Source: a virus. From it: a stretch of 64,000 bases of DNA. Both the position numbers and the translations under genes were made by a program. Under the pieces are notes generated by a model. It made no database searches, was not told where the DNA came from, and saw only the letters and a list, made by a program, of their open reading frames with translations. The stretch's first letter is position 1. The number at the start of each line of letters is the position of its first letter. Where the stretch lies: the IMG/VR virus record IMGVR_UViG_3300031576_001126, positions 1 to 64,000 of that record. One strand, written 5' to 3'. This document shows positions 1 through 64,000 of the stretch, piece by piece.

Positions 1-135
1 TCCTCTTATCCTCTTATCCTCTTATCCTCTTATCCTCTTATCCTCTTATCCTCTTATCCTCTTATCCTCTTATCCTCTTATCCTCTTATCCTCTTATCCT
101 CTTATCCTCTTATCCTCTTATCCTCTTATCCTCTT
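1..135. repeat. Tandem repeat of 8-bp unit TCCTCTTA (at least 16 perfect copies, truncated by window start)
   Basis: Read directly: TCCTCTTA x16 over 1-128 plus a partial copy. Confidence 0.97.
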
Positions 136-190
136 TTGTTCTCTTTTGTTCTCTTTTGTTCTCTTTTGTTCTCTTTTGTTCTCTTTTGTT
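131..190. repeat. Tandem repeat of 10-bp unit CTCTTTTGTT (6 copies)
   Basis: Read directly; abuts the 8-mer array and shares the CTCTT core. Confidence 0.95.
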
Positions 191-340
191 CAAGAAGACT
201 GCTGATAGTGTTTTTTATCCGTTTTAAAACTCCTTTTATCCTCTAAAGAGTGTTTGTTCTTTGAAAATAGATAGATGGTTCTTGAACAATTCCTTTTCTT
301 ATTCTATTAGAATAAGAAAGAAAGTTATGAATCAAAGAAG

Positions 341-375
341 CAAGAAGCTCACGCCTTGAGGCGTAAGTAGTTCAC
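341..375 (+). mobile_element. IS200/IS605-family right end (hairpin plus GTAGTTCAC), orphan remnant
   Basis: CAAGAAGCTCACGCCTTGAGGCGTAAGTAGTTCAC has the ACGCCT-TG-AGGCGT hairpin followed by GTAGTTCAC, typical of tnpB element right ends. Similar ends occur at 10860 and 14325. Confidence 0.7.
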
Positions 376-1145
376 TGATAAACTACGTCAACAATAAACG
401 AATTGCTTATTGTTGCTCCCTCAAATGTTATTTCAAATCCAGTAGACATTTCTGGATATTTACTGGATATATAAACTCTAACCCCATCTATAACCATTGT
501 AATGACTGGTCTATAATAAACCGACAATCTATCTCCACCTTGTATAAAAGTTCCGGCAGCCGAAGCCGCCCCTGGTGTCGAACCGTTGTCTGAAATCGAA
601 GCTCCGGTGAAAGCCAACCCATTTGGATTTATATTCACTAAATTAAGTTGACCTGTAGTTAATGAATCGTTAGAAACTCCTACTATTTTCGCTGTCGTTG
701 CTCCTTGTGTTAGTGTTTTCCCGATATTAAACGGAGATGTTTGTCCTGAAAATGTCAATATTCCTTTTGTGTTATCAAGAATTGGGGCCGATGGTAATGC
801 TCCGGCTCCTATGTTTAAACTAAAATCGTCTTGATTAACATTTTCTTCAAAATGAATTCCGTTATCTAATAATTGTCCATTCAAAAAAACCTGTAGAGAT
901 CCAACTTGATAAGTATCTCCTCCGGATAAAGTGGAGATGGAGTATTGATCGTTTCCAGTTGGATCAAAATAAATCGGGCCTTTTGTTGTCGAATTAGCGG
1001 TATCTCCTCCTCCGGTTATTATTGCCCAGGAAATTGGGAAACCAGTCTCAATAATGTGTGTTCCATTTACAGTAGCCGGATTTATTTCTATCCTGGTTGT
1101 TACGGGACTATTGTCTCCATCGGCAATAATAAATCTTCGTATCAT
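372..1145 (-). CDS. Virion/tail-fibre accessory protein with beta-sandwich modules
   Basis: ORF (ATG 1145; alternative GTG 1160). Contains the SLQVFLNGQLL..G..F.E / GD.L.V.Y module and an FNIGKTLTQGATTAKI module, both common in phage structural proteins. Confidence 0.55.
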   Translation of the reverse strand: MIRRFIIADGDNSPVTTRIEINPATVNGTHIIETGFPISWAIITGGGDTANSTTKGPIYFDPTGNDQYSISTLSGGDTYQVGSLQVFLNGQLLDNGIHFEENVNQDDFSLNIGAGALPSAPILDNTKGILTFSGQTSPFNIGKTLTQGATTAKIVGVSNDSLTTGQLNLVNINPNGLAFTGASISDNGSTPGAASAAGTFIQGGDRLSVYYRPVITMVIDGVRVYISSKYPEMSTGFEITFEGATISNSFIVDVVYQ

Positions 1146-1152
1146 TTTTATA

Positions 1153-1569
1153 TTACACAAAAATTTCGTTAAAATTTATATTCCCATGATCCAGTCCATA
1201 TCCATATCCATAATTACAATGATCTCCATTTTTAATTTCTTCTATTTTCTTTATTTTGCATTTTAAAACTTCAGTATTATTTATGGCAAGTTGATAATCT
1301 CCTTGAGAAACATATCTTGCGGCATTTACAAACAAAGCTTTTCCCTCTTGGGAGGCATTATTAAACCAATCTAATATTATTTGTCTTTTGTTCTGATTTG
1401 AACTTTCCACTAAGGTTATTAGATTTGCAACATCTTGTATGGCTGCAATTTTATCCGATGAACTTCCTGGCGTATTTGGATCGGATATCATTGAATTTAA
1501 TGAGCTTACAAATTTAGATTTGTTTGTTAAAAAAGATCTTATTATTAATTTTTCATTTTCTGTTAACAT
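1153..1569 (-). CDS. Hypothetical protein with C-terminal YGYGYG motif
   Basis: 138-aa ORF with GAGGAG RBS; NYGYGYGLDHG near the C-terminus. Confidence 0.7.
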   Translation of the reverse strand: MLTENEKLIIRSFLTNKSKFVSSLNSMISDPNTPGSSSDKIAAIQDVANLITLVESSNQNKRQIILDWFNNASQEGKALFVNAARYVSQGDYQLAINNTEVLKCKIKKIEEIKNGDHCNYGYGYGLDHGNINFNEIFV

Positions 1570-1581
1570 TTCTATCTCTCC

Positions 1582-2397
1582 TCAACATAGATCGTTTATA
1601 TCTCTATAATCTATTCTTAATTTTTCAGATAAATCCTTTGGCAAAACATTTTCCCAAGGAACTTCTTCTGGTGGTTCTATTTTTGATCTTATTGTATGAA
1701 GATTCATTCCGTGCCAAACATCATTTTCATGAGTTACTTGAACTATGTTGTTTGGATCGAATTTGAATCTATTTATTTCTAATTTATCACAAAGATCATC
1801 TACAACCCCAACGGGATTGTTCATAAGATCTCGATATCTTATAAAAATTAGTCTATCGGAAACTCCCCTTTGAAGAGCGTCTCTCAGTCTGGAAATATAA
1901 ATGCCAACAACGCTTGATGGTTTTAGTAATTCACTTGCTCTTCCATAAACTGTTTGACAATTAAAAAAAGCATCTCCGGAAGCATCTATATAGTCTATTT
2001 TTCTATTTCTGTAAATTTTTTCAAAAGAAGACACAACAGCACGAATATCTCTTACCGTGGCGATGACTTTTATTTTATATTTTAGAATATTTTCTAATAT
2101 TTCTATATATTGAAGCCAGCCTCTTGATTTATCAAAAACTGTTTTATTTTGTTCAAATTCTTTTTCAAAATATCCATGAATTAATCCCTTCATGGAACTT
2201 TCTACTCTGGGTTGAGCAATATCCAAACCTTCGGCTTTGAATTCTATATGATTTTTCCATGTGCTTTTAATTCCTATTAATAGCTCTATAAGACCGCTTG
2301 TTGGAGTCACATAATGATTTTGAGATTGTCCTAAAATATTTAATAAAAGAGTAGAACCTGATCTAGGCATTGAAGAGCAGAAAAATATTTTTTCCAT
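1582..2397 (-). CDS. PAPS-dependent sulfotransferase (Sulfotransfer_3 / TPST-like P-loop fold)
   Basis: 5'-PSB motif SSMPRSGSTLL, DKSRGW, 3'-PB motif VRDIRAVVSS, and RYRDLMNNP. GGAG RBS before ATG 2397 (track start GTG 2409). Confidence 0.88.
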   Translation of the reverse strand: MEKIFFCSSMPRSGSTLLLNILGQSQNHYVTPTSGLIELLIGIKSTWKNHIEFKAEGLDIAQPRVESSMKGLIHGYFEKEFEQNKTVFDKSRGWLQYIEILENILKYKIKVIATVRDIRAVVSSFEKIYRNRKIDYIDASGDAFFNCQTVYGRASELLKPSSVVGIYISRLRDALQRGVSDRLIFIRYRDLMNNPVGVVDDLCDKLEINRFKFDPNNIVQVTHENDVWHGMNLHTIRSKIEPPEEVPWENVLPKDLSEKLRIDYRDINDLC

Positions 2398-2441
2398 AGT
2401 TTTCTCCACAAAGTTTTCTTCAATAATATACGATTAATTTT

Positions 2442-5400
2442 TTAATCTGCGTAATAAACTTCTACGGCTTCGACCACGGCGATCCAGCGAATATTTGTGG
2501 CGGCAGCGCCTGTAACACTTATTTGAAGAAAATCGTTTGTGTCATTAGCAGAGAGTGTGACGGTCCAACCTGCAGAATTTATATCCGTTCCTATTGTTTG
2601 AGTCAATCCGACTTGAGATGTAGTGCCCCCGGTTCTTTCTATTAAAAGTTTTCTTGTAAATTCTGCATGAGCGCCTCCTGTGTCTTGTCTAGCTACAATT
2701 CTAACCCAAAAGTCATAAGCCTTTTCAGTATCAATTGTAAATCTAGAGGCGGGGGCGGCAGGGATTGATCCTGTCAAGGTTAATTCTGTTGGTGTGGCAT
2801 TTTTTGTGTCTGTAAATAATATTGTTCTTGTATATTGTCTTTTTCCAAGATCTGTTGAAGATGGAGCATTTCCCTGGGCATGTTGTGAATTTAATTGCGC
2901 ATGTCCACAAAAGCCTTCTGCATGCGATCCAAAAGCCCCACTTGCTGTGCAGGCCACTCCTTCTGCATGAGAACCCTGTCCACTTGCCACAGTGTTTGAC
3001 CCTTCCGCATGAGAATAAAGCACGCTTGCTGTCGTACAGGATCCTTCTGCATGAGAATAATCTCCAGAAGCTGTTGTTGATTCTCCTTCTGCGTGAGAAT
3101 AAAGACCATTGGATTCTGTAAGTTTTCCTTCTGCATGAGAAGCAATCCCAAGTGCAGTTGTATTATATCCCTCTGCATGAGAATAATTTCCCGTAGACGA
3201 TGAAAGTCTACCTTCGGCATGAGATCTATCTCCAGAAGCGGTTGTCGATTGTCCTTCTGCATGAGAATAATGTCCAGAGGCTGTTGTAGATTGTCCTTCG
3301 GCATGAGAAACATTCCCACTTGCTGTCGAACTTTTCCCTTCCGAATGGGAATTTGGACCTCCAGATGTTGTGCTTTCTCCTTCTGCGTGAGAATAATTTC
3401 CAGAAGATATTGTTGATTTTCCTTCTGCATGAGATCTTGCTCCAGAAGCTGTTGTGTTATGACCCTCGGAATGCGAAAAAACTCCAGAAGCTACAGATCC
3501 TCCTCCTTCTGCATGTGAATAAGTATTGCTTGCCGTTGTAGATTTTCCCTCGGCATGAGAATAATTTCCAGATGCAGTTGTGTCTTTTCCCTCAGAATGT
3601 GAAGTTATACCGCTTGCTGTTGTATTATTTCCTTCAGAATGAGAGACATAGCCTGATGCCGTTGTAGATTTTCCTTCGGCATGAGAATAATTTCCACGAG
3701 CTATTGTTGATTTTCCCTCTGAATGAGAAGAAATTCCAATAAAGGTATTAACACATTGTCCCGATGTTCTATCGTCAAGGGCTTGATTTATTGTAAAAGT
3801 TGTATTTACTCCGCCAAAAACAACAGCGCTAATAACTCTTGTTGTGGCATTTAATGTATTGTTTGATCCTCCGGTCAATCTAAAAATATTTATAGTTGAT
3901 CCGTTAGAAAATTCAGAAGTCACATCTCCTGAAATTGTTACTGTTGTTGATGATACTGTAAAGGTTCTGATTCTATTTCCAGATCTTGTGCTATCTCCTT
4001 CGGCATGAGACGAATTTCCAGAAGCGATAACATTATAACCTTCAGCATGAGAGGAATGTCCTGCAACTACCGTTTTTAATCCCTCAGAATGTGATGATGT
4101 GGAATTTGTTACGGATTCAATGCCCTCGGCATGTGATCCTGAGCCTCCTGAAGCCGATAAACATTTTCCAGCGGTTCTATCATCCAAAACTGAATCTATA
4201 TTAAATGTTGTGTTAACTCCTCCAAAAGTGGGTGTGCTATTTATTGTTCTTATAGCTGTGTTTAATGTTGAGTTTACTCCCCCAGTTAAATCATAAAATG
4301 TTATTTTACCGCCATTTGAATACTTTTGAGTCACATTGCCAGATATTGTTATAGTTAACGATGCTATAATAAATGTGTCTTTAGAGTTTGTCGAACTGGA
4401 TATTGATGAAATATTTTCAGAATGAGACCCATATCCTGAAGCAGTTGTTTTGTGGCCTTCTGAATGCGTATCTGTTCCACTTGCTGTTGTGTTATAGCCT
4501 TCGGCATGTGAATTTGTTTCGCTAGATATTGTATTATATCCCTCTGAATGGGATCTTGTTCCGCTCGATGTTGTTGATTTTCCTTCGGCATGTGAATCAT
4601 TTCCACTCGATATTGAATTGATGCCTTCTGCGTGTGAATTGTTTCCTGAGGCCGTGGTCGTATGACCTTCGGAGTGAGAGGCATATCCAGAAGCGACAGT
4701 GACATAACCCTCTGCATGAGCAGTGATATCGGAAGCCGAAGTTCCTTTTCCTTCTGCATGGGAAAAGTTTCCAGAGGATGTGGTGCTATCACCCTCGGCA
4801 TGGGAATAATCTCCGATTGAACTTGTGCTAGAACCTTCTGCGTGGGAATTGATTCCGGATGCAACTGTAGACTCTCCCTCTGCATGTGAATTCGATCCAG
4901 AAGATTGAGAGTAATAACCTTCGGCATGTGAATTTGCACCGCCTGATGTTGATCCATAGCCTTCGGCATGGGAATAAACTCCAGTACTTGTTGTTAATTT
5001 CCCCTCTGAATGAGAGGCATTTCCTGTCGATATGGTTCCATCGCCTTCGGCATGAGAATAAATTCCAACAGAATCCGTAGCGTTTCCTTCCGAATGTGAA
5101 GAATTTCCTGTTGATACTGTATTTTTCCCTTCCGCATGAGAATTTGTACCAAATGATGTTGTATAATATCCTTCGGCATGCGTATTGATTCCCGTGGAAG
5201 TTGTATAAAAACCTTCTGCATGTGAAGCTGAACCATCGGCTGTTGTGGTATTGCCTTCTGCGTGAGATTGTGGTCCAAAAGATGTTGTATAAAAACCTTC
5301 TGCATGAGAACCCTTTCCGGAGGCTGTTGTTGCATAACCTTCTGCATGAGAACCGAAATTTCCACTTGCAACAGTGGCCGATCCTTCGGCATGAGAGGCC

Positions 5401-7259
5401 GATCCGCTTGCCGTTGTATAAAAGCCTTCTGCATGGGACTCGTTATTGCTGGCCAATGTGCCTACTCCTTCGGCATGAGAATAGTCACCTGAGGCTTTAT
5501 TGTTCTTTCCTCCTGCTATGAATGAATAATCTCCACTAGCAACTTGATCCGAGGAAGTTCTTACTGATTGTAAATCTACTGCATAGATACCTCTTGCGTC
5601 TCCAGAAGAACCAATTTGCAAAGCTCCGGTTCCCTTTGGAACAATAATAAAAGAAGCATTAGCACCGGCATTTTCTCTTTTTAATTCTCCGTCTAGTCCA
5701 ACATTGCCGTTTACGCTTAATTTTTCAGCAGGAACCAAAGTTCCAATTCCGACATTTCCAGAAACACTTTGCAAAGAAACATTGCCATTGCTATCAATAA
5801 CCAAGTTATTTGATCCATCATAAGTTATTGTGCCTTCGTTTCCAGAAGAGCCTATGTGTATTGTTGATGGGCCAAGATAAATGTCTCTCCATCTTAAAAC
5901 ACTACTTCCAAGATCGTAAGTATCGTTTACAGAAGGACCAATTGATCCTGCTGTAGTTATCGTAAATACAGGGGTATTTGTTCCTATTCCAAGTCTTTTA
6001 TTGGTATTATCCCAAAAGAAATTTATCGGATCTCCGGATATCAGACCACTTAATCCCGAAAATAAAACAGAACCAACCGAAAAAGATCCTATACTTATGG
6101 AGTTTACAACATATAAATTTCGCCATCTTAAAGAAGATGATCCAAGATCATAAGTATTGTCTGTGTCTGGTCCAATATGACCAGCTATTCTAAAATGAAA
6201 ATCCGCTGTGCTTGTTGTATTTATTGAAACGTGTCTTGTTGCTTCATCTATAGTTAATATTCTGTTATTTAAACTGTCAGTAAATCTTATTTGAGTGCTT
6301 GAATCAAGATCATATGTTTGCATTGCTGTTGTAGTCGAATTATCTGCAACATCAGCAAGAGTTGGAAAACCGCTTCCAGAAAGAGAAATCCAGTCTAATT
6401 GTCCACTTCCAGATGTGCCCAAAAATTGTCCAGATGTGCCAGCCGTGGTTGGTAAATAAAGCGTAACATGACCAATCATTCCTGAAGTTGGTCTTGAAAT
6501 TGTGAATTTGAAATCAGAACTGGCTCCAGAAGCATCTGAATTTATAACAAACAAATCGTCTTTTATATTTAATGTTTGTATATTTAAAGTGTTGCTCCAA
6601 TTTGGGACAATGCCAGTTGATGTTAGAATTGTTCCGGAAGCCCCAATTCCAAGTCTGGCATCATTATTAGAGGCATTTCTAATCCATAAATCTCCAGCGG
6701 TTGTAAGGGGAGTAATAAGAGGTCCTCCGCTTCCGGCAGTTACCCATTGGGCATTTCCAATGGAATCAATACAACCTAAAATTTTTCCGGCAGTAGGAGA
6801 TCCTCCAGATATTCTTATTGTTCCTAAAATATTTGTTTGAACTGGAGTGGCTGAATTTTTTCCAAGATTTATAACTCCTGTTCCAGAAGGATTAGGAGAT
6901 ATTACAACATCTTCGTTAAGTCCAATTGAAGATATAATGCCGCTTATTTCTAATGCATTGATTCCAGTGCCAGCATTAAATCTTACTGCCCCGGCATCAA
7001 CGGTAATTATTCTTCCCGCTCCGCTTCCACCTGCATCATAAGCATTATCCAGACTGACGGAAGAAGAAAGACTCGTGCCTGGATCATCATACCAATTTGT
7101 AGAGCCTATTATTCTTCTTATTTGTGTTAGAATAGCATTGATTGTATCTTCCAAATAGACTTGTAAATCTTGAAGATCCTGTCCGAATGTTGGCGATTGA
7201 TATTGATCATTGAAATTATTTGGTTTACTTATCTGTGTGCCTGGATCAATAAGTGGCAT
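2442..7259 (-). CDS. Long tail fibre / adhesin with YadA-head-like 14-aa SHAEG repeats
   Basis: Dozens of 14-residue xxASGxxSHAEGxx repeats (42-bp DNA periodicity). Fibre motifs YDLGSSSLRWR (x2), FFWDNTNKRLGIGT, GNVGIGT and GDARGIYAVDLQ. GAGG RBS. Confidence 0.85.
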   Translation of the reverse strand: MPLIDPGTQISKPNNFNDQYQSPTFGQDLQDLQVYLEDTINAILTQIRRIIGSTNWYDDPGTSLSSSVSLDNAYDAGGSGAGRIITVDAGAVRFNAGTGINALEISGIISSIGLNEDVVISPNPSGTGVINLGKNSATPVQTNILGTIRISGGSPTAGKILGCIDSIGNAQWVTAGSGGPLITPLTTAGDLWIRNASNNDARLGIGASGTILTSTGIVPNWSNTLNIQTLNIKDDLFVINSDASGASSDFKFTISRPTSGMIGHVTLYLPTTAGTSGQFLGTSGSGQLDWISLSGSGFPTLADVADNSTTTAMQTYDLDSSTQIRFTDSLNNRILTIDEATRHVSINTTSTADFHFRIAGHIGPDTDNTYDLGSSSLRWRNLYVVNSISIGSFSVGSVLFSGLSGLISGDPINFFWDNTNKRLGIGTNTPVFTITTAGSIGPSVNDTYDLGSSVLRWRDIYLGPSTIHIGSSGNEGTITYDGSNNLVIDSNGNVSLQSVSGNVGIGTLVPAEKLSVNGNVGLDGELKRENAGANASFIIVPKGTGALQIGSSGDARGIYAVDLQSVRTSSDQVASGDYSFIAGGKNNKASGDYSHAEGVGTLASNNESHAEGFYTTASGSASHAEGSATVASGNFGSHAEGYATTASGKGSHAEGFYTTSFGPQSHAEGNTTTADGSASHAEGFYTTSTGINTHAEGYYTTSFGTNSHAEGKNTVSTGNSSHSEGNATDSVGIYSHAEGDGTISTGNASHSEGKLTTSTGVYSHAEGYGSTSGGANSHAEGYYSQSSGSNSHAEGESTVASGINSHAEGSSTSSIGDYSHAEGDSTTSSGNFSHAEGKGTSASDITAHAEGYVTVASGYASHSEGHTTTASGNNSHAEGINSISSGNDSHAEGKSTTSSGTRSHSEGYNTISSETNSHAEGYNTTASGTDTHSEGHKTTASGYGSHSENISSISSSTNSKDTFIIASLTITISGNVTQKYSNGGKITFYDLTGGVNSTLNTAIRTINSTPTFGGVNTTFNIDSVLDDRTAGKCLSASGGSGSHAEGIESVTNSTSSHSEGLKTVVAGHSSHAEGYNVIASGNSSHAEGDSTRSGNRIRTFTVSSTTVTISGDVTSEFSNGSTINIFRLTGGSNNTLNATTRVISAVVFGGVNTTFTINQALDDRTSGQCVNTFIGISSHSEGKSTIARGNYSHAEGKSTTASGYVSHSEGNNTTASGITSHSEGKDTTASGNYSHAEGKSTTASNTYSHAEGGGSVASGVFSHSEGHNTTASGARSHAEGKSTISSGNYSHAEGESTTSGGPNSHSEGKSSTASGNVSHAEGQSTTASGHYSHAEGQSTTASGDRSHAEGRLSSSTGNYSHAEGYNTTALGIASHAEGKLTESNGLYSHAEGESTTASGDYSHAEGSCTTASVLYSHAEGSNTVASGQGSHAEGVACTASGAFGSHAEGFCGHAQLNSQHAQGNAPSSTDLGKRQYTRTILFTDTKNATPTELTLTGSIPAAPASRFTIDTEKAYDFWVRIVARQDTGGAHAEFTRKLLIERTGGTTSQVGLTQTIGTDINSAGWTVTLSANDTNDFLQISVTGAAATNIRWIAVVEAVEVYYAD

Positions 7260-7283
7260 TTTTTAAATTCCTCACTACAAAAT

Positions 7284-7340
7284 AAAAAGGGAACTTTCCT
7301 ATCCATGTTTAATTCACACGAGATAGAAAAATTCCCTTTT
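7284..7340. promoter_or_regulatory. Imperfect inverted repeat upstream of the tail fibre gene (terminator/attenuator), overlapping a candidate promoter
   Basis: AAAAAGGGAACTTTCCTATC ... GATAGAAAATTCCCTTTTT, with T-runs on both strands. Confidence 0.5.
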
Positions 7341-7366
7341 TTTAAGCGATGAGTTATTTTAAAATT

Positions 7367-7705
7367 TTAAACTTTGATGGGACCGTTTTTCAATATTTGC
7401 CCAGTTCTTTGATTAATACCATAATAATTAGCTTCATTTGATGGGATTCCATATTTATCCATGATAATTTGAATCACGGTATCAAGATTTTTTCTCAATC
7501 CTATCACTTGTGAGGCCAATTCTATTTTCTTGACTTCAAGAGAACCAAGAACAGATTGAGCATTTAAAACTTGTGTTTGTTGTTTTGAAATTGATTCCAA
7601 ATCTTCTTTAGAAACAACAATTGGTTCTCCCTTGTCGTTTGTTGGATTACCATTAGCGTCGAAGCTAAGTTCAGTTTTTGGTTTTTCTTCGTTGTTGCCT
7701 TCCAT
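7367..7705 (-). CDS. Hypothetical coiled-coil protein (possible fibre chaperone)
   Basis: 112-aa ORF with AGGAG RBS and a heptad-like central helix; lies upstream of the fibre gene. Confidence 0.65.
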   Translation of the reverse strand: MEGNNEEKPKTELSFDANGNPTNDKGEPIVVSKEDLESISKQQTQVLNAQSVLGSLEVKKIELASQVIGLRKNLDTVIQIIMDKYGIPSNEANYYGINQRTGQILKNGPIKV

Positions 7706-7715
7706 TTTAATTCTC

Positions 7716-8522
7716 CTATTTTCTCCTTATAGCTTTTTCTGGATCGCTCATTACTACAGGTCTTGAAAAACTCGACTCTGATCGTCTTTCTCCGGATCCT
7801 CGTGGCGGAGCTTGTCGTTTCCCAGTATACGATTTTTCTCCAGGAATTAGCTCATCAATTTCTTCATTGAGAGCGACTCCTCCTCTCATGAGTAATTCGG
7901 TTTCTTTTCCGAGTCTTGTTCTTTCATTAACTTCCATTTCTTCCGTCACGGATCTCTCATTTTGATAGAGATCCTCTGTTATTGTTATTTCTCTTCCATT
8001 AATTTCTATTTTTTTATCTTGTTCTCTTACTGATCTTAAATCGTGAAGTTCTTTTTTTGAAGATTTACTTTTTGAATTATCATTTATGGATTTGTTCGAC
8101 ATTTCTTCAGAATATTGATCTTCTGTTATGTCTATTATTTTTCCACCATCATAAAGAGACTGGATTTCTTGACTATCTAAATCTTTTATGGATATTTTTT
8201 CTTTTCTTATGTAATCTATTATTTTTATTTCTCTGTATTTAGGATATCCAGCTTCATCATGACCGTCTTGGATATTGATAAAAATTGGTCCTCCGATAGC
8301 ATTTTTAATGTATATTTTTCCGCTTCCGCTTTTTTTTGTTTGGGCTGGTTTTTCAATTTTTTGTTCGGGATTATTTAAAGATCTTTGTCCAGAAGGTTCT
8401 TTGTTTTTTTTGTTAATGTTTCTTAATAAAGGATTGATATATCCATATTTTTCAATCATCATTGTTTTTTTTACACTTAAGGAATTTTCTGGAATAAATA
8501 TTAAAGAATTCGTTATTTTCAT
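7716..8522 (-). CDS. Hypothetical protein
   Basis: 268-aa charged ORF; ATGA overlap with the upstream glycosyltransferase. Confidence 0.7.
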   Translation of the reverse strand: MKITNSLIFIPENSLSVKKTMMIEKYGYINPLLRNINKKNKEPSGQRSLNNPEQKIEKPAQTKKSGSGKIYIKNAIGGPIFINIQDGHDEAGYPKYREIKIIDYIRKEKISIKDLDSQEIQSLYDGGKIIDITEDQYSEEMSNKSINDNSKSKSSKKELHDLRSVREQDKKIEINGREITITEDLYQNERSVTEEMEVNERTRLGKETELLMRGGVALNEEIDELIPGEKSYTGKRQAPPRGSGERRSESSFSRPVVMSDPEKAIRRK

Positions 8523-9967
8523 ATTGTTAACCTATTATAAATTTTGTCCACGAGAATGTTCCATGTGAAATTTTCTATTATATTTTGTCTTAGCTTTTCT
8601 GCTTTTTCTTTTGCCTGCCCATAGTTTTCATAAACAAATTTCATTGTTTCTCTGAGTTGTTGAATTCCTTTTTCGCCGATTACGGCAAAGTCCATATTGT
8701 CGTAGTAGCTTGAAATTTTTAATATTTCTTTTATTTCTTGTGATTTTGAATCATATCCTTCAATATCTATTAAATAGCTATTATCGTCATTAAGATAATC
8801 AAGTTGTCCAGTGCATCTGGTCATTATGACCGGAATCCCGCAAGCTCCAGCTTCGAGTCCGGGAAGGCAGTATCCTTCTCCACGGCTGGGCAACGCAAAA
8901 GCGTTGCTGATATTATAAATTAACGGCATATCATCTTCATCTATGGCTTGACCGACATGGACAATATGTGGAGGCTTTTCTGTATTTTTTGAATATTTAA
9001 GGATATAATCTTTTATTTGTCGTCTTATAACATCTATATCTTCTTGAGTTGATCTTCCCCAGTTTCTTGAAACAATTAATAATGTCACATCATCTTTGCT
9101 TGAGAATTCTTTTAAATAAGATTTAAACAATATATCGTGACCTTTTCTTAAACTCCACCCAAATACGGACAAGAATACAAATCCTTTTGTTTTTATCTGT
9201 AATTTGTTTTTTTGTTCTTGAATCAATTCAAATGGTCTGTATCTTTCTATATCAACTCCAAGTGGCATATGATAAGCTGGAGGTCTTAATCCCGCTTCTT
9301 TAAATATTTGCATATTATGCAAACTTGGAATCCAAACCTCATCTGCATTTTGACATTTTGCCAAAAAACTGGGAGGAACAGCATTGCTTTCTATCATTGA
9401 AAAAAGAATTTTTCTTCCTTTTCTTGGAAAAAATTTCGGAGGCATAATAGCCCAAACAGATGTGGCATCATCAGAAACCTTATTTTTAAGCATTTCATTT
9501 AATGCTGGTGTTATTTTTAATTTTGATCTAAGTTTTTCAATTCCACCAAGCCCGGCTAATTCGTGTTGTATTTTTAAGTCTTTTTTCAGATAAAGTCTTT
9601 CAAGGCTTTCTCTGTTCATTTTTCCATATCCGCCAACATCGCTAGATGGTCCAGCCCACCAAATTTCTTTGGTGGCATTTGAATTTATTTTCGGGTATTC
9701 TTTTGTTGATGATATGGATTCTTCAACTTCTCCAAAAGAAACAATATCAGAATTAGCTGTTTCTGTTTTATTTTCATTTTTTTGATCTATTCCATCTTCA
9801 GGCCATGGAATAAAAACTCCATTTTTTATAGCAGTTTTCAAGGATTCAGAAAGATCAATTTCTTCTTGAGTAAAAGCTATCTTTTTATCAGGATCAAAAG
9901 AAATTCTTCTATTTTTCAACTCAGAAAAGGAATAGTTTTTTCCGGAAATATTTTTAAAATTACTCAT
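8519..9967 (-). CDS. Glycosyltransferase, GT-B fold (GT4-like)
   Basis: GGYG N-terminal loop, ADEVWIPS, PLGVD, FLSVFGWSLRKGHDILFKSY, and FALPSRGEGYCLPGLEAGACGIPVI (EX7E motif). Likely start 9967 (track start 10048). Confidence 0.9.
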   Translation of the reverse strand: MSNFKNISGKNYSFSELKNRRISFDPDKKIAFTQEEIDLSESLKTAIKNGVFIPWPEDGIDQKNENKTETANSDIVSFGEVEESISSTKEYPKINSNATKEIWWAGPSSDVGGYGKMNRESLERLYLKKDLKIQHELAGLGGIEKLRSKLKITPALNEMLKNKVSDDATSVWAIMPPKFFPRKGRKILFSMIESNAVPPSFLAKCQNADEVWIPSLHNMQIFKEAGLRPPAYHMPLGVDIERYRPFELIQEQKNKLQIKTKGFVFLSVFGWSLRKGHDILFKSYLKEFSSKDDVTLLIVSRNWGRSTQEDIDVIRRQIKDYILKYSKNTEKPPHIVHVGQAIDEDDMPLIYNISNAFALPSRGEGYCLPGLEAGACGIPVIMTRCTGQLDYLNDDNSYLIDIEGYDSKSQEIKEILKISSYYDNMDFAVIGEKGIQQLRETMKFVYENYGQAKEKAEKLRQNIIENFTWNILVDKIYNRLTI

Positions 9968-10016
9968 GTTTTTTACTCTTTGGTTTAAGAAGGTTTCGTC
10001 TGAAGACGAGAGTAGT

Positions 10017-10223
10017 TCATTCTGCGTTATACCAATCCTCAAGAACATCGGCTGATTTTTGAATCATAAAGCATATTCTATCTTGAATTTCTTCTAATGT
10101 TCCTTCAATTGTTACTGCATCACCAAGCGGTTCCTTTGGTTTGTTTTTGATAAGTTTATCATGATAGTTATCACGTATTGTTAAATCCATTTTGATAATG
10201 GCTTTGTATTTTAGGTTATCCAT
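10017..10223 (-). CDS. Small hypothetical protein
   Basis: 68-aa ORF at the head of the leftward operon. Confidence 0.55.
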   Translation of the reverse strand: MDNLKYKAIIKMDLTIRDNYHDKLIKNKPKEPLGDAVTIEGTLEEIQDRICFMIQKSADVLEDWYNAE

Positions 10224-10296
10224 AAAAATGACTTTCCATCAACTTGTTTATTATACGAGAAACCAGGAGAAACGGCATAACTTTTCGTATTTATAA

Positions 10297-10854
10297 ATGG
10301 AGATTTCAATGGAAGAGCAATGGGTTGTAAAAAATAATACTAAAGGCATACTTCTTTTCCCAAAGAATAAGATAAAATTTAACTTCTTTGGACAAGAAAA
10401 AGAATTGTGTTTTTTTACAAATAAAACGGTGTCTGAATTGGAAAAGGATGAAGAAGTAAAAATAAATTTAGCACATAATAACATAATTACTGTTTCTAAA
10501 ACCACGAGAGAAGAAAAAAAAGAAAATGAAATATATTCACAAATAAAAGAATTAAAAGACTTAATTATAAATTCAAATCAGAAAATAACACCGCAACAAA
10601 GTATGAATGTTGATATGGAAAGTATTGCAAAAGCAATAAGCAAAGAGATAAATATCAAATTAAATATAGTCTCCGGCGCTGAAAATGTCGTATTCTTAAA
10701 AGAAGAAGAAAGAATGCGTGAAGATATTTTGAAACAATTTGTGTTAAAAAACAGAGATAATTCTGAGAAAAATATTAAACATTTTGGTCAAGAAAAAAAA
10801 GTAGATAATGAAAGCGAAGGTAATGAAAAATTATTGGAAGATATAGATATATGA
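10297..10854 (+). CDS. Hypothetical protein
   Basis: 185-aa ORF (alternative ATG 10309 with GGAG RBS); first gene of the rightward arm. Confidence 0.7.
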   Translation: MEISMEEQWVVKNNTKGILLFPKNKIKFNFFGQEKELCFFTNKTVSELEKDEEVKINLAHNNIITVSKTTREEKKENEIYSQIKELKDLIINSNQKITPQQSMNVDMESIAKAISKEINIKLNIVSGAENVVFLKEEERMREDILKQFVLKNRDNSEKNIKHFGQEKKVDNESEGNEKLLEDIDI

Positions 10855-10859
10855 ATTAT

Positions 10860-10903
10860 GTGAACTACTCTCTCCTGCCTAAAGGCAGAAGTCTTTTTGA
10901 GCA
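10860..10903 (-). mobile_element. Collapsed IS200/IS605 mini-element (right end fused to left-end hairpin; PATE/MITE-like)
   Basis: GTGAACTAC (reverse complement of GTAGTTCAC) is joined to TCTCCTGCCTAAAGGCAGAAGTCT, nearly identical to the left-end hairpin at about 14837-14861. Confidence 0.7.
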
Positions 10904-10946
10904 AGAAGGATAAACAAGAGATATTTCTTATATAGGAGTTAGAATT

Positions 10947-12059
10947 ATGTGTGCAGTAGGGGTGGACTATGGGACGAGTATACTTGTTTCGGCCAGAAAA
11001 AATGACGAGGGGAAAACCATTGTTAAAAGTGAAAGAAATTGTTTTATTGATCTAGACATGGATTTTTTGGACATGGTGGAAAAATCAGAATATAAATATA
11101 TAATTGAAGAAGAAAATAGTGAAAAAAAGTTATATGTAATTGGAAAAGATTCTATGATTTTGGACAATCTTTATTCATCTAAGGATATAAATGGAAATAA
11201 AACAAGTCGTTTAAGACGGCCTATGGCTTCGATGGTGATTAACAGCAAAACTGAAAAGATGGCGATAAAAATGTTAAAACATATGATTCAGGGTTTGGTC
11301 GGGAAGCCTAAATATGATGATGAAATTTGTGTAATCAGTATTCCTTCATCATCCTTGGATGGAACAATAAACAATGCATTTCATGCAGGAATGTGCGAAA
11401 GTTTTATGAAAGAATTGGGATATAATGTTGTCTCTATTAATGAGGCTCTTGCTGTTGTTTATGCAACAAATCCAACAATTGAGGTCGATGATGAAAAAAT
11501 AAATATGACCGGGCTGGGAATAAGTTGTGGTGGAGGCGGAATAAATGCCTGTTTAAGTTATAAATCAAAAGATATTGTTAGATTTTCTATTCCTAAAAGT
11601 GGAGACTGGATTGACCAGCAGGTTGCTTCGGTAACGCAACTTTCTTCATCGCAAGTTACTATGATAAAAGAAAAAAAATCCAGAGAAAAATTGTTGGATT
11701 TGTCTAAACCAAATTTTGAAAATGAAATTTTATCCGCAATATATTTTTATTATAAAGAACTTATAACAATTGTTGTGCGTGAATTTAAAAATGCTTTAAT
11801 TAAAGAAAAAATAAATTTTGAATATCCTTTGGAAATTATTATTTCCGGAGGAACATCTTTACCGGAAGGTTTTGATGTTTTATTCAAACAAGTGGTGGAC
11901 GAAATAAAATGGCCATTAGAAATAAAAAACATTAGAAGAGCGCAAGATCCACTTACCGCAACTGCAATTGGTTGTTTGACGGCTGCGTTGTCAAAAGAAA
12001 AGAAAAGCAAAGAACAAAAAACCGAAACAGAGAATCAGCAGGAAGAAAAAAATGTCTAA
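10947..12059 (+). CDS. Actin-like ATPase (MreB/MamK/ParM superfamily)
   Basis: Phosphate-1 GVDYGTS, RRPMASMVIN, connect INEALAVV, phosphate-2 GISCGGG, SGDWID, adenosine IIISGGTS, and C-terminal DPLTATAIG. AGGAG RBS. Confidence 0.85.
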   Translation: MCAVGVDYGTSILVSARKNDEGKTIVKSERNCFIDLDMDFLDMVEKSEYKYIIEEENSEKKLYVIGKDSMILDNLYSSKDINGNKTSRLRRPMASMVINSKTEKMAIKMLKHMIQGLVGKPKYDDEICVISIPSSSLDGTINNAFHAGMCESFMKELGYNVVSINEALAVVYATNPTIEVDDEKINMTGLGISCGGGGINACLSYKSKDIVRFSIPKSGDWIDQQVASVTQLSSSQVTMIKEKKSREKLLDLSKPNFENEILSAIYFYYKELITIVVREFKNALIKEKINFEYPLEIIISGGTSLPEGFDVLFKQVVDEIKWPLEIKNIRRAQDPLTATAIGCLTAALSKEKKSKEQKTETENQQEEKNV

Positions 12060-12618
12060 TTTTATAAAAAATATACTAATGCCTAGTAGAAAAAACAAAG
12101 TTTTAATAATAAAAGAAAGAAGAAATAATACTTTTAGAGAATATAGACTAGAAGGAAAATCTTCTCCTGCCGATAATATTATTGAACTTCCCAATTATCA
12201 GTTTTTTTTTGAAATATATAATGATAAAAAAATATTCCTTGAAAATTACAATTCCTTTCTTCCCTGGATTGATAGAAAAAATGTTATCTGGAGAAATCAA
12301 GAATCAGACTCTACTAAACCTGATTTTCATAAAGAATATAAAAAAGATAAGAATGCTTCTTTAGGCACTGTGTTTAATAATAAAACAGCAAAAAAAGTTG
12401 TCCTTGAAAACGAATATTTTAGATATTATGCAAAAGATTATAGAATTGTGTTAAAATATGTTAATATAAATAAAATAGAAGTTATTGAAGAATTATCTCC
12501 AGATAAATATATACCGCCAGCATTGGGATATAAACCAGATCATATCAAAAAAGACAATTTGTCAGAAGAAGAAGGTTTTGAAAAAAATTTGTCTGATCCC
12601 TTTGAAAAATTGGATTAG
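12052..12618 (+). CDS. Hypothetical protein
   Basis: 188-aa ORF overlapping the stop of the actin-like gene. Confidence 0.65.
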   Translation: MSNFIKNILMPSRKNKVLIIKERRNNTFREYRLEGKSSPADNIIELPNYQFFFEIYNDKKIFLENYNSFLPWIDRKNVIWRNQESDSTKPDFHKEYKKDKNASLGTVFNNKTAKKVVLENEYFRYYAKDYRIVLKYVNINKIEVIEELSPDKYIPPALGYKPDHIKKDNLSEEEGFEKNLSDPFEKLD

Positions 12619-12696
12619 CTGGCTGGTATTCGTGATAAAAGGATTTTTTCTACAATCTCCAGAAAATATAATTGATATATTTGTGGAGAAAAAACA

Positions 12697-13203
12697 ATGG
12701 CCCAATATTGTTCTATAAGTGATTTGCAAAGCATTCTTCCATCCAATGTTATCATTGGTACTAATGCCCTTGAAGAAAACACAACAATTATAGAAGATGA
12801 TGCCTTGAGCTTTATAAATTTTGCATCCAACATAATTGATGGAGCCATTAATAATATATATAGAGTGCCTTTGTTGACTTATAAAAGAGTTGATCTTACA
12901 ACTCTTATTCCAACTTTCACAGTAGATTTCCCAGAACCAATTAGATTGATTTGTAGTCGTTTAGCTGCCGGACAACTTTATGACGAGGTTATCAATGCAA
13001 ATCAAGAACCCAACATTTCCGAATGGGGTCAAAATATGAGAAATTTGGCTTATGATGATTTACAAAGAATAGCTTCTGGTCAAACTCTTTTAAAAGGACA
13101 AACTTTTGCGGGGCAAAGATTTAGAAGACAAGAGCTTCTTGATGATCCAAGACTTTCAAGACCTGGCGAAATGAATTTACCGTCTAGAAATCCTGGGAAA
13201 TAA
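12697..13203 (+). CDS. Head-tail adaptor, Mu gp36/DUF1320-like
   Basis: MAQYCSISDL start, A..IID..I...Y.VPL and P.PIRLIC..LA...LY pattern, GGAG RBS, and position upstream of the tail genes. Confidence 0.72.
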   Translation: MAQYCSISDLQSILPSNVIIGTNALEENTTIIEDDALSFINFASNIIDGAINNIYRVPLLTYKRVDLTTLIPTFTVDFPEPIRLICSRLAAGQLYDEVINANQEPNISEWGQNMRNLAYDDLQRIASGQTLLKGQTFAGQRFRRQELLDDPRLSRPGEMNLPSRNPGK

Positions 13204-13219
13204 TGTTAGGACTTGACTC

Positions 13220-13519
13220 ATGGAAGATATTCAAGAATTTAAAGATATTTCAAGTGCTGTTGAAAAATTCCAGGCATGCATGAATAATGATGATGAATCA
13301 TTTTATAAAAATATGCCATTGAATTTAGGAGATATGATGGTCTCTGAAGAAGAAATTGTTGGCAAAAACACAGGAGATGTAGAAAGAAAAAACTTTATGG
13401 ATTTCGATTATTTTGATCTTAAAGAACAAAACAAATTAACAAAAGAACAAATTGAAAGAGTAGAACAATTTCAAAAAGTGAAATATTGCATTAGGGTTTC
13501 TGGAATAGATAGACTATAG
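13220..13519 (+). CDS. Hypothetical acidic protein
   Basis: 99-aa ORF with AGGA RBS in the neck gene cluster. Confidence 0.65.
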   Translation: MEDIQEFKDISSAVEKFQACMNNDDESFYKNMPLNLGDMMVSEEEIVGKNTGDVERKNFMDFDYFDLKEQNKLTKEQIERVEQFQKVKYCIRVSGIDRL

Positions 13520-13526
13520 GCGGTTT

Positions 13527-14321
13527 TTGATGAGTGTTTATTTTTTAACACAAGCAATGATCGATAGATTAAGATGTTTTTTTATGGCCGAATCACATTT
13601 TACTCAAACTGCCTTGGCTGGAGATGATGAAGTTAAAGTTGATACTACGGAACATTTCGGCATTCAAGCATTAAGAAAGGATTTCAAAGATTGTCTTATT
13701 TGGGATAACACAACAAAAGGACGGCTTATTTCTACGGGTTATGAAGGTGCCGATGCTAATATCATAAAGGGCGTTAGTAATAATAAAATATTTCTTGAAA
13801 ACCCATTAACAAGGGATTTTCTTTTGACGAATGAGCCTATTGTAATTAGAGCTCCCGGTGGGACAAGAATAAGATCTATAACTCTTGGAGATATTCGAGT
13901 AGAATTAAAATATCCTGCTATAATTATAGAACCTAAAGGCAAAACAATAGAATTTACCACATTCTCAGGAACAACAGAAACCGTAACCATAGATTTTATC
14001 GTCTATGTTAAAGATGATAAAACACAAGATTCTACAAGAACTCTATTAAAGGTGGTTGATACTCTTGAATTTATATTGATGACGAATTTGCATATTGCTC
14101 CAGCTAATAGCACATATGCTTTTGAAGTAACAAGCAAAGCTCATGTAAAAACAATAGATTATGGAGTTATTGCCAAAGGTAGTGAATTTGTCAAAGCTGC
14201 AAGATTATCATGGCAAGCGGATATGTATTTTTGGAGAAGCTATTTCAGCGCACAAAATTCTTCTTTGTCAGATGTTTCTTTGGATTTCGGAACTCTCGCA
14301 AGAAAAGAAGGATGCGAATAA
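13527..14321 (+). CDS. Putative tail terminator / tail completion protein
   Basis: YPAIIIEP...T.TIDFIVY...LLKVVDTLEFIL pattern of tail-completion proteins; lies between adaptor and tube genes. Confidence 0.5.
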   Translation: MMSVYFLTQAMIDRLRCFFMAESHFTQTALAGDDEVKVDTTEHFGIQALRKDFKDCLIWDNTTKGRLISTGYEGADANIIKGVSNNKIFLENPLTRDFLLTNEPIVIRAPGGTRIRSITLGDIRVELKYPAIIIEPKGKTIEFTTFSGTTETVTIDFIVYVKDDKTQDSTRTLLKVVDTLEFILMTNLHIAPANSTYAFEVTSKAHVKTIDYGVIAKGSEFVKAARLSWQADMYFWRSYFSAQNSSLSDVSLDFGTLARKEGCE

Positions 14322-14339
14322 CATGTCAACTACCTCCGC

Positions 14340-14725
14340 CTAAAGGCGGAGGCTTGCATTGTCTCTAATATCTTTATTCCTAAAAACATTAAATTCACAC
14401 AATTGGTCTGTTGACTTAGACCTGCCCATAAAGTTTAATTTTCCATCTATTGGAAAATTAAACGATACAGGGAGTTTTCTGTTACTTCTTAATCCAATAT
14501 TTATACACGAATAACGACTTGAGAAGGAGAATCTGGAAATAATTTTCTACATTTATGGTAATTTTTATCATAAATAATCTTTTTATTTATATTATTTTTC
14601 AAATCTTTAAATATAAATTGAGACATAGAGTTCCAAATATTGGAATGTAATTGAAGAACCTTAATGATTTTAGTTAAATCATTTTGACAAGAAGTAGAGA
14701 GCTTGATGTTGTAAGTAACATTCAT
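14340..14725 (-). pseudogene. tnpB: tnpB remnant: N-terminal 74 codons fused out of frame to the C-terminal tail
   Basis: MNVTYNIKL...YHKCRKLFPDSPSQVVIR resembles a TnpB N-terminus. Another frame continues INIGLRSNRKLPVS..., resembling the tail after the RuvC-III NAAINI motif. The RuvC/zinc-finger core is missing. Confidence 0.68.
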
Positions 14726-14784
14726 AATTACTATAATACGATAAATATTAGAGGAATACCTTTATTTTTTTTATAAATATGCTC

Positions 14785-14813
14785 TTGACAGAAGTGATTG
14801 AATATCGTATGTT
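14785..14813 (+). promoter_or_regulatory. Sigma70-like promoter reading outward from the IS left end
   Basis: TTGACA-N17-TATGTT. Confidence 0.55.
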
Positions 14814-14875
14814 ATTGAGAAAGGAGCGGCAATTCCTCTCCTGCCTAAAGGCAGGAGTCTCCTTGCCGCATTAAA

Positions 14876-15775
14876 ATGAAAGATATATTGTTTATTGCAG
14901 AATATTCTCCAGAAAATATTAAAATAGGTGAAAAATTAAAAGAATTAACAGATTGTAAATCGGCATTTGCTTTGTGGACAAATAAAATTTTAGAAAAATC
15001 AAAATATGATTATGAATCTATAATGAATAATTCATTAATAAGTGATTTTTATATCATAGAACACAATCCAAATTATGAAAAATTCTTGGCCAGCATTATA
15101 AATTTTGTAACGAAATATCCATTCGAACCTTCTGATATTTTTATTCGTGGATCTCTGTCTCAAATTTGGTCAATTAGTGTTGCTATGGAATCTTTTCTGT
15201 CCAATACAAATCTCCATATAATATTAGATCATTTTGAAAGACCATTGGAAGAATTTGAGAAAAAAGTATTGGAAATAACCTCTTCTATTTTTGCAATGGG
15301 TCCAAATGCTTTTATTGAAGAATACTCAAATAAAACTATAAATATATTTAACAAATTTCAATCAAATAATTTTGTAAAAATACCAGATTTTATGTTCAAT
15401 TCTTCGGATAGAAAACATATAAAAACGATAATAAGCAACAACGATAACTACTTAAAATACAAAGAATCATATAAAAATTATGATATAAGCTGTATAAACA
15501 TGGATTTGTGTCCAGAAAATGAACTTTCCTTATATTTGATGTTGTCTGGTTATATTTTGGATGGTTCTGAAGATAATGAATTTGGAATTATTCTTAAAAA
15601 AATGGGGAAAGCAATTATATCGGATTTTAATAAATTAGATGAAGGATATGATCATAATTTTGAAGAATTAGAAGACAAGAGCCTGGAGGAATATGCCGAA
15701 TATATTGTGGAAATAATTTTAAAAAATATAAGCACAAAAAAAGGTGAAATCATAAAGGGTCACGAAATAAATTAA
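14876..15775 (+). CDS. Hypothetical protein
   Basis: 299-aa ORF starting just outside the IS left end. Confidence 0.7.
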   Translation: MKDILFIAEYSPENIKIGEKLKELTDCKSAFALWTNKILEKSKYDYESIMNNSLISDFYIIEHNPNYEKFLASIINFVTKYPFEPSDIFIRGSLSQIWSISVAMESFLSNTNLHIILDHFERPLEEFEKKVLEITSSIFAMGPNAFIEEYSNKTINIFNKFQSNNFVKIPDFMFNSSDRKHIKTIISNNDNYLKYKESYKNYDISCINMDLCPENELSLYLMLSGYILDGSEDNEFGIILKKMGKAIISDFNKLDEGYDHNFEELEDKSLEEYAEYIVEIILKNISTKKGEIIKGHEIN

Positions 15776-15811
15776 GTGTAATTGCAAGAGTGAGTAAAAG
15801 GAGTTTTTAAT

Positions 15812-16405
15812 ATGTCAGTTATCCTTCCTAAACAATATTCCCAAATTGCTGCGGATCTTGGAGAAGCATACGCAAAGGTCAGGGATGCCTTGTTCCAAGA
15901 TGGAGCCGGGTTTTCTGACTCTGCCTTGGAAAATATTTTAAGTATTTCTGATTCAGTGGCTTCTGTTGACGACGCTACTTTTAGAGGCAGTGAAGAACCA
16001 GGAACCGGAGAAAGCGATGACCCAACAAGTTCTGATTTTAGCGATTGGGTTTCTAGTGGAAAAGTTACTGCTCCTCAAGGATCTATTTCAAGAGATATGG
16101 GAAGTACTATTTTTACTCTTGTTAATACCACGGGCAGTGAAGCAAATGCAAAAAGAGAAGCTACAAGAATATTTGGAGGAACCCTTAGAATATTGAATTC
16201 TCATGTTTTGAGTAGAATGCATAATGATTTTAGCACAATAAATGATTATTATCAGACATATGCTTTTACTGGAGATTCCGATCCAGACCTTAATTTGTTC
16301 GATCCCGATCCTACTCCGGGTCCTCAACCCGGATATTTCTCCGCTGATTTTGTCGAATTGTCTGCTCAAATTGGAGTTACAATTGACGAAGAATTCACGG
16401 CATAA
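15812..16405 (+). CDS. Hypothetical (likely virion) protein upstream of tail tube
   Basis: 197-aa acidic ORF with a strong AAGGAG RBS. Confidence 0.7.
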   Translation: MSVILPKQYSQIAADLGEAYAKVRDALFQDGAGFSDSALENILSISDSVASVDDATFRGSEEPGTGESDDPTSSDFSDWVSSGKVTAPQGSISRDMGSTIFTLVNTTGSEANAKREATRIFGGTLRILNSHVLSRMHNDFSTINDYYQTYAFTGDSDPDLNLFDPDPTPGPQPGYFSADFVELSAQIGVTIDEEFTA

Positions 16406-16446
16406 GGTTGAGAATGGTTTGAAGTGGTTTAATTAGGAGAAAAAAA

Positions 16447-17568
16447 ATGGCCGAGAATCCAATTCCTTTTTCTAGCATACCAGGAGCACAAAGAGCAGAC
16501 AATCCAACAGATCCTACTCTTGGTCTCACATTGATGGGTTGGAACCAGCTAGTTAAAATAATAGCTGGTTCAAATCGATACTTGGGTGGAAGCCTTGGAC
16601 CTTTTGGAGATCCCGGTTCTCCTTTAAGAGTTTCCGGATACGATATTGGTGTTAAACAAGAGGGAAACGCTCCAGATTATATTACTGGTCGTCAAGATAG
16701 AAGTGCCTGGATGAAAGGACCAATTGAGTCTCAAGGAACTCTTGAATATCCATTTACTTTTAGAACTGGAATTGCTATGTTTTCTGCTGGGGCATCTCTT
16801 GTTTTTAACCCTGGCGAAAGCTTTGAAATAGAATCTTCGGCACATCCGAAATTAAGAGGTTGTAAAATAAATACTGTTAATATTTCCTGTAATGCAAGAG
16901 AAGAAATAAAAACCAGAGCGGAAGTTTGGGGAATTGTTGATACTCTTGAAAATACATTAATTGATACAGAGGAATTTGACCCTCTTAATCCAGGATATAC
17001 AAATCTTCTTGATGTTTCTTCTGCCGATGGTGATCAAGCGAGAAGAACAGTTGGTGTTGGTTTCGGAAATATTCAGGGTATTACTACTACAGGTTTTCCT
17101 AATCTTATTCTTGAACAAATTCCTCAATGGGACGTTGTTAGAATTGAAGGAGCTCCAACAGGAATGCATGTTGTGGGCTTTACTTTAGATATAGCTAATA
17201 ATCTTATTAGAAACTATACAATGGGTGACAACACTGGAGCTTCTCCATTTGGCCTAAACGCCACAAGCATTAGTGCTAATCAAAGAAGAGTTTCTGGAAC
17301 TCTTCAATGGCAATCCAATATGGACGGGACTATTGCTCAAATTCTTGGGACAGGTCTTGAAACTTTAATAATTACTATTTTTTCTCCAGAAGGGCCATTT
17401 GTTCTCCAAATGAACAACTGTCTTTGGAATGCTGTTGCTCCAAGACTTTCCGCCACAGACAGAGTTGTTGTTGAAACTTCATTTACAGCCCTTGGAGCTA
17501 ACGAAGAAGAATTTGATGCTCTTCGAATCACACTCCCCAACGGCATTATTCTTGATGAAAATGTCTAA
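16447..17568 (+). CDS. Major tail tube protein
   Basis: GCKINTVNISC, FTLDIANNL, and ISANQRRVSGTL motifs of tail-tube folds. AGGAG RBS; followed by a terminator, chaperones and the tape measure gene. Confidence 0.8.
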   Translation: MAENPIPFSSIPGAQRADNPTDPTLGLTLMGWNQLVKIIAGSNRYLGGSLGPFGDPGSPLRVSGYDIGVKQEGNAPDYITGRQDRSAWMKGPIESQGTLEYPFTFRTGIAMFSAGASLVFNPGESFEIESSAHPKLRGCKINTVNISCNAREEIKTRAEVWGIVDTLENTLIDTEEFDPLNPGYTNLLDVSSADGDQARRTVGVGFGNIQGITTTGFPNLILEQIPQWDVVRIEGAPTGMHVVGFTLDIANNLIRNYTMGDNTGASPFGLNATSISANQRRVSGTLQWQSNMDGTIAQILGTGLETLIITIFSPEGPFVLQMNNCLWNAVAPRLSATDRVVVETSFTALGANEEEFDALRITLPNGIILDENV

Positions 17569-17578
17569 TTTTAAAAAG

Positions 17579-17605
17579 ATGCAGTCTAAAAATCTGCATT
17601 TTTTT
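17579..17605 (+). terminator. Rho-independent terminator after tail tube gene
   Basis: ATGCAG-N9-CTGCAT followed by a T-run. Confidence 0.55.
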
Positions 17606-17678
17606 CTTTAAAACACAAAAAAATCGTATATTTTCGTTGGGTTAAAGTCCCCGAAAATATTTCTATTGGAGGAAAATT

Positions 17679-18182
17679 ATGAGTGTTTTTACTACACCTA
17701 AAAAAATAGTCGATGTAGAAATTAACTATATTATAACTGAAGAAGATGGAATTGTTATTGTTCCAGAAAAGGATCTTGTCAAGGATGATTTTAAAAATAA
17801 AATAAAAACAGCTAAGGCTGAATTTGCTTATGAACGCTGGGATGATTTTAATCGCTGTATGAAAATGTCTCTTTCAAAAGATCCTCTTTCTGGAGAAATT
17901 ATTTTTGATCCTGTTGCTCTTAAAGAGATTCGTTTAAAACGTCTTCTTAAAAAATTAATTGATGGAGACGGAAATAATGTTGAAATAAATGAAAAAGAAA
18001 TTGCAAGCTGGTCTCCAGATTTTTGCATGGCCTTAATGGACAATTATAATAAGAAAATAGATAGAAAATCCTCAGAAATATTTAAGAGTTTTGAGGAAGC
18101 AGCAGAATACTTCAAAAACATTATTGATAAAGAAACTGAAAAACTATCTAAAGTGGAAGAAAAAAAAGAGGAAGTAAAATAA
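17679..18182 (+). CDS. Tail assembly chaperone (gpG-like)
   Basis: Lies between tube and tape measure genes; GGAGG RBS; DP..LK..RLKRLL..L.DGDG..V.IN pattern. Confidence 0.65.
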   Translation: MSVFTTPKKIVDVEINYIITEEDGIVIVPEKDLVKDDFKNKIKTAKAEFAYERWDDFNRCMKMSLSKDPLSGEIIFDPVALKEIRLKRLLKKLIDGDGNNVEINEKEIASWSPDFCMALMDNYNKKIDRKSSEIFKSFEEAAEYFKNIIDKETEKLSKVEEKKEEVK

Positions 18183-18192
18183 GGTAAAATTA

Positions 18193-18894
18193 ATGTCGAG
18201 TCTTTTTTCAGTAGAAAATGACAATGTAATATCATTTGATTTTTACTACAGACCAAGATCAATAAATGAATTTGGTGAAAAAGTCATAGATATTTTTGAA
18301 TCTAAAATAGAAAAACCACCATCTTATTTCTTTAAAGGTCACATATATATTCGTTATCCAACATGGGCGATAATGAATGATATTAGCAGATCAAGCAGTA
18401 AAGTTAATTCTTACACAGGAAAATCAGAAATAGATCCATATCAATATAGGGATTATAAATTAAAAAGACTTCTTCTTAAAATAGAAGATCATGAAGGAGA
18501 AGTAATCTTTGTCAACGATGAATTCGTTGATTCAATGAATCCTGTTTTAGCCACTTTTATTTTAAATAAAATAGATCAAATATTAGATTCTCAGCATAAT
18601 GAAAACTCTTTATCCAAAGAAGAAGCCAAAGAATTGGCTTTAGATGTTTTTAATTATTTAAAGAGAAAAAAAGAAAGAGAAAGTGGGCACAGAACTACGA
18701 TTCCACCCATGCCTTCGATTATGTTGGTGATGAATTTATGTGATAGATTTCATGTTATGCCGGACGAAGCTAGGCGGATTTCTACAAGAGACTTGGAGAT
18801 GATGTCGATTGTAGAGGAGCAAACGGATGTAGTATCTAATCCTGATAAGTATGGATATGGAGATCCAGACAGGTGGGTGAAGTTTAAGCAGTAG
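18193..18894 (+). CDS. Tail assembly chaperone paralogue with C-terminal gpT-like segment
   Basis: Homologous to 17679-18182 (DPY..RDYKLKRLL.KIEDHEG..IFVN), plus a C-terminal LCDRFHVMPDEARRI motif. Confidence 0.62.
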   Translation: MSSLFSVENDNVISFDFYYRPRSINEFGEKVIDIFESKIEKPPSYFFKGHIYIRYPTWAIMNDISRSSSKVNSYTGKSEIDPYQYRDYKLKRLLLKIEDHEGEVIFVNDEFVDSMNPVLATFILNKIDQILDSQHNENSLSKEEAKELALDVFNYLKRKKERESGHRTTIPPMPSIMLVMNLCDRFHVMPDEARRISTRDLEMMSIVEEQTDVVSNPDKYGYGDPDRWVKFKQ

Positions 18895-18906
18895 AAAGTC
18901 AATTCT

Positions 18907-19041
18907 TTATTCTCTATTTCCTAAGGCCCCTATCCAAATTCCCGTAAATACGGCGAAAAAAGCATAGAGAAACCAAGGTAGTGGTCCGAATATCCAATGT
19001 AAAGTAGCAAGCAATATGATATTTGTAATTATGCTTGTCAT
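18907..19041 (-). CDS. Small hydrophobic membrane protein (44 aa), antisense to the tail operon
   Basis: MTSIITNIILLATLHWIFGPLPWFLYAFFAVFTGIWIGALGNRE*, preceded by an AAAGGAG RBS 8 nt upstream; too short for the ORF track. Confidence 0.65.
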   Translation of the reverse strand: MTSIITNIILLATLHWIFGPLPWFLYAFFAVFTGIWIGALGNRE

Positions 19042-19195
19042 TATTGAACTCCTTTCTTTTCATTCGCCTGCCCGCAGGCCAATCCCTACGGGATGTCGGT
19101 TATAGTTTGATATAGAAAAGAATATATGTCAAGGACTTTTTTTCATAGACACAGAATTATAAAAAAGGACAAATTTCAGAGAGTAAAAAATCAGA

Positions 19196-22100
19196 ATGGC
19201 AAATACAAGTCAATTAATTTCTGCACTTCAGCAAATTCCAGCTTTATCTTCAGCATCCACTAGACAGCTTAATGATGTTGCTCGTTCCATTGAAAATATG
19301 GGACGTTCCTCACAATTTTCTTCAAAAGAAATTGGAGGAATGTTCGGCACAATATCAAACAAAATTAATCAACTTAACACTATATTGAGATCGTCAGAAC
19401 AATTTTTTAGAGCGCCGATTCAATCAATAAAGGCTTTTGGAAAATCATTTGATGATGTAATTAAAACAGCAGGAGTTTATCAGCAAAATTTATTTTTAAC
19501 ATCAAATTCTCTTGCTAAAGTTTCTGGAGCTTTTAAAACTACCGGCCAAGCTGCTATGTTCTATAGCAAAGAACTTCAGAACATAACACAAAGCACAAAA
19601 CTCGGAACATTAGAGGCACAAAGATTATATGATTCATTTACAACTGCATATAAAGGCATTAGAGACGAATCTGCTTTAAGATCCGTAAGAGAATTAATAA
19701 TTGCTGTTGGAAATCTTGGATTGACTGCCGAAGAAACCGGGAAAAAACTTGCCGTTATAGAAGAAATTGGAAATAAATATGCTGAATTTAGAAAAGGTAT
19801 AAACGAAACAAATATTGGTCTTGCTCTACTTTTGCGTCAACAAGGAAAATTAAGTGATATTCAGATAAGAGCAGGAATTGAAATTGGCGGAGCAGTTAGA
19901 ACAAGAGAAACTGGTGCGGCAGGAATTGTTGGCTCGGCTTTTAGACCAGTGGCAGAATTTGCTCAACAAAGAAGCCAGAGACAACAAGAATTGGCTTTAA
20001 ATATGGCAATCATACAATCGGAAAGAGAAGAATTTAAAAAAATGGTAGATATGGAAATGAAGATGTATGATCTTGCCGACGCAATGACTGGCCTTATTGC
20101 AAAAATGGAAAATTGGGCAGAAATAACAAATACCATAGCAGATACATTAAAAGAATTAATAGATCCTCTCCTTGTAATTTTTGGTGGACAAGGAATAAGA
20201 ATGCTTACAAATTTTTTAACCAAGGGGGCTGGCTCTATGGTTGCCGGTGCTGCGGCAGGTGGGGCAGCAGGTGGGGCAGCAACAGGAATGGGATCGGCAT
20301 TGTCTTTAGGAAGACTTATTCCTGGAATTGGAACTTTATTAACCAGCGGCACATTAATGTACGGAGGATACAAGGCTTATCAAGCCTATCGGGGATATCA
20401 AGCTGAAAAAAAAATCGCTGGCGAGGCTGATCCTGGAAAAATGAAAGAAGCTACTATGACAATAGCAGCATTGAAATCTTTGGCTGGAGAAAAGGGAATA
20501 AGTGAAGAGAAAGGAAAAGAAATTCTTACCTTGGCAGAAGGATATGCCAAGAAAATAAACGAGGCAGCATCTGCAAATAAATGGACAGAAGTGGCCGCAT
20601 TGACGGAAGCAGCGGCAAAACAGGTGGACAGATATAGTGCCGCATTGGATTATGCTGTTTCTCCTCTTGGAAAAATGCAAGAACGAATTCAACAAATAGA
20701 AAATGAAACATCTGCTCTTGTTGAAACTTCTGGTCAATTGGCTCAAGAATATGGTGCTCATGCTCAGGTTATGTTTGAAACCTATGGAGATGCGGTTTCA
20801 GCAGCAAATGCTCTTAATGCGCAAGTAGAAATGCTTAGAAAATCTGCCATTGGGGCCGAACGGGCTTCTGAAGAATATACTAAAATGTATGAAGAACTTG
20901 GGCCCTTGTTTAATGCCGAATACGAAAGCAAAATGAAAGCCGCAGAAGCAGCAAAACAAGCCGGAGAAGAAGACAAGGCGAGAAAACTAGAACAAGAAGC
21001 CATCAATGCTCTGTTAAGTAAACAAGCCATAGAGCAATTGGCAATTTCTAATGCAATGCAAGCAATATCCAAACATGCCGGTGTGTATAAAGCGGAATTG
21101 GAGGCAACGACAAAAATATTGGATAGACAAGCATCCTTACAGCAAACAGATTTAGAAACAGCAGAAAGAAGACTTGAATATCATACAGCTTTAAAAATAG
21201 GAATGGGTGTCCAAATTCAAGATATATTGAAAGCAGCAAAAGAAACAATGAAATTGGCTCAAATAGAATTTTCAAGAGCAGATGCTTTGGATAAATTAGC
21301 TCAAAAAATGAGCAGAGAGCATGCAAGCAGAGAATCTATAATCAATATTGAACAACAAGCACAACAAGCCAGAAATGCGGGATTGGGAAAAGAGACTGCG
21401 GCTCTTGAAAAAATGAAAAGTTTGAGAGAGGGCTATCTTAGTGCTTTTGCAGCATCTTCTTTTGGTGTCGGAGGTTTTGCCGAATTAATGGTAAGTCCAG
21501 AAGCTGGCGCTCAATTCCTTGCTCCTTCTCCAAGTTTAGGAAGAACTTTTAAAACGGAAGCAGAAGCCACAAAGGCAGCAATGCCAGGAGGTCTTAGAAG
21601 AACATTGTTCGGTTATGAGGGTGATCTTGGAGCTTATTCTGAAGATAAATACATGTCCATGTTTGGAGGTGGAGAATATGGTAAAATGGTATCTACCGGC
21701 AATATTGCTCCAACAGTTCAAGTGGGAGCAGATATTGGTCAAATAGCCAGTGCAAGTCAAGGCCAACTTGCATTTTTAGGACAAATAACAAAAGAAGCTC
21801 AAGAACAAACAAGACTTATGAAAGAATCTAGGACTACTGGAGGTAGTAATTTAGAAAAAAGATATACTTCTACAGTTAGAGCCAGGGGATATGCCAAGGG
21901 AGGAGTTATTGGCGGATCTAGTAACGGAGACACTGTGCCTGCAATGTTGACGCCTGGAGAATATGTTGTTCCTAAAAAAGATGCCCAGTTTGTGAAATCT
22001 TTACTTGAAGACGGAGTAAGGGGATATGCTGATGGCGGAGAGATAAGTGACAACAATATGGAAGAAATACACAATATATTAAAAAAACGAAGGACAACGA

Positions 22101-22888
22101 GCAATCCTGTTCTTGAAATAGCATTAGCTAGAGTAAGAAGCAAACATGGGAAAGAAAGAAAGGCAATGGAAGGTCTTCACGAAGCGCTTACGGAGATGAC
22201 TCCTTCCATGAAAACATACACTTTAGAAAAGTATAAAAACACTCCTGAAATTAAAAAACATCAAACTGAAATGGGAATGGCGATGATGGCTCTTAGTGGG
22301 ATGGGCACAAATAAGACAGGGCCGGCATTAAATTTGGCCGATCTCCATAAAAAAGCCAGAATTCGTGATTTATTTTCTGGAAAGGGTGCAATATCTCGAT
22401 TGGCTGAAGCTAGAGTTTCAACTTCAACTTATTCCTCTCCAATTGCCGATTATGGTCTTTTCAATCCAGAAGGTTTCCGTGCCGACGTATCGGAAGACAT
22501 ATGGAGTGGATTAAAATCAGCGGGGAGTTGGCTCTCCTCAATGAAAATATTTGATCCAAAACTATGGATGGCTGCACAAACCAGGGGAACATCGCTTGAG
22601 ACCATGTGGCCAAGTTATTCCAGCTATGCAGACGTTCCAGGATTTCCAGTATTTCATAATGGAGGGATTACCCAGGGGGGACCAATAAACACGATTCCTG
22701 GCGAACTTGTTGTGCCTCCTCCTGCTGCTCAGAATCTTATTAAATCGCATGAATCCAGTGGAGGTAAATTTAATGGTTCTTTAGAAATAATTTTGGATAC
22801 CGGAAGAGAGAGAATCAAAAAAATAGTCACAATAAATCAACTAGAATCAGGACAAGCAAGATTTAATGTTGGTTCAAATCTTTTGTAA
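19196..22888 (+). CDS. Tail tape measure protein
   Basis: 1230 aa, Ala/Glu/Gln-rich helical sequence with a Gly/Ala hydrophobic segment. C-terminal GYAKGG...DTVPAMLTPGEYVV, GYADGG and FHNGG...PGELVVP motifs; canonical position. Confidence 0.88.
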   Translation: MANTSQLISALQQIPALSSASTRQLNDVARSIENMGRSSQFSSKEIGGMFGTISNKINQLNTILRSSEQFFRAPIQSIKAFGKSFDDVIKTAGVYQQNLFLTSNSLAKVSGAFKTTGQAAMFYSKELQNITQSTKLGTLEAQRLYDSFTTAYKGIRDESALRSVRELIIAVGNLGLTAEETGKKLAVIEEIGNKYAEFRKGINETNIGLALLLRQQGKLSDIQIRAGIEIGGAVRTRETGAAGIVGSAFRPVAEFAQQRSQRQQELALNMAIIQSEREEFKKMVDMEMKMYDLADAMTGLIAKMENWAEITNTIADTLKELIDPLLVIFGGQGIRMLTNFLTKGAGSMVAGAAAGGAAGGAATGMGSALSLGRLIPGIGTLLTSGTLMYGGYKAYQAYRGYQAEKKIAGEADPGKMKEATMTIAALKSLAGEKGISEEKGKEILTLAEGYAKKINEAASANKWTEVAALTEAAAKQVDRYSAALDYAVSPLGKMQERIQQIENETSALVETSGQLAQEYGAHAQVMFETYGDAVSAANALNAQVEMLRKSAIGAERASEEYTKMYEELGPLFNAEYESKMKAAEAAKQAGEEDKARKLEQEAINALLSKQAIEQLAISNAMQAISKHAGVYKAELEATTKILDRQASLQQTDLETAERRLEYHTALKIGMGVQIQDILKAAKETMKLAQIEFSRADALDKLAQKMSREHASRESIINIEQQAQQARNAGLGKETAALEKMKSLREGYLSAFAASSFGVGGFAELMVSPEAGAQFLAPSPSLGRTFKTEAEATKAAMPGGLRRTLFGYEGDLGAYSEDKYMSMFGGGEYGKMVSTGNIAPTVQVGADIGQIASASQGQLAFLGQITKEAQEQTRLMKESRTTGGSNLEKRYTSTVRARGYAKGGVIGGSSNGDTVPAMLTPGEYVVPKKDAQFVKSLLEDGVRGYADGGEISDNNMEEIHNILKKRRTTSNPVLEIALARVRSKHGKERKAMEGLHEALTEMTPSMKTYTLEKYKNTPEIKKHQTEMGMAMMALSGMGTNKTGPALNLADLHKKARIRDLFSGKGAISRLAEARVSTSTYSSPIADYGLFNPEGFRADVSEDIWSGLKSAGSWLSSMKIFDPKLWMAAQTRGTSLETMWPSYSSYADVPGFPVFHNGGITQGGPINTIPGELVVPPPAAQNLIKSHESSGGKFNGSLEIILDTGRERIKKIVTINQLESGQARFNVGSNLL

Positions 22889-22897
22889 GAGACAAAA

Positions 22898-25800
22898 ATG
22901 GCAAAAGTACGAAGAGCAACATTTTTTTTCCCTGCTCTTGAAGTAAATCCAATTCAAATCAATTCCCAAACAGAAGATGTGAATGAGCTTACAAACTTGA
23001 GGGTTTGGATAACGGATTTTCCTTTAGTCTTTGATCCGGTTTTAGTTGTAGTTAGGCCACCAGAATCTTTTGAAGAACTGGCAGAATTACAAAAACTTCC
23101 ACAAAACACGCCATTAGATGCAAACGGAACTCCAAATAGAACAGGGAAATATTCTGCGTCACAATATTTTATAGGCGTTGCGCTAAACGATATTATAATT
23201 CATGATGGAGTTTTTAAAATAGTTGACGGAATAAAAGCTGAATTTGTTCAAGATGCGGCAGGTTCGAATTCAAATCCGAACTCTCTTCCAAAATCTCGTG
23301 GTTTAGTTAAAATAGACACAAGTAAAATAAATTTTGGAGTATTGGATAATGTAAAAATAGTTGTAATGAAAGCCAATACTTATTCACCGTGGCTTTATTA
23401 TGGAAGTATCCCAGAAAGAGCAGCACTAGCGAATAAAGATGATAGATTTATAGCATCTCAAGGAGCAATTTTCCCTCTTGATGAAAGCGAAATAATCCAA
23501 GCCGCTGGAATGAGATATTTTGTCGATGTTTTTAAAAGTCAAATAAGTGGACTTTCTTCTATTGGAACATTGACTTTTGCTCCGATATTTTATGGAGCAT
23601 CGGATATAAATAGTTCGATTTCAGATCTTTTTTTCATGGGAGATGTATTAGACGGGGATGGAAGTCTTGGATATAGAAGTTTTATTACATTTAAGGTCCT
23701 TCAAATTCAAGAGTCTTTAGAATTGGGAGGAATAGAAATTCCAGCTTTGGCCGTTCAAAGAGCCGATGCTTTTAAAACAATAGATTATAGAAGTTTAGAA
23801 TATCAAAAAACAACAAATAAAATAAAAAAATCAATATCGGAATCAAACTATTATTTTTTAAATGATACTGACGAAGCTATAATCCCATATTATAAAATAG
23901 TTTCAATGGGTTTTCCTTTTATTTCTGAATTTATTGATTTCGATACCACGTTTATGTCTGTTTCTTTGCAAAATTTGATCAACTCTCCAGCAACAATCGC
24001 TTCTCAATTTGATTCACTAGTTGCTTTTCCACTGGCTATATCTGGCTTAATAACCACAGCAGAACAAGTAATTGAAAATGATATTGGAACATTTAAAAAA
24101 ATATGTGTTGTTTTTAGTGATCTTATTACTGAACTTAATGACGAAACAGCAAAGACAAACCTTCAAAAGGCCACAAGTCAATTTATAAGTAAATTTTCAA
24201 ACAGATCTGACATTAGATTAAAATTAGTTTTATTTATAACAGATAACAATAAAAAACAAGCCGCTATAAATTTGGCCAATTCAACTTTTGGACAACCAAA
24301 TGTTATTTTAACAGAAACTCAAACAGTAGCTTCTTTGGGATGGTTACATTTTGTTGGCGTTTTGTTAAAAACAGCAGGAATCGTTGCTTCTGAAAATGTG
24401 CTTGTCGAAAGTGAAAAGGGAATAAATGCAAATACATTAAAACAGAATATGTTAAGAATAACAAAATCATCTGGAGTTTCTTCGGGCACTGATTTTGACA
24501 GAGATGGGACAATATCATTATTAGATCTGAGACATTATGATTTAACAACAAAATTCAAACCAACCGCTACACAAAATACATTGACTTCGTTCTTAGGGGA
24601 TCCTATCTCAGAAATGATATTTTGGAAAAAGATATCTCCAATAGGCCAATTGTTTAATTTTATAGGAACTGTGCAATCCACGGATTATTTATCTGGTGGA
24701 AATATTATGTTGACGGTAAAAATAAAATGGCCTTCGAATGCTACTCAACCAGAACCCAAAGACAACATAATAAAAGTTCTCGTGGAATATGCGGCTAAAA
24801 CAAATCTTAATGACTTGACTGGAGAAATAGAATTCCAAGGCAGATTATTTTATCCGGGTTATATGATAAACACAAGTATAAACAATGTTATTAAATTTAA
24901 TACAACAAGAGAAATATCAGCATGGTTTAGAGTTTTTAGCAGCACTGCGCAACAAATAATAAATTTTGGATCAAGTAACAATACAAAAGAAGAGCCATTG
25001 ATTATTATTAGAAGTAATTATTTTTCATCTTCTGGTGGACAAAATCAAAATAGTGTTTCTAAAATATTTACTTCTCCCAATGCCACTTCAACAACAGTTT
25101 CTTCCCTGTCCCTAGTCTCTGGGCCTGACGAAGTAAATGACTATCTTAATTTGTTTGGAAATGATTCCAGAATTCTCTTAAAAACTGAAACCCCATGTGG
25201 TGTTGATAAAACTATAGATCTTTTTGACTCTGGAAATACTGATGTGGTTTTTTCGAATATTAAATTTGATATTATTGTTCCAGAAACAGAAAAACCTCCG
25301 TCTCCAGATAATGAAGATAACGAAGGGTTAATTGGAGACTTCGAATATGAACTTCAATATAAAGCGCAAGGAGTTCCGCAACAAAATGGACAAGATGTTT
25401 ATAATACTCTTGATAAGTTTTTCAGTGTAACCGTTTTTGACGGAGATATTGTCGATAATAAAAGAATATTTACAATAAATGTGGATCCGGGTGCTATAAA
25501 AACTTTAATTTGTAAAGAAACAGTAGCCGATTTTCAGCTTCCGCAAGATAGTCCAGAGAAGGGAAAAGAATTCAATATAACATATAATTATCCAAAGAAG
25601 AACGATGGAACGGATTATATTTGGACTTGGAAACCTGAAGAATGGTCTTTTGTGATAAAAAAGAACAATAAAATTTTAAATGACGCAGATTTTGAGATTC
25701 CGCCAGTTCCTCCGGCTCTAACCACAACTCCGACTCAAGGAAGCCCTTCTCCGCCGGTTCCTTCTCAACCCGTGGCTACGGGTTCTTTTAAATTGAAAAA

Positions 25801-28147
25801 TAAAATTAATCTTCAAGAAGATGTTCTTGTGGCCGAATTTATAAATATAGCAGCGAATCAAAAGGGAATAAAAATAGGGTCGAAATTAAGGTTAAAGGGG
25901 GTGAGTGGGCCTGCCATTGATCCTCCGAAATTTAATAATTTAAAAGTTAATTTTTCAAGCGAAAAAAGCATTGAAAGAGTTGAATGTCATTTTTCCTCAA
26001 CAGCGCAAGGTGATAGTTTTTACTTGACAACACCAGCCAATGGATTTGTTTCTTTAAGTGGATATGGTTGGAGTTTTGAACAAGAAGTTGGAACGGAAAG
26101 ATCTGGTTTTACGGATTCGACAAGAATCATAGGAAATTTAACTGGACCAACTTTATATTTTGATGCCTTTTCAAATTCAATAGAAGAAAAAACAATAAGC
26201 AAATCTACACTTGATCCAAGGTTTTTCCCAACGGTTGATATTGTTTTTAGTAATGTTGTCAATACTTTTGGTATTCCGTTCATGGAAATATTGGCTATAC
26301 TATTTGATATTCCTCCTCCTCCGGATATTGATAGATTTGCTTCGGTGCGAAGTAGAATAACAGAAAAACTTACATTAGTATTTAATACAGAAAACTTTTT
26401 GCAACAAAAGTATAGTTTCACAAATTTTGTAGATTATAACACGGACGATGGTTGGGATTTTATGAAAACAAGTCTCAGAAAAAATATACCAATATATTCT
26501 GAGATTTTTTCTAAAGCGGATCTTAATTTTTCTACTTCTGGCAATGAAATAATTATCGACGTTGCTAATCCGGAATCGGCAGCCACACAAGGAGAGAATA
26601 CCGAACAAGCAGTTAATGCCGATAAGATTTTAGTGGCAATAGGAATAGAAGCAAATATTCAAAAAGATATTATAGATATAACCACCAACGAAACTGTTAA
26701 CTATGAACTTCAAGGATCAGTGGATGGTTTAACATTCGTCCCCTTTGGATATACCAATGGGCTAAATGAAAGTTTGTCATTAATAATAACAATAAAAGAT
26801 CTTAAAAATATATATTTCCAAATACCAGATACAACTTTAAAAGGATTTACAAAATTAAAATTAGTTCCAATAGAAAGCAGTTCGACAATAACTCCAATCA
26901 AAATTATTGGATCTTTTATAGGGTCATATACAGTCGGCAGAAGTCCTGCTGTTTTTGAGACTAATTTTGGAGAATATATTTTATTTTTTGTCAGAGATAT
27001 AACATCAATAAATCAAAAACAACTGGTTGCTTTAGTGAGTTTGCAAGATGGACAGACATGGCATCGCCCATCTGTCTCTTCGATGATTACTGTTCAAGCT
27101 CAAGATGAAAAGGGGAACAAGACTACATCGGTTCAACCCAATCCTCAGTTTGAGAACCCAATCATAGTTTTAACTGGATATTCTAGTCCGGTTTTATTAA
27201 AAAGCAATATTGCGGATACTTTTTATATATTTGTTTTTAATAGTAGAGTATTGCCGGGAACTATTGAAATGGTTGAAATGGAAAGAGCATTGTTTTTTAA
27301 ATTGGAGGAAGATAATTCATCTTCTGCTAGTGATTTAGAAGTTGAAACTCCAGATGAAACTCAAACATCTTTGGTAAATACGGATGAAGTAATTTCTTAT
27401 GCAAGAGTTTTTAAGGCAAATGCTTTGGGGAATTTTAATCATGTAAAAACAGTATTAAAAAAAGCCTCTAATATTTATACTGTTGAATTGCTTAAAACCG
27501 GAGACTTATATTGCGCTCTTTTAGATAGTTCTGGACAATTTAGAGTCAAATATAACAGAGCATTAGGAGGAGGATCAATTGATACTTCGTTTAATTGGGA
27601 AGATTTGGGCATTAATTTATTGGACACAACGACAGACAATGGTGATGGAACCAAGGGATCTTATTTAAGCAAAGTTGCAAACAATTCAAATATTGGGGCT
27701 TTGACTTTAAAATATTCATATATAGAAGATATTTTGTGGTTATTTGTGTCCACATCGAATTCTGCGGCATTAAATCCAGGTAGATTATTTCTAATTAAAT
27801 TGCCCGAAGCCATTATTAAGCCTCCAGCTTTAAAAACCAATCCAAATGATAATGAAAAACATATTTTCGAAGGAGAAGAATTAACTGATACCGAATTGGA
27901 TAAGAAATTTCAAGTAACTTTTAATCGGATAAAACCAATTTTATCTTTTGGGAAAAAAGAAGGATTGAATCCAGAATTTATAGAAATAAACAATAATGGA
28001 ACAGTAGACGATTTCCCTTCGCAAATTATCGCAGTAGAATGGCTAGAAAATGGCGACGGTCAAATATATTTTGTCTTTGAAAATAATATAAAATCAAGAA
28101 TAACAAAATCAAGTGGTTTATATTGGGCGGATTATTCCAACATATAG
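22898..28147 (+). CDS. Large tail-tip/baseplate protein with C-terminal beta-propeller-like region
   Basis: 1749 aa directly after the tape measure gene. Asp-box-like SLQDGQTW and TKSSGLYW; EF-hand/dockerin-like DFDRDGTISLLD. Confidence 0.5.
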   Translation: MAKVRRATFFFPALEVNPIQINSQTEDVNELTNLRVWITDFPLVFDPVLVVVRPPESFEELAELQKLPQNTPLDANGTPNRTGKYSASQYFIGVALNDIIIHDGVFKIVDGIKAEFVQDAAGSNSNPNSLPKSRGLVKIDTSKINFGVLDNVKIVVMKANTYSPWLYYGSIPERAALANKDDRFIASQGAIFPLDESEIIQAAGMRYFVDVFKSQISGLSSIGTLTFAPIFYGASDINSSISDLFFMGDVLDGDGSLGYRSFITFKVLQIQESLELGGIEIPALAVQRADAFKTIDYRSLEYQKTTNKIKKSISESNYYFLNDTDEAIIPYYKIVSMGFPFISEFIDFDTTFMSVSLQNLINSPATIASQFDSLVAFPLAISGLITTAEQVIENDIGTFKKICVVFSDLITELNDETAKTNLQKATSQFISKFSNRSDIRLKLVLFITDNNKKQAAINLANSTFGQPNVILTETQTVASLGWLHFVGVLLKTAGIVASENVLVESEKGINANTLKQNMLRITKSSGVSSGTDFDRDGTISLLDLRHYDLTTKFKPTATQNTLTSFLGDPISEMIFWKKISPIGQLFNFIGTVQSTDYLSGGNIMLTVKIKWPSNATQPEPKDNIIKVLVEYAAKTNLNDLTGEIEFQGRLFYPGYMINTSINNVIKFNTTREISAWFRVFSSTAQQIINFGSSNNTKEEPLIIIRSNYFSSSGGQNQNSVSKIFTSPNATSTTVSSLSLVSGPDEVNDYLNLFGNDSRILLKTETPCGVDKTIDLFDSGNTDVVFSNIKFDIIVPETEKPPSPDNEDNEGLIGDFEYELQYKAQGVPQQNGQDVYNTLDKFFSVTVFDGDIVDNKRIFTINVDPGAIKTLICKETVADFQLPQDSPEKGKEFNITYNYPKKNDGTDYIWTWKPEEWSFVIKKNNKILNDADFEIPPVPPALTTTPTQGSPSPPVPSQPVATGSFKLKNKINLQEDVLVAEFINIAANQKGIKIGSKLRLKGVSGPAIDPPKFNNLKVNFSSEKSIERVECHFSSTAQGDSFYLTTPANGFVSLSGYGWSFEQEVGTERSGFTDSTRIIGNLTGPTLYFDAFSNSIEEKTISKSTLDPRFFPTVDIVFSNVVNTFGIPFMEILAILFDIPPPPDIDRFASVRSRITEKLTLVFNTENFLQQKYSFTNFVDYNTDDGWDFMKTSLRKNIPIYSEIFSKADLNFSTSGNEIIIDVANPESAATQGENTEQAVNADKILVAIGIEANIQKDIIDITTNETVNYELQGSVDGLTFVPFGYTNGLNESLSLIITIKDLKNIYFQIPDTTLKGFTKLKLVPIESSSTITPIKIIGSFIGSYTVGRSPAVFETNFGEYILFFVRDITSINQKQLVALVSLQDGQTWHRPSVSSMITVQAQDEKGNKTTSVQPNPQFENPIIVLTGYSSPVLLKSNIADTFYIFVFNSRVLPGTIEMVEMERALFFKLEEDNSSSASDLEVETPDETQTSLVNTDEVISYARVFKANALGNFNHVKTVLKKASNIYTVELLKTGDLYCALLDSSGQFRVKYNRALGGGSIDTSFNWEDLGINLLDTTTDNGDGTKGSYLSKVANNSNIGALTLKYSYIEDILWLFVSTSNSAALNPGRLFLIKLPEAIIKPPALKTNPNDNEKHIFEGEELTDTELDKKFQVTFNRIKPILSFGKKEGLNPEFIEINNNGTVDDFPSQIIAVEWLENGDGQIYFVFENNIKSRITKSSGLYWADYSNI

Positions 28148-28163
28148 AAGAGGTTAAAAGAAA

Positions 28164-31100
28164 ATGCCTGCCGTTTGGGTTGGAAAACCAGATATAAAAG
28201 TTATACTAAAAAAGCAACAATATCAGTGGGTTTTGCCTGATACAAAGGAATTCGATATTAATTTATCTAACTATATATCGACTTTCGATAGCCCGGCTTT
28301 TAGACAGGATAATATTTTCATTCACAATGATCTTGGCATTGCCATGGTGACTCCTCTTTGGGCCAATAGAAATAATTTTATAGAAAACATAAATGGCCCA
28401 CCATCAAGATATAAAGTAAGCGTTCCTAAAGGCGCACCGCAAGAATCGGAAAACGAAATAAATAAAAGAGTTTGGATAGCAAGGCCAACAATAAATCAAT
28501 CTCCATTTTCGATAGAAAATGGAACTGTCTTTAAAAGACCCGATCAAGAATTTGCCGAGCCAGGATCAACAACGGATTTGTCAGACAACATACTTGACAA
28601 CAGATATCCTGGTCCAATTTGGGCTGAAGAATTTCACGGATCCACGGCATCAAGTGATCCAACTGTTAAAAGAAGTCCGCCTGTTTCTTGGGTTCATCAA
28701 AAAAACTCAAATCCAAATGTTGAATTTTTTCTTTGCCAAAAATATGGTAATTTTACAAATGAATCTTTTTGGATAGATTTTAAAAAATTTAGAAGTGAAA
28801 AACCATCGAATATTCCAGAATCCGAGATAACTGATAATAGTGGGAAAACAAGTCGGTTTAACAGATATCAATCTGGAACGGATCTTTTTAATTATTTGGC
28901 CATTAGGATTGGGGCAGAAAGCAATGCGGATGTTCAAAGCCCTAAAGGATATGATATTGTTTTCCCAATAGATGGGGCTCCATTTATTTATGATCACGAA
29001 GGAACTGGTCTTTCCGCTGATCCAGATGCTCCCGAAACACAAAATAAATTTCTATTTCAAGGTTATGTCGCTAGTAAAAAGGATGATTCGAGTTGGATTT
29101 TAAGGGACGATATAGATTCTTTTCAACTTATGTTTTGGATTGTCAGAGGAAAACTATCTATTCAATCTACCTTTTCTAATTCAATATGGTATTTCCCAGA
29201 AGATTTGGCGAATACACCATATCAAGCTTCTGAAGATAGATATTCTAATTTTTTTGTAAAAGCTTCAAATATTTGCATAATGGGAAGAGGAGTTAAATTT
29301 AGATTTAATTTTAATCCATTGGAATTTAATGTATTTAGTAGCGGAAGAGAAAAGGGATCAAATCAAGCAAGTGATTATCATGGCAGATTTGTTGTCGGTC
29401 CATTTCCGGTTAGAAAGGAATTTGCCACCAGTAAAAGTGGTGGTTGGATAGATTACGATGAAATAAGCACAGAAAATGAACTTGGATTTCAAAATTACAC
29501 TGCTATACCATTCAACAAAATTGATCAAGAAACAGGAAATTCTGTAGATACGGTTGAACAAGCTTATGGATTTGATTTGGTGACAGACAAATATGATGGT
29601 GCCAATTTACCATCTGCTGGTTTTTATACTTCAATGATGATGAGAGTAAATACGGGGGATATTGGAAGCATAAGACAAATAGTCAAAACCACAATGAGGC
29701 CCATTGATTTTTCTGAACAATCTATATATCCACCAACTGGTGGACCTCTTTTTACGATAAGTGGATCTCCATTGCCTATTTTTACAAATCAATTTTTAGA
29801 AGTTGATTTACATTGCAAAGAACCATCAATTGGTCCCAATGCTGAAAATATAAGTAAAAGATTTGCTTCCCCTTTGATTTGGAGATTAAAGGGGAGAATG
29901 TTTGTTCCTCCAATTCCTGAAGCTCCAGAAATTGATGTGACGGATTTTGTTACATTAATAAGTTACGATACTAATTCTCCAGATTTGAGTGGTGTTGAAC
30001 AAAACTTTACAGTCAGCATGAGAATCCCGAAGCAATGGGAATTTGATAGAATAAATACAGGAGATGCCTTTGATATATATAGCAATCCTGCAAAAGCCCA
30101 ATCAAAAACTCTTGGACAAGTTGTAAGTCGTCAAGATTTTATAAATTTGGTTTTAGATGGAGTTAGACAGGTTGAAATATGGCTCGGATGGTGGGGAATT
30201 AACAGATATGAAGATGATGTGTTGGTAAACTTACCAAATGGCTTCAATAACCCGTTTTCAAATTCTTTATTTGAAAAAGAAACCGAAACAAAAGATGGTA
30301 GCGGAACAAGGGTTAAAGTTTTTACAGGAATGTCTATTGGAGGTCCAGTTAGGGAATCTTATGGAAATGATGTTATAGAATTAAGATGTATTGATAAAAT
30401 TAATATATTGAAGAATTTCGCAATAGTCAATAGTCCTTTTTTTGATGGGATGAAAGTAGACAGTGGATTTCTAAAGTGTTGTGGATTAAGTGGAATGCCC
30501 CCGGATAAATTTAGAGTTAGATCGATATGGGCAAGTCGAGAAGTTTTACCGATGAGTTTTAGTTTTCAAGAACCATTATTGAAGTTTGCAGATAATTCGA
30601 GCATATATGACGCAGTAAAAAGAATATTGAGTCAGGGTTGGCATGTTTTACAAACAGATCCTGATGGAGTTATGGCTTTAACTGATTTGTTTTATGATTT
30701 TAATGACACAAATTTAAATAGGCTTGCCGATGTTCAGGACTTGCCTCTAACACACAATTCTTATGTTTATCACGTTGATGGTTGGGCGGATAGATCGAAT
30801 TTTTCAGGAGGTGACACTACCCAAATAGAGGGATTAAGTCCATGGACAAGTTTTGGAGAAGAGGGACAATTGTTGTTAAATGGGTCTTCTTCTAATCAGA
30901 ATCCCTTCCAAAGATGTTATGAAAGTTTAAGTTTTGACAAAGCAATATCCGATCAGGCTTCGGATGTTGGAATTTTAACAATAAATAGAATTACTGGAAA
31001 TTTTATGAAACAAAACAATATAGATTTAGAAGCAATAGAAAATCCAGAAGCAAAAAATTTTATAGGATATAGAAAAGTTCTTCAACAATGGACCCCGGCA

Positions 31101-31403
31101 GTTGGTGAAAAAAAAGAATTAAGAAAATTAGTGGCCCTATATAGCTTGCATGGATTTCAAAGTCCCCTAAAAGTTAGTTTTACAACATTCGGAAGACCAA
31201 CATTAAGACCGCTAGATATAATAGAAGTTGTTCATCAAGATCCAAAAACAATTATTATAAAAGCAGGAGGAAGTTTAACACCTGGTTTTATAGAATTAAC
31301 AACAACAAGAATAAAATATAGAGTTAGAAAAGTAAGCGGAGAAATAAAATATAATGATAATTCATGGCAATGGAAAATGAATGTCGAAGGAGAAAAATTA
31401 TAA
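28164..31403 (+). CDS. Putative baseplate hub / tail-tip protein
   Basis: 1079 aa. C-terminal half has hub-like motifs KVFTG....GP...IELRCIDKINIL and FTTFGRPTLRPLDII...YRVRKVS. Confidence 0.55.
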   Translation: MPAVWVGKPDIKVILKKQQYQWVLPDTKEFDINLSNYISTFDSPAFRQDNIFIHNDLGIAMVTPLWANRNNFIENINGPPSRYKVSVPKGAPQESENEINKRVWIARPTINQSPFSIENGTVFKRPDQEFAEPGSTTDLSDNILDNRYPGPIWAEEFHGSTASSDPTVKRSPPVSWVHQKNSNPNVEFFLCQKYGNFTNESFWIDFKKFRSEKPSNIPESEITDNSGKTSRFNRYQSGTDLFNYLAIRIGAESNADVQSPKGYDIVFPIDGAPFIYDHEGTGLSADPDAPETQNKFLFQGYVASKKDDSSWILRDDIDSFQLMFWIVRGKLSIQSTFSNSIWYFPEDLANTPYQASEDRYSNFFVKASNICIMGRGVKFRFNFNPLEFNVFSSGREKGSNQASDYHGRFVVGPFPVRKEFATSKSGGWIDYDEISTENELGFQNYTAIPFNKIDQETGNSVDTVEQAYGFDLVTDKYDGANLPSAGFYTSMMMRVNTGDIGSIRQIVKTTMRPIDFSEQSIYPPTGGPLFTISGSPLPIFTNQFLEVDLHCKEPSIGPNAENISKRFASPLIWRLKGRMFVPPIPEAPEIDVTDFVTLISYDTNSPDLSGVEQNFTVSMRIPKQWEFDRINTGDAFDIYSNPAKAQSKTLGQVVSRQDFINLVLDGVRQVEIWLGWWGINRYEDDVLVNLPNGFNNPFSNSLFEKETETKDGSGTRVKVFTGMSIGGPVRESYGNDVIELRCIDKINILKNFAIVNSPFFDGMKVDSGFLKCCGLSGMPPDKFRVRSIWASREVLPMSFSFQEPLLKFADNSSIYDAVKRILSQGWHVLQTDPDGVMALTDLFYDFNDTNLNRLADVQDLPLTHNSYVYHVDGWADRSNFSGGDTTQIEGLSPWTSFGEEGQLLLNGSSSNQNPFQRCYESLSFDKAISDQASDVGILTINRITGNFMKQNNIDLEAIENPEAKNFIGYRKVLQQWTPAVGEKKELRKLVALYSLHGFQSPLKVSFTTFGRPTLRPLDIIEVVHQDPKTIIIKAGGSLTPGFIELTTTRIKYRVRKVSGEIKYNDNSWQWKMNVEGEKL

Positions 31404-31415
31404 AGGAGATAAAAT

Positions 31416-31607
31416 ATGATAGAAAGAGATAACGAGATTCAAGAACTTATTAAGCGTATTATTAAAATAAGAGAAAGGTTTGTAAATCAAGAAATCCGTG
31501 GCATTGCTCATCGAGGAGATTTAAGAAAACCTACACAACAATTAGATTTGATTTCAGATCCTTACACGGGAACAATTGGAGTTGATAATGGTCCTGCCGG
31601 GCCATAA
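31416..31607 (+). CDS. Small hypothetical protein
   Basis: 63-aa ORF with AAGGAG RBS. Confidence 0.65.
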   Translation: MIERDNEIQELIKRIIKIRERFVNQEIRGIAHRGDLRKPTQQLDLISDPYTGTIGVDNGPAGP

Positions 31608-31620
31608 ATAAGGCACAAAT

Positions 31621-32187
31621 ATGGAACACATTGAAAAATTAGAAGAAAAAATAATGGGTTTGGTTTATATGGTCATTAACAAAATTAATGATAAAAAATA
31701 TGTTGGGCAAACCACAAAAGGTTTGGACTGTAGAAAAAAATGGCATTTATATGATTATAAAATAAGAAAAAAAACAATCCCTGCATTTTATAATGCCTTG
31801 ACAAAATATGGTAAAAAAAATTTCAATTGGATAATTTTGAAAGACAATATAAATATTTTAGAAATAGACGAAAAAGAAAAACAATGGATAGTAAGAAAAA
31901 AACCAAAAACAATAAGTTATAATTGTTTGTATAACAAATACTTTTTAGAAGGTCTTTCTGCAAAAGATATTTCTTTTGGTTCTGGATGTTCCAAAATCCA
32001 CATTATGAAAAGTTTAAAAAAATTTGAAATTTTATCACATCCAATTAGATGGCTTAGTGAAAAAAAGAGAATTCCCATAAAAAAAATACACGATAAAAAA
32101 ATTAAAAAAGATAGTTTTACAATACAAAGAGCAATAAATAAAACATACCATAAAAATAAAATGGAGAGTGAACAATGCCTCGTGTAA
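31621..32187 (+). CDS. GIY-YIG homing endonuclease (possibly degenerate C-terminus)
   Basis: GLVYMVINKINDKKYVGQT..RKKWH...FYNALTKYG..NF...EKEKQWI. Very AT- and Lys-rich, free-standing among structural genes (likely start 31654). Confidence 0.8.
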   Translation: MEHIEKLEEKIMGLVYMVINKINDKKYVGQTTKGLDCRKKWHLYDYKIRKKTIPAFYNALTKYGKKNFNWIILKDNINILEIDEKEKQWIVRKKPKTISYNCLYNKYFLEGLSAKDISFGSGCSKIHIMKSLKKFEILSHPIRWLSEKKRIPIKKIHDKKIKKDSFTIQRAINKTYHKNKMESEQCLV

Positions 32188-35100
32188 CAGCCGTTTTTCG
32201 CATGCCGTATATTTCGGCTGCTGGCGAAATACTTACCGGACAAATGGAGTCTACAAGATGGAAAATCGTAGACAAACAATTGGAGGCCCTTTATTCTTTT
32301 CTTGGCGATGGCATTATTTCTGGTTGGGAAATTGAAAAAACTCCGAATATACCCTTATCGATTACAATAACACCAGGATCTGGTGTTGTTTCTGGAATAG
32401 CTGCTGCAAGTTCAGATAATACAATTCTAGAAAATCTTGTGCCCGGCACTGTTTCTGGAAATACCACAAATTTTTTGTATGCCAAACTCCTCGGCCATAC
32501 TCCATATACGGCACAAGTTGACTTTGTATCGTCCACGGTTTTTTATGATTCGGCTGTTTATTTGAAACTTGGAAAAGTTATTGTAGATGCTCAAAAAAAG
32601 ATAGTATCTATAGACATGTCTGAGTCATCTGGAAGAAAAAATCTTAGTTTTGTCAATTTTGTCCTGTCCATTGTCAAAGAACATTTACATACTGGAGCGC
32701 CAACAGAACCATCAAAGATCGATCTTCAAAATCATGTAAAGGGTATTTTAGATTCATCTCATATTGGAAATATTTCGGCATCCAAAATAACGGGAGGCTT
32801 TATTTCTCCAGATAGATTTAAATTATCACATAAAGATTTACAAGATGTTGGCACACTGACACACGAAGAAATAGATTCTTTAATTGAAAAACTTCAAAAC
32901 ATAAATAGATTGCTTTTTGGAGATATAATGACATCTAATTTGATGCAACTATATCTTTCTTTTAAACATATTTGGCCTGAAGTTGATGAATTTGCGCAAA
33001 ATTTTATCGCCATTATCCCAGGTATAGGAAACAACAAACTTTTAAACCCGAATAGTTTTATTGATCTTAATGCAACTACGGCTGAAATTGATTTCACAAA
33101 TCACAGAATAAGAGGAAAATCTTTAGCGGCAAAAGAACTTGCTCAAACCACAATAAACACTTTAGCCGAATGGAATTCTGGAGAATTTAATTCAAGTTTT
33201 GTAAGAATTCTAGATACAGGATCAGCTTATGGATATGGTTATGGTTATGGTGAAGGATTAGATTTCTTTGATGTATTTCAAACATCAGATTTTAATTTTC
33301 TGACAGGAACAGATCAATTTATAAGTTTTTCTGGGAATCAAACCGGATATGGCGCTGATGATTTTGAAACTGTTTTTGCGGGACAATATAGTTATGGATA
33401 TGGTTACGAATATGTCTCTGGATTTCCAAACACACTAACCACAACTTTAGTGACTTTAAATCCATTATCGCAAACATTAAACATTCATGACGAAAAACTT
33501 TCAGAAAATGAATCTGGAGGAAATGATTATATCGCATCTGATGTAAATTCTGGATTTTTTGTTCAAAAAGATCTTATTCCAGATGGAACAACAAAAGCTG
33601 CTTTTATAAAAAATTTAGGGAAAGACATAGCAACAACCGCCAGCGGACGAAGAAGCACGTCTATTGATCCATTTAATAATGGTATAAATAATATTCCTGA
33701 TGATTTATATTCTTTTTATTCATTTAAAGTTTCTTCGGGTGCTGATGGTCAAATCACCGATTCCGACAGAGCCACTGTTTATGTTGTTTGGGATAATCCC
33801 GTTGACATGACAATTAACAATGTAATCACCTTCAGAGTCGTCCAGGCAAAGGATGGTGAAGGAAATTTAACGACTTTTGATGAAAATTGGACTTTTGATC
33901 ATAGTTTTCAACTAATACTTGAAGCTACTGATGATACGCATAGAGCATATTATCTTTACAAAACAACAAATTCAACCAACAGATTTTTTGTCGGAGACGA
34001 ATACACGAATCAAAATGAAACCGCTCCTCTTGGTTTCTTTGGAACAAAATATTTTCAATCTCTTGGAGAATTTATAGACGGCAAACACAGATTCGAGTTA
34101 GCTGCCACAATAACCAGTGATTCTCTTGAGTTTGTCACGGCTTTTAATAAGAGCACTGAAGTCACCGTCAACAATCCATTTACATTTACCACATTAATTC
34201 AAAAAATAACTGGAATAATCTTATATACAGATACTATTTTTGGTCATGATAATAAACAACAAAATAATTTAGGAGCCACTTTTGTAAAATTGCCACAAGG
34301 AAGAAGAGAAAGACTACAATTTTATCCGGGTTTCGATCCTTCCGCCAGAATGCTTGCCGATATAGATAAAATATTTATTGGAGGCCCATTTGGTTTCGGC
34401 GATGATGCGGATAACAATGACATTGTGGATTTGATTGTTTCTTTTCCAGATAGAGTTGATTTTAATTCAATTAGTTGGATTTCCGATGAACCCGGAGATT
34501 CCATTGTTTGGATTCAAGTCAATAGACTTGAGGAAGATTCAGCAAACGATTATAGAACAGAACCAATTTATAGCAACAATGTGACACGAGCATCTTCCAT
34601 ATTTCCTTCCTCTGAGATAAGGGGGCCTGGAGAAGATTTTACAGACATATTTAAAAATATTCGTGGTATAAGAATGAGAGTTGTCTTATTGCCAACAACT
34701 GATAAAAGAGTTGCCCCAACAATAAGCAGCATAAGTGTTAATTATTCATCAAATACATTATCTAGTTCTTTAACAATAACTTCTTTTGAAGATTGGCAAA
34801 ATGCACGATCTGTTAAAAATTTGAAGTTGACTACAGATGGAACTGTCTATATCGATTTGCCAACGACAACCTTTGGCAAGGTTCAAAACATTTTTTATGG
34901 AACAGACAGATCTGTGGTTGAAGTAAACAATGATTTTAATACCGTTGTAAAAAGATATAATGGTTCTAATCTTCCTCTCACGGTAACACAACAATTAAAT
35001 AACCGACCCACTGGTCTTTCTGGGGCCATAACAGACCTTAAAAAGATGCGAGAAGGAGACATTGTTCTTCTCGACAGAGATGAGAGTCGGATTGTATATT

Positions 35101-36296
35101 TGGATCAAAATTATAATTTGAAAAAGATAATATCTTCAGAAAGAGTATTTTTTTCAAATATGGATGTCGGCGCTGGAGCGGCCGGAGATACGGCAACTTT
35201 AGTGAAAGCCATTTACAATAGAGAATTGAGTGATGATGGAATTCTTTATTTGGTTTTCTCTCATCAATTAGCCGCATATCCATCTCCAAATAATACCAAT
35301 GTAAAACCAAGCCAAATGTTTATAAAAAGCAAAGGACAAACAATAGATTTATCTTCAATATCCGTATCTGGAGATAGTGTCATAGCTTGCGACAGAGGGA
35401 TTTTGTCATTGAAACTAGACAGCACTATAGCCAATTTTATAGAAAGTGCTGTCAATCCGGTATTTCAGATAAGATTGGATTCAAATCCCGCTGTTATATT
35501 CGCTGGGACAACCACGGTAACGGCTGGAAGAATAGACATGCCAATCGTAAAAATTGGATCCAAGGGTATCTTTTCAAGTTATAATCTTATTTATGCTCCA
35601 ATTCAAGGCGTTGTTGCTTTCGATATAGACAATGATCTTGATATATTGCATCTATTAAAAAGTCAAAAACCTTATTCTTGGGACACCGATTCCAGTGTTG
35701 ATAATGTCTGGTATGCAAGATTCAGTGTAAATAGATTTTGGACATCTTGGAACTCATCTGATTCAAATAGCGCCCTTATTGATCCGAATATAGAAACTAA
35801 CATTAACACTATTCGTGGAACTGAAAGTGATCCAAGTTTAGTTTCTCCAAACTTTTTTATTAATAATTTCTTTGGATACAAGGGCTCATTACAAAGATTT
35901 GGTGATTGGATGCTCATAACGTTATGTGGAGATAAAAAAGTATTCATTACAAAAAAAGATGATTCTACTGAAGGTGTTTTAAAATTCAGACAACCAACAA
36001 CAATAGATTTGCCGGAAGACGGAACAACACCAATGGCGGCGAGACTGGACCCATTAACAACAACCGCTGATGATTTTAATTTTGTTTATGTGGCTTTGAG
36101 TGATTTAAGAAGAGGGACAACAGATAAAACTGGCGAGTCCAAAATTGTAAAAATTCAAGTAGGAGTTGTTCCCTCTCAAATGATTATCTGGACTTGGGGA
36201 TCGGGCAGTGATGAGCGCACGACCCAGGCAGTGTCGTGTAACGATATCCGTCCTCTTCTTTATACAGATGCCGAAGGTGTATTTGTGAGCACATAA
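32175..36296 (+). CDS. Large virion structural (baseplate/fibre-anchor) protein containing a YG module
   Basis: 1373 aa. DGIISGW..LSITITPGSG N-terminal fibre-base motif; HLHTG and H.DL..VG..TH.EID motifs; YG module at 33228-33413. Confidence 0.6.
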   Translation: MPRVTAVFRMPYISAAGEILTGQMESTRWKIVDKQLEALYSFLGDGIISGWEIEKTPNIPLSITITPGSGVVSGIAAASSDNTILENLVPGTVSGNTTNFLYAKLLGHTPYTAQVDFVSSTVFYDSAVYLKLGKVIVDAQKKIVSIDMSESSGRKNLSFVNFVLSIVKEHLHTGAPTEPSKIDLQNHVKGILDSSHIGNISASKITGGFISPDRFKLSHKDLQDVGTLTHEEIDSLIEKLQNINRLLFGDIMTSNLMQLYLSFKHIWPEVDEFAQNFIAIIPGIGNNKLLNPNSFIDLNATTAEIDFTNHRIRGKSLAAKELAQTTINTLAEWNSGEFNSSFVRILDTGSAYGYGYGYGEGLDFFDVFQTSDFNFLTGTDQFISFSGNQTGYGADDFETVFAGQYSYGYGYEYVSGFPNTLTTTLVTLNPLSQTLNIHDEKLSENESGGNDYIASDVNSGFFVQKDLIPDGTTKAAFIKNLGKDIATTASGRRSTSIDPFNNGINNIPDDLYSFYSFKVSSGADGQITDSDRATVYVVWDNPVDMTINNVITFRVVQAKDGEGNLTTFDENWTFDHSFQLILEATDDTHRAYYLYKTTNSTNRFFVGDEYTNQNETAPLGFFGTKYFQSLGEFIDGKHRFELAATITSDSLEFVTAFNKSTEVTVNNPFTFTTLIQKITGIILYTDTIFGHDNKQQNNLGATFVKLPQGRRERLQFYPGFDPSARMLADIDKIFIGGPFGFGDDADNNDIVDLIVSFPDRVDFNSISWISDEPGDSIVWIQVNRLEEDSANDYRTEPIYSNNVTRASSIFPSSEIRGPGEDFTDIFKNIRGIRMRVVLLPTTDKRVAPTISSISVNYSSNTLSSSLTITSFEDWQNARSVKNLKLTTDGTVYIDLPTTTFGKVQNIFYGTDRSVVEVNNDFNTVVKRYNGSNLPLTVTQQLNNRPTGLSGAITDLKKMREGDIVLLDRDESRIVYLDQNYNLKKIISSERVFFSNMDVGAGAAGDTATLVKAIYNRELSDDGILYLVFSHQLAAYPSPNNTNVKPSQMFIKSKGQTIDLSSISVSGDSVIACDRGILSLKLDSTIANFIESAVNPVFQIRLDSNPAVIFAGTTTVTAGRIDMPIVKIGSKGIFSSYNLIYAPIQGVVAFDIDNDLDILHLLKSQKPYSWDTDSSVDNVWYARFSVNRFWTSWNSSDSNSALIDPNIETNINTIRGTESDPSLVSPNFFINNFFGYKGSLQRFGDWMLITLCGDKKVFITKKDDSTEGVLKFRQPTTIDLPEDGTTPMAARLDPLTTTADDFNFVYVALSDLRRGTTDKTGESKIVKIQVGVVPSQMIIWTWGSGSDERTTQAVSCNDIRPLLYTDAEGVFVST

Positions 36297-39200
36297 ATGT
36301 ATGAGATAACAAAAAAAAACTATATATTTGGTGTGGATGTCTTATCAAAAACTTTTAAGATAACTGTTGGAAGAAGTTGTTTTTTCATGTGTTTCCCTGA
36401 TTTTAATTTTTCTAAAATTGTTTTTGGTGAAAACAGTATATCGATAATAGAAGCTTTGTCTGGAATTGACATTGTATATAAAACATCCAATAATTTCGTC
36501 AAAGAAGATATAATAATAAAAGACAAAAATCATGTAAACAACATTCGTTGTCAGGTGTCCATGAAAAATTGCATGATTTTTTATAATAAAATCAACAAAA
36601 ATTATTCAATTATAGGAAATAAAGGCAAAGATATATTTTCTTTTGGAAAAATAACTTCTTATAATTCCAAAAAAGAAATAGAAAGTTTTGCAAAAATATC
36701 ATATGATTCATTGTTAAATATAATTTTATATTCTTTTAAAACTTTGTCGTTGAACGAATACCCCATCACCGTTGATCCAACCTTTTTATTTCCTTCTGAA
36801 GCGAAAACAGCAAGCAAAGATGATATAAGTAGCCAAAACAATATGTTTATTGTTGGACTTAGTTCTGCGGACAAGCTTATAGAGGACGCCGAAGAAATAA
36901 CAAATCCCTTGACTGGCTCCAAACAAAAGCTTTTTTCTTCAGACGATGTTGTTTTTGAAAAAGATATTCAAGTTATTTTTCCATATTTAAATCCAAATAA
37001 TGTAGATTCGGTTTCTTTGCAAATAGAGCATAGTGGTTCTTTGCGGAATTTAACGTTTCCAAAAAGTGGAGATAATGCATTTGTCATAGCTTCATATTTA
37101 GTCGGAGAAACTTTAGTTAGTTACATCTATGTGGTTTTTTCACTAAAATCTAATTTAGTAGGAACTGTAAAAGTTATTGGAGATGTGAATTTTAATCCAG
37201 ATCTTTATGGAAATTTTTCGGTATCTTTTAGTAGAACCTTTTTTTTTGTTTTCGATGTTAATTTAAGAATGTCATCTGAAAATATTGTATATAATAATGA
37301 AAACGAGTTATTAAAAAACAATATAGTTGTGAGTCATTTTTCAAAATTTAGTCCATTGGAATATAATATTCTTCCATATGAATTTGAAGATGAAAACATT
37401 AATAAATTCACAGAAACCGTGACATTTAGTATTGCTCCAACCAAAGTTGAAAATCGGAATCCGGCAAGAACAAATGTTCATTTTAAGTTTGATCCCAGCA
37501 TAATCCCAACTCCTTCTTTTAAAGATAGTCGTCAAGATTCGTCTGCCGAAATTGATATGGAGACGCTATTAAAGACTTTGCCGGGCATGGACTATGAACT
37601 TTTGGATAATGACGGAAATCCAATGCCAAAATTTTACAAAATATCTAATCCGGGTAATTGGGAATTTTGGGCTTTATTTCCAAATATAAATTATGATATT
37701 CAAAATTCTTCACCAGATATAAGAGCTTATATTGCTGTAAAAAACAATTCCAGATTCAAAAGAACTATTTTAAAAATAATTATTGGGGGACAAGGATCAT
37801 TCAGAAAAGAATGGAAACCCGGAATAACGGATGCCAATGATTTTTGGCAAATGTTTTTCGACAACACTGGGCCTGTGGAAAAAGATTTGTTTCAAAAATT
37901 AGCCGACGAATATATTGTAAATAAAAAAAGCCCCTATGTGTCTAATGGCATTGGAATCAACATGACTGTGCCGTTTAGAAGGATATTGGATCAGGATAAG
38001 CCGGGAGAATATTTAGAATTAAAATGTTCTATAAAAGTTAGTGGAAATAATTTTTTTGATATCATATATGAATATAGAAATACCACATCTGAAAAGTTAA
38101 AACTCATAGGGAATTCAAATGCTGTTGATTTAATATATGGAAATAATTTTTTTCAATATAATCAGGGCATAGATATAGACATGTCGAGTGGACATTTTGT
38201 AAATATAAAAAGAAATGATTTTAGAGATTCGCAATTTGACTGGATACCTATCGACAGAAGCCTTGATTCTTTGAAGACAAATATAACTCTTTCTGAATTC
38301 TACGGGGTTACGAGTTCAACAACATCAGATCGGGCCAATTTGTTTGTTTACACTGTTGAAAGAAATTTGTCCAATATAGAAATGAAACCTGGCAATATGA
38401 TTGCTAATGGTGATTTTGAATTTTTTACAAATAATATTCCCGCTTCATGGACTTTTTTCCCAAGCGATTCTGAAAATTTTCCAGTTACTATAAAAGAAAC
38501 ATCAATAGTTTTTTCAGGAACAAGCAGTTTGAGATGGTCTCACGATGGAAATAGTGTGGGAATTGGAGTAAGCAACAATCTAAAATTTCCATCTTTAAGT
38601 CAAGCTTTTTTGATTGGAAACAATCCCACAATAAGGGATAAAAGATTATACTATTCTTATCAAATAAGAGCTGTTTTGGGAACAAATAAAACCAAAACAA
38701 CTTTAGGATTCGGGACCTATAATAATTTTCAAGAAATATCCCCATCGTTTGGGAATGTTGAGGTAAATTATGACGATTCCAAATGGACAAAAGTTTTTGG
38801 ATATTTCGAATTAAGTGATCTTCCTTCTTCTAATGATTCTCAAGAATTCTTTAATAATGAAGTAAGAATTCTAATAAGGCCCACTTCGGAAAACAGTGTT
38901 CAAGAAGCTATTTTGGATGATGTTAGAATTTCTCTTTTGTCTTCGACACAAATAGAGCCTCCTTCAGATCCACGTAACGACATTCGATTTATTAGTACAG
39001 AATTAGATCCGAGATGGTATAGTGGGCGCATTTATTCTCAAATTGTCCATGATTTTTCCGATCCAAATAATTGGCCTCATGTTTTGGCTCATGATGATTG
39101 GTCTGTGGACGATGTAACAAGTGATGCTTGGTATTTCGAGGAACAAATAGAACCATTTATCATTTTCGACAGAGAATTACCAGTTTTCGATCCTGAAATT

Positions 39201-41996
39201 GGAGTTTTGGCAATAGTAGCAGAACATCCATATGGCATGTTTTATAATACTCAAACAACAATAGACAGACCAACAAATGAGTTTTTAAATCACTTTGGAA
39301 TTAATTCTGGTGTTCCAGAATTATCTTCCAAGAGTTTGGCTTTAACAAGGGTTAGATTTTATTTTGACACAGAAAACGGATCGAGAGAATCCTGGTATAA
39401 TAATGTGTTTTTAAATATTGATTTTGCTGATACTGATTATTTTTCCATAGGTTCCATTGGGACATCTAATTCCTTTAAAAACAATATAGAAGTTGCTTTG
39501 AAGTCGGCAATAAACGATAGAACAAACATAGAAAGCGGATCAAGATTCAAATCTGAATATGTCCTGATTGATTCTGATGACTTTGTTTACACAATAAGCA
39601 ACGAAGATGGCACAGTTATTCCAGGTAAAATATCCTTGGTCAATAGCGATTTTAACCTTTATCCAATACAGAAAACAAATTTTCTATATCAAAAAAGTCT
39701 TGATAAGGGTTTTGAAGTTTTTTCTGATGTGCATATTATAAAATGTTCCGTTATCCCCCCCGTAGATGATCCTTTGAAATTGATTTTTACGGCAGGATCA
39801 ACAATTAGGCAAAATAAAACAGGATCTTCTGCAATAATAATAAAAGAAACAGTTAATAGCGAGGACGGATCTGTTAGAACTCTTTATGTTTATAGAGTAG
39901 TGAAAGAATTTGATGAAGTAAACATTTTCACGGAAGTCAGTAATTTTTCAGGATCAAGTGGAAAGAGTGGAACACCAATTGGAAAGACGATTCCAATTTA
40001 TAATGGTCCGCATACTTTTGTTAAATTTGTTTCTCTTGGAGAAAATAATGAATCAATAGATGAGGACGAGATATTTTTCGAAGAATTCGATAGGCCATAT
40101 GATATCATTTTAAAGGATGAACTTTTTCAAGAAAGCTGGGGATTGAAAAAATTAAGTGATGATATATTTGCTGGAGGATATTTTCATTATGAAACTGGGA
40201 ACCTATTAAAGACCGCAAAAATTATATCCAATACATCCAGCACCATATTGTTGTCCGGGACTATAAAATCCGGAATAAAAAATTCTGAAAGATTTTTAAT
40301 AACTTTGTTTAATCCTGACAAAATTTCTTTTGATTTTACAGGCAATTATAAGGAAAAAACAGAAGTTTTACAAAAACTTAGAATATCAACAGACGGCAGT
40401 ATATTGTATGGACCAATAAAAATAAATTTAGAATCAAATAACCAGACAGAAATCATTGCTTCTGTGAGAGACAGTTTTAAAAAATTTGGCGGTATTTCCA
40501 AAAAAGTTACAATTGGTGGAGAATCTGTTTTTGATTTCACTGGAATTGTTGAAAGCAATGTAAGAGTTTTTGGATATGTAATGTCTGAAAATGATTCGGA
40601 AAGTTTGAATCCCGAAAAAATACCCCTTGCAATCGGAGGTGAAAATCTAGATGTTATTATTGTTCCTAAAGATTTAAAAGACAAAATAATTTATTTAGAT
40701 GTAAGAACAGCATTACCCTCTCAAAATGTTCGAGCGATTATAAACAAAACAGACGGAACAGAATTGGAAGTAAATGCTGAAGAATCTATAACTGATAAAA
40801 GATTTATAGTTAAAATAAATCAAAATGGAATTTCATATCATAATATAGAAATAGTGGCTGATCCTGCTGCTGGAAGTAGTCTTGATCCCTTGGGCATTCT
40901 TGAAAACGATGAAGATGCAGGTATTTCTTTGGAAAATGATGTTATAACAAAAACATTGTATAAAGCAATTAATTATGCAAGATCAAGAGATTTTATAAAG
41001 TTGGATAATTTTGATTCAATAAACTTTACATCGACCGCTGAACACAACGGTAAAAGCACCAACAAGAATAGATTGGCATTTAAAACTTTTATAGATAATT
41101 TTACAGGTAGTGCGATTGTTCATACGACAAGTGATCATTTTTGGTTCACTCCAACGGCAGCAAGTCAACCGGCAAGTCCTACCTTATTTATTCCAGCTTA
41201 TGCAAAAGATTCGAATATAAAGGAAAATTATTGGAAGAAATCAGGGTCAGAAAATATATTAAATTACATAAGTTATGTAAACAATTCTGGAATAGATATG
41301 AGATTTTATTTAAAGTATTATTTCCAAGAAAAACATAATTGGTTTTTTACTGAGATGGATTATGTAAATAGAGGAGTGGATATAAATAATTTAGTAATGT
41401 TATATAGAATTGACTTGCATCATCTTTTGGAGTTTTTACCTGATTCCTTGCTCCTTCCCAGGGATGATTTTTCCACAGAGGAAAAGGCCAACTACGATTT
41501 AAATTTTAGAAATTATGTCTCCAGAAATTTCTTTTTTTCTCTTCCAGATGGATCTCAGGTCGGAATAGGTAGCCAAGATCTGATCCAGGGAGCAGGAGCA
41601 AACATAAATGTAGGAGATTCGGTTATTTATCCAATAGGTTATCAAGGAGTGCCTCAAAGCGAACTTTTGCCAATAGGGGGAGTTATTTCAAAACTTCAAT
41701 ACAATGACGAAAATATATCTAATGATATAAAGGTTTCTAATAAAAATGTAGGAGTGCAATTCTTTTTGAATAAAGAAGACGGAAGCGGAAGGATAGTTGG
41801 AACATTATTTTTTGAAGGCAATTTGTTTTTAAAGGAAGACATGGGTTCTTTTCAACTTACAGATAATGATTTTATCAGGCCCTTCATAGGTCATTCTGGT
41901 GCTGGAGATAGTCTATTATATGGCGCTGGTTTGAAAAAACTAACTAAAAACAGAGGATTCTACATAGGAATGATATTGCAGTATCAAGATTTTTAA
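36297..41996 (+). CDS. Large virion-associated protein with CBM-like domain
   Basis: 1899 aa. N-terminal KEDIII...YPITVDP domain; NGDFE..W..LRWSHDG..LDDVRI jelly-roll at about 38394-38936. Confidence 0.6.
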   Translation: MYEITKKNYIFGVDVLSKTFKITVGRSCFFMCFPDFNFSKIVFGENSISIIEALSGIDIVYKTSNNFVKEDIIIKDKNHVNNIRCQVSMKNCMIFYNKINKNYSIIGNKGKDIFSFGKITSYNSKKEIESFAKISYDSLLNIILYSFKTLSLNEYPITVDPTFLFPSEAKTASKDDISSQNNMFIVGLSSADKLIEDAEEITNPLTGSKQKLFSSDDVVFEKDIQVIFPYLNPNNVDSVSLQIEHSGSLRNLTFPKSGDNAFVIASYLVGETLVSYIYVVFSLKSNLVGTVKVIGDVNFNPDLYGNFSVSFSRTFFFVFDVNLRMSSENIVYNNENELLKNNIVVSHFSKFSPLEYNILPYEFEDENINKFTETVTFSIAPTKVENRNPARTNVHFKFDPSIIPTPSFKDSRQDSSAEIDMETLLKTLPGMDYELLDNDGNPMPKFYKISNPGNWEFWALFPNINYDIQNSSPDIRAYIAVKNNSRFKRTILKIIIGGQGSFRKEWKPGITDANDFWQMFFDNTGPVEKDLFQKLADEYIVNKKSPYVSNGIGINMTVPFRRILDQDKPGEYLELKCSIKVSGNNFFDIIYEYRNTTSEKLKLIGNSNAVDLIYGNNFFQYNQGIDIDMSSGHFVNIKRNDFRDSQFDWIPIDRSLDSLKTNITLSEFYGVTSSTTSDRANLFVYTVERNLSNIEMKPGNMIANGDFEFFTNNIPASWTFFPSDSENFPVTIKETSIVFSGTSSLRWSHDGNSVGIGVSNNLKFPSLSQAFLIGNNPTIRDKRLYYSYQIRAVLGTNKTKTTLGFGTYNNFQEISPSFGNVEVNYDDSKWTKVFGYFELSDLPSSNDSQEFFNNEVRILIRPTSENSVQEAILDDVRISLLSSTQIEPPSDPRNDIRFISTELDPRWYSGRIYSQIVHDFSDPNNWPHVLAHDDWSVDDVTSDAWYFEEQIEPFIIFDRELPVFDPEIGVLAIVAEHPYGMFYNTQTTIDRPTNEFLNHFGINSGVPELSSKSLALTRVRFYFDTENGSRESWYNNVFLNIDFADTDYFSIGSIGTSNSFKNNIEVALKSAINDRTNIESGSRFKSEYVLIDSDDFVYTISNEDGTVIPGKISLVNSDFNLYPIQKTNFLYQKSLDKGFEVFSDVHIIKCSVIPPVDDPLKLIFTAGSTIRQNKTGSSAIIIKETVNSEDGSVRTLYVYRVVKEFDEVNIFTEVSNFSGSSGKSGTPIGKTIPIYNGPHTFVKFVSLGENNESIDEDEIFFEEFDRPYDIILKDELFQESWGLKKLSDDIFAGGYFHYETGNLLKTAKIISNTSSTILLSGTIKSGIKNSERFLITLFNPDKISFDFTGNYKEKTEVLQKLRISTDGSILYGPIKINLESNNQTEIIASVRDSFKKFGGISKKVTIGGESVFDFTGIVESNVRVFGYVMSENDSESLNPEKIPLAIGGENLDVIIVPKDLKDKIIYLDVRTALPSQNVRAIINKTDGTELEVNAEESITDKRFIVKINQNGISYHNIEIVADPAAGSSLDPLGILENDEDAGISLENDVITKTLYKAINYARSRDFIKLDNFDSINFTSTAEHNGKSTNKNRLAFKTFIDNFTGSAIVHTTSDHFWFTPTAASQPASPTLFIPAYAKDSNIKENYWKKSGSENILNYISYVNNSGIDMRFYLKYYFQEKHNWFFTEMDYVNRGVDINNLVMLYRIDLHHLLEFLPDSLLLPRDDFSTEEKANYDLNFRNYVSRNFFFSLPDGSQVGIGSQDLIQGAGANINVGDSVIYPIGYQGVPQSELLPIGGVISKLQYNDENISNDIKVSNKNVGVQFFLNKEDGSGRIVGTLFFEGNLFLKEDMGSFQLTDNDFIRPFIGHSGAGDSLLYGAGLKKLTKNRGFYIGMILQYQDF

Positions 41997-42009
41997 TGGA
42001 GCTTAAAAA

Positions 42010-45000
42010 ATGGCGGATGTTAGTATACAGGCGAATGAAGCCTTTTTAAATTTCTCAGACTTGGAAGGAGATATAAGCTCTCAAAAGTTTTCTATTACAC
42101 CTAATTTGTGGGTCGGACAAGTTTTTTTGTCAAGAACTGATGAATTAGACAAGATTTTTTTCCTTTGCGACAATACGGAAGCTTTAGAAGTTGAACTTTA
42201 TACAGCTTTAGTGAGCGGCGGAGGACAAGTGTTTACCCCCGACTTTCTACTCGCTTCCGTTTCTCATCCAGAAAATGGGGCAAGTCCATTTCAAGATATT
42301 TCTGTTGGGAATCAAAGTAATTCTGGTGGAATTTGGAGAAAAATAACATTTGATACGCCAATTTCTCTTGTTGAGGGCGCATTTTATATAATAGTTTTTA
42401 AAACAACAAGCACATCTAAAAGTCCAACAATTTTCTGGACAGCAAATTATAGACAATCAATAAACCCAATAATCACCGCATCCAATGATGCTGGTGCTAC
42501 ATGGTCAAATGACAATATTGAAACAATAACGGCAGGAAATACACAAGCCGGAGCGGTTTGTTTCGGATACGTTGGAAAAGAAGTTGATACAATTACTTAT
42601 TTGGACTCTGGAACGGTCACAATAGGAGGAACAGTCTCTTCAAGAAGAGGATATTCTGTTTTTCTATATGTTGAAAATTTAGATCCATTAAGCACAACTG
42701 TTGGAATTAACTTTTCGCAATTACCTCCTTCTGATCCAATAAATGGAACCAGCGAAGAAACCGATCAGGCCATGATGAGATGGTATTTTTTTGAAGAAGG
42801 CATTTTGCCAGTTTCTGCTGATTTTGAACCAGTTTTATTCAAAACAAATGTACAAGCAAAATTAGATATTAATGCTGAATTTGTGTTGTATATCCAACCA
42901 GATAGAATCTCGCCCTTGGCCGATACATATTATCCTGAAAGTGAAATAAACACATATGCAAATCCGATAGGGTTGATTCCTATATATAGCAGCACAAAAG
43001 AATTCATAGATTTTGATACTCCTTCCAATGCCTCTGATGAAAACGTCAATATGACTGCATCAACTGATGTAACTGATAGATTTGGAATTCAAAACTGGGC
43101 TCATTTAAAAAACAAAGCTAAACTTGAAACTTCGGGTAATCAAAGGCTGGCTTCTAGTTCTCAAAATCCAAGTTATTTTGATTTTTCAACAGAAAATCCA
43201 AGCAAAGATGTCGAAATTATAAAAACAATAACTCTAGATGGAACATTAGATGGAATAGAAAATGAAGAAGATGTAACAAGAGGATTTAATAGATCTGAAT
43301 TTTTAAAAAACAAATATATATTTTTTTCAAAAAAAGCAGAACAGGGTTATATTTCTTCTCCGTCATATCCAACTACTCCTGGCAAACTTTTGGCTTATGT
43401 TGCCGATAGTGATTTGATAAATTGGGAAAGAAAAACAATATCCGTGCTGGATTCTTCTCCCTCGACTCTTGGTTTGACTTTTGGAGATACAGCTTCAACA
43501 TATATTATTGGAGTTTATGACTCTGTTGTGGTCGCTATGCAAGGTGTTGAAACATTATTTGTTTTATTTCAAACCATATCTTTTTCGACAATTGGATCGG
43601 CAACATTCCCCTCTGGATTCCATATCGGATATTATCAGGGCGATTTTAGTGAAAGCGATATTCAATTTCAATTAATCAATCATGAACTTACAGATGTTCC
43701 AAATCTTGCCGACGTTAATTTTTCAAAGTTTACAGTAAACAATATTGATGAACAAAAATCAAGATTTATATTTCCAAATAATTCGGAAATTTTATATTTT
43801 TCGGCATCTAATGCTTCTGCTATATATGGTCTTGGAATATGGAAAATAAATCTTACTGATAGTTTATCTTCAATTTACGAAGCGGAGAGATTAAAAGTAA
43901 ATTCAGATACATCTATAGAACAAACGGGTATTTCCGACGAAAAAGACAAACAAATAACATTTGTTCTTTACGATGGAAATACAACTTATCTTGGGATTAG
44001 AACTAGTATTTCATACACATTTAGTTCGGTAAATGTCCCTACGATTGGTTCAAGTTATTTTGCAAGAGTTTATAGAACTGATGATTTTACAACATTCGAA
44101 CAATTGCTTGGCGGAGAAGCTTATAATTCGGCTTCTGCCGCCAATTTTCCATCCTGGCTTTCTGGAATTCATAGCGCACAGGATTATGATCCAACAAACG
44201 AAGGTGTTGTTTGGCCTCAGGTCGGAGAAGATTTTATTCCAAGCAACGAAGTCAAATTCATGCATAAAGTTGGAAACATATTGCATGTCTGGACTAATTG
44301 CTCTGCCTTTACTTCTGCGAATACTCCAATACATGTTGCCATAGATATTGTTTCAAAATCGACCAAAGTATTAAGATTGTTCCCAATAGAAGATGAAGCC
44401 GATTCCAGTTACGGAACAATTCCCAAAGTTTCAGATCTTGAGTTATATCCAAGAAGCAAAGCGTTAAGATGGATCGAGGGTGGTTCGGTAAATGGCAATC
44501 ACATTTTTATTTATGGAGCAGAATCATTAACATCATCTCTTGAACCCGCCACAATGAGCGCCTCATTGGATACTTTTGATTATGTCGCTGATCATGTCTT
44601 TAAATCTGATGATTTTAAAACAAGATGGTTGATTTATGATGATAGAACTATAAATGATGCTTTTGAAAAATATAATAGCTTGTCTGATTTTATAGGAAAT
44701 GCTGGAATCTCATCCATTTTATTTGAAGGAACTGGAAATGATGATATAAATATTGGTGGGACATATAGCGGAACAACATTTGACGAAAGATATTTGATTG
44801 AAGTCGAAAATAAAGGTTTGGTTGAATCCTTCACTGCCGGGGTTGGGATAGGTAACGGTCCTCTTGATGATTTTAATGCCAGCGGAACACCAACGGCCAC
44901 ATCTCAAAAAGAATTTATTGTTGAAATAGATAGAATTGCAGAAGTTGGAACAGGAACAGTAGCTAATGCCGGAGTTGGATCTCTAAATGATCCAAGCGCA

Positions 45001-48000
45001 GGATTTGCCGGATCTGGATCCAATGATGCTCAATTTACAACATTATTGTTGACACCTCTCTCTCCCAAAGCCATTGGCGTTGAAATAACATCTCTTGCTG
45101 CAGCAGACGTTTTCACTGGGTCTGGACTTAATGATTTGACGGCGCAAGCATCTTTGAATCCCGGATTAACATCTCAAGAAGAATTCAAGGTTGAAATAGA
45201 TAGCGCAGGATTAATTCCAAATAATACGGGACTTACGGCCTCTGCAAGTCCTGCTCCGACTCAGCAAAAGGATTATCATGTTGAAATAGTCGAGGATGCT
45301 GGAACAGAAATATTTTTAGGTTCAGGGCAGGATGATTTAAATGCAACTGTAACTTCACCATCAGAAAGCTATACTTATCAAATAGAAATAGAAAAATTAG
45401 CTTATGAAGATCAATTTGATCCAGCTATTATTACATCTGTTGTCGGTGATGATTTGGAAGCTTTTGGCAATTCAACAGAAGGATATCTCTATCAAGTAGA
45501 AATCGTCAGAAAAGCCATGGATGTAGAAACTGTAACTGGAACATTTTTGGATGACTTCCAAGTCACAAGACAAGTTGTTTTTAATGGAACTGGAACCAAT
45601 GATTTTGAAATAGTAGAAAGTTTAAGTCAAGATGGAATAGAATATAACTATGATATTTTAATAGAAATAGATGGACTTACATCATACAAATTATCAACTG
45701 ATGGAGGAGCAACTTTTGCCAGCGCATTAAATCCAATTGTAGCCAACACTCCATTTAATGTTGCTAGTTCTGGCTGGCGTGGACAATTCACGGTTGGATC
45801 TGGCTATGTTGTTGGTGATAAATGGTCTTTTCAAACAGTAGCAAATGTTTCGGCTGTTTACAAAGTTGAAATTGATAGTATTGGTTTGGATCCTGCTCCT
45901 GACACAAGTCCAGCAAATGGGGGTATTGATGATTTATCGGCGTCAACATCTGGTGGTGGGCCTTTGGATCAATTTTTATATGAAGTTGAAATAACAGATC
46001 AATCAGCAAGGAATGTGAGTTTTTCAAATCCCAGAATAGCCACAAATGAAGATGGAATATTTACGGCGAACCAAAACTACGATCCATCAACTAGCGCCGG
46101 TGCTTTGATAAAAGCCCTTGGAAATATACCAGAGAATAGGGATTTTGACGATCTTCCATTCGGATCCGATGCAATAGCCTATAGAACAGAAATAGACGGC
46201 AAAGCCCTAGATGCGTCCGTTTATGGATCTTATTTATATACTATTTCAAGAAACATTGTATCAAATTCAATATTTAAAATAATAAACACGTCTCACTTGG
46301 ACAATATACCGTCTCCATTGTCGACAACAAATGTGTCTGTGGATGGTATTGATTTTGTTGTATCTGGAAATTATGCTTATATAATATCAACATCTCTTGG
46401 AGATAATTCTTTAGAGATATACGATGTTTCTGACAAAACTTCTCCAATGTTATTATCAACATTGGATCTCGGAATATTTGTAAGTTCGGTCATTTCTATA
46501 ATTGGAGATACTGTTTATTTAGTGTCTAATGTTGTCCCCTCTCTCCCAAATTCAAGTTCTATAAATTTAATAGTTATAAATGTTGGGAATCCATTAAACC
46601 CATACATAAGAAGTGTGACAAGATCAACCGGAGGAGGAAGCGCTTCTGCCCTTTTTTCATCAAAACCTTTGCCATTAAGAGAGATGGTTTATCTTTCTCA
46701 ATCAAGCACAGCCTCGTTTTTTATTGTTAATGACAAAGATATTCCTCTAAATATAGGCCCAACGGACAACACTTTCGATGGTGGAAGTGGACAGACCGGC
46801 ATAGAGGCTTTAGATGACAGACTTTATGTTGCAAGCAGCAACAATAGAAAAGTTTTTGTATATAACGATCTCTCTTCCATGGAGTCCTTTGTTAGTTATG
46901 TTTTGCTTTCTGGTGGACCATTTTTTGAAGGAGAAATGATTGTAAAAACTTCATCGACTCCTACGGCCGGTGCTAATGCTACAATATTAACCGTAGTTGC
47001 ACCTTTTCCAACATCAGGTGAATTAAAATTAGGAAATGCATCACAATTAACTGGGATAACCATAGCTCCAAGTTCACAGTTTATATCAGGAGATACAATT
47101 TTTGGGGTTGAAAGTGGTGCTACTGCGACATTATCCTCAGGATTAACATTTAAAAACAAAGATGCTTCTGGTGCAAATCAGACTTCTACTGTTGGATTTA
47201 GAAAGGCAGCAACGATAACAACCTTTGGATTGAACCCAAATAATGTTCATCCTTTTAATTTTCTTATAAAGTCCAGTGAAGCAATCATTCTTAGCTCGCC
47301 GCCCATAACCATTGATTCGTTTGAAAATTCTACAGAATTTACATTTACTGTCTCTGGAACAACGGCAACAATATCTGGAAACATTACAGCACAAATTTTA
47401 AATGGATCTACTGTTAAATTTTACAATTTAACTGGCGGATCTGCCAATATTCTATTTGTAACATACAGAACTGTGCGCTCTGTCACCTATAATTCTGGTC
47501 CAAACACTACGACATTTACAATTTCTTCTATTTTAAGCGATAGAACTGGAGGAAAATGCTTTAAAATTGTAAATTATACGTTGCTTGCAGTTTCTTTGAC
47601 TGGAACAAATGCGGGTGTTGAAATTTACGATATGACAAATATCATAAATTTGGATGCATCTTTAAATCCATTAATATATCCATCACAAATGCTTGCAAGA
47701 ATTCCATTGTCAGATTTATCAGGATCTCCAAATTTCATATCAAATAGAGGCGATATTTTATATATATCCACAAGTGCCGGAGTGGATATATTTGAAATAT
47801 CAAGATCTTCCATAGTTCATAGTCATGAAAATCTTGGACATCTTATTGCTAAAAAAATAAACTCAACATCCGCCGGATCAACAATTGGAAGACTTGCCGT
47901 TTCTCCGATAAGTATATCTAATAATGTTGAATTTATAGGAAGGGTTGGACCAGTTTCCTTTACTCCTGTTTCCCTGGCGTCATCTGCTGGAAACAATATT

Positions 48001-51000
48001 CTACAAGCCATATCTGTGGATGGGAGATTGTCATTATCTTCTATTTCTGGATTTAATGCTGGAGATACAATAACTGGCTTGACATCTGGAGCCACGGCTA
48101 TAGTTTTCGCCTCTACAATTGGTTCGACGGCATATGGAAATCTTAATGGGAAATTTATACTTGGAGAAACAATTTCAAGTTCGGGAGGAGGCTCGGCTTC
48201 AAATTTTGGGTTATCAAATCCAGAACTACTAAGTATGAAGTCTGGAAAATACATTATAAAAGCAACATCAAGCACACAATATGTTTACTCTACAGATGGT
48301 GGAAAAACATTTACCACAACGCCAATTTTAATGTTAACATCCTTTGCGGGAATTGGATCAACTGGAGTTAGTATCAGGTTCGAGAGCACAACAACTCATG
48401 TCGCCGGAGATATTTGGGAATTCGAGGTTGGTCCAAATGGAATTTTCGATTACAAGGTTGAGATAGATAGTCTGTGGAATGATTCTTTGATTTTCACTGG
48501 ATCTGGATTGGATGATCTTAAAGTTTTTGGAGATCCGACCAATAATATTGATGTCGAAATAACAATAGATGGAACAGCGGAACAATTCGGATATGGTTAT
48601 GGGTTTGGATTGGGTGGAGACTTTTTCAACATATTCGGTTTTGCCGGCCCAGATTATGGTTATGGCGGAGGATCTTTCGAATATGATTATGCATATTCTT
48701 ATGATTATGGACTAGGATACGAGTATGGATATGGATATCCATTTGAAAACAACGCCACATCAACGGACACATTCTCTTATGTTGCAACAGTAAATAGCAT
48801 AACTATAGCATCTGGTTTTCAAATACCAATAACAGAAGATTTACAAAACATAACAAATGGAATACAAATAGAGTTTGGAAGCAAAGGCAAATTTAGCGAA
48901 GACTATCTCTTCACGTTATTCGGTTCTGCATCTCCGAGTGATGGATTCCAAATAATAAAATTGGATTCTATATATTCTGATTTAACATCTGGAGCAATAG
49001 TAGAAACACAATCTGTAGAAGATGCTGTTACTTTAGGACAAGTTAGTATTGCCTGCGATGAAAACTTAATGATAATAGGCAATCAAACTACTCCGTCTGT
49101 TTATATTTACAACACTAGAGATCCAGAGAATACCCATCTTGTTGGTGTGGAATCAGTAGTCCAGAATTGTGAAGACATTAGAATAAATGACAATTTACTA
49201 TTTATCGGTGGAAATTCTGGAGGAAACTCTCAATTTGTTATATATGATTTAACATATGCACAAGTTTCTGAACTTGTTGAGGACGATGTTGTTAATTTAT
49301 CGGATCCTTTTGTGAACATAAGAATAAAAGATGATTATGCTTTTGTTTTGGTAGATGACAGCGTTAATATAATTCTTCAATCTTGGGATATTTCCAATCC
49401 AATCAGTGTTCCAGTTTCGCCTGATGATACTTTGTCTTTGTCGTTTACGTCCGGCGGAGCGGATGCCTTGTCGTCTACAATTTCTGGAAATTATCATTAT
49501 TCTGCTGGGAATGTATCTGGAACATATTTTTTGAAAACTGTCGACATAACAAATCCAACGGCGCTTGTTTTATCAAGCTCTATATCTTTTGAATCTTCTT
49601 TTGTGGTTTTTTCCATAACATCTACTAATAATTTTTTATATATAACAGGACATAGGACAGTCCCAATTAATGCCGAAAGGCTTGTAAAGGTGTATGATAT
49701 TGTTTCTACTCCTGGAACTCCGGTTTTTACTGGAGAATATAAAGACTCCTTTGATGGTGCAGATTCTAGGATGACAGACATAAAAGCCAAAGATGGTATT
49801 GTGTATACAATGGCATTAAATAATAGCACTTCAGCATCATCCCTCTATATAATAGATGTTTCTCAACCAACAAATCCGTCATTATTAACAAGTATATTGG
49901 TTGCTGATTACACTGTTTTATTAAATCTATGCACATTAACAAGAACGCAGGGGCATACTTATGGGGACAAATGGAATTTTTCATCCAGAGACACATTTAG
50001 ATGGACCGATGACGCAAGAAGACCAGTTACCATTTGGAACGAAGAAGAAGTCGAGATAAATTCTGGAATTCAGAACATAGACAATTTAACCGCAGTGCTT
50101 TTCTTAGAAAAAACAGCAGGATATGCTCTTGGTGACACTTGGGATTTTTCAACTGTTGATACTTTTAGATGGGCGGCGGATATAACTGGAACGGTATTGG
50201 ATATTTCTGATTCAAGTTTTGAATGGCAAGAAGAAAAAATCAAAGCGCCATTTGAAGGCGGAGTTATTGATCTAGAATCCACTTCTCCATTTGACAATCC
50301 AAATGTTAAATTGGATTTCTTTGATTCCAACGGATATTTCATAGGAGATTTTATAGACTGGTCATACACTCAACAAGATAGTTATTCTGTAAGAATTTAT
50401 GAATTTAATCCACTTCTTGGTTTGGATGTAATTAGAACATCACCATTTTTGATTACTCCAACTACGCCAACTTTGCCAACAAATCAACTTGTTACCGCAG
50501 GATCTCCGGTGTCGGTTGCAATAACTTCTCCTGAAGCAACTGGCCCTGTTTTTGTGGAGTTTGATGGTGGAATAGGACACAAAACTGGAGATAAATGGAC
50601 ATTTACAACACTAGATACATTCAGATGGACAGATAAAGTTTTTCCTCAACTTATTGACAACGATCCTATCTCTGGTTTTGTTATTCAATGGAATGAAACA
50701 AAAGTTCCAATTATGACGGACGTATTAACTCTATATTCTTTAAATAATAATGTTGATATTACCATAGGTAATAAAAATGGCCATGATATAGGAGATGCTT
50801 GGATTTTTTCAACTGTTGATACTTTTAAATATTCGGTTGGGGATGATCTAGATGACTTGTCTCAAAAAAGAACCGATATTCCCATACCTCTCGAAGGAGG
50901 AATTTCAAGCATTGGAAAACAAGATACTGCCGCAAACGATAAAGATTCTGAAAATAATGTATTTATAGATTCAAACTATGATGTAGGACACAGTATTGGT

Positions 51001-54000
51001 GATAAATGGACATTTTCAACAACTGATGCCTTTAGATATATCATATTGAACTTTGGATATGGTTATGGATTTGGATCGGGGGCCGATTACTTTGATGTGT
51101 TTGGTCATCTTGGAGGATTTGTTGGATATGGATGGGATACTTCAAATCAAATAGGCACAAATAATCAATTATTTGAATCTGTTAATGCATCACAATATGG
51201 ATATGGAACGGGATATGAATATGGTTTTGGTCAATATGGATTCTCTTTTGACATAGACATTAATTGCATTCCAATAAAATTAACAAACAACATAGGCAAT
51301 GGTGTTGTTTTGGATTTTTCAAATCTTTCTGGGCACAGTGGAAATGAAATTTGGCAATTTTCATCATCAGACAAGTTTGTCTACAATATAGACGGTGGAT
51401 CTGATATTGGACCAATAAATGTGAGTGATGATTTTGTTGGTGTTGAAAACGGGATATCAATAAAATTCAACAGTCTTTCTGGATTTTCAGTTGGAGATTC
51501 TTGGGATTTTAAAACAATAGATACTTTTAAATATTATGAAGATAATGTTCTTATTGCTTCTAATATTAATTTATCAACATCGTCAATAAGTCTTGAGTCA
51601 TATATGAGCATATCGTTTGGAAACGTGACTGGCCATACTGTTGGCAATTATTGGACTTTTGATGCTTTAGATGAATTCACGTATGAAGTTAAAACTCTTC
51701 CAAACACCAAAACGCTTAACGATAGCATAGTTCTTGGATCAACCATTACTGGATCGACATCTGTTATAACTGGGATTTCTCAACCCGTTGGAGGAGGCTC
51801 AGATGTTGATGTTACATTTACAAATCAAAATGGACACACTCTTGGAGATAAATGGAGAATAGCAAATGTTGATTCTTATAAGTGGAGTGATAATAATGGC
51901 TTATCTTATACCATATTAAAAATAGCGACATCAACACCAAGTCTTCTTTCCAATGGAATTTCAGCAAGTTTCCCAACTCTTAACAATTTGAGAAATCACA
52001 ACGTTGGAGACAAATGGACTTTCGATGCTTTAGATGAAATTAAGTGGTCTAAAAATAATGGGTCCACATTTGAAGCAAGTGGATTGCCCGCCTTGATATC
52101 TCCGACAACATCGATAGGGAGTGGTCTTAATTTTTCATTTGATGCATCACTTGGACATGATATCGGGGATATATGGACTTTTCATCCAGTTCCAAAAATA
52201 GGGTATCAACTTGTGGAAGGGAAAGGTGTTTATCATGGAAAAACAATAGCGATATTTGATCACGATGAAACAGCAAGAATGTTTTCTGATTATCCCGCTC
52301 TTTCTCCGGATCTTAGTACTCTATCAACAAAACCAAGGGCTGGAATTTATTGTGGATTAGTTAACTATGCTGGAAGTTCTGTTGATAATATAGAATTTGA
52401 CAATTCAAATACCCCAGAATCAATAATAACAGCTAATGGTATTACTTATATAATATCTGAAAATGATGACGACGGAATAAGAGCGTTTAAAACCTATGGA
52501 ATAAAAGAACTTCCTCAAAATTGGGGTAAATCTTTTCAAACATCTTTGGGAGCGCAATCAACTATAACTGCTTTTGAAAAAATAGATATAGATAAAGCAA
52601 ATTTTGAACTCGCTGTCGGAGGGCCAAGCACTTTTGTAAATATCATAAGAAGAGGCCATGTTCAAAAAATAAATGGCGCTGTATTTATTTCTGAAATAAA
52701 AAAAGATTCATTATCTGCTGGATTTGATAATGTAAACTTAACATTTCCCAATAGATCTATTTTAGCTATATCTAATACGCTAAGAAGACCTCAAGAAATA
52801 ACAGCTTTCTTTAATATTAATTATCTTGGAGATATAGAGTCGGATGTCATAGGCGGTGTTCCTGTGGCCGATATTCTCTCAAATATAGAGGCTTCCAACA
52901 CGAATATTTTTATAAAATGCGCAGAAACCATAGAAAAATTATTTGAAGAACCAAAAGCCATATTAGATATTCCCCTGGCTCAAGATGTTGATGGAAGTAA
53001 TTCTACAAGATCTCTTATATCAAACACATTCCAAACAGATACTGAAAATAACTTCTTCAGAATAGAAAGTAACAATCTTCTATCGGATGATAGTGGAAGC
53101 GGAAATCCAAGAGAATTAGTTGATTTGAAAATAAAAGGATTAAGATTACACGATATAACTTTGCAAGGTCCTGAAGAAAATACAAACAATATGAAAGTTG
53201 CTGTTACTGGCATAATTGACGAAGGATCAGGAGTTCCTGAAAATGCTCTTCAAAACGGAGTTCATGTGCCTTCCAATGGGGAGATAATCGTTGATTTCAA
53301 CAAACCAATTTATTTAAGCGAAATCAGCTTTGACGTTGAATACTTTGGAACGGATTTAGCTGGCGCTAACCAATCTCAATTCTCGATATATGCTCTTACG
53401 ACATTCCACAATCAAAAATATGGAAATAATATAATTGACAAGAATGATTGGACTTTAATTGGATCTCCGGAGTTTGTAAGTCTTACTGGAAATCAAGATT
53501 CCATTTCAAAAGATGCCATAGGCATGTTTGTAAAGTCAGTAAGAATATTTCTTAATTCCGGGGTCACCCTGAAAGTAAAGAATCTGTCATTCAAAAGTTT
53601 TACTGGATCTTCTGATCAATTTTCTTCAAGTGGAGATGTGAAGTCCCCGGAAATGATAACAATAGATGATCCATTCGGAATCCTTGTTGCGGATATTTCC
53701 GGGATGCCGTCTTCTTTTGCAGTGTTAAATAGTGACGGCAGCAATATAACTATAGATTTAGAGGAAAACGTTCCTGTCACAAGAATTTCTCTCGGAGCAT
53801 ATTCCGGAAACGATCCAACAAAATCTTTGAAAATAGAATCATGGGACGGAGCCACTACATTGCTTGGGTCTCCGGTTTATGAAATACTTCATAATGCTCC
53901 AATAAGCGATTATGAACTTTCTGTTGTACAATGGACTCCAAGATTAAAAGATAAGTCCAGAGAAGTTCAAGTTATTTTCCTTTCTTCAGGGGATATAGAA

Positions 54001-54450
54001 AGCGAAAGTCAATTGAACGATTTAATTGAATCATATAACAAACCAGAAAACTCAGCGTTACTTGCAAATTCTGGACTTTCCGGTTTTGTTTTCAAGCCAA
54101 ATACTTTAAAGGATAGAACGCTTACAATAACTTCTTCAAAAGAATCTTCTGGGGAATTTGACGGTTCTATTTTTGTCAATGCACAGATGGATGAAGATGG
54201 ACCTTTTGCTTCTGATTTATCAGAGGAAACTTTAGGATTAATTGAGAAAAAGATTAATGTAGATTTCCCGCTTAGACAAATAAGAAAAATAAAAATTTCT
54301 TTGACTAGCCAAATGCCTAACAACGCTGGTGTCAGGGTAAACGGTCTCAAAATATACTCGCCAATTGTCGATGAAACAGGCACAGCGGAATTCCCAAGAA
54401 CTGGGGTTGCATGGACAATAAGACTCACAGCAAGCATTATAACGCAATAA
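42010..54450 (+). CDS. Giant tail appendage / adhesin (4146 aa) with nested split repeats, LVIVD-type propellers and two YG modules
   Basis: Continuous ORF with GGAG RBS. LEIYDVSDKTSP, LYIIDVSQPTNPSLL and similar LVIVD repeats; GH..GD.W.F repeats; paralogous N- and C-terminal scaffold shared with 54464-61219. Confidence 0.75.
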   Translation: MADVSIQANEAFLNFSDLEGDISSQKFSITPNLWVGQVFLSRTDELDKIFFLCDNTEALEVELYTALVSGGGQVFTPDFLLASVSHPENGASPFQDISVGNQSNSGGIWRKITFDTPISLVEGAFYIIVFKTTSTSKSPTIFWTANYRQSINPIITASNDAGATWSNDNIETITAGNTQAGAVCFGYVGKEVDTITYLDSGTVTIGGTVSSRRGYSVFLYVENLDPLSTTVGINFSQLPPSDPINGTSEETDQAMMRWYFFEEGILPVSADFEPVLFKTNVQAKLDINAEFVLYIQPDRISPLADTYYPESEINTYANPIGLIPIYSSTKEFIDFDTPSNASDENVNMTASTDVTDRFGIQNWAHLKNKAKLETSGNQRLASSSQNPSYFDFSTENPSKDVEIIKTITLDGTLDGIENEEDVTRGFNRSEFLKNKYIFFSKKAEQGYISSPSYPTTPGKLLAYVADSDLINWERKTISVLDSSPSTLGLTFGDTASTYIIGVYDSVVVAMQGVETLFVLFQTISFSTIGSATFPSGFHIGYYQGDFSESDIQFQLINHELTDVPNLADVNFSKFTVNNIDEQKSRFIFPNNSEILYFSASNASAIYGLGIWKINLTDSLSSIYEAERLKVNSDTSIEQTGISDEKDKQITFVLYDGNTTYLGIRTSISYTFSSVNVPTIGSSYFARVYRTDDFTTFEQLLGGEAYNSASAANFPSWLSGIHSAQDYDPTNEGVVWPQVGEDFIPSNEVKFMHKVGNILHVWTNCSAFTSANTPIHVAIDIVSKSTKVLRLFPIEDEADSSYGTIPKVSDLELYPRSKALRWIEGGSVNGNHIFIYGAESLTSSLEPATMSASLDTFDYVADHVFKSDDFKTRWLIYDDRTINDAFEKYNSLSDFIGNAGISSILFEGTGNDDINIGGTYSGTTFDERYLIEVENKGLVESFTAGVGIGNGPLDDFNASGTPTATSQKEFIVEIDRIAEVGTGTVANAGVGSLNDPSAGFAGSGSNDAQFTTLLLTPLSPKAIGVEITSLAAADVFTGSGLNDLTAQASLNPGLTSQEEFKVEIDSAGLIPNNTGLTASASPAPTQQKDYHVEIVEDAGTEIFLGSGQDDLNATVTSPSESYTYQIEIEKLAYEDQFDPAIITSVVGDDLEAFGNSTEGYLYQVEIVRKAMDVETVTGTFLDDFQVTRQVVFNGTGTNDFEIVESLSQDGIEYNYDILIEIDGLTSYKLSTDGGATFASALNPIVANTPFNVASSGWRGQFTVGSGYVVGDKWSFQTVANVSAVYKVEIDSIGLDPAPDTSPANGGIDDLSASTSGGGPLDQFLYEVEITDQSARNVSFSNPRIATNEDGIFTANQNYDPSTSAGALIKALGNIPENRDFDDLPFGSDAIAYRTEIDGKALDASVYGSYLYTISRNIVSNSIFKIINTSHLDNIPSPLSTTNVSVDGIDFVVSGNYAYIISTSLGDNSLEIYDVSDKTSPMLLSTLDLGIFVSSVISIIGDTVYLVSNVVPSLPNSSSINLIVINVGNPLNPYIRSVTRSTGGGSASALFSSKPLPLREMVYLSQSSTASFFIVNDKDIPLNIGPTDNTFDGGSGQTGIEALDDRLYVASSNNRKVFVYNDLSSMESFVSYVLLSGGPFFEGEMIVKTSSTPTAGANATILTVVAPFPTSGELKLGNASQLTGITIAPSSQFISGDTIFGVESGATATLSSGLTFKNKDASGANQTSTVGFRKAATITTFGLNPNNVHPFNFLIKSSEAIILSSPPITIDSFENSTEFTFTVSGTTATISGNITAQILNGSTVKFYNLTGGSANILFVTYRTVRSVTYNSGPNTTTFTISSILSDRTGGKCFKIVNYTLLAVSLTGTNAGVEIYDMTNIINLDASLNPLIYPSQMLARIPLSDLSGSPNFISNRGDILYISTSAGVDIFEISRSSIVHSHENLGHLIAKKINSTSAGSTIGRLAVSPISISNNVEFIGRVGPVSFTPVSLASSAGNNILQAISVDGRLSLSSISGFNAGDTITGLTSGATAIVFASTIGSTAYGNLNGKFILGETISSSGGGSASNFGLSNPELLSMKSGKYIIKATSSTQYVYSTDGGKTFTTTPILMLTSFAGIGSTGVSIRFESTTTHVAGDIWEFEVGPNGIFDYKVEIDSLWNDSLIFTGSGLDDLKVFGDPTNNIDVEITIDGTAEQFGYGYGFGLGGDFFNIFGFAGPDYGYGGGSFEYDYAYSYDYGLGYEYGYGYPFENNATSTDTFSYVATVNSITIASGFQIPITEDLQNITNGIQIEFGSKGKFSEDYLFTLFGSASPSDGFQIIKLDSIYSDLTSGAIVETQSVEDAVTLGQVSIACDENLMIIGNQTTPSVYIYNTRDPENTHLVGVESVVQNCEDIRINDNLLFIGGNSGGNSQFVIYDLTYAQVSELVEDDVVNLSDPFVNIRIKDDYAFVLVDDSVNIILQSWDISNPISVPVSPDDTLSLSFTSGGADALSSTISGNYHYSAGNVSGTYFLKTVDITNPTALVLSSSISFESSFVVFSITSTNNFLYITGHRTVPINAERLVKVYDIVSTPGTPVFTGEYKDSFDGADSRMTDIKAKDGIVYTMALNNSTSASSLYIIDVSQPTNPSLLTSILVADYTVLLNLCTLTRTQGHTYGDKWNFSSRDTFRWTDDARRPVTIWNEEEVEINSGIQNIDNLTAVLFLEKTAGYALGDTWDFSTVDTFRWAADITGTVLDISDSSFEWQEEKIKAPFEGGVIDLESTSPFDNPNVKLDFFDSNGYFIGDFIDWSYTQQDSYSVRIYEFNPLLGLDVIRTSPFLITPTTPTLPTNQLVTAGSPVSVAITSPEATGPVFVEFDGGIGHKTGDKWTFTTLDTFRWTDKVFPQLIDNDPISGFVIQWNETKVPIMTDVLTLYSLNNNVDITIGNKNGHDIGDAWIFSTVDTFKYSVGDDLDDLSQKRTDIPIPLEGGISSIGKQDTAANDKDSENNVFIDSNYDVGHSIGDKWTFSTTDAFRYIILNFGYGYGFGSGADYFDVFGHLGGFVGYGWDTSNQIGTNNQLFESVNASQYGYGTGYEYGFGQYGFSFDIDINCIPIKLTNNIGNGVVLDFSNLSGHSGNEIWQFSSSDKFVYNIDGGSDIGPINVSDDFVGVENGISIKFNSLSGFSVGDSWDFKTIDTFKYYEDNVLIASNINLSTSSISLESYMSISFGNVTGHTVGNYWTFDALDEFTYEVKTLPNTKTLNDSIVLGSTITGSTSVITGISQPVGGGSDVDVTFTNQNGHTLGDKWRIANVDSYKWSDNNGLSYTILKIATSTPSLLSNGISASFPTLNNLRNHNVGDKWTFDALDEIKWSKNNGSTFEASGLPALISPTTSIGSGLNFSFDASLGHDIGDIWTFHPVPKIGYQLVEGKGVYHGKTIAIFDHDETARMFSDYPALSPDLSTLSTKPRAGIYCGLVNYAGSSVDNIEFDNSNTPESIITANGITYIISENDDDGIRAFKTYGIKELPQNWGKSFQTSLGAQSTITAFEKIDIDKANFELAVGGPSTFVNIIRRGHVQKINGAVFISEIKKDSLSAGFDNVNLTFPNRSILAISNTLRRPQEITAFFNINYLGDIESDVIGGVPVADILSNIEASNTNIFIKCAETIEKLFEEPKAILDIPLAQDVDGSNSTRSLISNTFQTDTENNFFRIESNNLLSDDSGSGNPRELVDLKIKGLRLHDITLQGPEENTNNMKVAVTGIIDEGSGVPENALQNGVHVPSNGEIIVDFNKPIYLSEISFDVEYFGTDLAGANQSQFSIYALTTFHNQKYGNNIIDKNDWTLIGSPEFVSLTGNQDSISKDAIGMFVKSVRIFLNSGVTLKVKNLSFKSFTGSSDQFSSSGDVKSPEMITIDDPFGILVADISGMPSSFAVLNSDGSNITIDLEENVPVTRISLGAYSGNDPTKSLKIESWDGATTLLGSPVYEILHNAPISDYELSVVQWTPRLKDKSREVQVIFLSSGDIESESQLNDLIESYNKPENSALLANSGLSGFVFKPNTLKDRTLTITSSKESSGEFDGSIFVNAQMDEDGPFASDLSEETLGLIEKKINVDFPLRQIRKIKISLTSQMPNNAGVRVNGLKIYSPIVDETGTAEFPRTGVAWTIRLTASIITQ

Positions 54451-54463
54451 GTGGAGAGAATTA

Positions 54464-57400
54464 ATGTCCACTCGCACGGATTTTAAAATAAAAACAAGTG
54501 AATCATTTTTTAATTTGCCGGACACTTCTAATGTTGCTGTGCAGAAATTCACAATAACTAATGAAAATTGGATAGGTCAAGTTTTTATTTCAAAAAGTTC
54601 AGAACTTCAAAAATTCTTTTTCCTTTGCAACGACACCGAAGGTCTTGAAGTTTTTATTCACAAAGCTGATGTTTCTACTTCAAACGGAAGAACAATTTAT
54701 ACTCCAAATCAAATTGTTGTTTCTATCATTCATGAAGTTGATGGCCTAAGTCCATTTCAAGTTATTGAAAAAGACAATCCAGATAGTGTTGCCTCGTGGA
54801 ATTATCCGAATTGGCTTGCAACACCGCAAACAGCGAATGATCAGGAAGAACCCTACATTGTTGTTTTCAAGACAACATCAGATAAAAAACCCGAAGTTTA
54901 TTACACTTTTGAATACAGACAACCTATATTTCCTCAAATAATAGGTTGGAACGGAGAAGCATGGTCGAATAACAACATATCCACAAAAACAGTGAACAAA
55001 ACACAAATAGGCGCAGTCTGTTTTGGATTTATAGGAAACAATTTAAGAGAACATGATCTTGACTTGGGATCTTTGATTGTTGGAGGAAGAGATACGGCAA
55101 GAAGAGGATACCCGGTATTTATTTTTGCTGAAAATATTTCTTCTCAAAACGACAATATTATTTTGGATTTCTCAACAGTTTCTCCTGAAGATTCTTCTCT
55201 TGGAACTCCTGAAGAAACTTCAAAATCCATGATGAAATGGTATAGGTTCAATAGAAACACATTGCCGACTTCTAAGAATTTAGAATTGCTTGATGCTGAG
55301 TTTAAGACGGAATTAAATGCTGAAAACAATTTTGTGTTATTTATACATCCCGATAAACTGTCTCCATTTGCAGACACCTATCTTCCACCGTCCGACATAG
55401 AAATGATATCTAATAAAATAGGAGTTGTTCCAATTTATGATAGTGGAGAGACCAACAATAGATTTGCAACCGATTTTACAAATAGATTTCAGAAAAAATT
55501 CTGGGCTAAGTTTTCTAAAGATACTATTCTTGATCCAATAATATCTACTATAACAACTTCGGAAAAAGATCTTGATGAGAAAAGTTTAAGTGGTTTTTTG
55601 AATGGTAACTTCGCAAATGGAACAACCTCATGGCTAACTTCAGGTTCCACTATTGTCTCGGAAACTGGGACTGGAAATTTTTTGACTGGGAACGGAATAA
55701 CAAATTCAAAAAGTATAAAATTCAACCATCCTTCAAGTGGCGCATCTTTTGGTTCTCAATCTCATCCATCGTTTTTTCAATCCATAACTACTCAAAATTT
55801 GGAATCTCAAATTACTGGCAATAGTGTTTATGATTCAATAACACCGGCCGATGAATTGGAAAATCCAAGCGATCCAGATGGAGATGGGACAAGTGGAAGA
55901 TTGCATTATGTTTATTATGTCAAACGCTCAATGACGGGGTTTGCGGCAACAGAAAACGGCATAACAAGATTAGCTTTTGTGAAACAAAATGGCCAAAGTT
56001 ACATAGAAATAGTCCCAAATTATGAAGAAATATTACCTGAGGGAGAAACGGTTCCAACAACTATATCGCCTTTGGATGGCTATGAATATAGTGACACTCA
56101 GGGATGGGTCAGAATTAGTGGATATTTCAATCTAAGGACAGGCGGATCATATACAATTGATTTTTCTCCGACAGGGGCATATATAAATGGAACTTCCTAT
56201 TTTGTTATAAGGCCAACTATTCCAGCTTCAACTCAAGAAGTTTTTGTTGATGAAGTTTCTTTGACTTATTTTGATGCAACGCAGATAACGCAAACAGATG
56301 ATATAATAACAGGCAGAAACGCTTCTGGTAGCAGAAATCCAGACTATATAGATTTTTCTTTCGAAAATCCTAATGGAGAAGTTGATATTGTAAAAAAATT
56401 AACTCTATCTTCAGACATATTGGATGGGTCTTTAACCGAAAAAGAATTGGTTAGGGGTTTTGATAAGGTTGTGTTTTACAAAGGCAAATATGTTTTTTTC
56501 TCAAAAAAAACAATTGACGGACTGTTGGTTTCAAGTCCAGCTTCTATTCCAGCTACTCCGGGCAAGCTTGTTGTTTATGTTGCCGATAGCGATCTGACAA
56601 ATTTTCAAAAGAAAACAGTTCAACTTTTGGATTCTTCGCCATCAACACTTGGAATTGGCACTGGTGGAACAGAAAAAACTTATATCATAGGATTGAACGA
56701 TACAATTGTCACGAATGTATCTGGTGAAGAAACAATATTGTTTTTAACAAAAACTTTTGTAGCTTTGGGTGTCTCTCCAATTTCATATCCATCCCAATTT
56801 GACATTGGATATTATCAAGGAGATCTCTCTGAATCAACAATAAATATTCAACTAATAAATCACGAATCCACGGGGGCTCTAGACCTATCGTCAACACCAA
56901 TTGATAGATATTTTGGATCTTTTGCTCATCTTGACTCAAGAATACTTTCCGATGATAAAAATAATGCAATTTTCATATCTCCAAATAATTTAAATAATAT
57001 TTATATTTCTGCAAGTTCTGATAATTGTTCTCAAAATAAATTTGTTGGATTGGGATTGTGGAAAATAGATCTTAATGATAGTTTGTCGTCAATTTATGAA
57101 GCCGAAAGATTAAAGCCAAATTTTGAAATTCAAGCTATAGATATAAATCTAGGAACATTAAACACTGCTCAAACTGGCATATCTTCATTTAGAGATTCCA
57201 GAATAACATTTGTTTTATACGACGGGAATACAACTTATCTCGGAGTCAGAGGAAGAACTCTTTGGACGCAACCATTGTCGGTCAATGTTCTTTCCGAACA
57301 AAATACATGCAGAATATATAGAACAGTTGATTTTGTTACATTTGAACAATTGCTGGGGAACGAACCAATTTATTCTTCTGGCAATTTGCCATCTTGGCTT

Positions 57401-60400
57401 GCTGAATTTAGTTCAATAGAGGATCTGTTCACAACATCTGGGCTTGGAGACGAGATAATAAATAATGATGTAAAATTCATGTATAAAGTAGGAAATATAT
57501 TGCATGCATGGATATGTCCTCATTTTTTTGATGAAAAAAACACACCAATGCATATTGGCATAGATACAAATAACAAACTTATTTCGGTTTTAAGAAAATT
57601 TCCAATAGAAAATGTTGGCGATTCTAATTATGAGATATCTCCAAAAGTTTCAGATCTTGAGCTATACCCAAGAAGCAAAGCGTTAAGATGGATCGAAGAC
57701 GGTTCAGTAAATGGAAACTATATTTATATCTGTGGGGCCGATACATTATCCTCAAACACTGAAAATCCAACTCAAGATATAATAAATATAAATGATAATG
57801 TTCCTGTTTGCCATAGTTATCCAGATTCTTATTCTGCAAGATGGATAATGTATGATGACAGAATAATAAACAAACCTTTTGTATCTGATATAAACAATAG
57901 AAAATTTTTTATGTTTATCCCAAACTCAACATCCTTAATTGCGATTGGTGTCGGAAGAGATTCCGCAGAATTGGTAAAGGATTATCCCAGTATAACGTCA
58001 ACGTATGCCGACTTAGCTGTGAAATTAAATAGCGATGTTGGATATTACAAAGAGAATCCTCCAGTAAATAAAATTAAAATACTAGATATGAGAGACGGAA
58101 CAAATATAACTGTTATTAATAATACTGGAATAAGTGGAGGTGAAAATTTTGGAACAATAAACAATGGAATTTTTGTAACAAACAACAATGTTTATATAAC
58201 AAAGGGATCTGATTTTAGAATATATACTTCGGCTTCCATTTTAAACCCAAATTCTTCAGTTTTTGGATCCGTTTCCATTTCATCTCCTTTTGGGAAAAAG
58301 TTTTTTGGAACAGTTTCTGTATTTGAGCCAAACATTGCAGTAGGAATAATTGTAGATCTAGCAACCGGATTCCTGTCTAGTTTGGTTTTGATAAACATAT
58401 CAAATAAAGCATTCCCTTCGGCAATTCAATATTTGCCAAATCTTCCCTTTGGTGAAAGTTATTTATCTTTAGATTTTAGCGATACAGGAAACACATTGTA
58501 TGCCGCCGGGAGAAATGTTAGTGGAAATTTTATAGATATTTTTGATGTAAGTTCATCAATGTTGAATTTTGTAACGAGATTACAGACGGGCTCAACTTTT
58601 TTCTTTACAGACAGAATAAAAGTTCAAAGAGGAAAAAACAAAATAATATACAACATTTCTAATGTTGTTTTCGTATACGATATCTCTGCCGAATTAAATC
58701 CTATTCTTATGGATTCAATTGGTTTTTTAGCAAACATAGCTTTTATATCTTTCTTAAACGGAGGTCATCCTGAATCTGACGAAATTGATGATATAATATT
58801 CGTGGTATTAACAAATGGCGAAATCAATGCCTTGGATATCTCGAATATATCTATTGATGGTATTGTTACTTTGTATAATAAAAAAATATTAAATAGCGTT
58901 GTTCCTTTTACTCATTTTTCTGACATAGGAAGTTCTATAAAAATCAGAGAAGGTTTTGAAACGATAAGAGGCAAGGGCATATACAATGGAAAAACGGTTA
59001 TAAAATTTGATCATGATGAAAAATCATCAACTTTTAAAAAATATCCAGCTTTATTCCCTGACGATTCCACCGTAGAGACTAAACCAAGAGTCGGCATGTA
59101 TTGTGGATTGGTTTCTTATGGTTCTGATGAAAACATAGGAATAGAAAATGACACAAACAACATTATATCAAAATTATTTTCTTATGGTGGTATAAATTAT
59201 ATTTCTGTTAATAATGAAAATAGTGGATTTAATTTATATAAAACATATGGCATTAAAGAACTTCCACAAAATTGGGGCAATTCTTATAGAGACATAGAGG
59301 GAAACTTGGCCGACATAAACACCTATTATTCTCTTGATATAGATAAAGCTGCATTTGAAAATGTTTTTTTTGGCAAAGAAACATTTAAAAATATATCTAG
59401 AATATCGGAAACAATAAATTCAAACAATACATATTTTATTTCAGAATTAAAAACAAACAATTTATCATCCAATTTTATTGACATAGATACGGATAATCCA
59501 GAAAGAAATCTTGTATTTTTAAATCTAAATTACAAAAAACCACAACACATATCTATGTTTTATAATCTAAATTATTTTGGAGATGGTTCTGACATATTGG
59601 ATTTGAGTGACACAAACACATCTGAGACAGAATTAACGTTTACTTCCGCACAAACATTGGAAAAACTTTTTACAGATCCGGATCAAATTATAACCATACC
59701 TTTGGCTCAGGAAGTTTCCAATGATCCATCAAATAGGACTTTTATAAGAAAAACTTTACCAGCAGATATCTCATCTAATTTTTTCAGAATAGAATCAAGC
59801 TCAGTTTATGATAATGAGGCTAATGGTATAAATGTTTATATAAAATCTCTTTCTGTGAATGATGTTTCTCTTAGTTTCCCCGATTCTGAGACAGCAATTA
59901 AAACCGTGGTGGTTAATGGAATTGTATACGGAACATCACAAAGTCCAGAAAATATTATAGAAAATGACGCTATTTTGCCTCCAGATGGGGAAATAATAAT
60001 AGACTTCACTAAACCAATATATATAAATGAAATAAATTTCAAAGCCAAATATTCAAGCCCAGACTTTAAAGGTGTTGGAAGAGCAGAGTTTGAATTTTTA
60101 GCAATAACAAATATTGAAAAGGAATCAACGGGCAATGACTTGGTGTCTTCTAAAGACTGGATAAGTCTTGGAAATTCTGTATTTTATGGAAACCTAAATA
60201 ACGAAAGCGAAATATCAAAGAAAAACATATTGTCATACATACAATCTATTAGAATAATTTTAAAGTCTTCAATATCTATAACAATCAAAGAATTATCGAT
60301 AAGGGGCTTTTCTTCTGGATTATTAAATCAATTTGTTTCGTCTGGAGATATCAAATCCCAAGAATTAATTTTAGTAGATGATATTTTCGGTTTGCTTGAG

Positions 60401-61219
60401 GCCAATAACGGTTCTGTTGCTGGTGCTTTTGCTTCTTTTGAATCAAACAATAGTTCATTGGAATTTGATCTTGGTCAAACAGTTCCGATAACAAGGATAA
60501 CAATGAATGTTGCTGGAGAAGAAGAAACAAACACAAGAACACTTCAAGTTGACACTTGGGATGGAACCACTCTTTCGGAAGGGAATCCTCAGTTTGATAA
60601 TGTTTTTACAGGATCTGTGCCAAATTATGGGTTTTCATTAGTTAGATGGAAAGCAAGACCAAAAGAAAGATCGAGAGAAGTGGAAGTTGAATTCTTGGAT
60701 TCATCAGCGCCATATACTCCAGATCCATTATTAAACGACTTAGAACTTGGCGATTTTTTACTTGATTTTAACAACATATCTAATAATTCTGGGCTTCTTT
60801 TAAGATCCGGTTTGTCTGGATGGTCGTTTAGGCCATCTGTTTTTAAAGATAGATCAATTAGCGTATCTTCAAGTGAAGGAAGATTTGAAAGCGGAGATGA
60901 TGAAGATTATGTGGATGAAAATACAGATGGTTTTATTGTCGTTAATGCGCAAATGGATGAAGGTGGACCGTTTAAGGATGATGGAACAGGAAATGCCATC
61001 GGGCTTCTTGAAAACAAATTAAGTATAGATTTTTCAGCAAGAGATGTTAGAAAGATAAAAATAACTTTAAGGAATCAATTGTTCGGTGGAAGTTCTCTTA
61101 AAATCAATGGATTGCGAGTCTATACGCCAATTGTGGATTCTTTAGGAATGGCCATATTTCCAGTTTCAATGCCTGAATTGACAATAAGATTCAAAATCAA
61201 TGTTTCAACGGAAAAGTAA
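54464..61219 (+). CDS. Giant tail appendage protein (2251 aa), paralogue of 42010-54450
   Basis: Shared blocks QKF.IT..W.GQVF, GAVCFG, TPGKL..YVADSDL, DSLSSIYEAERLK, PKVSDLELYPRSKALRWIE, KTYGIKELPQNWG and VNAQMDE.GPF. Confidence 0.75.
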   Translation: MSTRTDFKIKTSESFFNLPDTSNVAVQKFTITNENWIGQVFISKSSELQKFFFLCNDTEGLEVFIHKADVSTSNGRTIYTPNQIVVSIIHEVDGLSPFQVIEKDNPDSVASWNYPNWLATPQTANDQEEPYIVVFKTTSDKKPEVYYTFEYRQPIFPQIIGWNGEAWSNNNISTKTVNKTQIGAVCFGFIGNNLREHDLDLGSLIVGGRDTARRGYPVFIFAENISSQNDNIILDFSTVSPEDSSLGTPEETSKSMMKWYRFNRNTLPTSKNLELLDAEFKTELNAENNFVLFIHPDKLSPFADTYLPPSDIEMISNKIGVVPIYDSGETNNRFATDFTNRFQKKFWAKFSKDTILDPIISTITTSEKDLDEKSLSGFLNGNFANGTTSWLTSGSTIVSETGTGNFLTGNGITNSKSIKFNHPSSGASFGSQSHPSFFQSITTQNLESQITGNSVYDSITPADELENPSDPDGDGTSGRLHYVYYVKRSMTGFAATENGITRLAFVKQNGQSYIEIVPNYEEILPEGETVPTTISPLDGYEYSDTQGWVRISGYFNLRTGGSYTIDFSPTGAYINGTSYFVIRPTIPASTQEVFVDEVSLTYFDATQITQTDDIITGRNASGSRNPDYIDFSFENPNGEVDIVKKLTLSSDILDGSLTEKELVRGFDKVVFYKGKYVFFSKKTIDGLLVSSPASIPATPGKLVVYVADSDLTNFQKKTVQLLDSSPSTLGIGTGGTEKTYIIGLNDTIVTNVSGEETILFLTKTFVALGVSPISYPSQFDIGYYQGDLSESTINIQLINHESTGALDLSSTPIDRYFGSFAHLDSRILSDDKNNAIFISPNNLNNIYISASSDNCSQNKFVGLGLWKIDLNDSLSSIYEAERLKPNFEIQAIDINLGTLNTAQTGISSFRDSRITFVLYDGNTTYLGVRGRTLWTQPLSVNVLSEQNTCRIYRTVDFVTFEQLLGNEPIYSSGNLPSWLAEFSSIEDLFTTSGLGDEIINNDVKFMYKVGNILHAWICPHFFDEKNTPMHIGIDTNNKLISVLRKFPIENVGDSNYEISPKVSDLELYPRSKALRWIEDGSVNGNYIYICGADTLSSNTENPTQDIININDNVPVCHSYPDSYSARWIMYDDRIINKPFVSDINNRKFFMFIPNSTSLIAIGVGRDSAELVKDYPSITSTYADLAVKLNSDVGYYKENPPVNKIKILDMRDGTNITVINNTGISGGENFGTINNGIFVTNNNVYITKGSDFRIYTSASILNPNSSVFGSVSISSPFGKKFFGTVSVFEPNIAVGIIVDLATGFLSSLVLINISNKAFPSAIQYLPNLPFGESYLSLDFSDTGNTLYAAGRNVSGNFIDIFDVSSSMLNFVTRLQTGSTFFFTDRIKVQRGKNKIIYNISNVVFVYDISAELNPILMDSIGFLANIAFISFLNGGHPESDEIDDIIFVVLTNGEINALDISNISIDGIVTLYNKKILNSVVPFTHFSDIGSSIKIREGFETIRGKGIYNGKTVIKFDHDEKSSTFKKYPALFPDDSTVETKPRVGMYCGLVSYGSDENIGIENDTNNIISKLFSYGGINYISVNNENSGFNLYKTYGIKELPQNWGNSYRDIEGNLADINTYYSLDIDKAAFENVFFGKETFKNISRISETINSNNTYFISELKTNNLSSNFIDIDTDNPERNLVFLNLNYKKPQHISMFYNLNYFGDGSDILDLSDTNTSETELTFTSAQTLEKLFTDPDQIITIPLAQEVSNDPSNRTFIRKTLPADISSNFFRIESSSVYDNEANGINVYIKSLSVNDVSLSFPDSETAIKTVVVNGIVYGTSQSPENIIENDAILPPDGEIIIDFTKPIYINEINFKAKYSSPDFKGVGRAEFEFLAITNIEKESTGNDLVSSKDWISLGNSVFYGNLNNESEISKKNILSYIQSIRIILKSSISITIKELSIRGFSSGLLNQFVSSGDIKSQELILVDDIFGLLEANNGSVAGAFASFESNNSSLEFDLGQTVPITRITMNVAGEEETNTRTLQVDTWDGTTLSEGNPQFDNVFTGSVPNYGFSLVRWKARPKERSREVEVEFLDSSAPYTPDPLLNDLELGDFLLDFNNISNNSGLLLRSGLSGWSFRPSVFKDRSISVSSSEGRFESGDDEDYVDENTDGFIVVNAQMDEGGPFKDDGTGNAIGLLENKLSIDFSARDVRKIKITLRNQLFGGSSLKINGLRVYTPIVDSLGMAIFPVSMPELTIRFKINVSTEK

Positions 61220-61221
61220 GA

Positions 61222-62553
61222 ATGGCAAGTCAGATTCAATTCGATATATCAATATCCGCTTCTGCTCCAATTGTCGCTGCAATTGGTTCGGCTAATCTTT
61301 TATTGAATGGAAGTTTTGAAAGTTTTGAATCTCTTACTCCTTTTCTCCCTTCGGATTGGGTTTTGCTTCCACTTCCTCCGGGACCAGGAAGTCCTGTTTT
61401 TGGACCTGAGACATCAACTGTTTTTGATGAAATAAAAAGCCTTAAGTGGTCCCACGATGGAATCGGGCAGCGTCCAAGCATTCAACAAATAATAACCGCT
61501 CAAACATACATGGATGGTAAAACCATGAAGGTGACCGGGAAAATCAGGTCATCAACATCAGACAAACAAACTTTGTCTATGTCGGTAGGCATTAACGGAG
61601 TTGGAACACCAACTCTTGTCTTGCCAAATGGTAGTCAGAATGAGAACATAGAAACTCCAGAAACTGGGGTTGTTTTTAATTTAGAATATGATAATCAACA
61701 ATGGTATGATTTTGATTTTTATTATCATGTTCCAGAATCTGGAATTTTTTCATTAGGCCCAGTTCTTTTCCCAACAGCGACAGACAGTACCACGGAAGTT
61801 TATCTCGATGATGTAAGAATGTTTTTTGAAATAACGAATAGGTCGGAATCGTGGAGAATAGATCTTGAACCAATTGATAATCTTCTTTATGGATATGGAT
61901 ATGGGTATTCATATGATTTTATAAATGTTGGAGATCCAATTGACTTAACCGATTTGAGTTATTTTAATGTATTCGGTATTCTTGGAGATTATGAAGGAAT
62001 TGGATATAATAATACAGTAACAAATATTGACTTGCCATCTGAGTTTGTTGATGCCGGATATCAATATGGATTTGGTTATGAGTCAGGACCATTCTTCAAG
62101 GCTGACGGAGAAGACACCATAACAGTCAGAGCAACTGTTTTTGAAAACAATATAAGACAACCGAATATAAGAGTTGTTTTTAAAGCATCTCCGTTTGTTA
62201 CTTTGTCCCCGCATTCAACTACCACGGATGCTTTTGGAGAAGCCTTTTGTAATGTGAGTTTCAATTCCGATGTAAGCCAAAACACTTTAAGACAACCTGG
62301 AAATACAGTTTTATCAAATGTTAGCTTCAATGGATTTCTTTCGATATTTTGTGAGATTGATAAAAACCCAGAAGAAGAAGAGGGAATATTCTTAATACAA
62401 ACAAGCTCTGTGCAAGTAACGAACACATCCTTAAATATATTGGATATAGGAACATATGGGTTCGGAAAAAGGACATATGGGTATGGCTATAATTACGGAT
62501 ACGGTTATACTCCAAATAATTTTGATATAAATGATCTGTTTTTCATATCGTGA
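61222..62553 (+). CDS. Virion protein with CBM-like domain, YG module and Ig-like (Big-1-like) domain
   Basis: NLLLNGSFE..LKWSHDG..YLDDVR; YG module; ADGEDTITVRATV...TTDAFGEA invasin-type Ig motif; C-terminal YGYGYNYGYGY. Confidence 0.65.
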   Translation: MASQIQFDISISASAPIVAAIGSANLLLNGSFESFESLTPFLPSDWVLLPLPPGPGSPVFGPETSTVFDEIKSLKWSHDGIGQRPSIQQIITAQTYMDGKTMKVTGKIRSSTSDKQTLSMSVGINGVGTPTLVLPNGSQNENIETPETGVVFNLEYDNQQWYDFDFYYHVPESGIFSLGPVLFPTATDSTTEVYLDDVRMFFEITNRSESWRIDLEPIDNLLYGYGYGYSYDFINVGDPIDLTDLSYFNVFGILGDYEGIGYNNTVTNIDLPSEFVDAGYQYGFGYESGPFFKADGEDTITVRATVFENNIRQPNIRVVFKASPFVTLSPHSTTTDAFGEAFCNVSFNSDVSQNTLRQPGNTVLSNVSFNGFLSIFCEIDKNPEEEEGIFLIQTSSVQVTNTSLNILDIGTYGFGKRTYGYGYNYGYGYTPNNFDINDLFFIS

Positions 62554-62637
62554 GGTTAATTAAAAATGTCATCATTACTTTTTATGGGGAAAATATAAAG
62601 GATAAAAGATAAAAATATCTTAAAGAGGTATTTTCAA

Positions 62638-64000
62638 ATGATATCTAATTACAGTTCCATTTTATATTACAGCCCGAAGTCAAGGATTCCAACCATTATT
62701 CGTCCAATAAACAATAAATTTTGGACAACTGATAGAACCAATGTGTTGTTTGCCTGGATACACAATTCTTTTGATTTACAGTTGGAATATCAAATACAAG
62801 TTTATTCTTTCAATGTGAAACAACAAGCTATCCCCGATGAATGGGAACAATTAATCGAAGAAGGCAATGACGATGTTTCACCATTTGTTGGTTCGCCTGT
62901 TGTTGATATCTCGGAAATAACCACTGCTCAATTCAAATATATAGATTTTTCAAGCATAGCTCCATTCAATGACGTGGATGGGCAGTATCTTTTTCGCCTG
63001 AAAACAAGAGGGAATGTCGCTTCTGAGTGGTCTGATTGGAATACCGACGGAAGGTTGAATCTTGATGCCGTTAACCCAAAAATCAGGAATGTCTGTATTG
63101 AAAGTCCAAGCTCGTTTGACGAGAACAACAAACCCAATATGGCTTCTTTTATATCGGATTTGTCTATGCCCTTTATATCTTCCGAAAGAATAGTTGGTCT
63201 TGGAACAGTAGAGGATAGACACATAGATAGACAGGAAACAGATGGTCTATTTGTTTATTATGACTATAGAGATAATGCTATTGTTCTAAGGGCACAAAAA
63301 GGAGGGGCAACTACAAATCCAAGATTTTATGGAATGATATCTTTTCATGGAACTGAAAATAACATTGTTCCAGATTTTAGTATTCAATCAGCCATTAAAT
63401 CTTCATATCTTTACAAAATAAACAAGGGGCATCTTGAAGGACCCTTTGAACAAACCAGATTTGAAGATGAAAGCAATGGATTCTTTGTTGGAGATACTAT
63501 AGAAAAAATAATATATAAAGATGATTTTGGATCTACGGTAAACGATTTTATTCCAAAGGGGTTCCCAAAATTTTGGCAGGGTGGAATTTATGGTGGAGCT
63601 TCTGATCATGAAAAATATCCAGCAGGGATGGATAGAAACATTTCTTTCTTTTCTGTTTTTCCATTTAGCACGAAAGTCGTAACTAGAACACTAACCTTCC
63701 CACTAGCTGGGCCAACAGGATTTGACCAAACACAGACTTTTACAGATGCCATAGAACTAACATATCCTGTTCCGTATAACGATTTGTTTATTTTATTTGA
63801 TGGAGCCATGTCTAATATATTAGCTTATGGTCAATATAGAGATACAGATTTATCAGCAACAAAAGATAGTGGCGGAAGTTTTGTTCTTCTTCGAGGCTTG
63901 GATGTCGAAAGCTGGAGAGCCTCTGGACAATCCTTACCGAATCCAAAAGATGAACCAAAACATCAATTTTTCAATGTTACTGGAACAGTTTCCAATCCGC
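62638..64000 (+). CDS. Large structural protein with N-terminal FN3-like domain (truncated by window end)
   Basis: ATG at 62638 after an AGAGG RBS; the frame reads open in the parts translated by hand and at the window end. FAW..EYQIQV...YLFRLKTRG..SEWSDW FN3-like pattern. Absent from the ORF track because it has no stop in the window. Confidence 0.7.
   Translation, partial: MISNYSSILYYSPKSRIPTIIRPINNKFWTTDRTNVLFAWIHNSFDLQLEYQIQVYSFNVKQQAIPDEWEQLIEEGNDDVSPFVGSPVVDISEITTAQFKYIDFSSIAPFNDVDGQYLFRLKTRGNVASEWSDWNTDGRLNLDAVNPKIRNVCIESPSSFDENNKPNMASFISDLSMPFISSERIVGLGTVEDRHIDRQETDGLFVYYDYRDNAIVLRAQKGGATTNPRFYGMISFHGTENNIVPDFSIQSAIKSSYLYKINKGHLEGPFEQTRFEDESNGFFVGDTIEKIIYKDDFGSTVNDFIPKGFPKFWQGGIYGGASDHEKYPAGMDRNISFFSVFPFSTKVVTRTLTFPLAGPTGFDQTQTFTDAIELTYPVPYNDLFILFDGAMSNILAYGQYRDTDLSATKDSGGSFVLLRGLDVESWRASGQSLPNPKDEPKHQFFNVTGTVSNP

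Follow-up and report, generated by a model that had tools for sequence, protein, structure and literature searches.

A conserved tyrosine- and glycine-rich mini-domain inserted into otherwise unrelated large proteins of an uncultured phage

Several long genes of one uncultured virus encode proteins that share little except a short segment rich in tyrosine and glycine, and the question raised by this locus is whether that segment is a domain in its own right or a stretch of biased composition, and what it might do in the proteins that carry it. The window analysed here covers the first 64 kb of a virus record 140,188 bases long. The original prediction placed four full copies of the module within it, and translation at all four positions returns exactly the peptides that had been quoted. 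The carrier genes, the module copies and two additional YG-rich tails in the window are listed below.

1195..1212, minus strand: C-terminal YGYGYG of an orphan ORF (138 aa), matching the first third of the module marginally
32175..36296, plus strand: carrier gene (ORF list) for a 1373-aa protein of no known family
33228..33413, plus strand: module copy m1, residues 352-413 of the 1373-aa protein (translation; HMM 57.9 bits)
42010..54450, plus strand: carrier gene (ORF list) for a 4146-aa repeat protein with two modules
48586..48741, plus strand: module copy m2, residues 2193-2243 of the 4146-aa protein (translation; HMM 43.2 bits)
51052..51240, plus strand: module copy m3, residues 3015-3080 of the 4146-aa protein (translation; HMM 51.0 bits)
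61222..62553, plus strand: carrier gene for a 443-aa protein
61888..62082, plus strand: module copy m4, residues 223-287 of the 443-aa protein (translation; HMM 49.6 bits)
62455..62508, plus strand: YG-rich C-terminal tail of the 443-aa protein, not a module copy

All four copies cover profile positions 1-46/47 at 43-58 bits. They differ in their loops: m1 has a 15-aa extra loop following DFFDVF, m3 a 10-aa extra loop following GYGWD, and m4 an extra loop of ~20 aa behind the first YGYGYG strand, while m2 is the shortest full copy and supplied the sequence for structure modelling. When the profile was run over all ORFs of the record, nine copies were recovered at 26-62 bits and the next match scored 8-11 bits. 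These nine are distributed across five giant ORFs, three of them in the window; the five copies beyond the window, at record positions 72108 (a short form), 72933, 78723, 89513 and 90449, reside in ORFs of 6287 aa and 2440 aa. Shorter YGYG tails had also been listed, and this part of the original prediction is weak. The tail at 1195-1212 on the minus strand is a marginal half-module (8.2-10.9 bits, E 0.01-0.1 within the record), carried by a small ORF (1153-1569, minus strand) for which no homologue was found among 5.8 billion proteins; the tail of the 443-aa protein scores -1.3 to 1.7 bits; and the tail at 18850 is a bare YGYG. The YG-rich C-terminus of the 443-aa protein is retained in its orthologues P0062-P0065.

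In order to separate residue order from composition, we compared the copies with composition-matched controls. In leave-one-out HMM searches the copies scored 20.8-61.3 bits, compared with at most 13.9 bits for residue shuffles and at most 11.4 bits for shuffles in which YG dipeptides were kept intact; m1 itself reached 54.0 bits, and its shuffles no more than 4.4. The original prediction had named the loss of significance upon YG masking as the result that would count against it. With all YG runs replaced by X, the copies still scored 14.9-41.1 bits and the shuffles no more than 7.3 bits, and thus the significance persists. Composition alone is insufficient, and the module does not qualify as part of a low-complexity Gly/Tyr-rich region. 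We conclude that the module is a genuine ordered, conserved protein motif.

The consensus of this motif, which spans ~47 residues, reads YGYGYGYG-x-G-L-D-[YF]-F-[DN]-[VI]-[FLI]-G-x2-G-x3-G-Y-G-x3-F-E-x6-Y-G-Y-G-Y-G-Y-E. Position frequencies were derived from 73 profile-search instances (101 distinct instances once metagenome loci are added); G4, G6, G25 and G44 have a frequency of 1.0, and F14 and E46 of 0.99-1.0. The family is defined by the 47-position profile, the D-[YF]-F-[DN]-[VI] segment, a terminal YGYGxGYE, the four invariant glycines and the two near-invariant residues, and every one of the four window copies agrees with this definition. The consensus proposed earlier was right in describing an ordered motif, but the alanine that it contained is not conserved. 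Across diverged phages and carriers, the Tyr/Gly positions and the acidic residues D12, [DN]15, E32 and E46 are held constant, and the module is without cysteine. It is the best-conserved 48-aa window in the families of the 2440-aa and 6287-aa proteins, its conservation lies above the 77th-88th percentile in the other carrier families, and 14 of the 20 invariant columns in the alignment of the 443-aa-protein family fall inside it. The closest neighbours of module copies are positional orthologues on other contigs and not paralogues in the same genome: m2 is closest to P0010_2064 and m3 to P0010_2866 (79% identity), and the position of m1 is also filled in nine orthologues. Judged from these alignments, the module is old and strongly conserved.

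The module was originally described as portable, and three observations bear this out: its flanks are non-homologous, it occurs in several architectures, and at two sites it is exactly present or exactly absent. When 200-aa flanks on either side were compared by BLAST between carriers, no significant similarity was detected, the exceptions being similarity among the repeats of a single protein and a weak, propeller-like match that links the 6287-aa protein to the 2440-aa protein. The family of ~6000-aa orthologues shows this exact presence or absence at two positions of the 6287-aa protein, residues 712 and 2915; the gene for this protein lies in the same record, outside the window. P0008 and P0009 carry the module at these sites, whereas in P0014, P0019, P0038 and P0057 both flanks align and the module is missing (...TSIV...[module]..IYVGTWGxGVW...). 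Exact presence or absence between aligned flanks requires that the ends of the insert be close together. Since two of the nine copies are dispensable in orthologues, no single copy is essential. In the 4146-aa protein the module was thought to interrupt otherwise alignable repeats. This is correct insofar as m3 is flanked on both sides by the same repeat family, but it does not lie inside a unit; it sits at the junction of two GDxWxF...DxFxY repeat units. The other copy in this protein, m2, follows the last [YF]x[VI]EI/GxGxDD[LF] element and precedes a DxFxY element, a location that appears to fit the predicted placement of a copy at the turn of a nested hairpin. In the 443-aa protein, m4 separates a CBM-like domain at the N-terminus from an Ig-like (Big_1) domain. 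Extra sequence within the module itself is accommodated at only three sites (after YGYGYG, after DYFDV[FLI] and after GYGxD), and the longest such insertion, of ~80 aa, occurs in P0054.

Mobility of this kind could also originate at the level of DNA. Conserved motifs in the fibre genes of T-even phages have been proposed as recombination sites, and the shared (TAYGGN)n ends of the module could provide microhomology for the swapping or deletion of fibre segments; both module ends have this hexanucleotide-type repeat, the module is found at borders between unrelated domains, and its gain or loss has indeed occurred. However, copies of the module are only ~59% identical in DNA, with varied Gly codons, which also rules out a microsatellite or a recent duplication. 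What is conserved is the protein sequence, non-YG residues included. The copies are not homogenised within the genome, and gene conversion is ruled out by the identity of their closest neighbours as positional orthologues. Finally, module-free orthologues retain no YGYG stub, which rules out loss through slippage between the terminal YG repeats. A DNA-level recombination linker is thus very unlikely to explain the module.

In order to obtain a structural model, we ran AlphaFold2 on m2 alone with 38 copies. The model has a pLDDT of 85.9 and a pTM of 0.66, values that may be overstated for a repetitive sequence of 52 residues. Its strands occupy positions 2-7, 14-15, 25-27 and 39-46, with residues 31-34 in a helical turn, so that a YGYGYG first strand and a YGYGYE last strand bracket the D-[YF]-F-[DN]-[VI]-F segment. 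The prediction for the whole 443-aa carrier, based on 10 sequences, is poor (pLDDT 48), and its strand pattern agrees with the module model. Mutual information with APC correction over the 101 copies was dominated by subfamily signal and gave no usable contacts or strand register. The secondary structure of the model and the geometry of the natural indels both agree with adjacent termini, and from these two sources we infer that the first and last strands would pair. The module most likely folds independently according to the model, and we consider it highly probable that it is a real folded and portable domain.

These properties are difficult to reconcile with a module that lacks a defined fold, whether as a disordered low-complexity "sticker" or as an amyloid-like zipper. 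Such an element would share the Gly/Tyr-rich composition, and prion-inspired synthetic GYGYGYG heptapeptides, which have the same YG alternation, show a modelled tendency to zip into beta sheets and fibrils and are computationally predicted to self-assemble into fibrillar architectures (PMC8163036). In the module, by contrast, the YG strands form both ends of a defined unit of 47 aa; its residues follow a fixed order (four positions invariant, two near-invariant), insert positions are fixed, scores persist after YG masking, and the module model reaches a pLDDT of 86 with the caution given above. We regard the sticker as scarcely plausible.

We searched for relatives of the module in sequence and structure databases. 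An hmmscan of the nine copies against Pfam-A at E<=10 matched no family, including CW_binding_1 (PF01473), fibritin C, Big and CBM families, and no match from a Pfam scan of whole carriers overlapped the module. PDB sequences gave no match to the module profile at E<=10. With the 52-aa model, for which search power is low, Foldseek found no match in the PDB, VIA-align found no Z>=2 among 48,161 chains, and a fold search of BFVD found no match; the ESM Atlas gave no usable match to the module. On the strength of these searches, the module is a previously undescribed mini-domain.

Its distribution is narrow. A profile search of 1.84 billion representative proteins returned only 55 carriers at E<=1e-3, all of them giant or small proteins on metagenomic contigs. 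Two lines of evidence link them to relatives of this phage: four of its carriers have alignable orthologues among them, and one contig is syntenic; on that contig P0060 (210 aa, module plus Big_1) occupies the same gene-order slot as the 443-aa gene. A tblastn search of two carriers against 50,697 deposited phage records gave nothing. A DNA pattern scan of viral contigs had 0 matches, the identical pattern occurred at 33 loci in metagenome contigs, and a scan of 185,579 prokaryote genomes gave a single match, a YG cluster at the C-terminal end of an unannotated 91-aa open frame in a Flavobacterium MAG, which scores only 6-7 bits against the module profile and is not a member of the family. In the searches made, the module was found only in what appears to be one group of uncultured giant phages.

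The genomic surroundings of the carriers offer some indication of their role. A head-tail adaptor (12697-13203) and a tail tube gene (16447-17568) lie upstream, and we infer from this gene order that the carriers are virion proteins of the tail region. The original prediction spoke of unrelated virion proteins; the flank comparisons support the first word, and the second is read from gene position only. The 1373-aa protein has no match in Pfam, PHROGs or the PDB. The sole family match of the 4146-aa protein is an LVIVD repeat at residues 1448-1483. The 443-aa protein matches Big_1 at 27.3 bits, under the Pfam cut-off, and its orthologue P0065 has PF02018. Domains found in carriers are therefore of the LVIVD, Big_1 and CBM types.

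This domain company raises the possibility of a glycan- or cell-wall-binding unit akin to the "YG" choline- and glucan-binding repeats, which would mediate generic, low-affinity adhesion to the host surface. Flat Tyr-rich surfaces are typical sugar-binding sites, CBM_4_9-like, Big_1 and weak galactose-binding-like domains occur in the carriers, and multiple copies per protein would provide avidity. The "YG" repeats of CW_binding_1 resemble the module in being short aromatic and glycine units present in multiple copies in surface and phage proteins. They are, however, 20-aa hairpins in tandem arrays, whereas the module is a 47-aa unit with four strand segments that occurs as single inserts, and it lacks a profile match to PF01473, or to any other Pfam family, even at E<=10, as well as a sequence or fold match in the PDB. 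Moreover, the parts of fibres that contact receptors usually vary fast, while the module is among the most conserved stretches of its carriers. We therefore give glycan binding a low likelihood.

The surroundings also contain enzymes that could act on tyrosine. A GT4 glycosyltransferase (8519-10048, minus strand), a sulfotransferase (PF13469/PF00685; 1582-2409, minus strand) and two further glycosyltransferases immediately after the 2440-aa carrier flank the carriers, and a modification role therefore has to be considered. An exposed Tyr ladder could be O-glycosylated or O-sulfated by these phage enzymes, or could form dityrosine or DOPA-type cross-links, as in the Gly/Tyr-rich eukaryotic structural proteins resilin and trematode eggshell proteins, which are cross-linked via Tyr. 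Modification of this kind could harden or mask the appendages. The lone cellular pattern match, the Flavobacterium YG cluster, may point in the same direction, since we take it to resemble the autophosphorylated Tyr cluster of Wzc-type kinases; the module itself is not a C-terminal tyrosine cluster of a BY-kinase (Wzc-type), as modules are internal to giant non-kinase proteins. Against this reading, exposed Tyr would suffice for a modification substrate, and invariant G4, G6, G25 and G44, near-invariant F14 and E46, fixed loop sites and a confident compact fold would not be required. The only match of the sulfotransferase among solved structures is a polyketide-synthase sulfotransferase domain (E 0.007), and not a tyrosylprotein sulfotransferase. 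In addition, a scan of ~45 ORFs, part of those in the record, revealed no peroxidase, tyrosinase or laccase, which counts weakly against cross-linking. Modification as the main function seems improbable to us.

The explanation that we prefer, with a probability of about 0.55, is that the module acts as a conserved contact site in the form of an insertable, Tyr-rich knob that closes on itself. The YGYGYG first strand and the YGYGYE last strand would pair into a ribbon, and such a ribbon would let the insert exit and re-enter the host domain at a single point. A small aromatic core would come from the D-[YF]-F-[DN]-[VI]-F and F-E segments, so that host domains of propeller-like, repeat and Ig/CBM type would carry a rigid, Tyr-rich knob on their surface. 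The constancy of the Tyr/Gly and acidic positions across phages and carriers points to a conserved contact and not to a variable host-receptor site, and positional conservation likewise appears to favour a contact or structural role. The knob might join copies together, for example between fibre chains or giant appendage proteins, or might alternatively bind one common virion partner or ligand. The original prediction had put forward four candidate roles, namely docking, self-association as a sticker, dityrosine cross-linking and service as a substrate for modification. That this role is a protein-protein or self-contact is a putative assignment that we make tentatively, at somewhat less than even odds.

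Several known systems resemble the proposed knob in part, and it is a known theme that phage fibre proteins shuffle small domains. In the adhesin gp38 of T-even phages, glycine-rich motifs forming a polyglycine-II sandwich frame variable loops. Both gp38 and the module have conserved Gly-rich segments that frame loops in fibre proteins, at domain boundaries; however, the module is predicted to consist of beta strands with alternating Tyr and not of PGII helices, its loops are short and mostly conserved, and it has no PDB sequence or fold match. The foldon of T4 fibritin is a 27-aa trimerisation mini-domain. It is, like the module, a very small aromatic/Gly beta unit in a phage fibre that could register chains, but it is single and C-terminal, whereas the module is internal and multi-copy, and no sequence or fold match connects the two. 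A likeness in geometry comes from outside phages. In the stalk of bovine ultralong CDR H3 loops, alternating Tyr strands form a two-stranded ribbon ladder, and this ribbon exits its host domain and returns to it at the same point, displaying a knob; the likeness is one of analogy and not of homology. The IGHD segments encoding these loops are YG-rich, and the germline D segment ends in ...YSYSYTYEY (PMC7366855). The antibody knob is disulfide-bonded and hypervariable, in contrast to the cysteine-free, conserved module.

The module is new in lacking a detectable relative in Pfam, the PDB, BFVD and cellular genomes, and its make-up is unusual in that an alternating Tyr-Gly ribbon would close a tiny aromatic core. 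Its exact presence or absence within aligned host domains constitutes a natural experiment. Beyond this, the module is a candidate minimal, cysteine-free and insertion-tolerant fold, with extra loops at three sites, that might be used as a scaffold in protein engineering. For the phages themselves, it sharply marks one clade of uncultured giant phages and provides a tractable handle on the construction and cohesion of appendage proteins of up to 6287 aa. Should it serve as a shared element for docking or cross-linking, the joining of several unrelated giant proteins into one structure would be explained. An extended form of this idea, which we consider a long shot, is a putative universal connector comparable to cohesin and dockerin, in which self-closing, identical Tyr-zipper knobs on separate giant proteins would zip to each other or to a common adaptor; in that case the multi-megadalton tail appendage of giant phages would be wired into one network.

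The four peptides that the original prediction assigned to a Tyr/Gly-rich module (the YG module, a mini-domain of about 47 residues) were recovered exactly by translation at the following positions:

33228-33413, + strand: copy m1, in a 1373-aa protein (ORF 32175-36296)
48586-48741, + strand: copy m2, in a 4146-aa protein (ORF 42010-54450)
51052-51240, + strand: copy m3, in the same 4146-aa protein
61888-62082, + strand: copy m4, in a 443-aa protein (ORF 61222-62553)

Scanning the entire record by regular expression and profile revealed five extra copies, bringing the number to nine in five proteins (the 6287-aa and 2440-aa ORFs lie past the window); the observation is confirmed and extended. 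The profile is based on 73 instances from the protein search, and 101 distinct instances are available when metagenome loci are included. The consensus is YGYGYGYG-x-G-L-D-[YF]-F-[DN]-[VI]-[FLI]-G-x2-G-x3-G-Y-G-x3-F-E-x6-Y-G-Y-G-Y-G-Y-E, in which G4, G6, G25 and G44 are invariant and F14 and E46 reach 0.99-1.0. The DNA copies are only ~59% identical, which indicates that the module is conserved at the protein level; the explanation that it is a linker for recombination acting at the DNA level is less likely. Each copy was scored with a profile built without it, from the remaining eight, and 500 shuffled versions of the copy served as controls.

Profile scores of the real copies and of the best shuffle
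Residue shuffles: real copies 20.8-61.3 bits, best shuffle 13.9 bits
Shuffles with YG/FG dipeptides kept intact: real copies 20.8-61.3 bits, best shuffle 11.4 bits
X in place of every YG run, in training and test alike: real copies 14.9-41.1 bits, best shuffle 7.3 bits

The claim that the module is more than low complexity holds, since its significance survives YG masking. Among the record's 508 open frames, scores are 26-62 bits for the nine copies, 8-11 bits for the next hit and below 5 for the remainder.

Searched with the profile, 1.84 billion representative proteins yielded 55 that bear the module at E<=1e-3; these sort into orthologue groups of the phage's own carriers (the giant ORFs bearing copies) and a set of small proteins:

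~1300-1500 aa: module near residue 350-385
~1900-2700 aa: modules near residues 140 and 455
~4000-4900 aa
~5800-6300 aa
Complete small proteins, 160-280 aa: module at residues ~30-80

One of the small proteins, P0060, combines the module with an Ig-like domain; in a syntenic metagenomic contig its gene occupies the place that the 443-aa protein has in the gene order here. A degenerate DNA pattern matched 33 loci in metagenome contigs, none in viral contigs and one in 185,579 prokaryote genomes (Flavobacterium MAG JADKDN010000001.1, L046:3540-3597). In the latter, a 91-aa open frame has at its C-terminal end a (YG)6 cluster with ...FKDFFNI after it; the hit scores 6-7 bits only and was rejected as a chance pattern match. 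Its cluster resembles the Tyr cluster of Wzc-type kinases. Judging from the alignable orthologue groups and the one syntenic contig, the module appears to be confined to relatives of this phage. Neither Pfam families nor PDB sequences matched it at E<=10, and nothing was found in the ESM Atlas.

The original prediction also called the module portable, and this is supported by its surroundings. BLAST detected no relationship among the sequences flanking the nine copies, except for repeats within one protein and, between the 6287-aa protein and the 2440-aa protein, one weak match of propeller-like sequence. Portability is most strongly evidenced in the ~6000-aa orthologue family: modules occur at residues 712 and 2915 of P0008 (the 6287-aa protein of this record) and P0009, whereas P0014, P0019, P0038 and P0057 can be aligned on either side of the site and are missing precisely the module, as in ...ITSIVCIPKTPTSG[module]ESLDIYVGTWGNGVW versus ...ITCIVRAGSS--EIYVGTWGSGVW. 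No YG stub is left in these module-free orthologues, and loss via slippage between the terminal YG repeats was therefore rejected. The insert lies between two neighboring strand-like segments of propeller-type repeats, where 47 residues would fit only with their ends close together; we infer that the first and last YG strands pair as a ribbon, which fits such a placement. Covariation among the 101 instances was dominated by subfamily signal and gave no strand register.

AlphaFold2 prediction of m2 with 38 aligned copies gave a pTM of 0.66 and a pLDDT of 85.9 (the five models span 78.6-85.9). The longer strands span 2-7 and 39-46, the short ones 14-15 and 25-27, and residues 31-34 form a helical turn. 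A low-confidence model of the whole 443-aa carrier has the same module pattern. Extra sequence in all copies is limited to three sites: after the first YGYGYG strand (~20 aa in m4, ~80 aa in P0054, another module-bearing protein), after DYFDV[FLI] (the 1373-aa family has 13-17 aa here) and after GYGxD (10 aa in m3). Such constancy of the loop sites, and glycines that never vary, would be expected of a folded unit. The module model had no match by Foldseek in PDB and BFVD or by VIA-align among 48,161 chains, which is weak evidence for a new fold because the model has just 52 residues.

In the 4146-aa protein, m3 lies at the junction of two GDxWxF...DxFxY units, and m2 is flanked by the last [YF]x[VI]EI/GxGxDD[LF] element on one side and by a DxFxY element on the other. 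The latter position, between differing repeat elements, agrees with the predicted hairpin "turn", the nested architecture itself being putative. Within residues 900-3400 the two kinds of elements are spatially separated by propeller-like (LVIVD) stretches, with [YF]x[VI]EI/GxGxDD[LF] elements at residues 907-1324 and 2148-2164 and GDxWxF/DxFxY elements mostly at 2652-3386.

At its conserved sites the module ranks among the best-preserved parts of its carrier: no other 48-aa window of the 2440-aa family or of the 6287-aa family is conserved as well, and it falls in the 77th-88th percentile of conservation in other carrier families; in the 443-aa family alignment it holds 14 of the 20 invariant columns. 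The nearest relative of each window copy is its positional orthologue in another contig and not a same-genome paralogue, which shows that the copies are old, vertically inherited and not homogenised.

The virus record comprises 140,188 bases (linear, 42% complete by CheckV, G+C ~30-39%), of which the window is the first 64 kb. The genes that place the carriers are:

12697-13203, + strand: head-tail adaptor / Mu Gp36-like gene
16447-17568, + strand: tail-tube gene

Very large ORFs follow the tail-tube gene (1230, 1749, 1079, 1373, 1899, 4146, 2251, 443, 2195, 6287 and 2440 aa), and replication genes lie at 111-131 kb of the record. The DnaE-like polymerase is ~28-30% identical to those of the nearest deposited phages, and tblastn of two carriers against 50,697 phage records gave no match. 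We conclude that the record comes from a giant tailed phage that has not been cultured; the position of the carriers assigns them to the tail region, from which we infer a virion location.

Several other genes were observed. An actin-like phage protein (10947-12059, +; strong match to the Volactin family PF25216, E 3.8e-56; the MreB match is weak) is encoded immediately before the head-tail and tail genes. Between two giant structural genes, and immediately preceding the 1373-aa carrier, lies a GIY-YIG-type homing endonuclease gene (31621-32187, +). The polymerase is split into two ORFs (record 126443-127807 and 129140-131287; L011:2443-3807 and L011:5140-7287) that cover consecutive phrog_405 profile positions 42-435 and 411-945, with two small ORFs in between. 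A minus-strand block encodes a sulfotransferase (1582-2409, PF13469/PF00685), a 1605-aa protein with YadA-head repeats (2442-7259, phrog_25468, E 3e-129) and a GT4 glycosyltransferase (8519-10048), and two further glycosyltransferase genes (417 and 989 aa) lie directly 3' of the 2440-aa carrier (record 96439-100658, L009:12439-16658).

Three or four glycosyltransferases and a sulfotransferase flank the carrier genes, as would suit the main rival explanation, that the module is a modification substrate. However, the only solved structure that the sulfotransferase matches is a polyketide-synthase sulfotransferase domain (E 0.007) and not a tyrosylprotein sulfotransferase, and a mere substrate would not need the fold-like constraints of the module. 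A glycan-binding unit is also less likely. Bovine ultralong CDR H3 stalks are encoded by YG-rich D segments (PMC7366855), and GYGYGYG peptides have been modelled to self-assemble into fibrillar architectures (PMC8163036); both are analogies and not homologies. 

Host-receptor sites on phage fibres are usually variable, whereas the module is kept the same from carrier to carrier and from phage to phage, the acidic D12, [DN]15, E32 and E46 included. Domain shuffling in phage appendage proteins is already known as a broader phenomenon; the module itself is a new protein module family. The best reading of these sequences is a self-closing, insertable Tyr-rich knob that, given this constancy, would act as a conserved site of contact, either between copies of the module or to a shared partner.

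Follow-up and report, generated by a model that had tools for sequence, protein, structure and literature searches.

In the "Russian doll" organization of tail-sheath proteins (T4 gp18, diffocin CD1363, pyocin and T6SS), as summarized in PMC6088184, citing Aksyuk et al. 2009 and 2011, N- and C-terminal segments of an outer domain flank an inner one, both chain ends lie at the base and added domains point outward. In flagellin (FliC) and the hook-associated proteins FliD, FlgK and FlgL the chain forms an out-and-back hairpin whose inner domains are interrupted by outer ones, and D4/D5 of the Geovibrio thiophilus flagellin is a self-insertion, two levels deep, of a related fold. The stalk of streptococcal antigen I/II, a bacterial surface protein, is an out-and-back chain in which A and P region repeats intertwine, an alpha-helix and a polyproline helix wrapping around each other; a binding domain sits at its tip and its ends lie near the anchor. 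"Periscope" proteins and the Ig-like arrays on phage fibres are spacer stalks whose length is given by the number of repeats, and each repeat is a self-folding unit, so that further ones can be gained one by one at a single place.

Here we describe P0001, a protein of a large uncultured phage, and conclude that its cassette is likely to be a recursive self-insertion of one domain, with twelve mirror-paired levels forming a two-armed rod. As in tail sheaths, its outer domains would be built of two segments flanking inserted inner ones, but a sheath protein combines different folds in 2-4 levels and is a compact building block of a helical polymer, whereas P0001 would use one fold twelve times in a rod. 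P0001 has no sheath-family match; a tail-sheath model from Microcystis phage LMM01 is among the BFVD matches (prob 0.98) of the model of P0029, another carrier of the domain. Flagellins and hook-associated proteins likewise run out and back, and the modelled domain resembles FlgL D2 and FlgK. The depth of same-fold nesting would be twelve levels in P0001, against two in the Geovibrio flagellin, which belongs to a flagellar filament, whereas P0001 belongs to a phage virion module and shows no flagellin D0/D1 helices and no Pfam flagellin match. The proposed stalk resembles antigen I/II in its out-and-back course, with nested beta-sandwiches instead, and it resembles tandem-repeat stalks in that the number of levels differs between homologues (5 vs 9) and in its likely role as a spacer. 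The original prediction did not recognize a described phage-appendage design here. Nesting as such has precedents of 2-4 levels among tail sheaths and flagellins, but twelve levels of one domain are new as a variant, and no solved protein has been described as nested so deeply.

The window is the whole stretch of 64,000 nucleotides that was analysed, part of a 140-kb record. The P0001 gene, a chassis with the nested cassette in it, is one open reading frame of 4146 aa on the plus strand (42010-54450; ORF list and translation), and all other features given below lie on the same strand. Its orthologues P0002 and P0003 are syntenic with it; the two are 48% and 40% identical to it over the array of C-halves, and the layout is unchanged. 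The N-terminal chassis (aa 1 to ~897; 42010-44700) and the C-terminal chassis (aa 3398-4146; 52201-54447) are common to a downstream paralogue of 2251 aa (54464-61219), in which a different cassette of ~350 aa occupies the same slot. By BLASTP, identity to the paralogue is 39% over aa 3-~380, 47% over aa 379-923 and 39% over the C-terminal chassis (771 columns, E 6e-160). The shared parts are aa 1-~920 and 3398-4146, and on the C side similarity resumes exactly at the end of C11, the last C-half. Because the paralogue carries another cassette there, the nested cassette begins and ends at one chassis slot, in line with the expectation that both termini lie at the base. An HMM scan of all ORFs in the window and of the whole 140-kb record found no N or C units outside P0001, and none in the downstream paralogue.

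An N-half and a C-half together make up a domain of ~81 residues that is widespread in phages and unannotated. A profile of the intact unit matched 2351 proteins at E <= 1e-3 in a search of 1.84 billion representatives. Most of these matches are contiguous over positions 1-82, and N followed directly by C is therefore the canonical form; 210 intact copies in 134 proteins were extracted from the matches listed. Modelling suggests a beta-sandwich whose type of fold is that seen in D2 of FlgL and FlgK, two flagellar junction proteins: the modelled domain aligns with FlgK at Z 8.0 (rmsd 2.7 A, 81 aligned), and its top Foldseek match is the Geovibrio thiophilus flagellin (E 2.3e-6). No sequence relationship of the domain to any solved chain was found (best E 0.24). 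In FlgL D2, strands one and two belong to different sheets, next to the final two strands (PMC6155364), so an isolated N-half is implausible as a fold.

Unit HMMs were built separately from N units (motif G.G.DD...Y.VEI) and C units (DTF.W...GH..GD.W.F) and scanned over P0001, giving per-unit E-values of 1e-8 to 1e-19. The half motifs of the original prediction are all present where it placed them, in the one ORF, but its estimate of about eleven copies gives way to twelve split levels: twelve N-halves lack a C-half directly after them and twelve C-halves are open, eleven of these in tandem. Two copies, D1 and probably Dx, are intact in addition. No DNA-level tandem repeat was found; the repeats are therefore old and conserved only at the protein level.

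The outgoing arm carries the N-halves of levels 1-9 within aa 903-1332 (44716-46005; HMM E 1e-10 to 1e-13), namely N1 (903-935), N2 (940-976), N4 (999-1030), N5 (1036-1068), N6 (1069-1098), N7 (1101-1131), N8 (1140-1170), N9 (1172-1188 plus 1277-1292) and N10 (1300-1332). Between the two strands of N9 lies D1, an intact contiguous copy (aa 1189-1276; 45574-45837). Originally recognized as an intact domain at 45568-45840, it matches the whole 83-position profile over nt 45577-45834 (E 1.4e-26), has a C-type unit at aa 1223-1275 and is kept in the orthologues. The loop GVGSLND ("N3a", aa 979-998; 44944-45003), once counted as an N-half, was rejected as a unit: it is missing from both P0002 and P0003, and in the predicted complex described below it touches nothing, being the one stretch of the N chain that lies off the interface. 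A further N unit, N11 (aa 1375-1398), was absent from the earlier list. It is the N-half of level 10 (aa about 1373-1399; 46132-46203; HMM E 1.9e-8), and by counting its partner would be C2.

Dx (aa 2057-2138; 48178-48423; C-HMM E 8.7e-18) has a clear C-half at aa 2088-2139 and a degenerate N-half, with the family profile covering positions 27-81 only; it is probably a second intact copy, the reading that balances the count. The lone second strand FDYKVEID (aa 2143-2155; 48436-48474), a weak HMM match (E 0.025-0.28) kept in the orthologues, would be the N side of level 11, with C1 as its partner. The innermost level, 12, consists of N12 (aa about 2160-2190; 48487-48573; E 3e-11) and Ci (aa 2250-2304; 48757-48921; E 2.5e-17). 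A lone last strand, GHTYGDKWNF (aa 2645-2658; 49942-49983), matches the C-HMM in part (positions 39-53, E 0.011) and is probably the true last strand of Ci, before which the second propeller would have been inserted. The returning arm (aa about 2660-3392; 49990-52182; E 1e-13 to 5e-19) consists of eleven C-halves back-to-back, as had been proposed for the region from 49990: C1 (2661-2714), C2 (2717-2785), C3 (2789-2866), C4 (2869-2934), C5 (2937-3003), C6 (3006-3117), C7 (3120-3167), C8 (3170-3217), C9 (3220-3284), C10 (3287-3338) and C11 (3341-3391). The approximate agreement in number noted earlier thus becomes 12/12, a balance that depends on three unproven readings: that Dx is intact, that aa 2143-2155 are the N side of level 11 and that aa 2645-2658 are part of Ci.

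Inserted module 1 (aa 1399-2056; 46204-48177) is an LVIVD-type beta-propeller region with small repeats; its score with Pfam PF08309, 21.8 bits, exceeds the cutoff of 20.2, with the best stretch at aa 1448-1483, and its propeller-family leads in ESM Atlas are weak (score 0.81). For module 2, an LVIVD-type beta-propeller at the tip (aa 2305-2644; 48922-49941), the first ESM Atlas matches are LVIVD repeat clusters (score 0.95, 179 shared features). With a mean pLDDT of 45.7, the tip as modelled by AlphaFold2 from a 3-row alignment (aa 2057-2790) was not usable, and module 2 alone reaches 55-77. Two Tyr/Gly-rich modules are seen in the sequence, one at the N/C junction of level 12 (aa 2189-2249; 48574-48756), enlarged in P0003 by a large insert, and one inside C6 at level 6 (aa ~3015-3075; 51052-51234), kept in the orthologues. 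The placement of such modules at the distal tip would hold for the two propellers and the first Tyr/Gly module, which would share the tip with Dx, but two others would sit laterally, on the side of the stalk: D1 at level 8 and, at level 6, the Tyr/Gly module inside C6.

The pairing of P0001's own arms was predicted with ESMFold2 as two chains, N1-N5 with C8-C11, covering levels 1-4. The score was 0.70, compared with 0.00 for the best of three controls; among solved complexes 58 of 80 reach the score mark, and among mismatched pairs 2 of 110, counts that hold only roughly because the analysis' own alignments were used. At least 88% of contacts agreed between runs, and partner pLDDT was at least 80. 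The model supports binding, rather than showing it. Alone, the N array has a pLDDT of 27 and the C array 40-41, whereas together they reach 81 and 86; in these models each arm looks disordered without the other, as anticipated for halves that are not independent domains. The lowest-error contacts join aa 905 and 928-932 (N1) to C11, aa 1024-1026 (N4) to C9 and aa 1059-1062 (N5) to the first and last strands of C8. This is the mirror order originally predicted, not a colinear one.

As the sole pairing test of P0001 used two separate chains, it reads alike for pairing within or between chains and lends equal support to an arm-exchanged dimer or trimer, which would make an oligomeric fibre instead of a monomeric hairpin. 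Many phage fibres are oligomers, and with ~1300 residues between the P0001 arrays, linker length does not force pairing within the chain. We nevertheless consider such exchange improbable, in part because of compact nests in other proteins. In P0029, P0032, P0047 and P0152 the central N and C halves are contiguous, only 1-3 residues apart, and the profile recognizes the two as a single intact domain. Linkers between successive halves are 2-9 residues long, so the nest would close most simply as an intramolecular hairpin. The single chain of P0029 is folded by AlphaFold2 into concentric domains, and the P0001 cassette replaces a ~350-aa cassette at one chassis slot, as expected for a self-contained insertion. 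These observations favor pairing within one chain.

The nest region of the P0029 model has a pLDDT of 70-97, with strands bridging successive units; pTM is only 0.48. Single PDB domains align (VIA-align) with four concentric ranges of this model: FlgL 5ziz_A on 206-301 (Z 9.7, rmsd 2.6 A, 84 aligned), FliD 5h5t_B on about 163-353 (Z 5.6, rmsd 3.0, 70 aligned), Wzc 7nib_C on 122-405 (Z 5.3, rmsd 3.8, 86 aligned) and FliD 9m6i_A on 80-458 (Z 5.5, rmsd 3.2, 74 aligned), which suggests that P0029, too, nests in mirror order. Were the first N-half instead paired with the first tandem C-half, a parallel two-stranded stalk would result, with the central ~1300 residues of P0001 as the return connection. 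That region could physically span the stalk, and similarity matrices of the N- and C-halves of P0029 give a colinear r of 0.73 (P 0.06, n=5 levels, not significant). The same comparison in P0152, read as a record of its duplication history, gives a mirror r of 0.64 (P 0.0004) against a colinear r of -0.16, and for P0001's own units it is not significant (r 0.26, P 0.10). Together with the predicted N1-C11, N4-C9 and N5-C8 contacts, the concentric ranges of P0029 and the link of 1-3 residues from last N to first C in compact nests, which rules out a parallel arrangement, the P0152 result leaves colinear pairing scarcely credible.

Balanced nested strings recur in other carriers of the domain. 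More than 12 proteins are NNCC, and deeper nests are N3C3 in P0015, N5C5 in P0029, N9C9 in P0152 and 13 N/13 C in P0004; P0029 and P0152 are 41% identical and have 5 and 9 levels. The predicted co-variation of the halves is thus seen across other carrier families (2/2, 3/3, 5/5, 9/9, 13/13), but P0001 and its own orthologues share a single level number. By automatic calling, 22 of the 33 proteins with adjacent N-halves have exactly balanced strings, and several proteins show more C than N units. This surplus could be taken to mean that the arrays are unrelated, with N hairpin repeats beside autonomous C domains and an intact copy arising by chance juxtaposition; short beta-repeat arrays are common in phage fibres, and in one MAFFT alignment the beginnings of certain C units were matched to N units, a hint of a common hairpin motif. 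The excess of C calls is accounted for, however, by a weak N model of 31 positions and by genes cut at contig ends (e.g. P0016, on a 1952-nt contig). The equal counts in complete deep nests (3/3, 5/5, 9/9, 13/13), the canonical N-then-C order (210 intact copies, most of the 2351 matches full-length) and the predicted disorder of each array alone all speak against unrelated arrays, which we regard as very unlikely. Overall, the nested reading of P0001 is supported, by structural evidence that is predicted throughout and by the unit counts.

We propose that a virion-module chassis (aa 1-~897 and 3398-4146) carries the ~2500-residue cassette at one point. Each level would combine two strands of the outgoing arm, its N-half, with about five of the returning arm, its C-half. 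The outgoing order would be N1, N2, N4-N11, the lone strand and N12, and the returning partners C11 to C1 and then Ci, giving the mirror pairs N1/C11, N2/C10, N4/C9, N5/C8 and onward to N12/Ci; levels 1-4 follow the two-chain prediction, and levels 5-12 would follow from counting and topology. In the relative's model long strands cross level boundaries, so the whole would be a continuous two-armed beta rod rather than beads on a string. Folding would proceed from the inside outwards. The structure may serve as a spacer stalk, a loop of a virion protein that would keep host-binding modules at a distance of some tens of nanometres. Since every unit would be made from two segments far apart in the chain, the length of such a stalk could change only via matched changes on both arms.

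We define "N-half" and "C-half" as the first and second parts of a beta-sandwich unit of about 81 aa that recurs along P0001, the 4146-aa protein whose gene (42010-54450, +) holds all of the units described here. The repeated motifs are real: motif scans, together with HMMs built from the P0001 units, which return E-values of 1e-8 to 1e-19 for each unit, confirm both the coordinates and the repeat observation of the original prediction. The N type is about 32 aa long (F.G.G.DD, about 15 residues, then Y.VEI) and the C type about 50 aa (DTF.W ... GH..GD.W.F). On the outgoing arm, the HMMs place N1 at aa 903-935, N2 at 940-976, N4 at 999-1030, N5 at 1036-1068, N6 at 1069-1098, N7 at 1101-1131 and N8 at 1140-1170, all on the plus strand, as are the elements that follow. 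N9 consists of two strands, aa 1172-1188 and 1277-1292, lying on either side of D1, an intact copy of the domain (aa 1189-1276); the HMMs then place N10 at aa 1300-1332 and N11 at aa 1375-1398. A propeller-like module of 658 aa (module 1) separates N11 from Dx, a second, probably intact copy (aa 2057-2138), after which come a lone second strand (aa 2143-2155), N12 (aa 2160-2188) and a Tyr/Gly-rich module. Ci (aa 2250-2304) is followed by propeller-like module 2, a lone last strand with the motif GHTYGDKWNF (aa 2645-2658), and eleven C units back to back (aa 2661-3391). The segment GVGSLND (aa 979-998), which had been counted as a half, is not a unit and is missing from both orthologues. No tandem repeats were found in the DNA between 44000 and 53000.

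Alignment A2 of the intact unit gave an 83-position profile, which was run against 1.84 billion representative proteins. At E <= 1e-3 there were 2351 matching proteins, of which 587 remained at E <= 1e-10, and most matches covered positions 1-82 in one contiguous stretch of about 81 aa. D1 (nt 45577-45834) matched positions 1-83 in full, with an E-value of 1.4e-26. Among the matches listed, 210 intact copies were extracted from 134 proteins. The intact unit is widespread and contiguous, and the separated halves are therefore the derived state. The domain is absent from Pfam, and its carriers match PHROGs for baseplate, tail, major tail and head-closure proteins; a widespread, hitherto unannotated phage structural domain is now named. 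Against all PDB sequences the best E-value of the profile was 0.24, with no flagellar protein among the matches. In alignment A1, made with MAFFT, several C units had their opening part (DTF.W ... V.I) aligned onto N units (DDL ... Y.VEI), perhaps because a hairpin was once duplicated inside the domain, or else by chance.

Structure prediction supports the binding of the start of the outgoing arm to the end of the returning arm. In a two-chain ESMFold2 fold, N1-N5 (aa 898-1070) and C8-C11 (aa 3168-3396), each with its two orthologues, gave a complex score of 0.70, whereas the best of three controls scored 0.00. The score mark is met by 58 of 80 solved complexes and by 2 of 110 mismatched pairs, counts that are only approximate here because author-made alignments were used. 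The complex runs agreed in at least 88% of contacts, with a partner pLDDT of at least 80. Memory of a solved complex is unlikely because the PDB holds no sequence relative, though the fold itself is present there. The pLDDT of the N array was 27 with an unrelated partner and 81 in the complex, and that of the C array was 40-41 in the controls and 86 in the complex. As far as model confidence can tell, then, the halves are not independent folds, as the proposal of a nested hairpin stalk had required; by the same measure, a stalk of autonomous tandem repeats, like beads on a string, was rejected, since neither array is modelled with confidence without its partner.

The predicted contacts follow a mirror order rather than a colinear one. 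Among the lowest-error contacts, the second strand of N5 (aa 1059-1062) meets the first and last strands of C8 (aa 3173-3176 and 3214-3217), N4 (aa 1024-1026) meets C9 (aa 3223 and 3282), and N1 (aa 905 and 928-932) meets C11 (aa 3347 and 3387-3391). N2 and C10 both lie in the predicted interface and pair by exclusion, and the loop at aa 979-997 is the sole part of the N chain outside it. The N1-C11, N4-C9 and N5-C8 contacts, together with the concentric ranges of the relative described below, agree with the mirror pairing originally proposed, by prediction and for levels 1-4 of 12.

A compact relative, P0029, a 587-aa carrier with five N-halves followed by five C-halves, was modelled as well. 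AlphaFold2 with a 20-row alignment (A4) gave a mean pLDDT of 77.9 and a pTM of 0.48, with values of 70-97 in the nest region (about 50-510). On both arms of the model, strands of 13-22 residues span the unit boundaries, linking one unit's end with the beginning of its successor. The model was compared with PDB chains using VIA-align, read without direct access to coordinates, and single PDB domains of about 85 residues align to concentric ranges of it. FlgL (5ziz_A; Z 9.7, rmsd 2.6 A, 84 aligned) and FlgK (4ut1; Z 8.0, rmsd 2.7 A, 81 aligned) fall on 206-301 and 208-300, which correspond to N5+C1. FliD (5h5t_B; Z 5.6, rmsd 3.0 A, 70 aligned) falls on 163-352, or N4+C2; Wzc (7nib_C; Z 5.3, rmsd 3.8 A, 86 aligned) on 122-405, or N3+C3; and a second FliD chain (9m6i_A; Z 5.5, rmsd 3.2 A, 74 aligned) on 80-458, or N2+C4. 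Because 70-88 residues are aligned over spans of up to 379, the aligned residues must sit at both ends of the span, and the P0029 model is thus a mirror-ordered nest. Z scores of 5-6 are weak singly; more telling are the concentric series as a whole and the innermost domain, whose Z reaches 8-10. Besides Geovibrio flagellin, the global Foldseek matches included alphavirus E1, birnavirus VP2 and others, but these had TM scores of 0.04-0.13 and were discounted as long beta structures of a generic kind; matches in BFVD were weak. In the FlgL D2 sandwich the sheets are b5-b12-b7-b8-b9 and b6-b11-b10, so that strands 1 and 2 lie in different sheets, each adjoining one of the last two (PMC6155364). 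With this arrangement a lone N-half cannot stand, since its two strands sit in different sheets beside the last two.

Once N1/C11, N2/C10, N4/C9 and N5/C8 are fixed, eight N elements (N6, N7, N8, N9, N10, N11, the lone strand and N12) and eight C elements (C7 back to C1, and Ci) are left. By counting, levels 5-12 would pair and P0001 would balance at 12/12, a result that depends on three readings of inner elements. Dx is probably an intact copy: its C-half is clear and its N-half undetected, the family profile covering positions 27-81 only. The lone strand at aa 2143-2155 would be the N side of level 11, and by comparison with N9, whose strands flank D1, the first strand of this level may precede propeller 1. 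GHTYGDKWNF would close Ci as its last strand, propeller 2 having been inserted ahead of it, which was also the original reading. Alternatively, N11 could pair across propeller 1 with the C-half of Dx (Cx, aa 2088-2138). Such a pairing would leave 11 open N-halves against 12 open C-halves, and it is less likely than the 12/12 balance for that reason. An AlphaFold2 model of the tip (aa 2057-2790, three-row alignment A7) had a mean pLDDT of 45.7, with values of 30-50 for Dx.

The original prediction also held that the numbers of N- and C-halves should co-vary in homologues, and in other carrier families they do (2/2, 3/3, 5/5, 9/9 and 13/13). The 210 intact copies served as the basis for half-models, with which the best 150 of the 2351 carriers were scanned, and many carriers with no other relation to each other gave balanced, nested strings. 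Within that set the string NNCC was called in more than 12 proteins, and automatic calling gave exact balanced strings in 22 of the 33 proteins with adjacent N-halves; the exceptions have a surplus of the better-detected C unit or are on very short contigs. The half-models read P0015 as NNNCCC and P0029 as five N then five C, and P0152, a homologue of P0029 at 41% identity, has nine N then nine C. The orthologues of P0001 (P0002 and P0003) have the same number of levels as P0001 itself. No shorter homologues of the C array (<2280 aa) were found at E <= 1e-8, and tblastn of the C array against phage GenBank records gave no match. A different nesting grammar is seen in P0004 (1351 aa), whose 13 N and 13 C are arranged as six repeats of an open N-half plus an intact copy, one more intact copy, and six closing C-halves; going by this order of units, its rod would bear a side domain at each level. 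P0058 and P0093 carry an inserted module of about 130 aa (motif ITISGT..YDG.Y) in the middle of their nests, and in P0093 it also occurs inside a C-half, which shows that the junction and C-half loops take cargo in other families too.

The similarity among halves carries a trace of how levels were added. For the nine levels of P0152, the similarity matrices of the N-halves and C-halves were correlated under the mirror mapping (r 0.64, a value reached by 2 of 5000 permutations) and not under the colinear mapping (r -0.16). Alternate levels of P0152 are alike on both arms, a pattern that fits duplication of two-level blocks, copying both arms together. In the 11 complete pairs of P0001 the same test was not significant (r 0.26, P 0.10), its units being too diverged, and P0029, P0058 and P0005 were uninformative, having too few levels. 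P0004 gave a significant correlation (r 0.56) that mainly reflects split versus intact copies and does not address order. Any change of length needs matched duplications on two distant arms, and P0152 shows a trace of such events.

The downstream gene (54464-61219, +; 2251 aa) is a paralogue that aligns with P0001 at aa 3 to about 380, at aa 379-923, and then from aa 3398 to the end, with 39-47% identity and a lowest E-value of 6e-160. Between the aligned parts the paralogue has about 350 residues of its own, and an HMM scan for the units found no N or C units in it. The paralogue thus has a different cassette of about 350 aa at the slot of the nest, and the start and end of the nest fall at a single point of a common chassis, as is required of an out-and-back insertion. 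The gene pair is kept on both orthologous contigs (L001 and L002). The source is a 140-kb IMG/VR virus contig, for which CheckV estimates a completeness of about 42%, and a very large phage genome is therefore probable; the P0001 gene is the only carrier of the domain on the contig. Upstream lie matches to a head-tail adaptor and a minor tail protein and then a run of giant ORFs: seven are consecutive at 19196-61219 (+), with lengths of 1230, 1749, 1079, 1373, 1899, 4146 and 2251 aa. Apart from LVIVD in the 4146-aa gene, no confident Pfam or PHROG match was obtained in the giant ORFs, among the ORF and library combinations searched. At 2442-7259 (-) there is a highly repetitive 1605-aa ORF that matches phrog_25468 (function unknown) in 12 separate stretches, with an E-value of 3e-129.

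The inserted modules are partly recognizable. P0001 matches the LVIVD repeat of Pfam (PF08309) marginally, scoring 21.8 bits where the gathering cutoff is 20.2 (E 1.2e-4), with aa 1448-1483 as the best-matching stretch, and the first ESM Atlas matches of aa 2305-2645 are LVIVD clusters (0.95), which is a lead only. Module 1 also contains several copies of a short motif, G(D/E)TI.G..SGATA.V (window about 46900-48200, +; aa about 1640-2060), that could form a small repeat family of its own, lying between the blades of the propeller. There are two Tyr/Gly-rich modules (GYGYGFG...DFF..FG...YGYG), one at 48574-48756 (+), at the N/C junction of level 12, and one at 51052-51234 (+), inside C6. The first of them has a further insert of about 230 aa in P0003.

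The P0001 nest is a variation on a known nesting principle, and an unusually deep one. Sheath proteins have a "Russian doll" organisation of 2-4 different domains (PMC6088184). The organisational principle is all that P0001 has in common with the contractile tail-sheath family; it has no sheath match in Pfam or PHROG and is not a member. Flagellins and hook-associated proteins are also out-and-back. Geovibrio flagellin, which stacks domains D0-D5, is the nearest precedent, with two-level self-insertion of a related fold. The likeness to the FlgL/FlgK D2-type beta-sandwich is that of the modelled innermost domain of P0029, not of P0001 itself, in which Pfam finds no flagellin-family domain. Lacking both sequence homology and the D0/D1 helical axial domains found at the termini of that family, P0001 is not a member of the FlgL, FlgK, FliD or FliC families. 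P0001 would have 12 levels of one domain, whereas neither the sheath proteins nor Geovibrio flagellin, as described, repeat a single fold over more than two levels. The literature searched, coverage of which was incomplete, yielded no account of a deep homotypic nest in a phage protein. Twelve nested levels of a single domain would take protein topology to a new extreme; relatives stand at 2, 3, 5, 9 and 13 units.

These data support the nested reading of P0001, and the predicted structures show arms that need each other and zip in mirror order. Because strands cross the boundaries between levels in the P0029 model, the rod should be continuous. It would hold the two LVIVD-type propellers, the Tyr/Gly-rich modules and the spare domain copies away from the chassis, perhaps by a few tens of nanometres, and these modules could be held out for contact with the host surface. 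Folding would proceed from the innermost level outwards, since the outermost domain closes only after about 2460 further residues. The need for both chassis ends elsewhere may have imposed nesting in place of tandem repetition, the same logic that applies to the outer domains of flagellin.

We lean somewhat towards a general interpretation: that recursive self-insertion of one small beta-sandwich is a phage way of making a rigid rod of adjustable length from a loop, with both ends in a virion-bound chassis, length set through matched two-arm duplications, and folding from the inside out. If this is true, such rods are a new class of fibre, apart from trimeric fibres, tandem Ig arrays and coiled coils. 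They would also be a template for insertable protein spacers, offering engineers a natural rigid spacer that fits into a loop, and would provide a natural model of how chains with extreme non-local topology fold: the first N-half would have to wait about 2460 residues for its partner, which raises the question of how the chain escapes misfolding. For the phages themselves, the nest suggests a possible route by which a loop of a virion protein may become a long probe with exchangeable binding modules.
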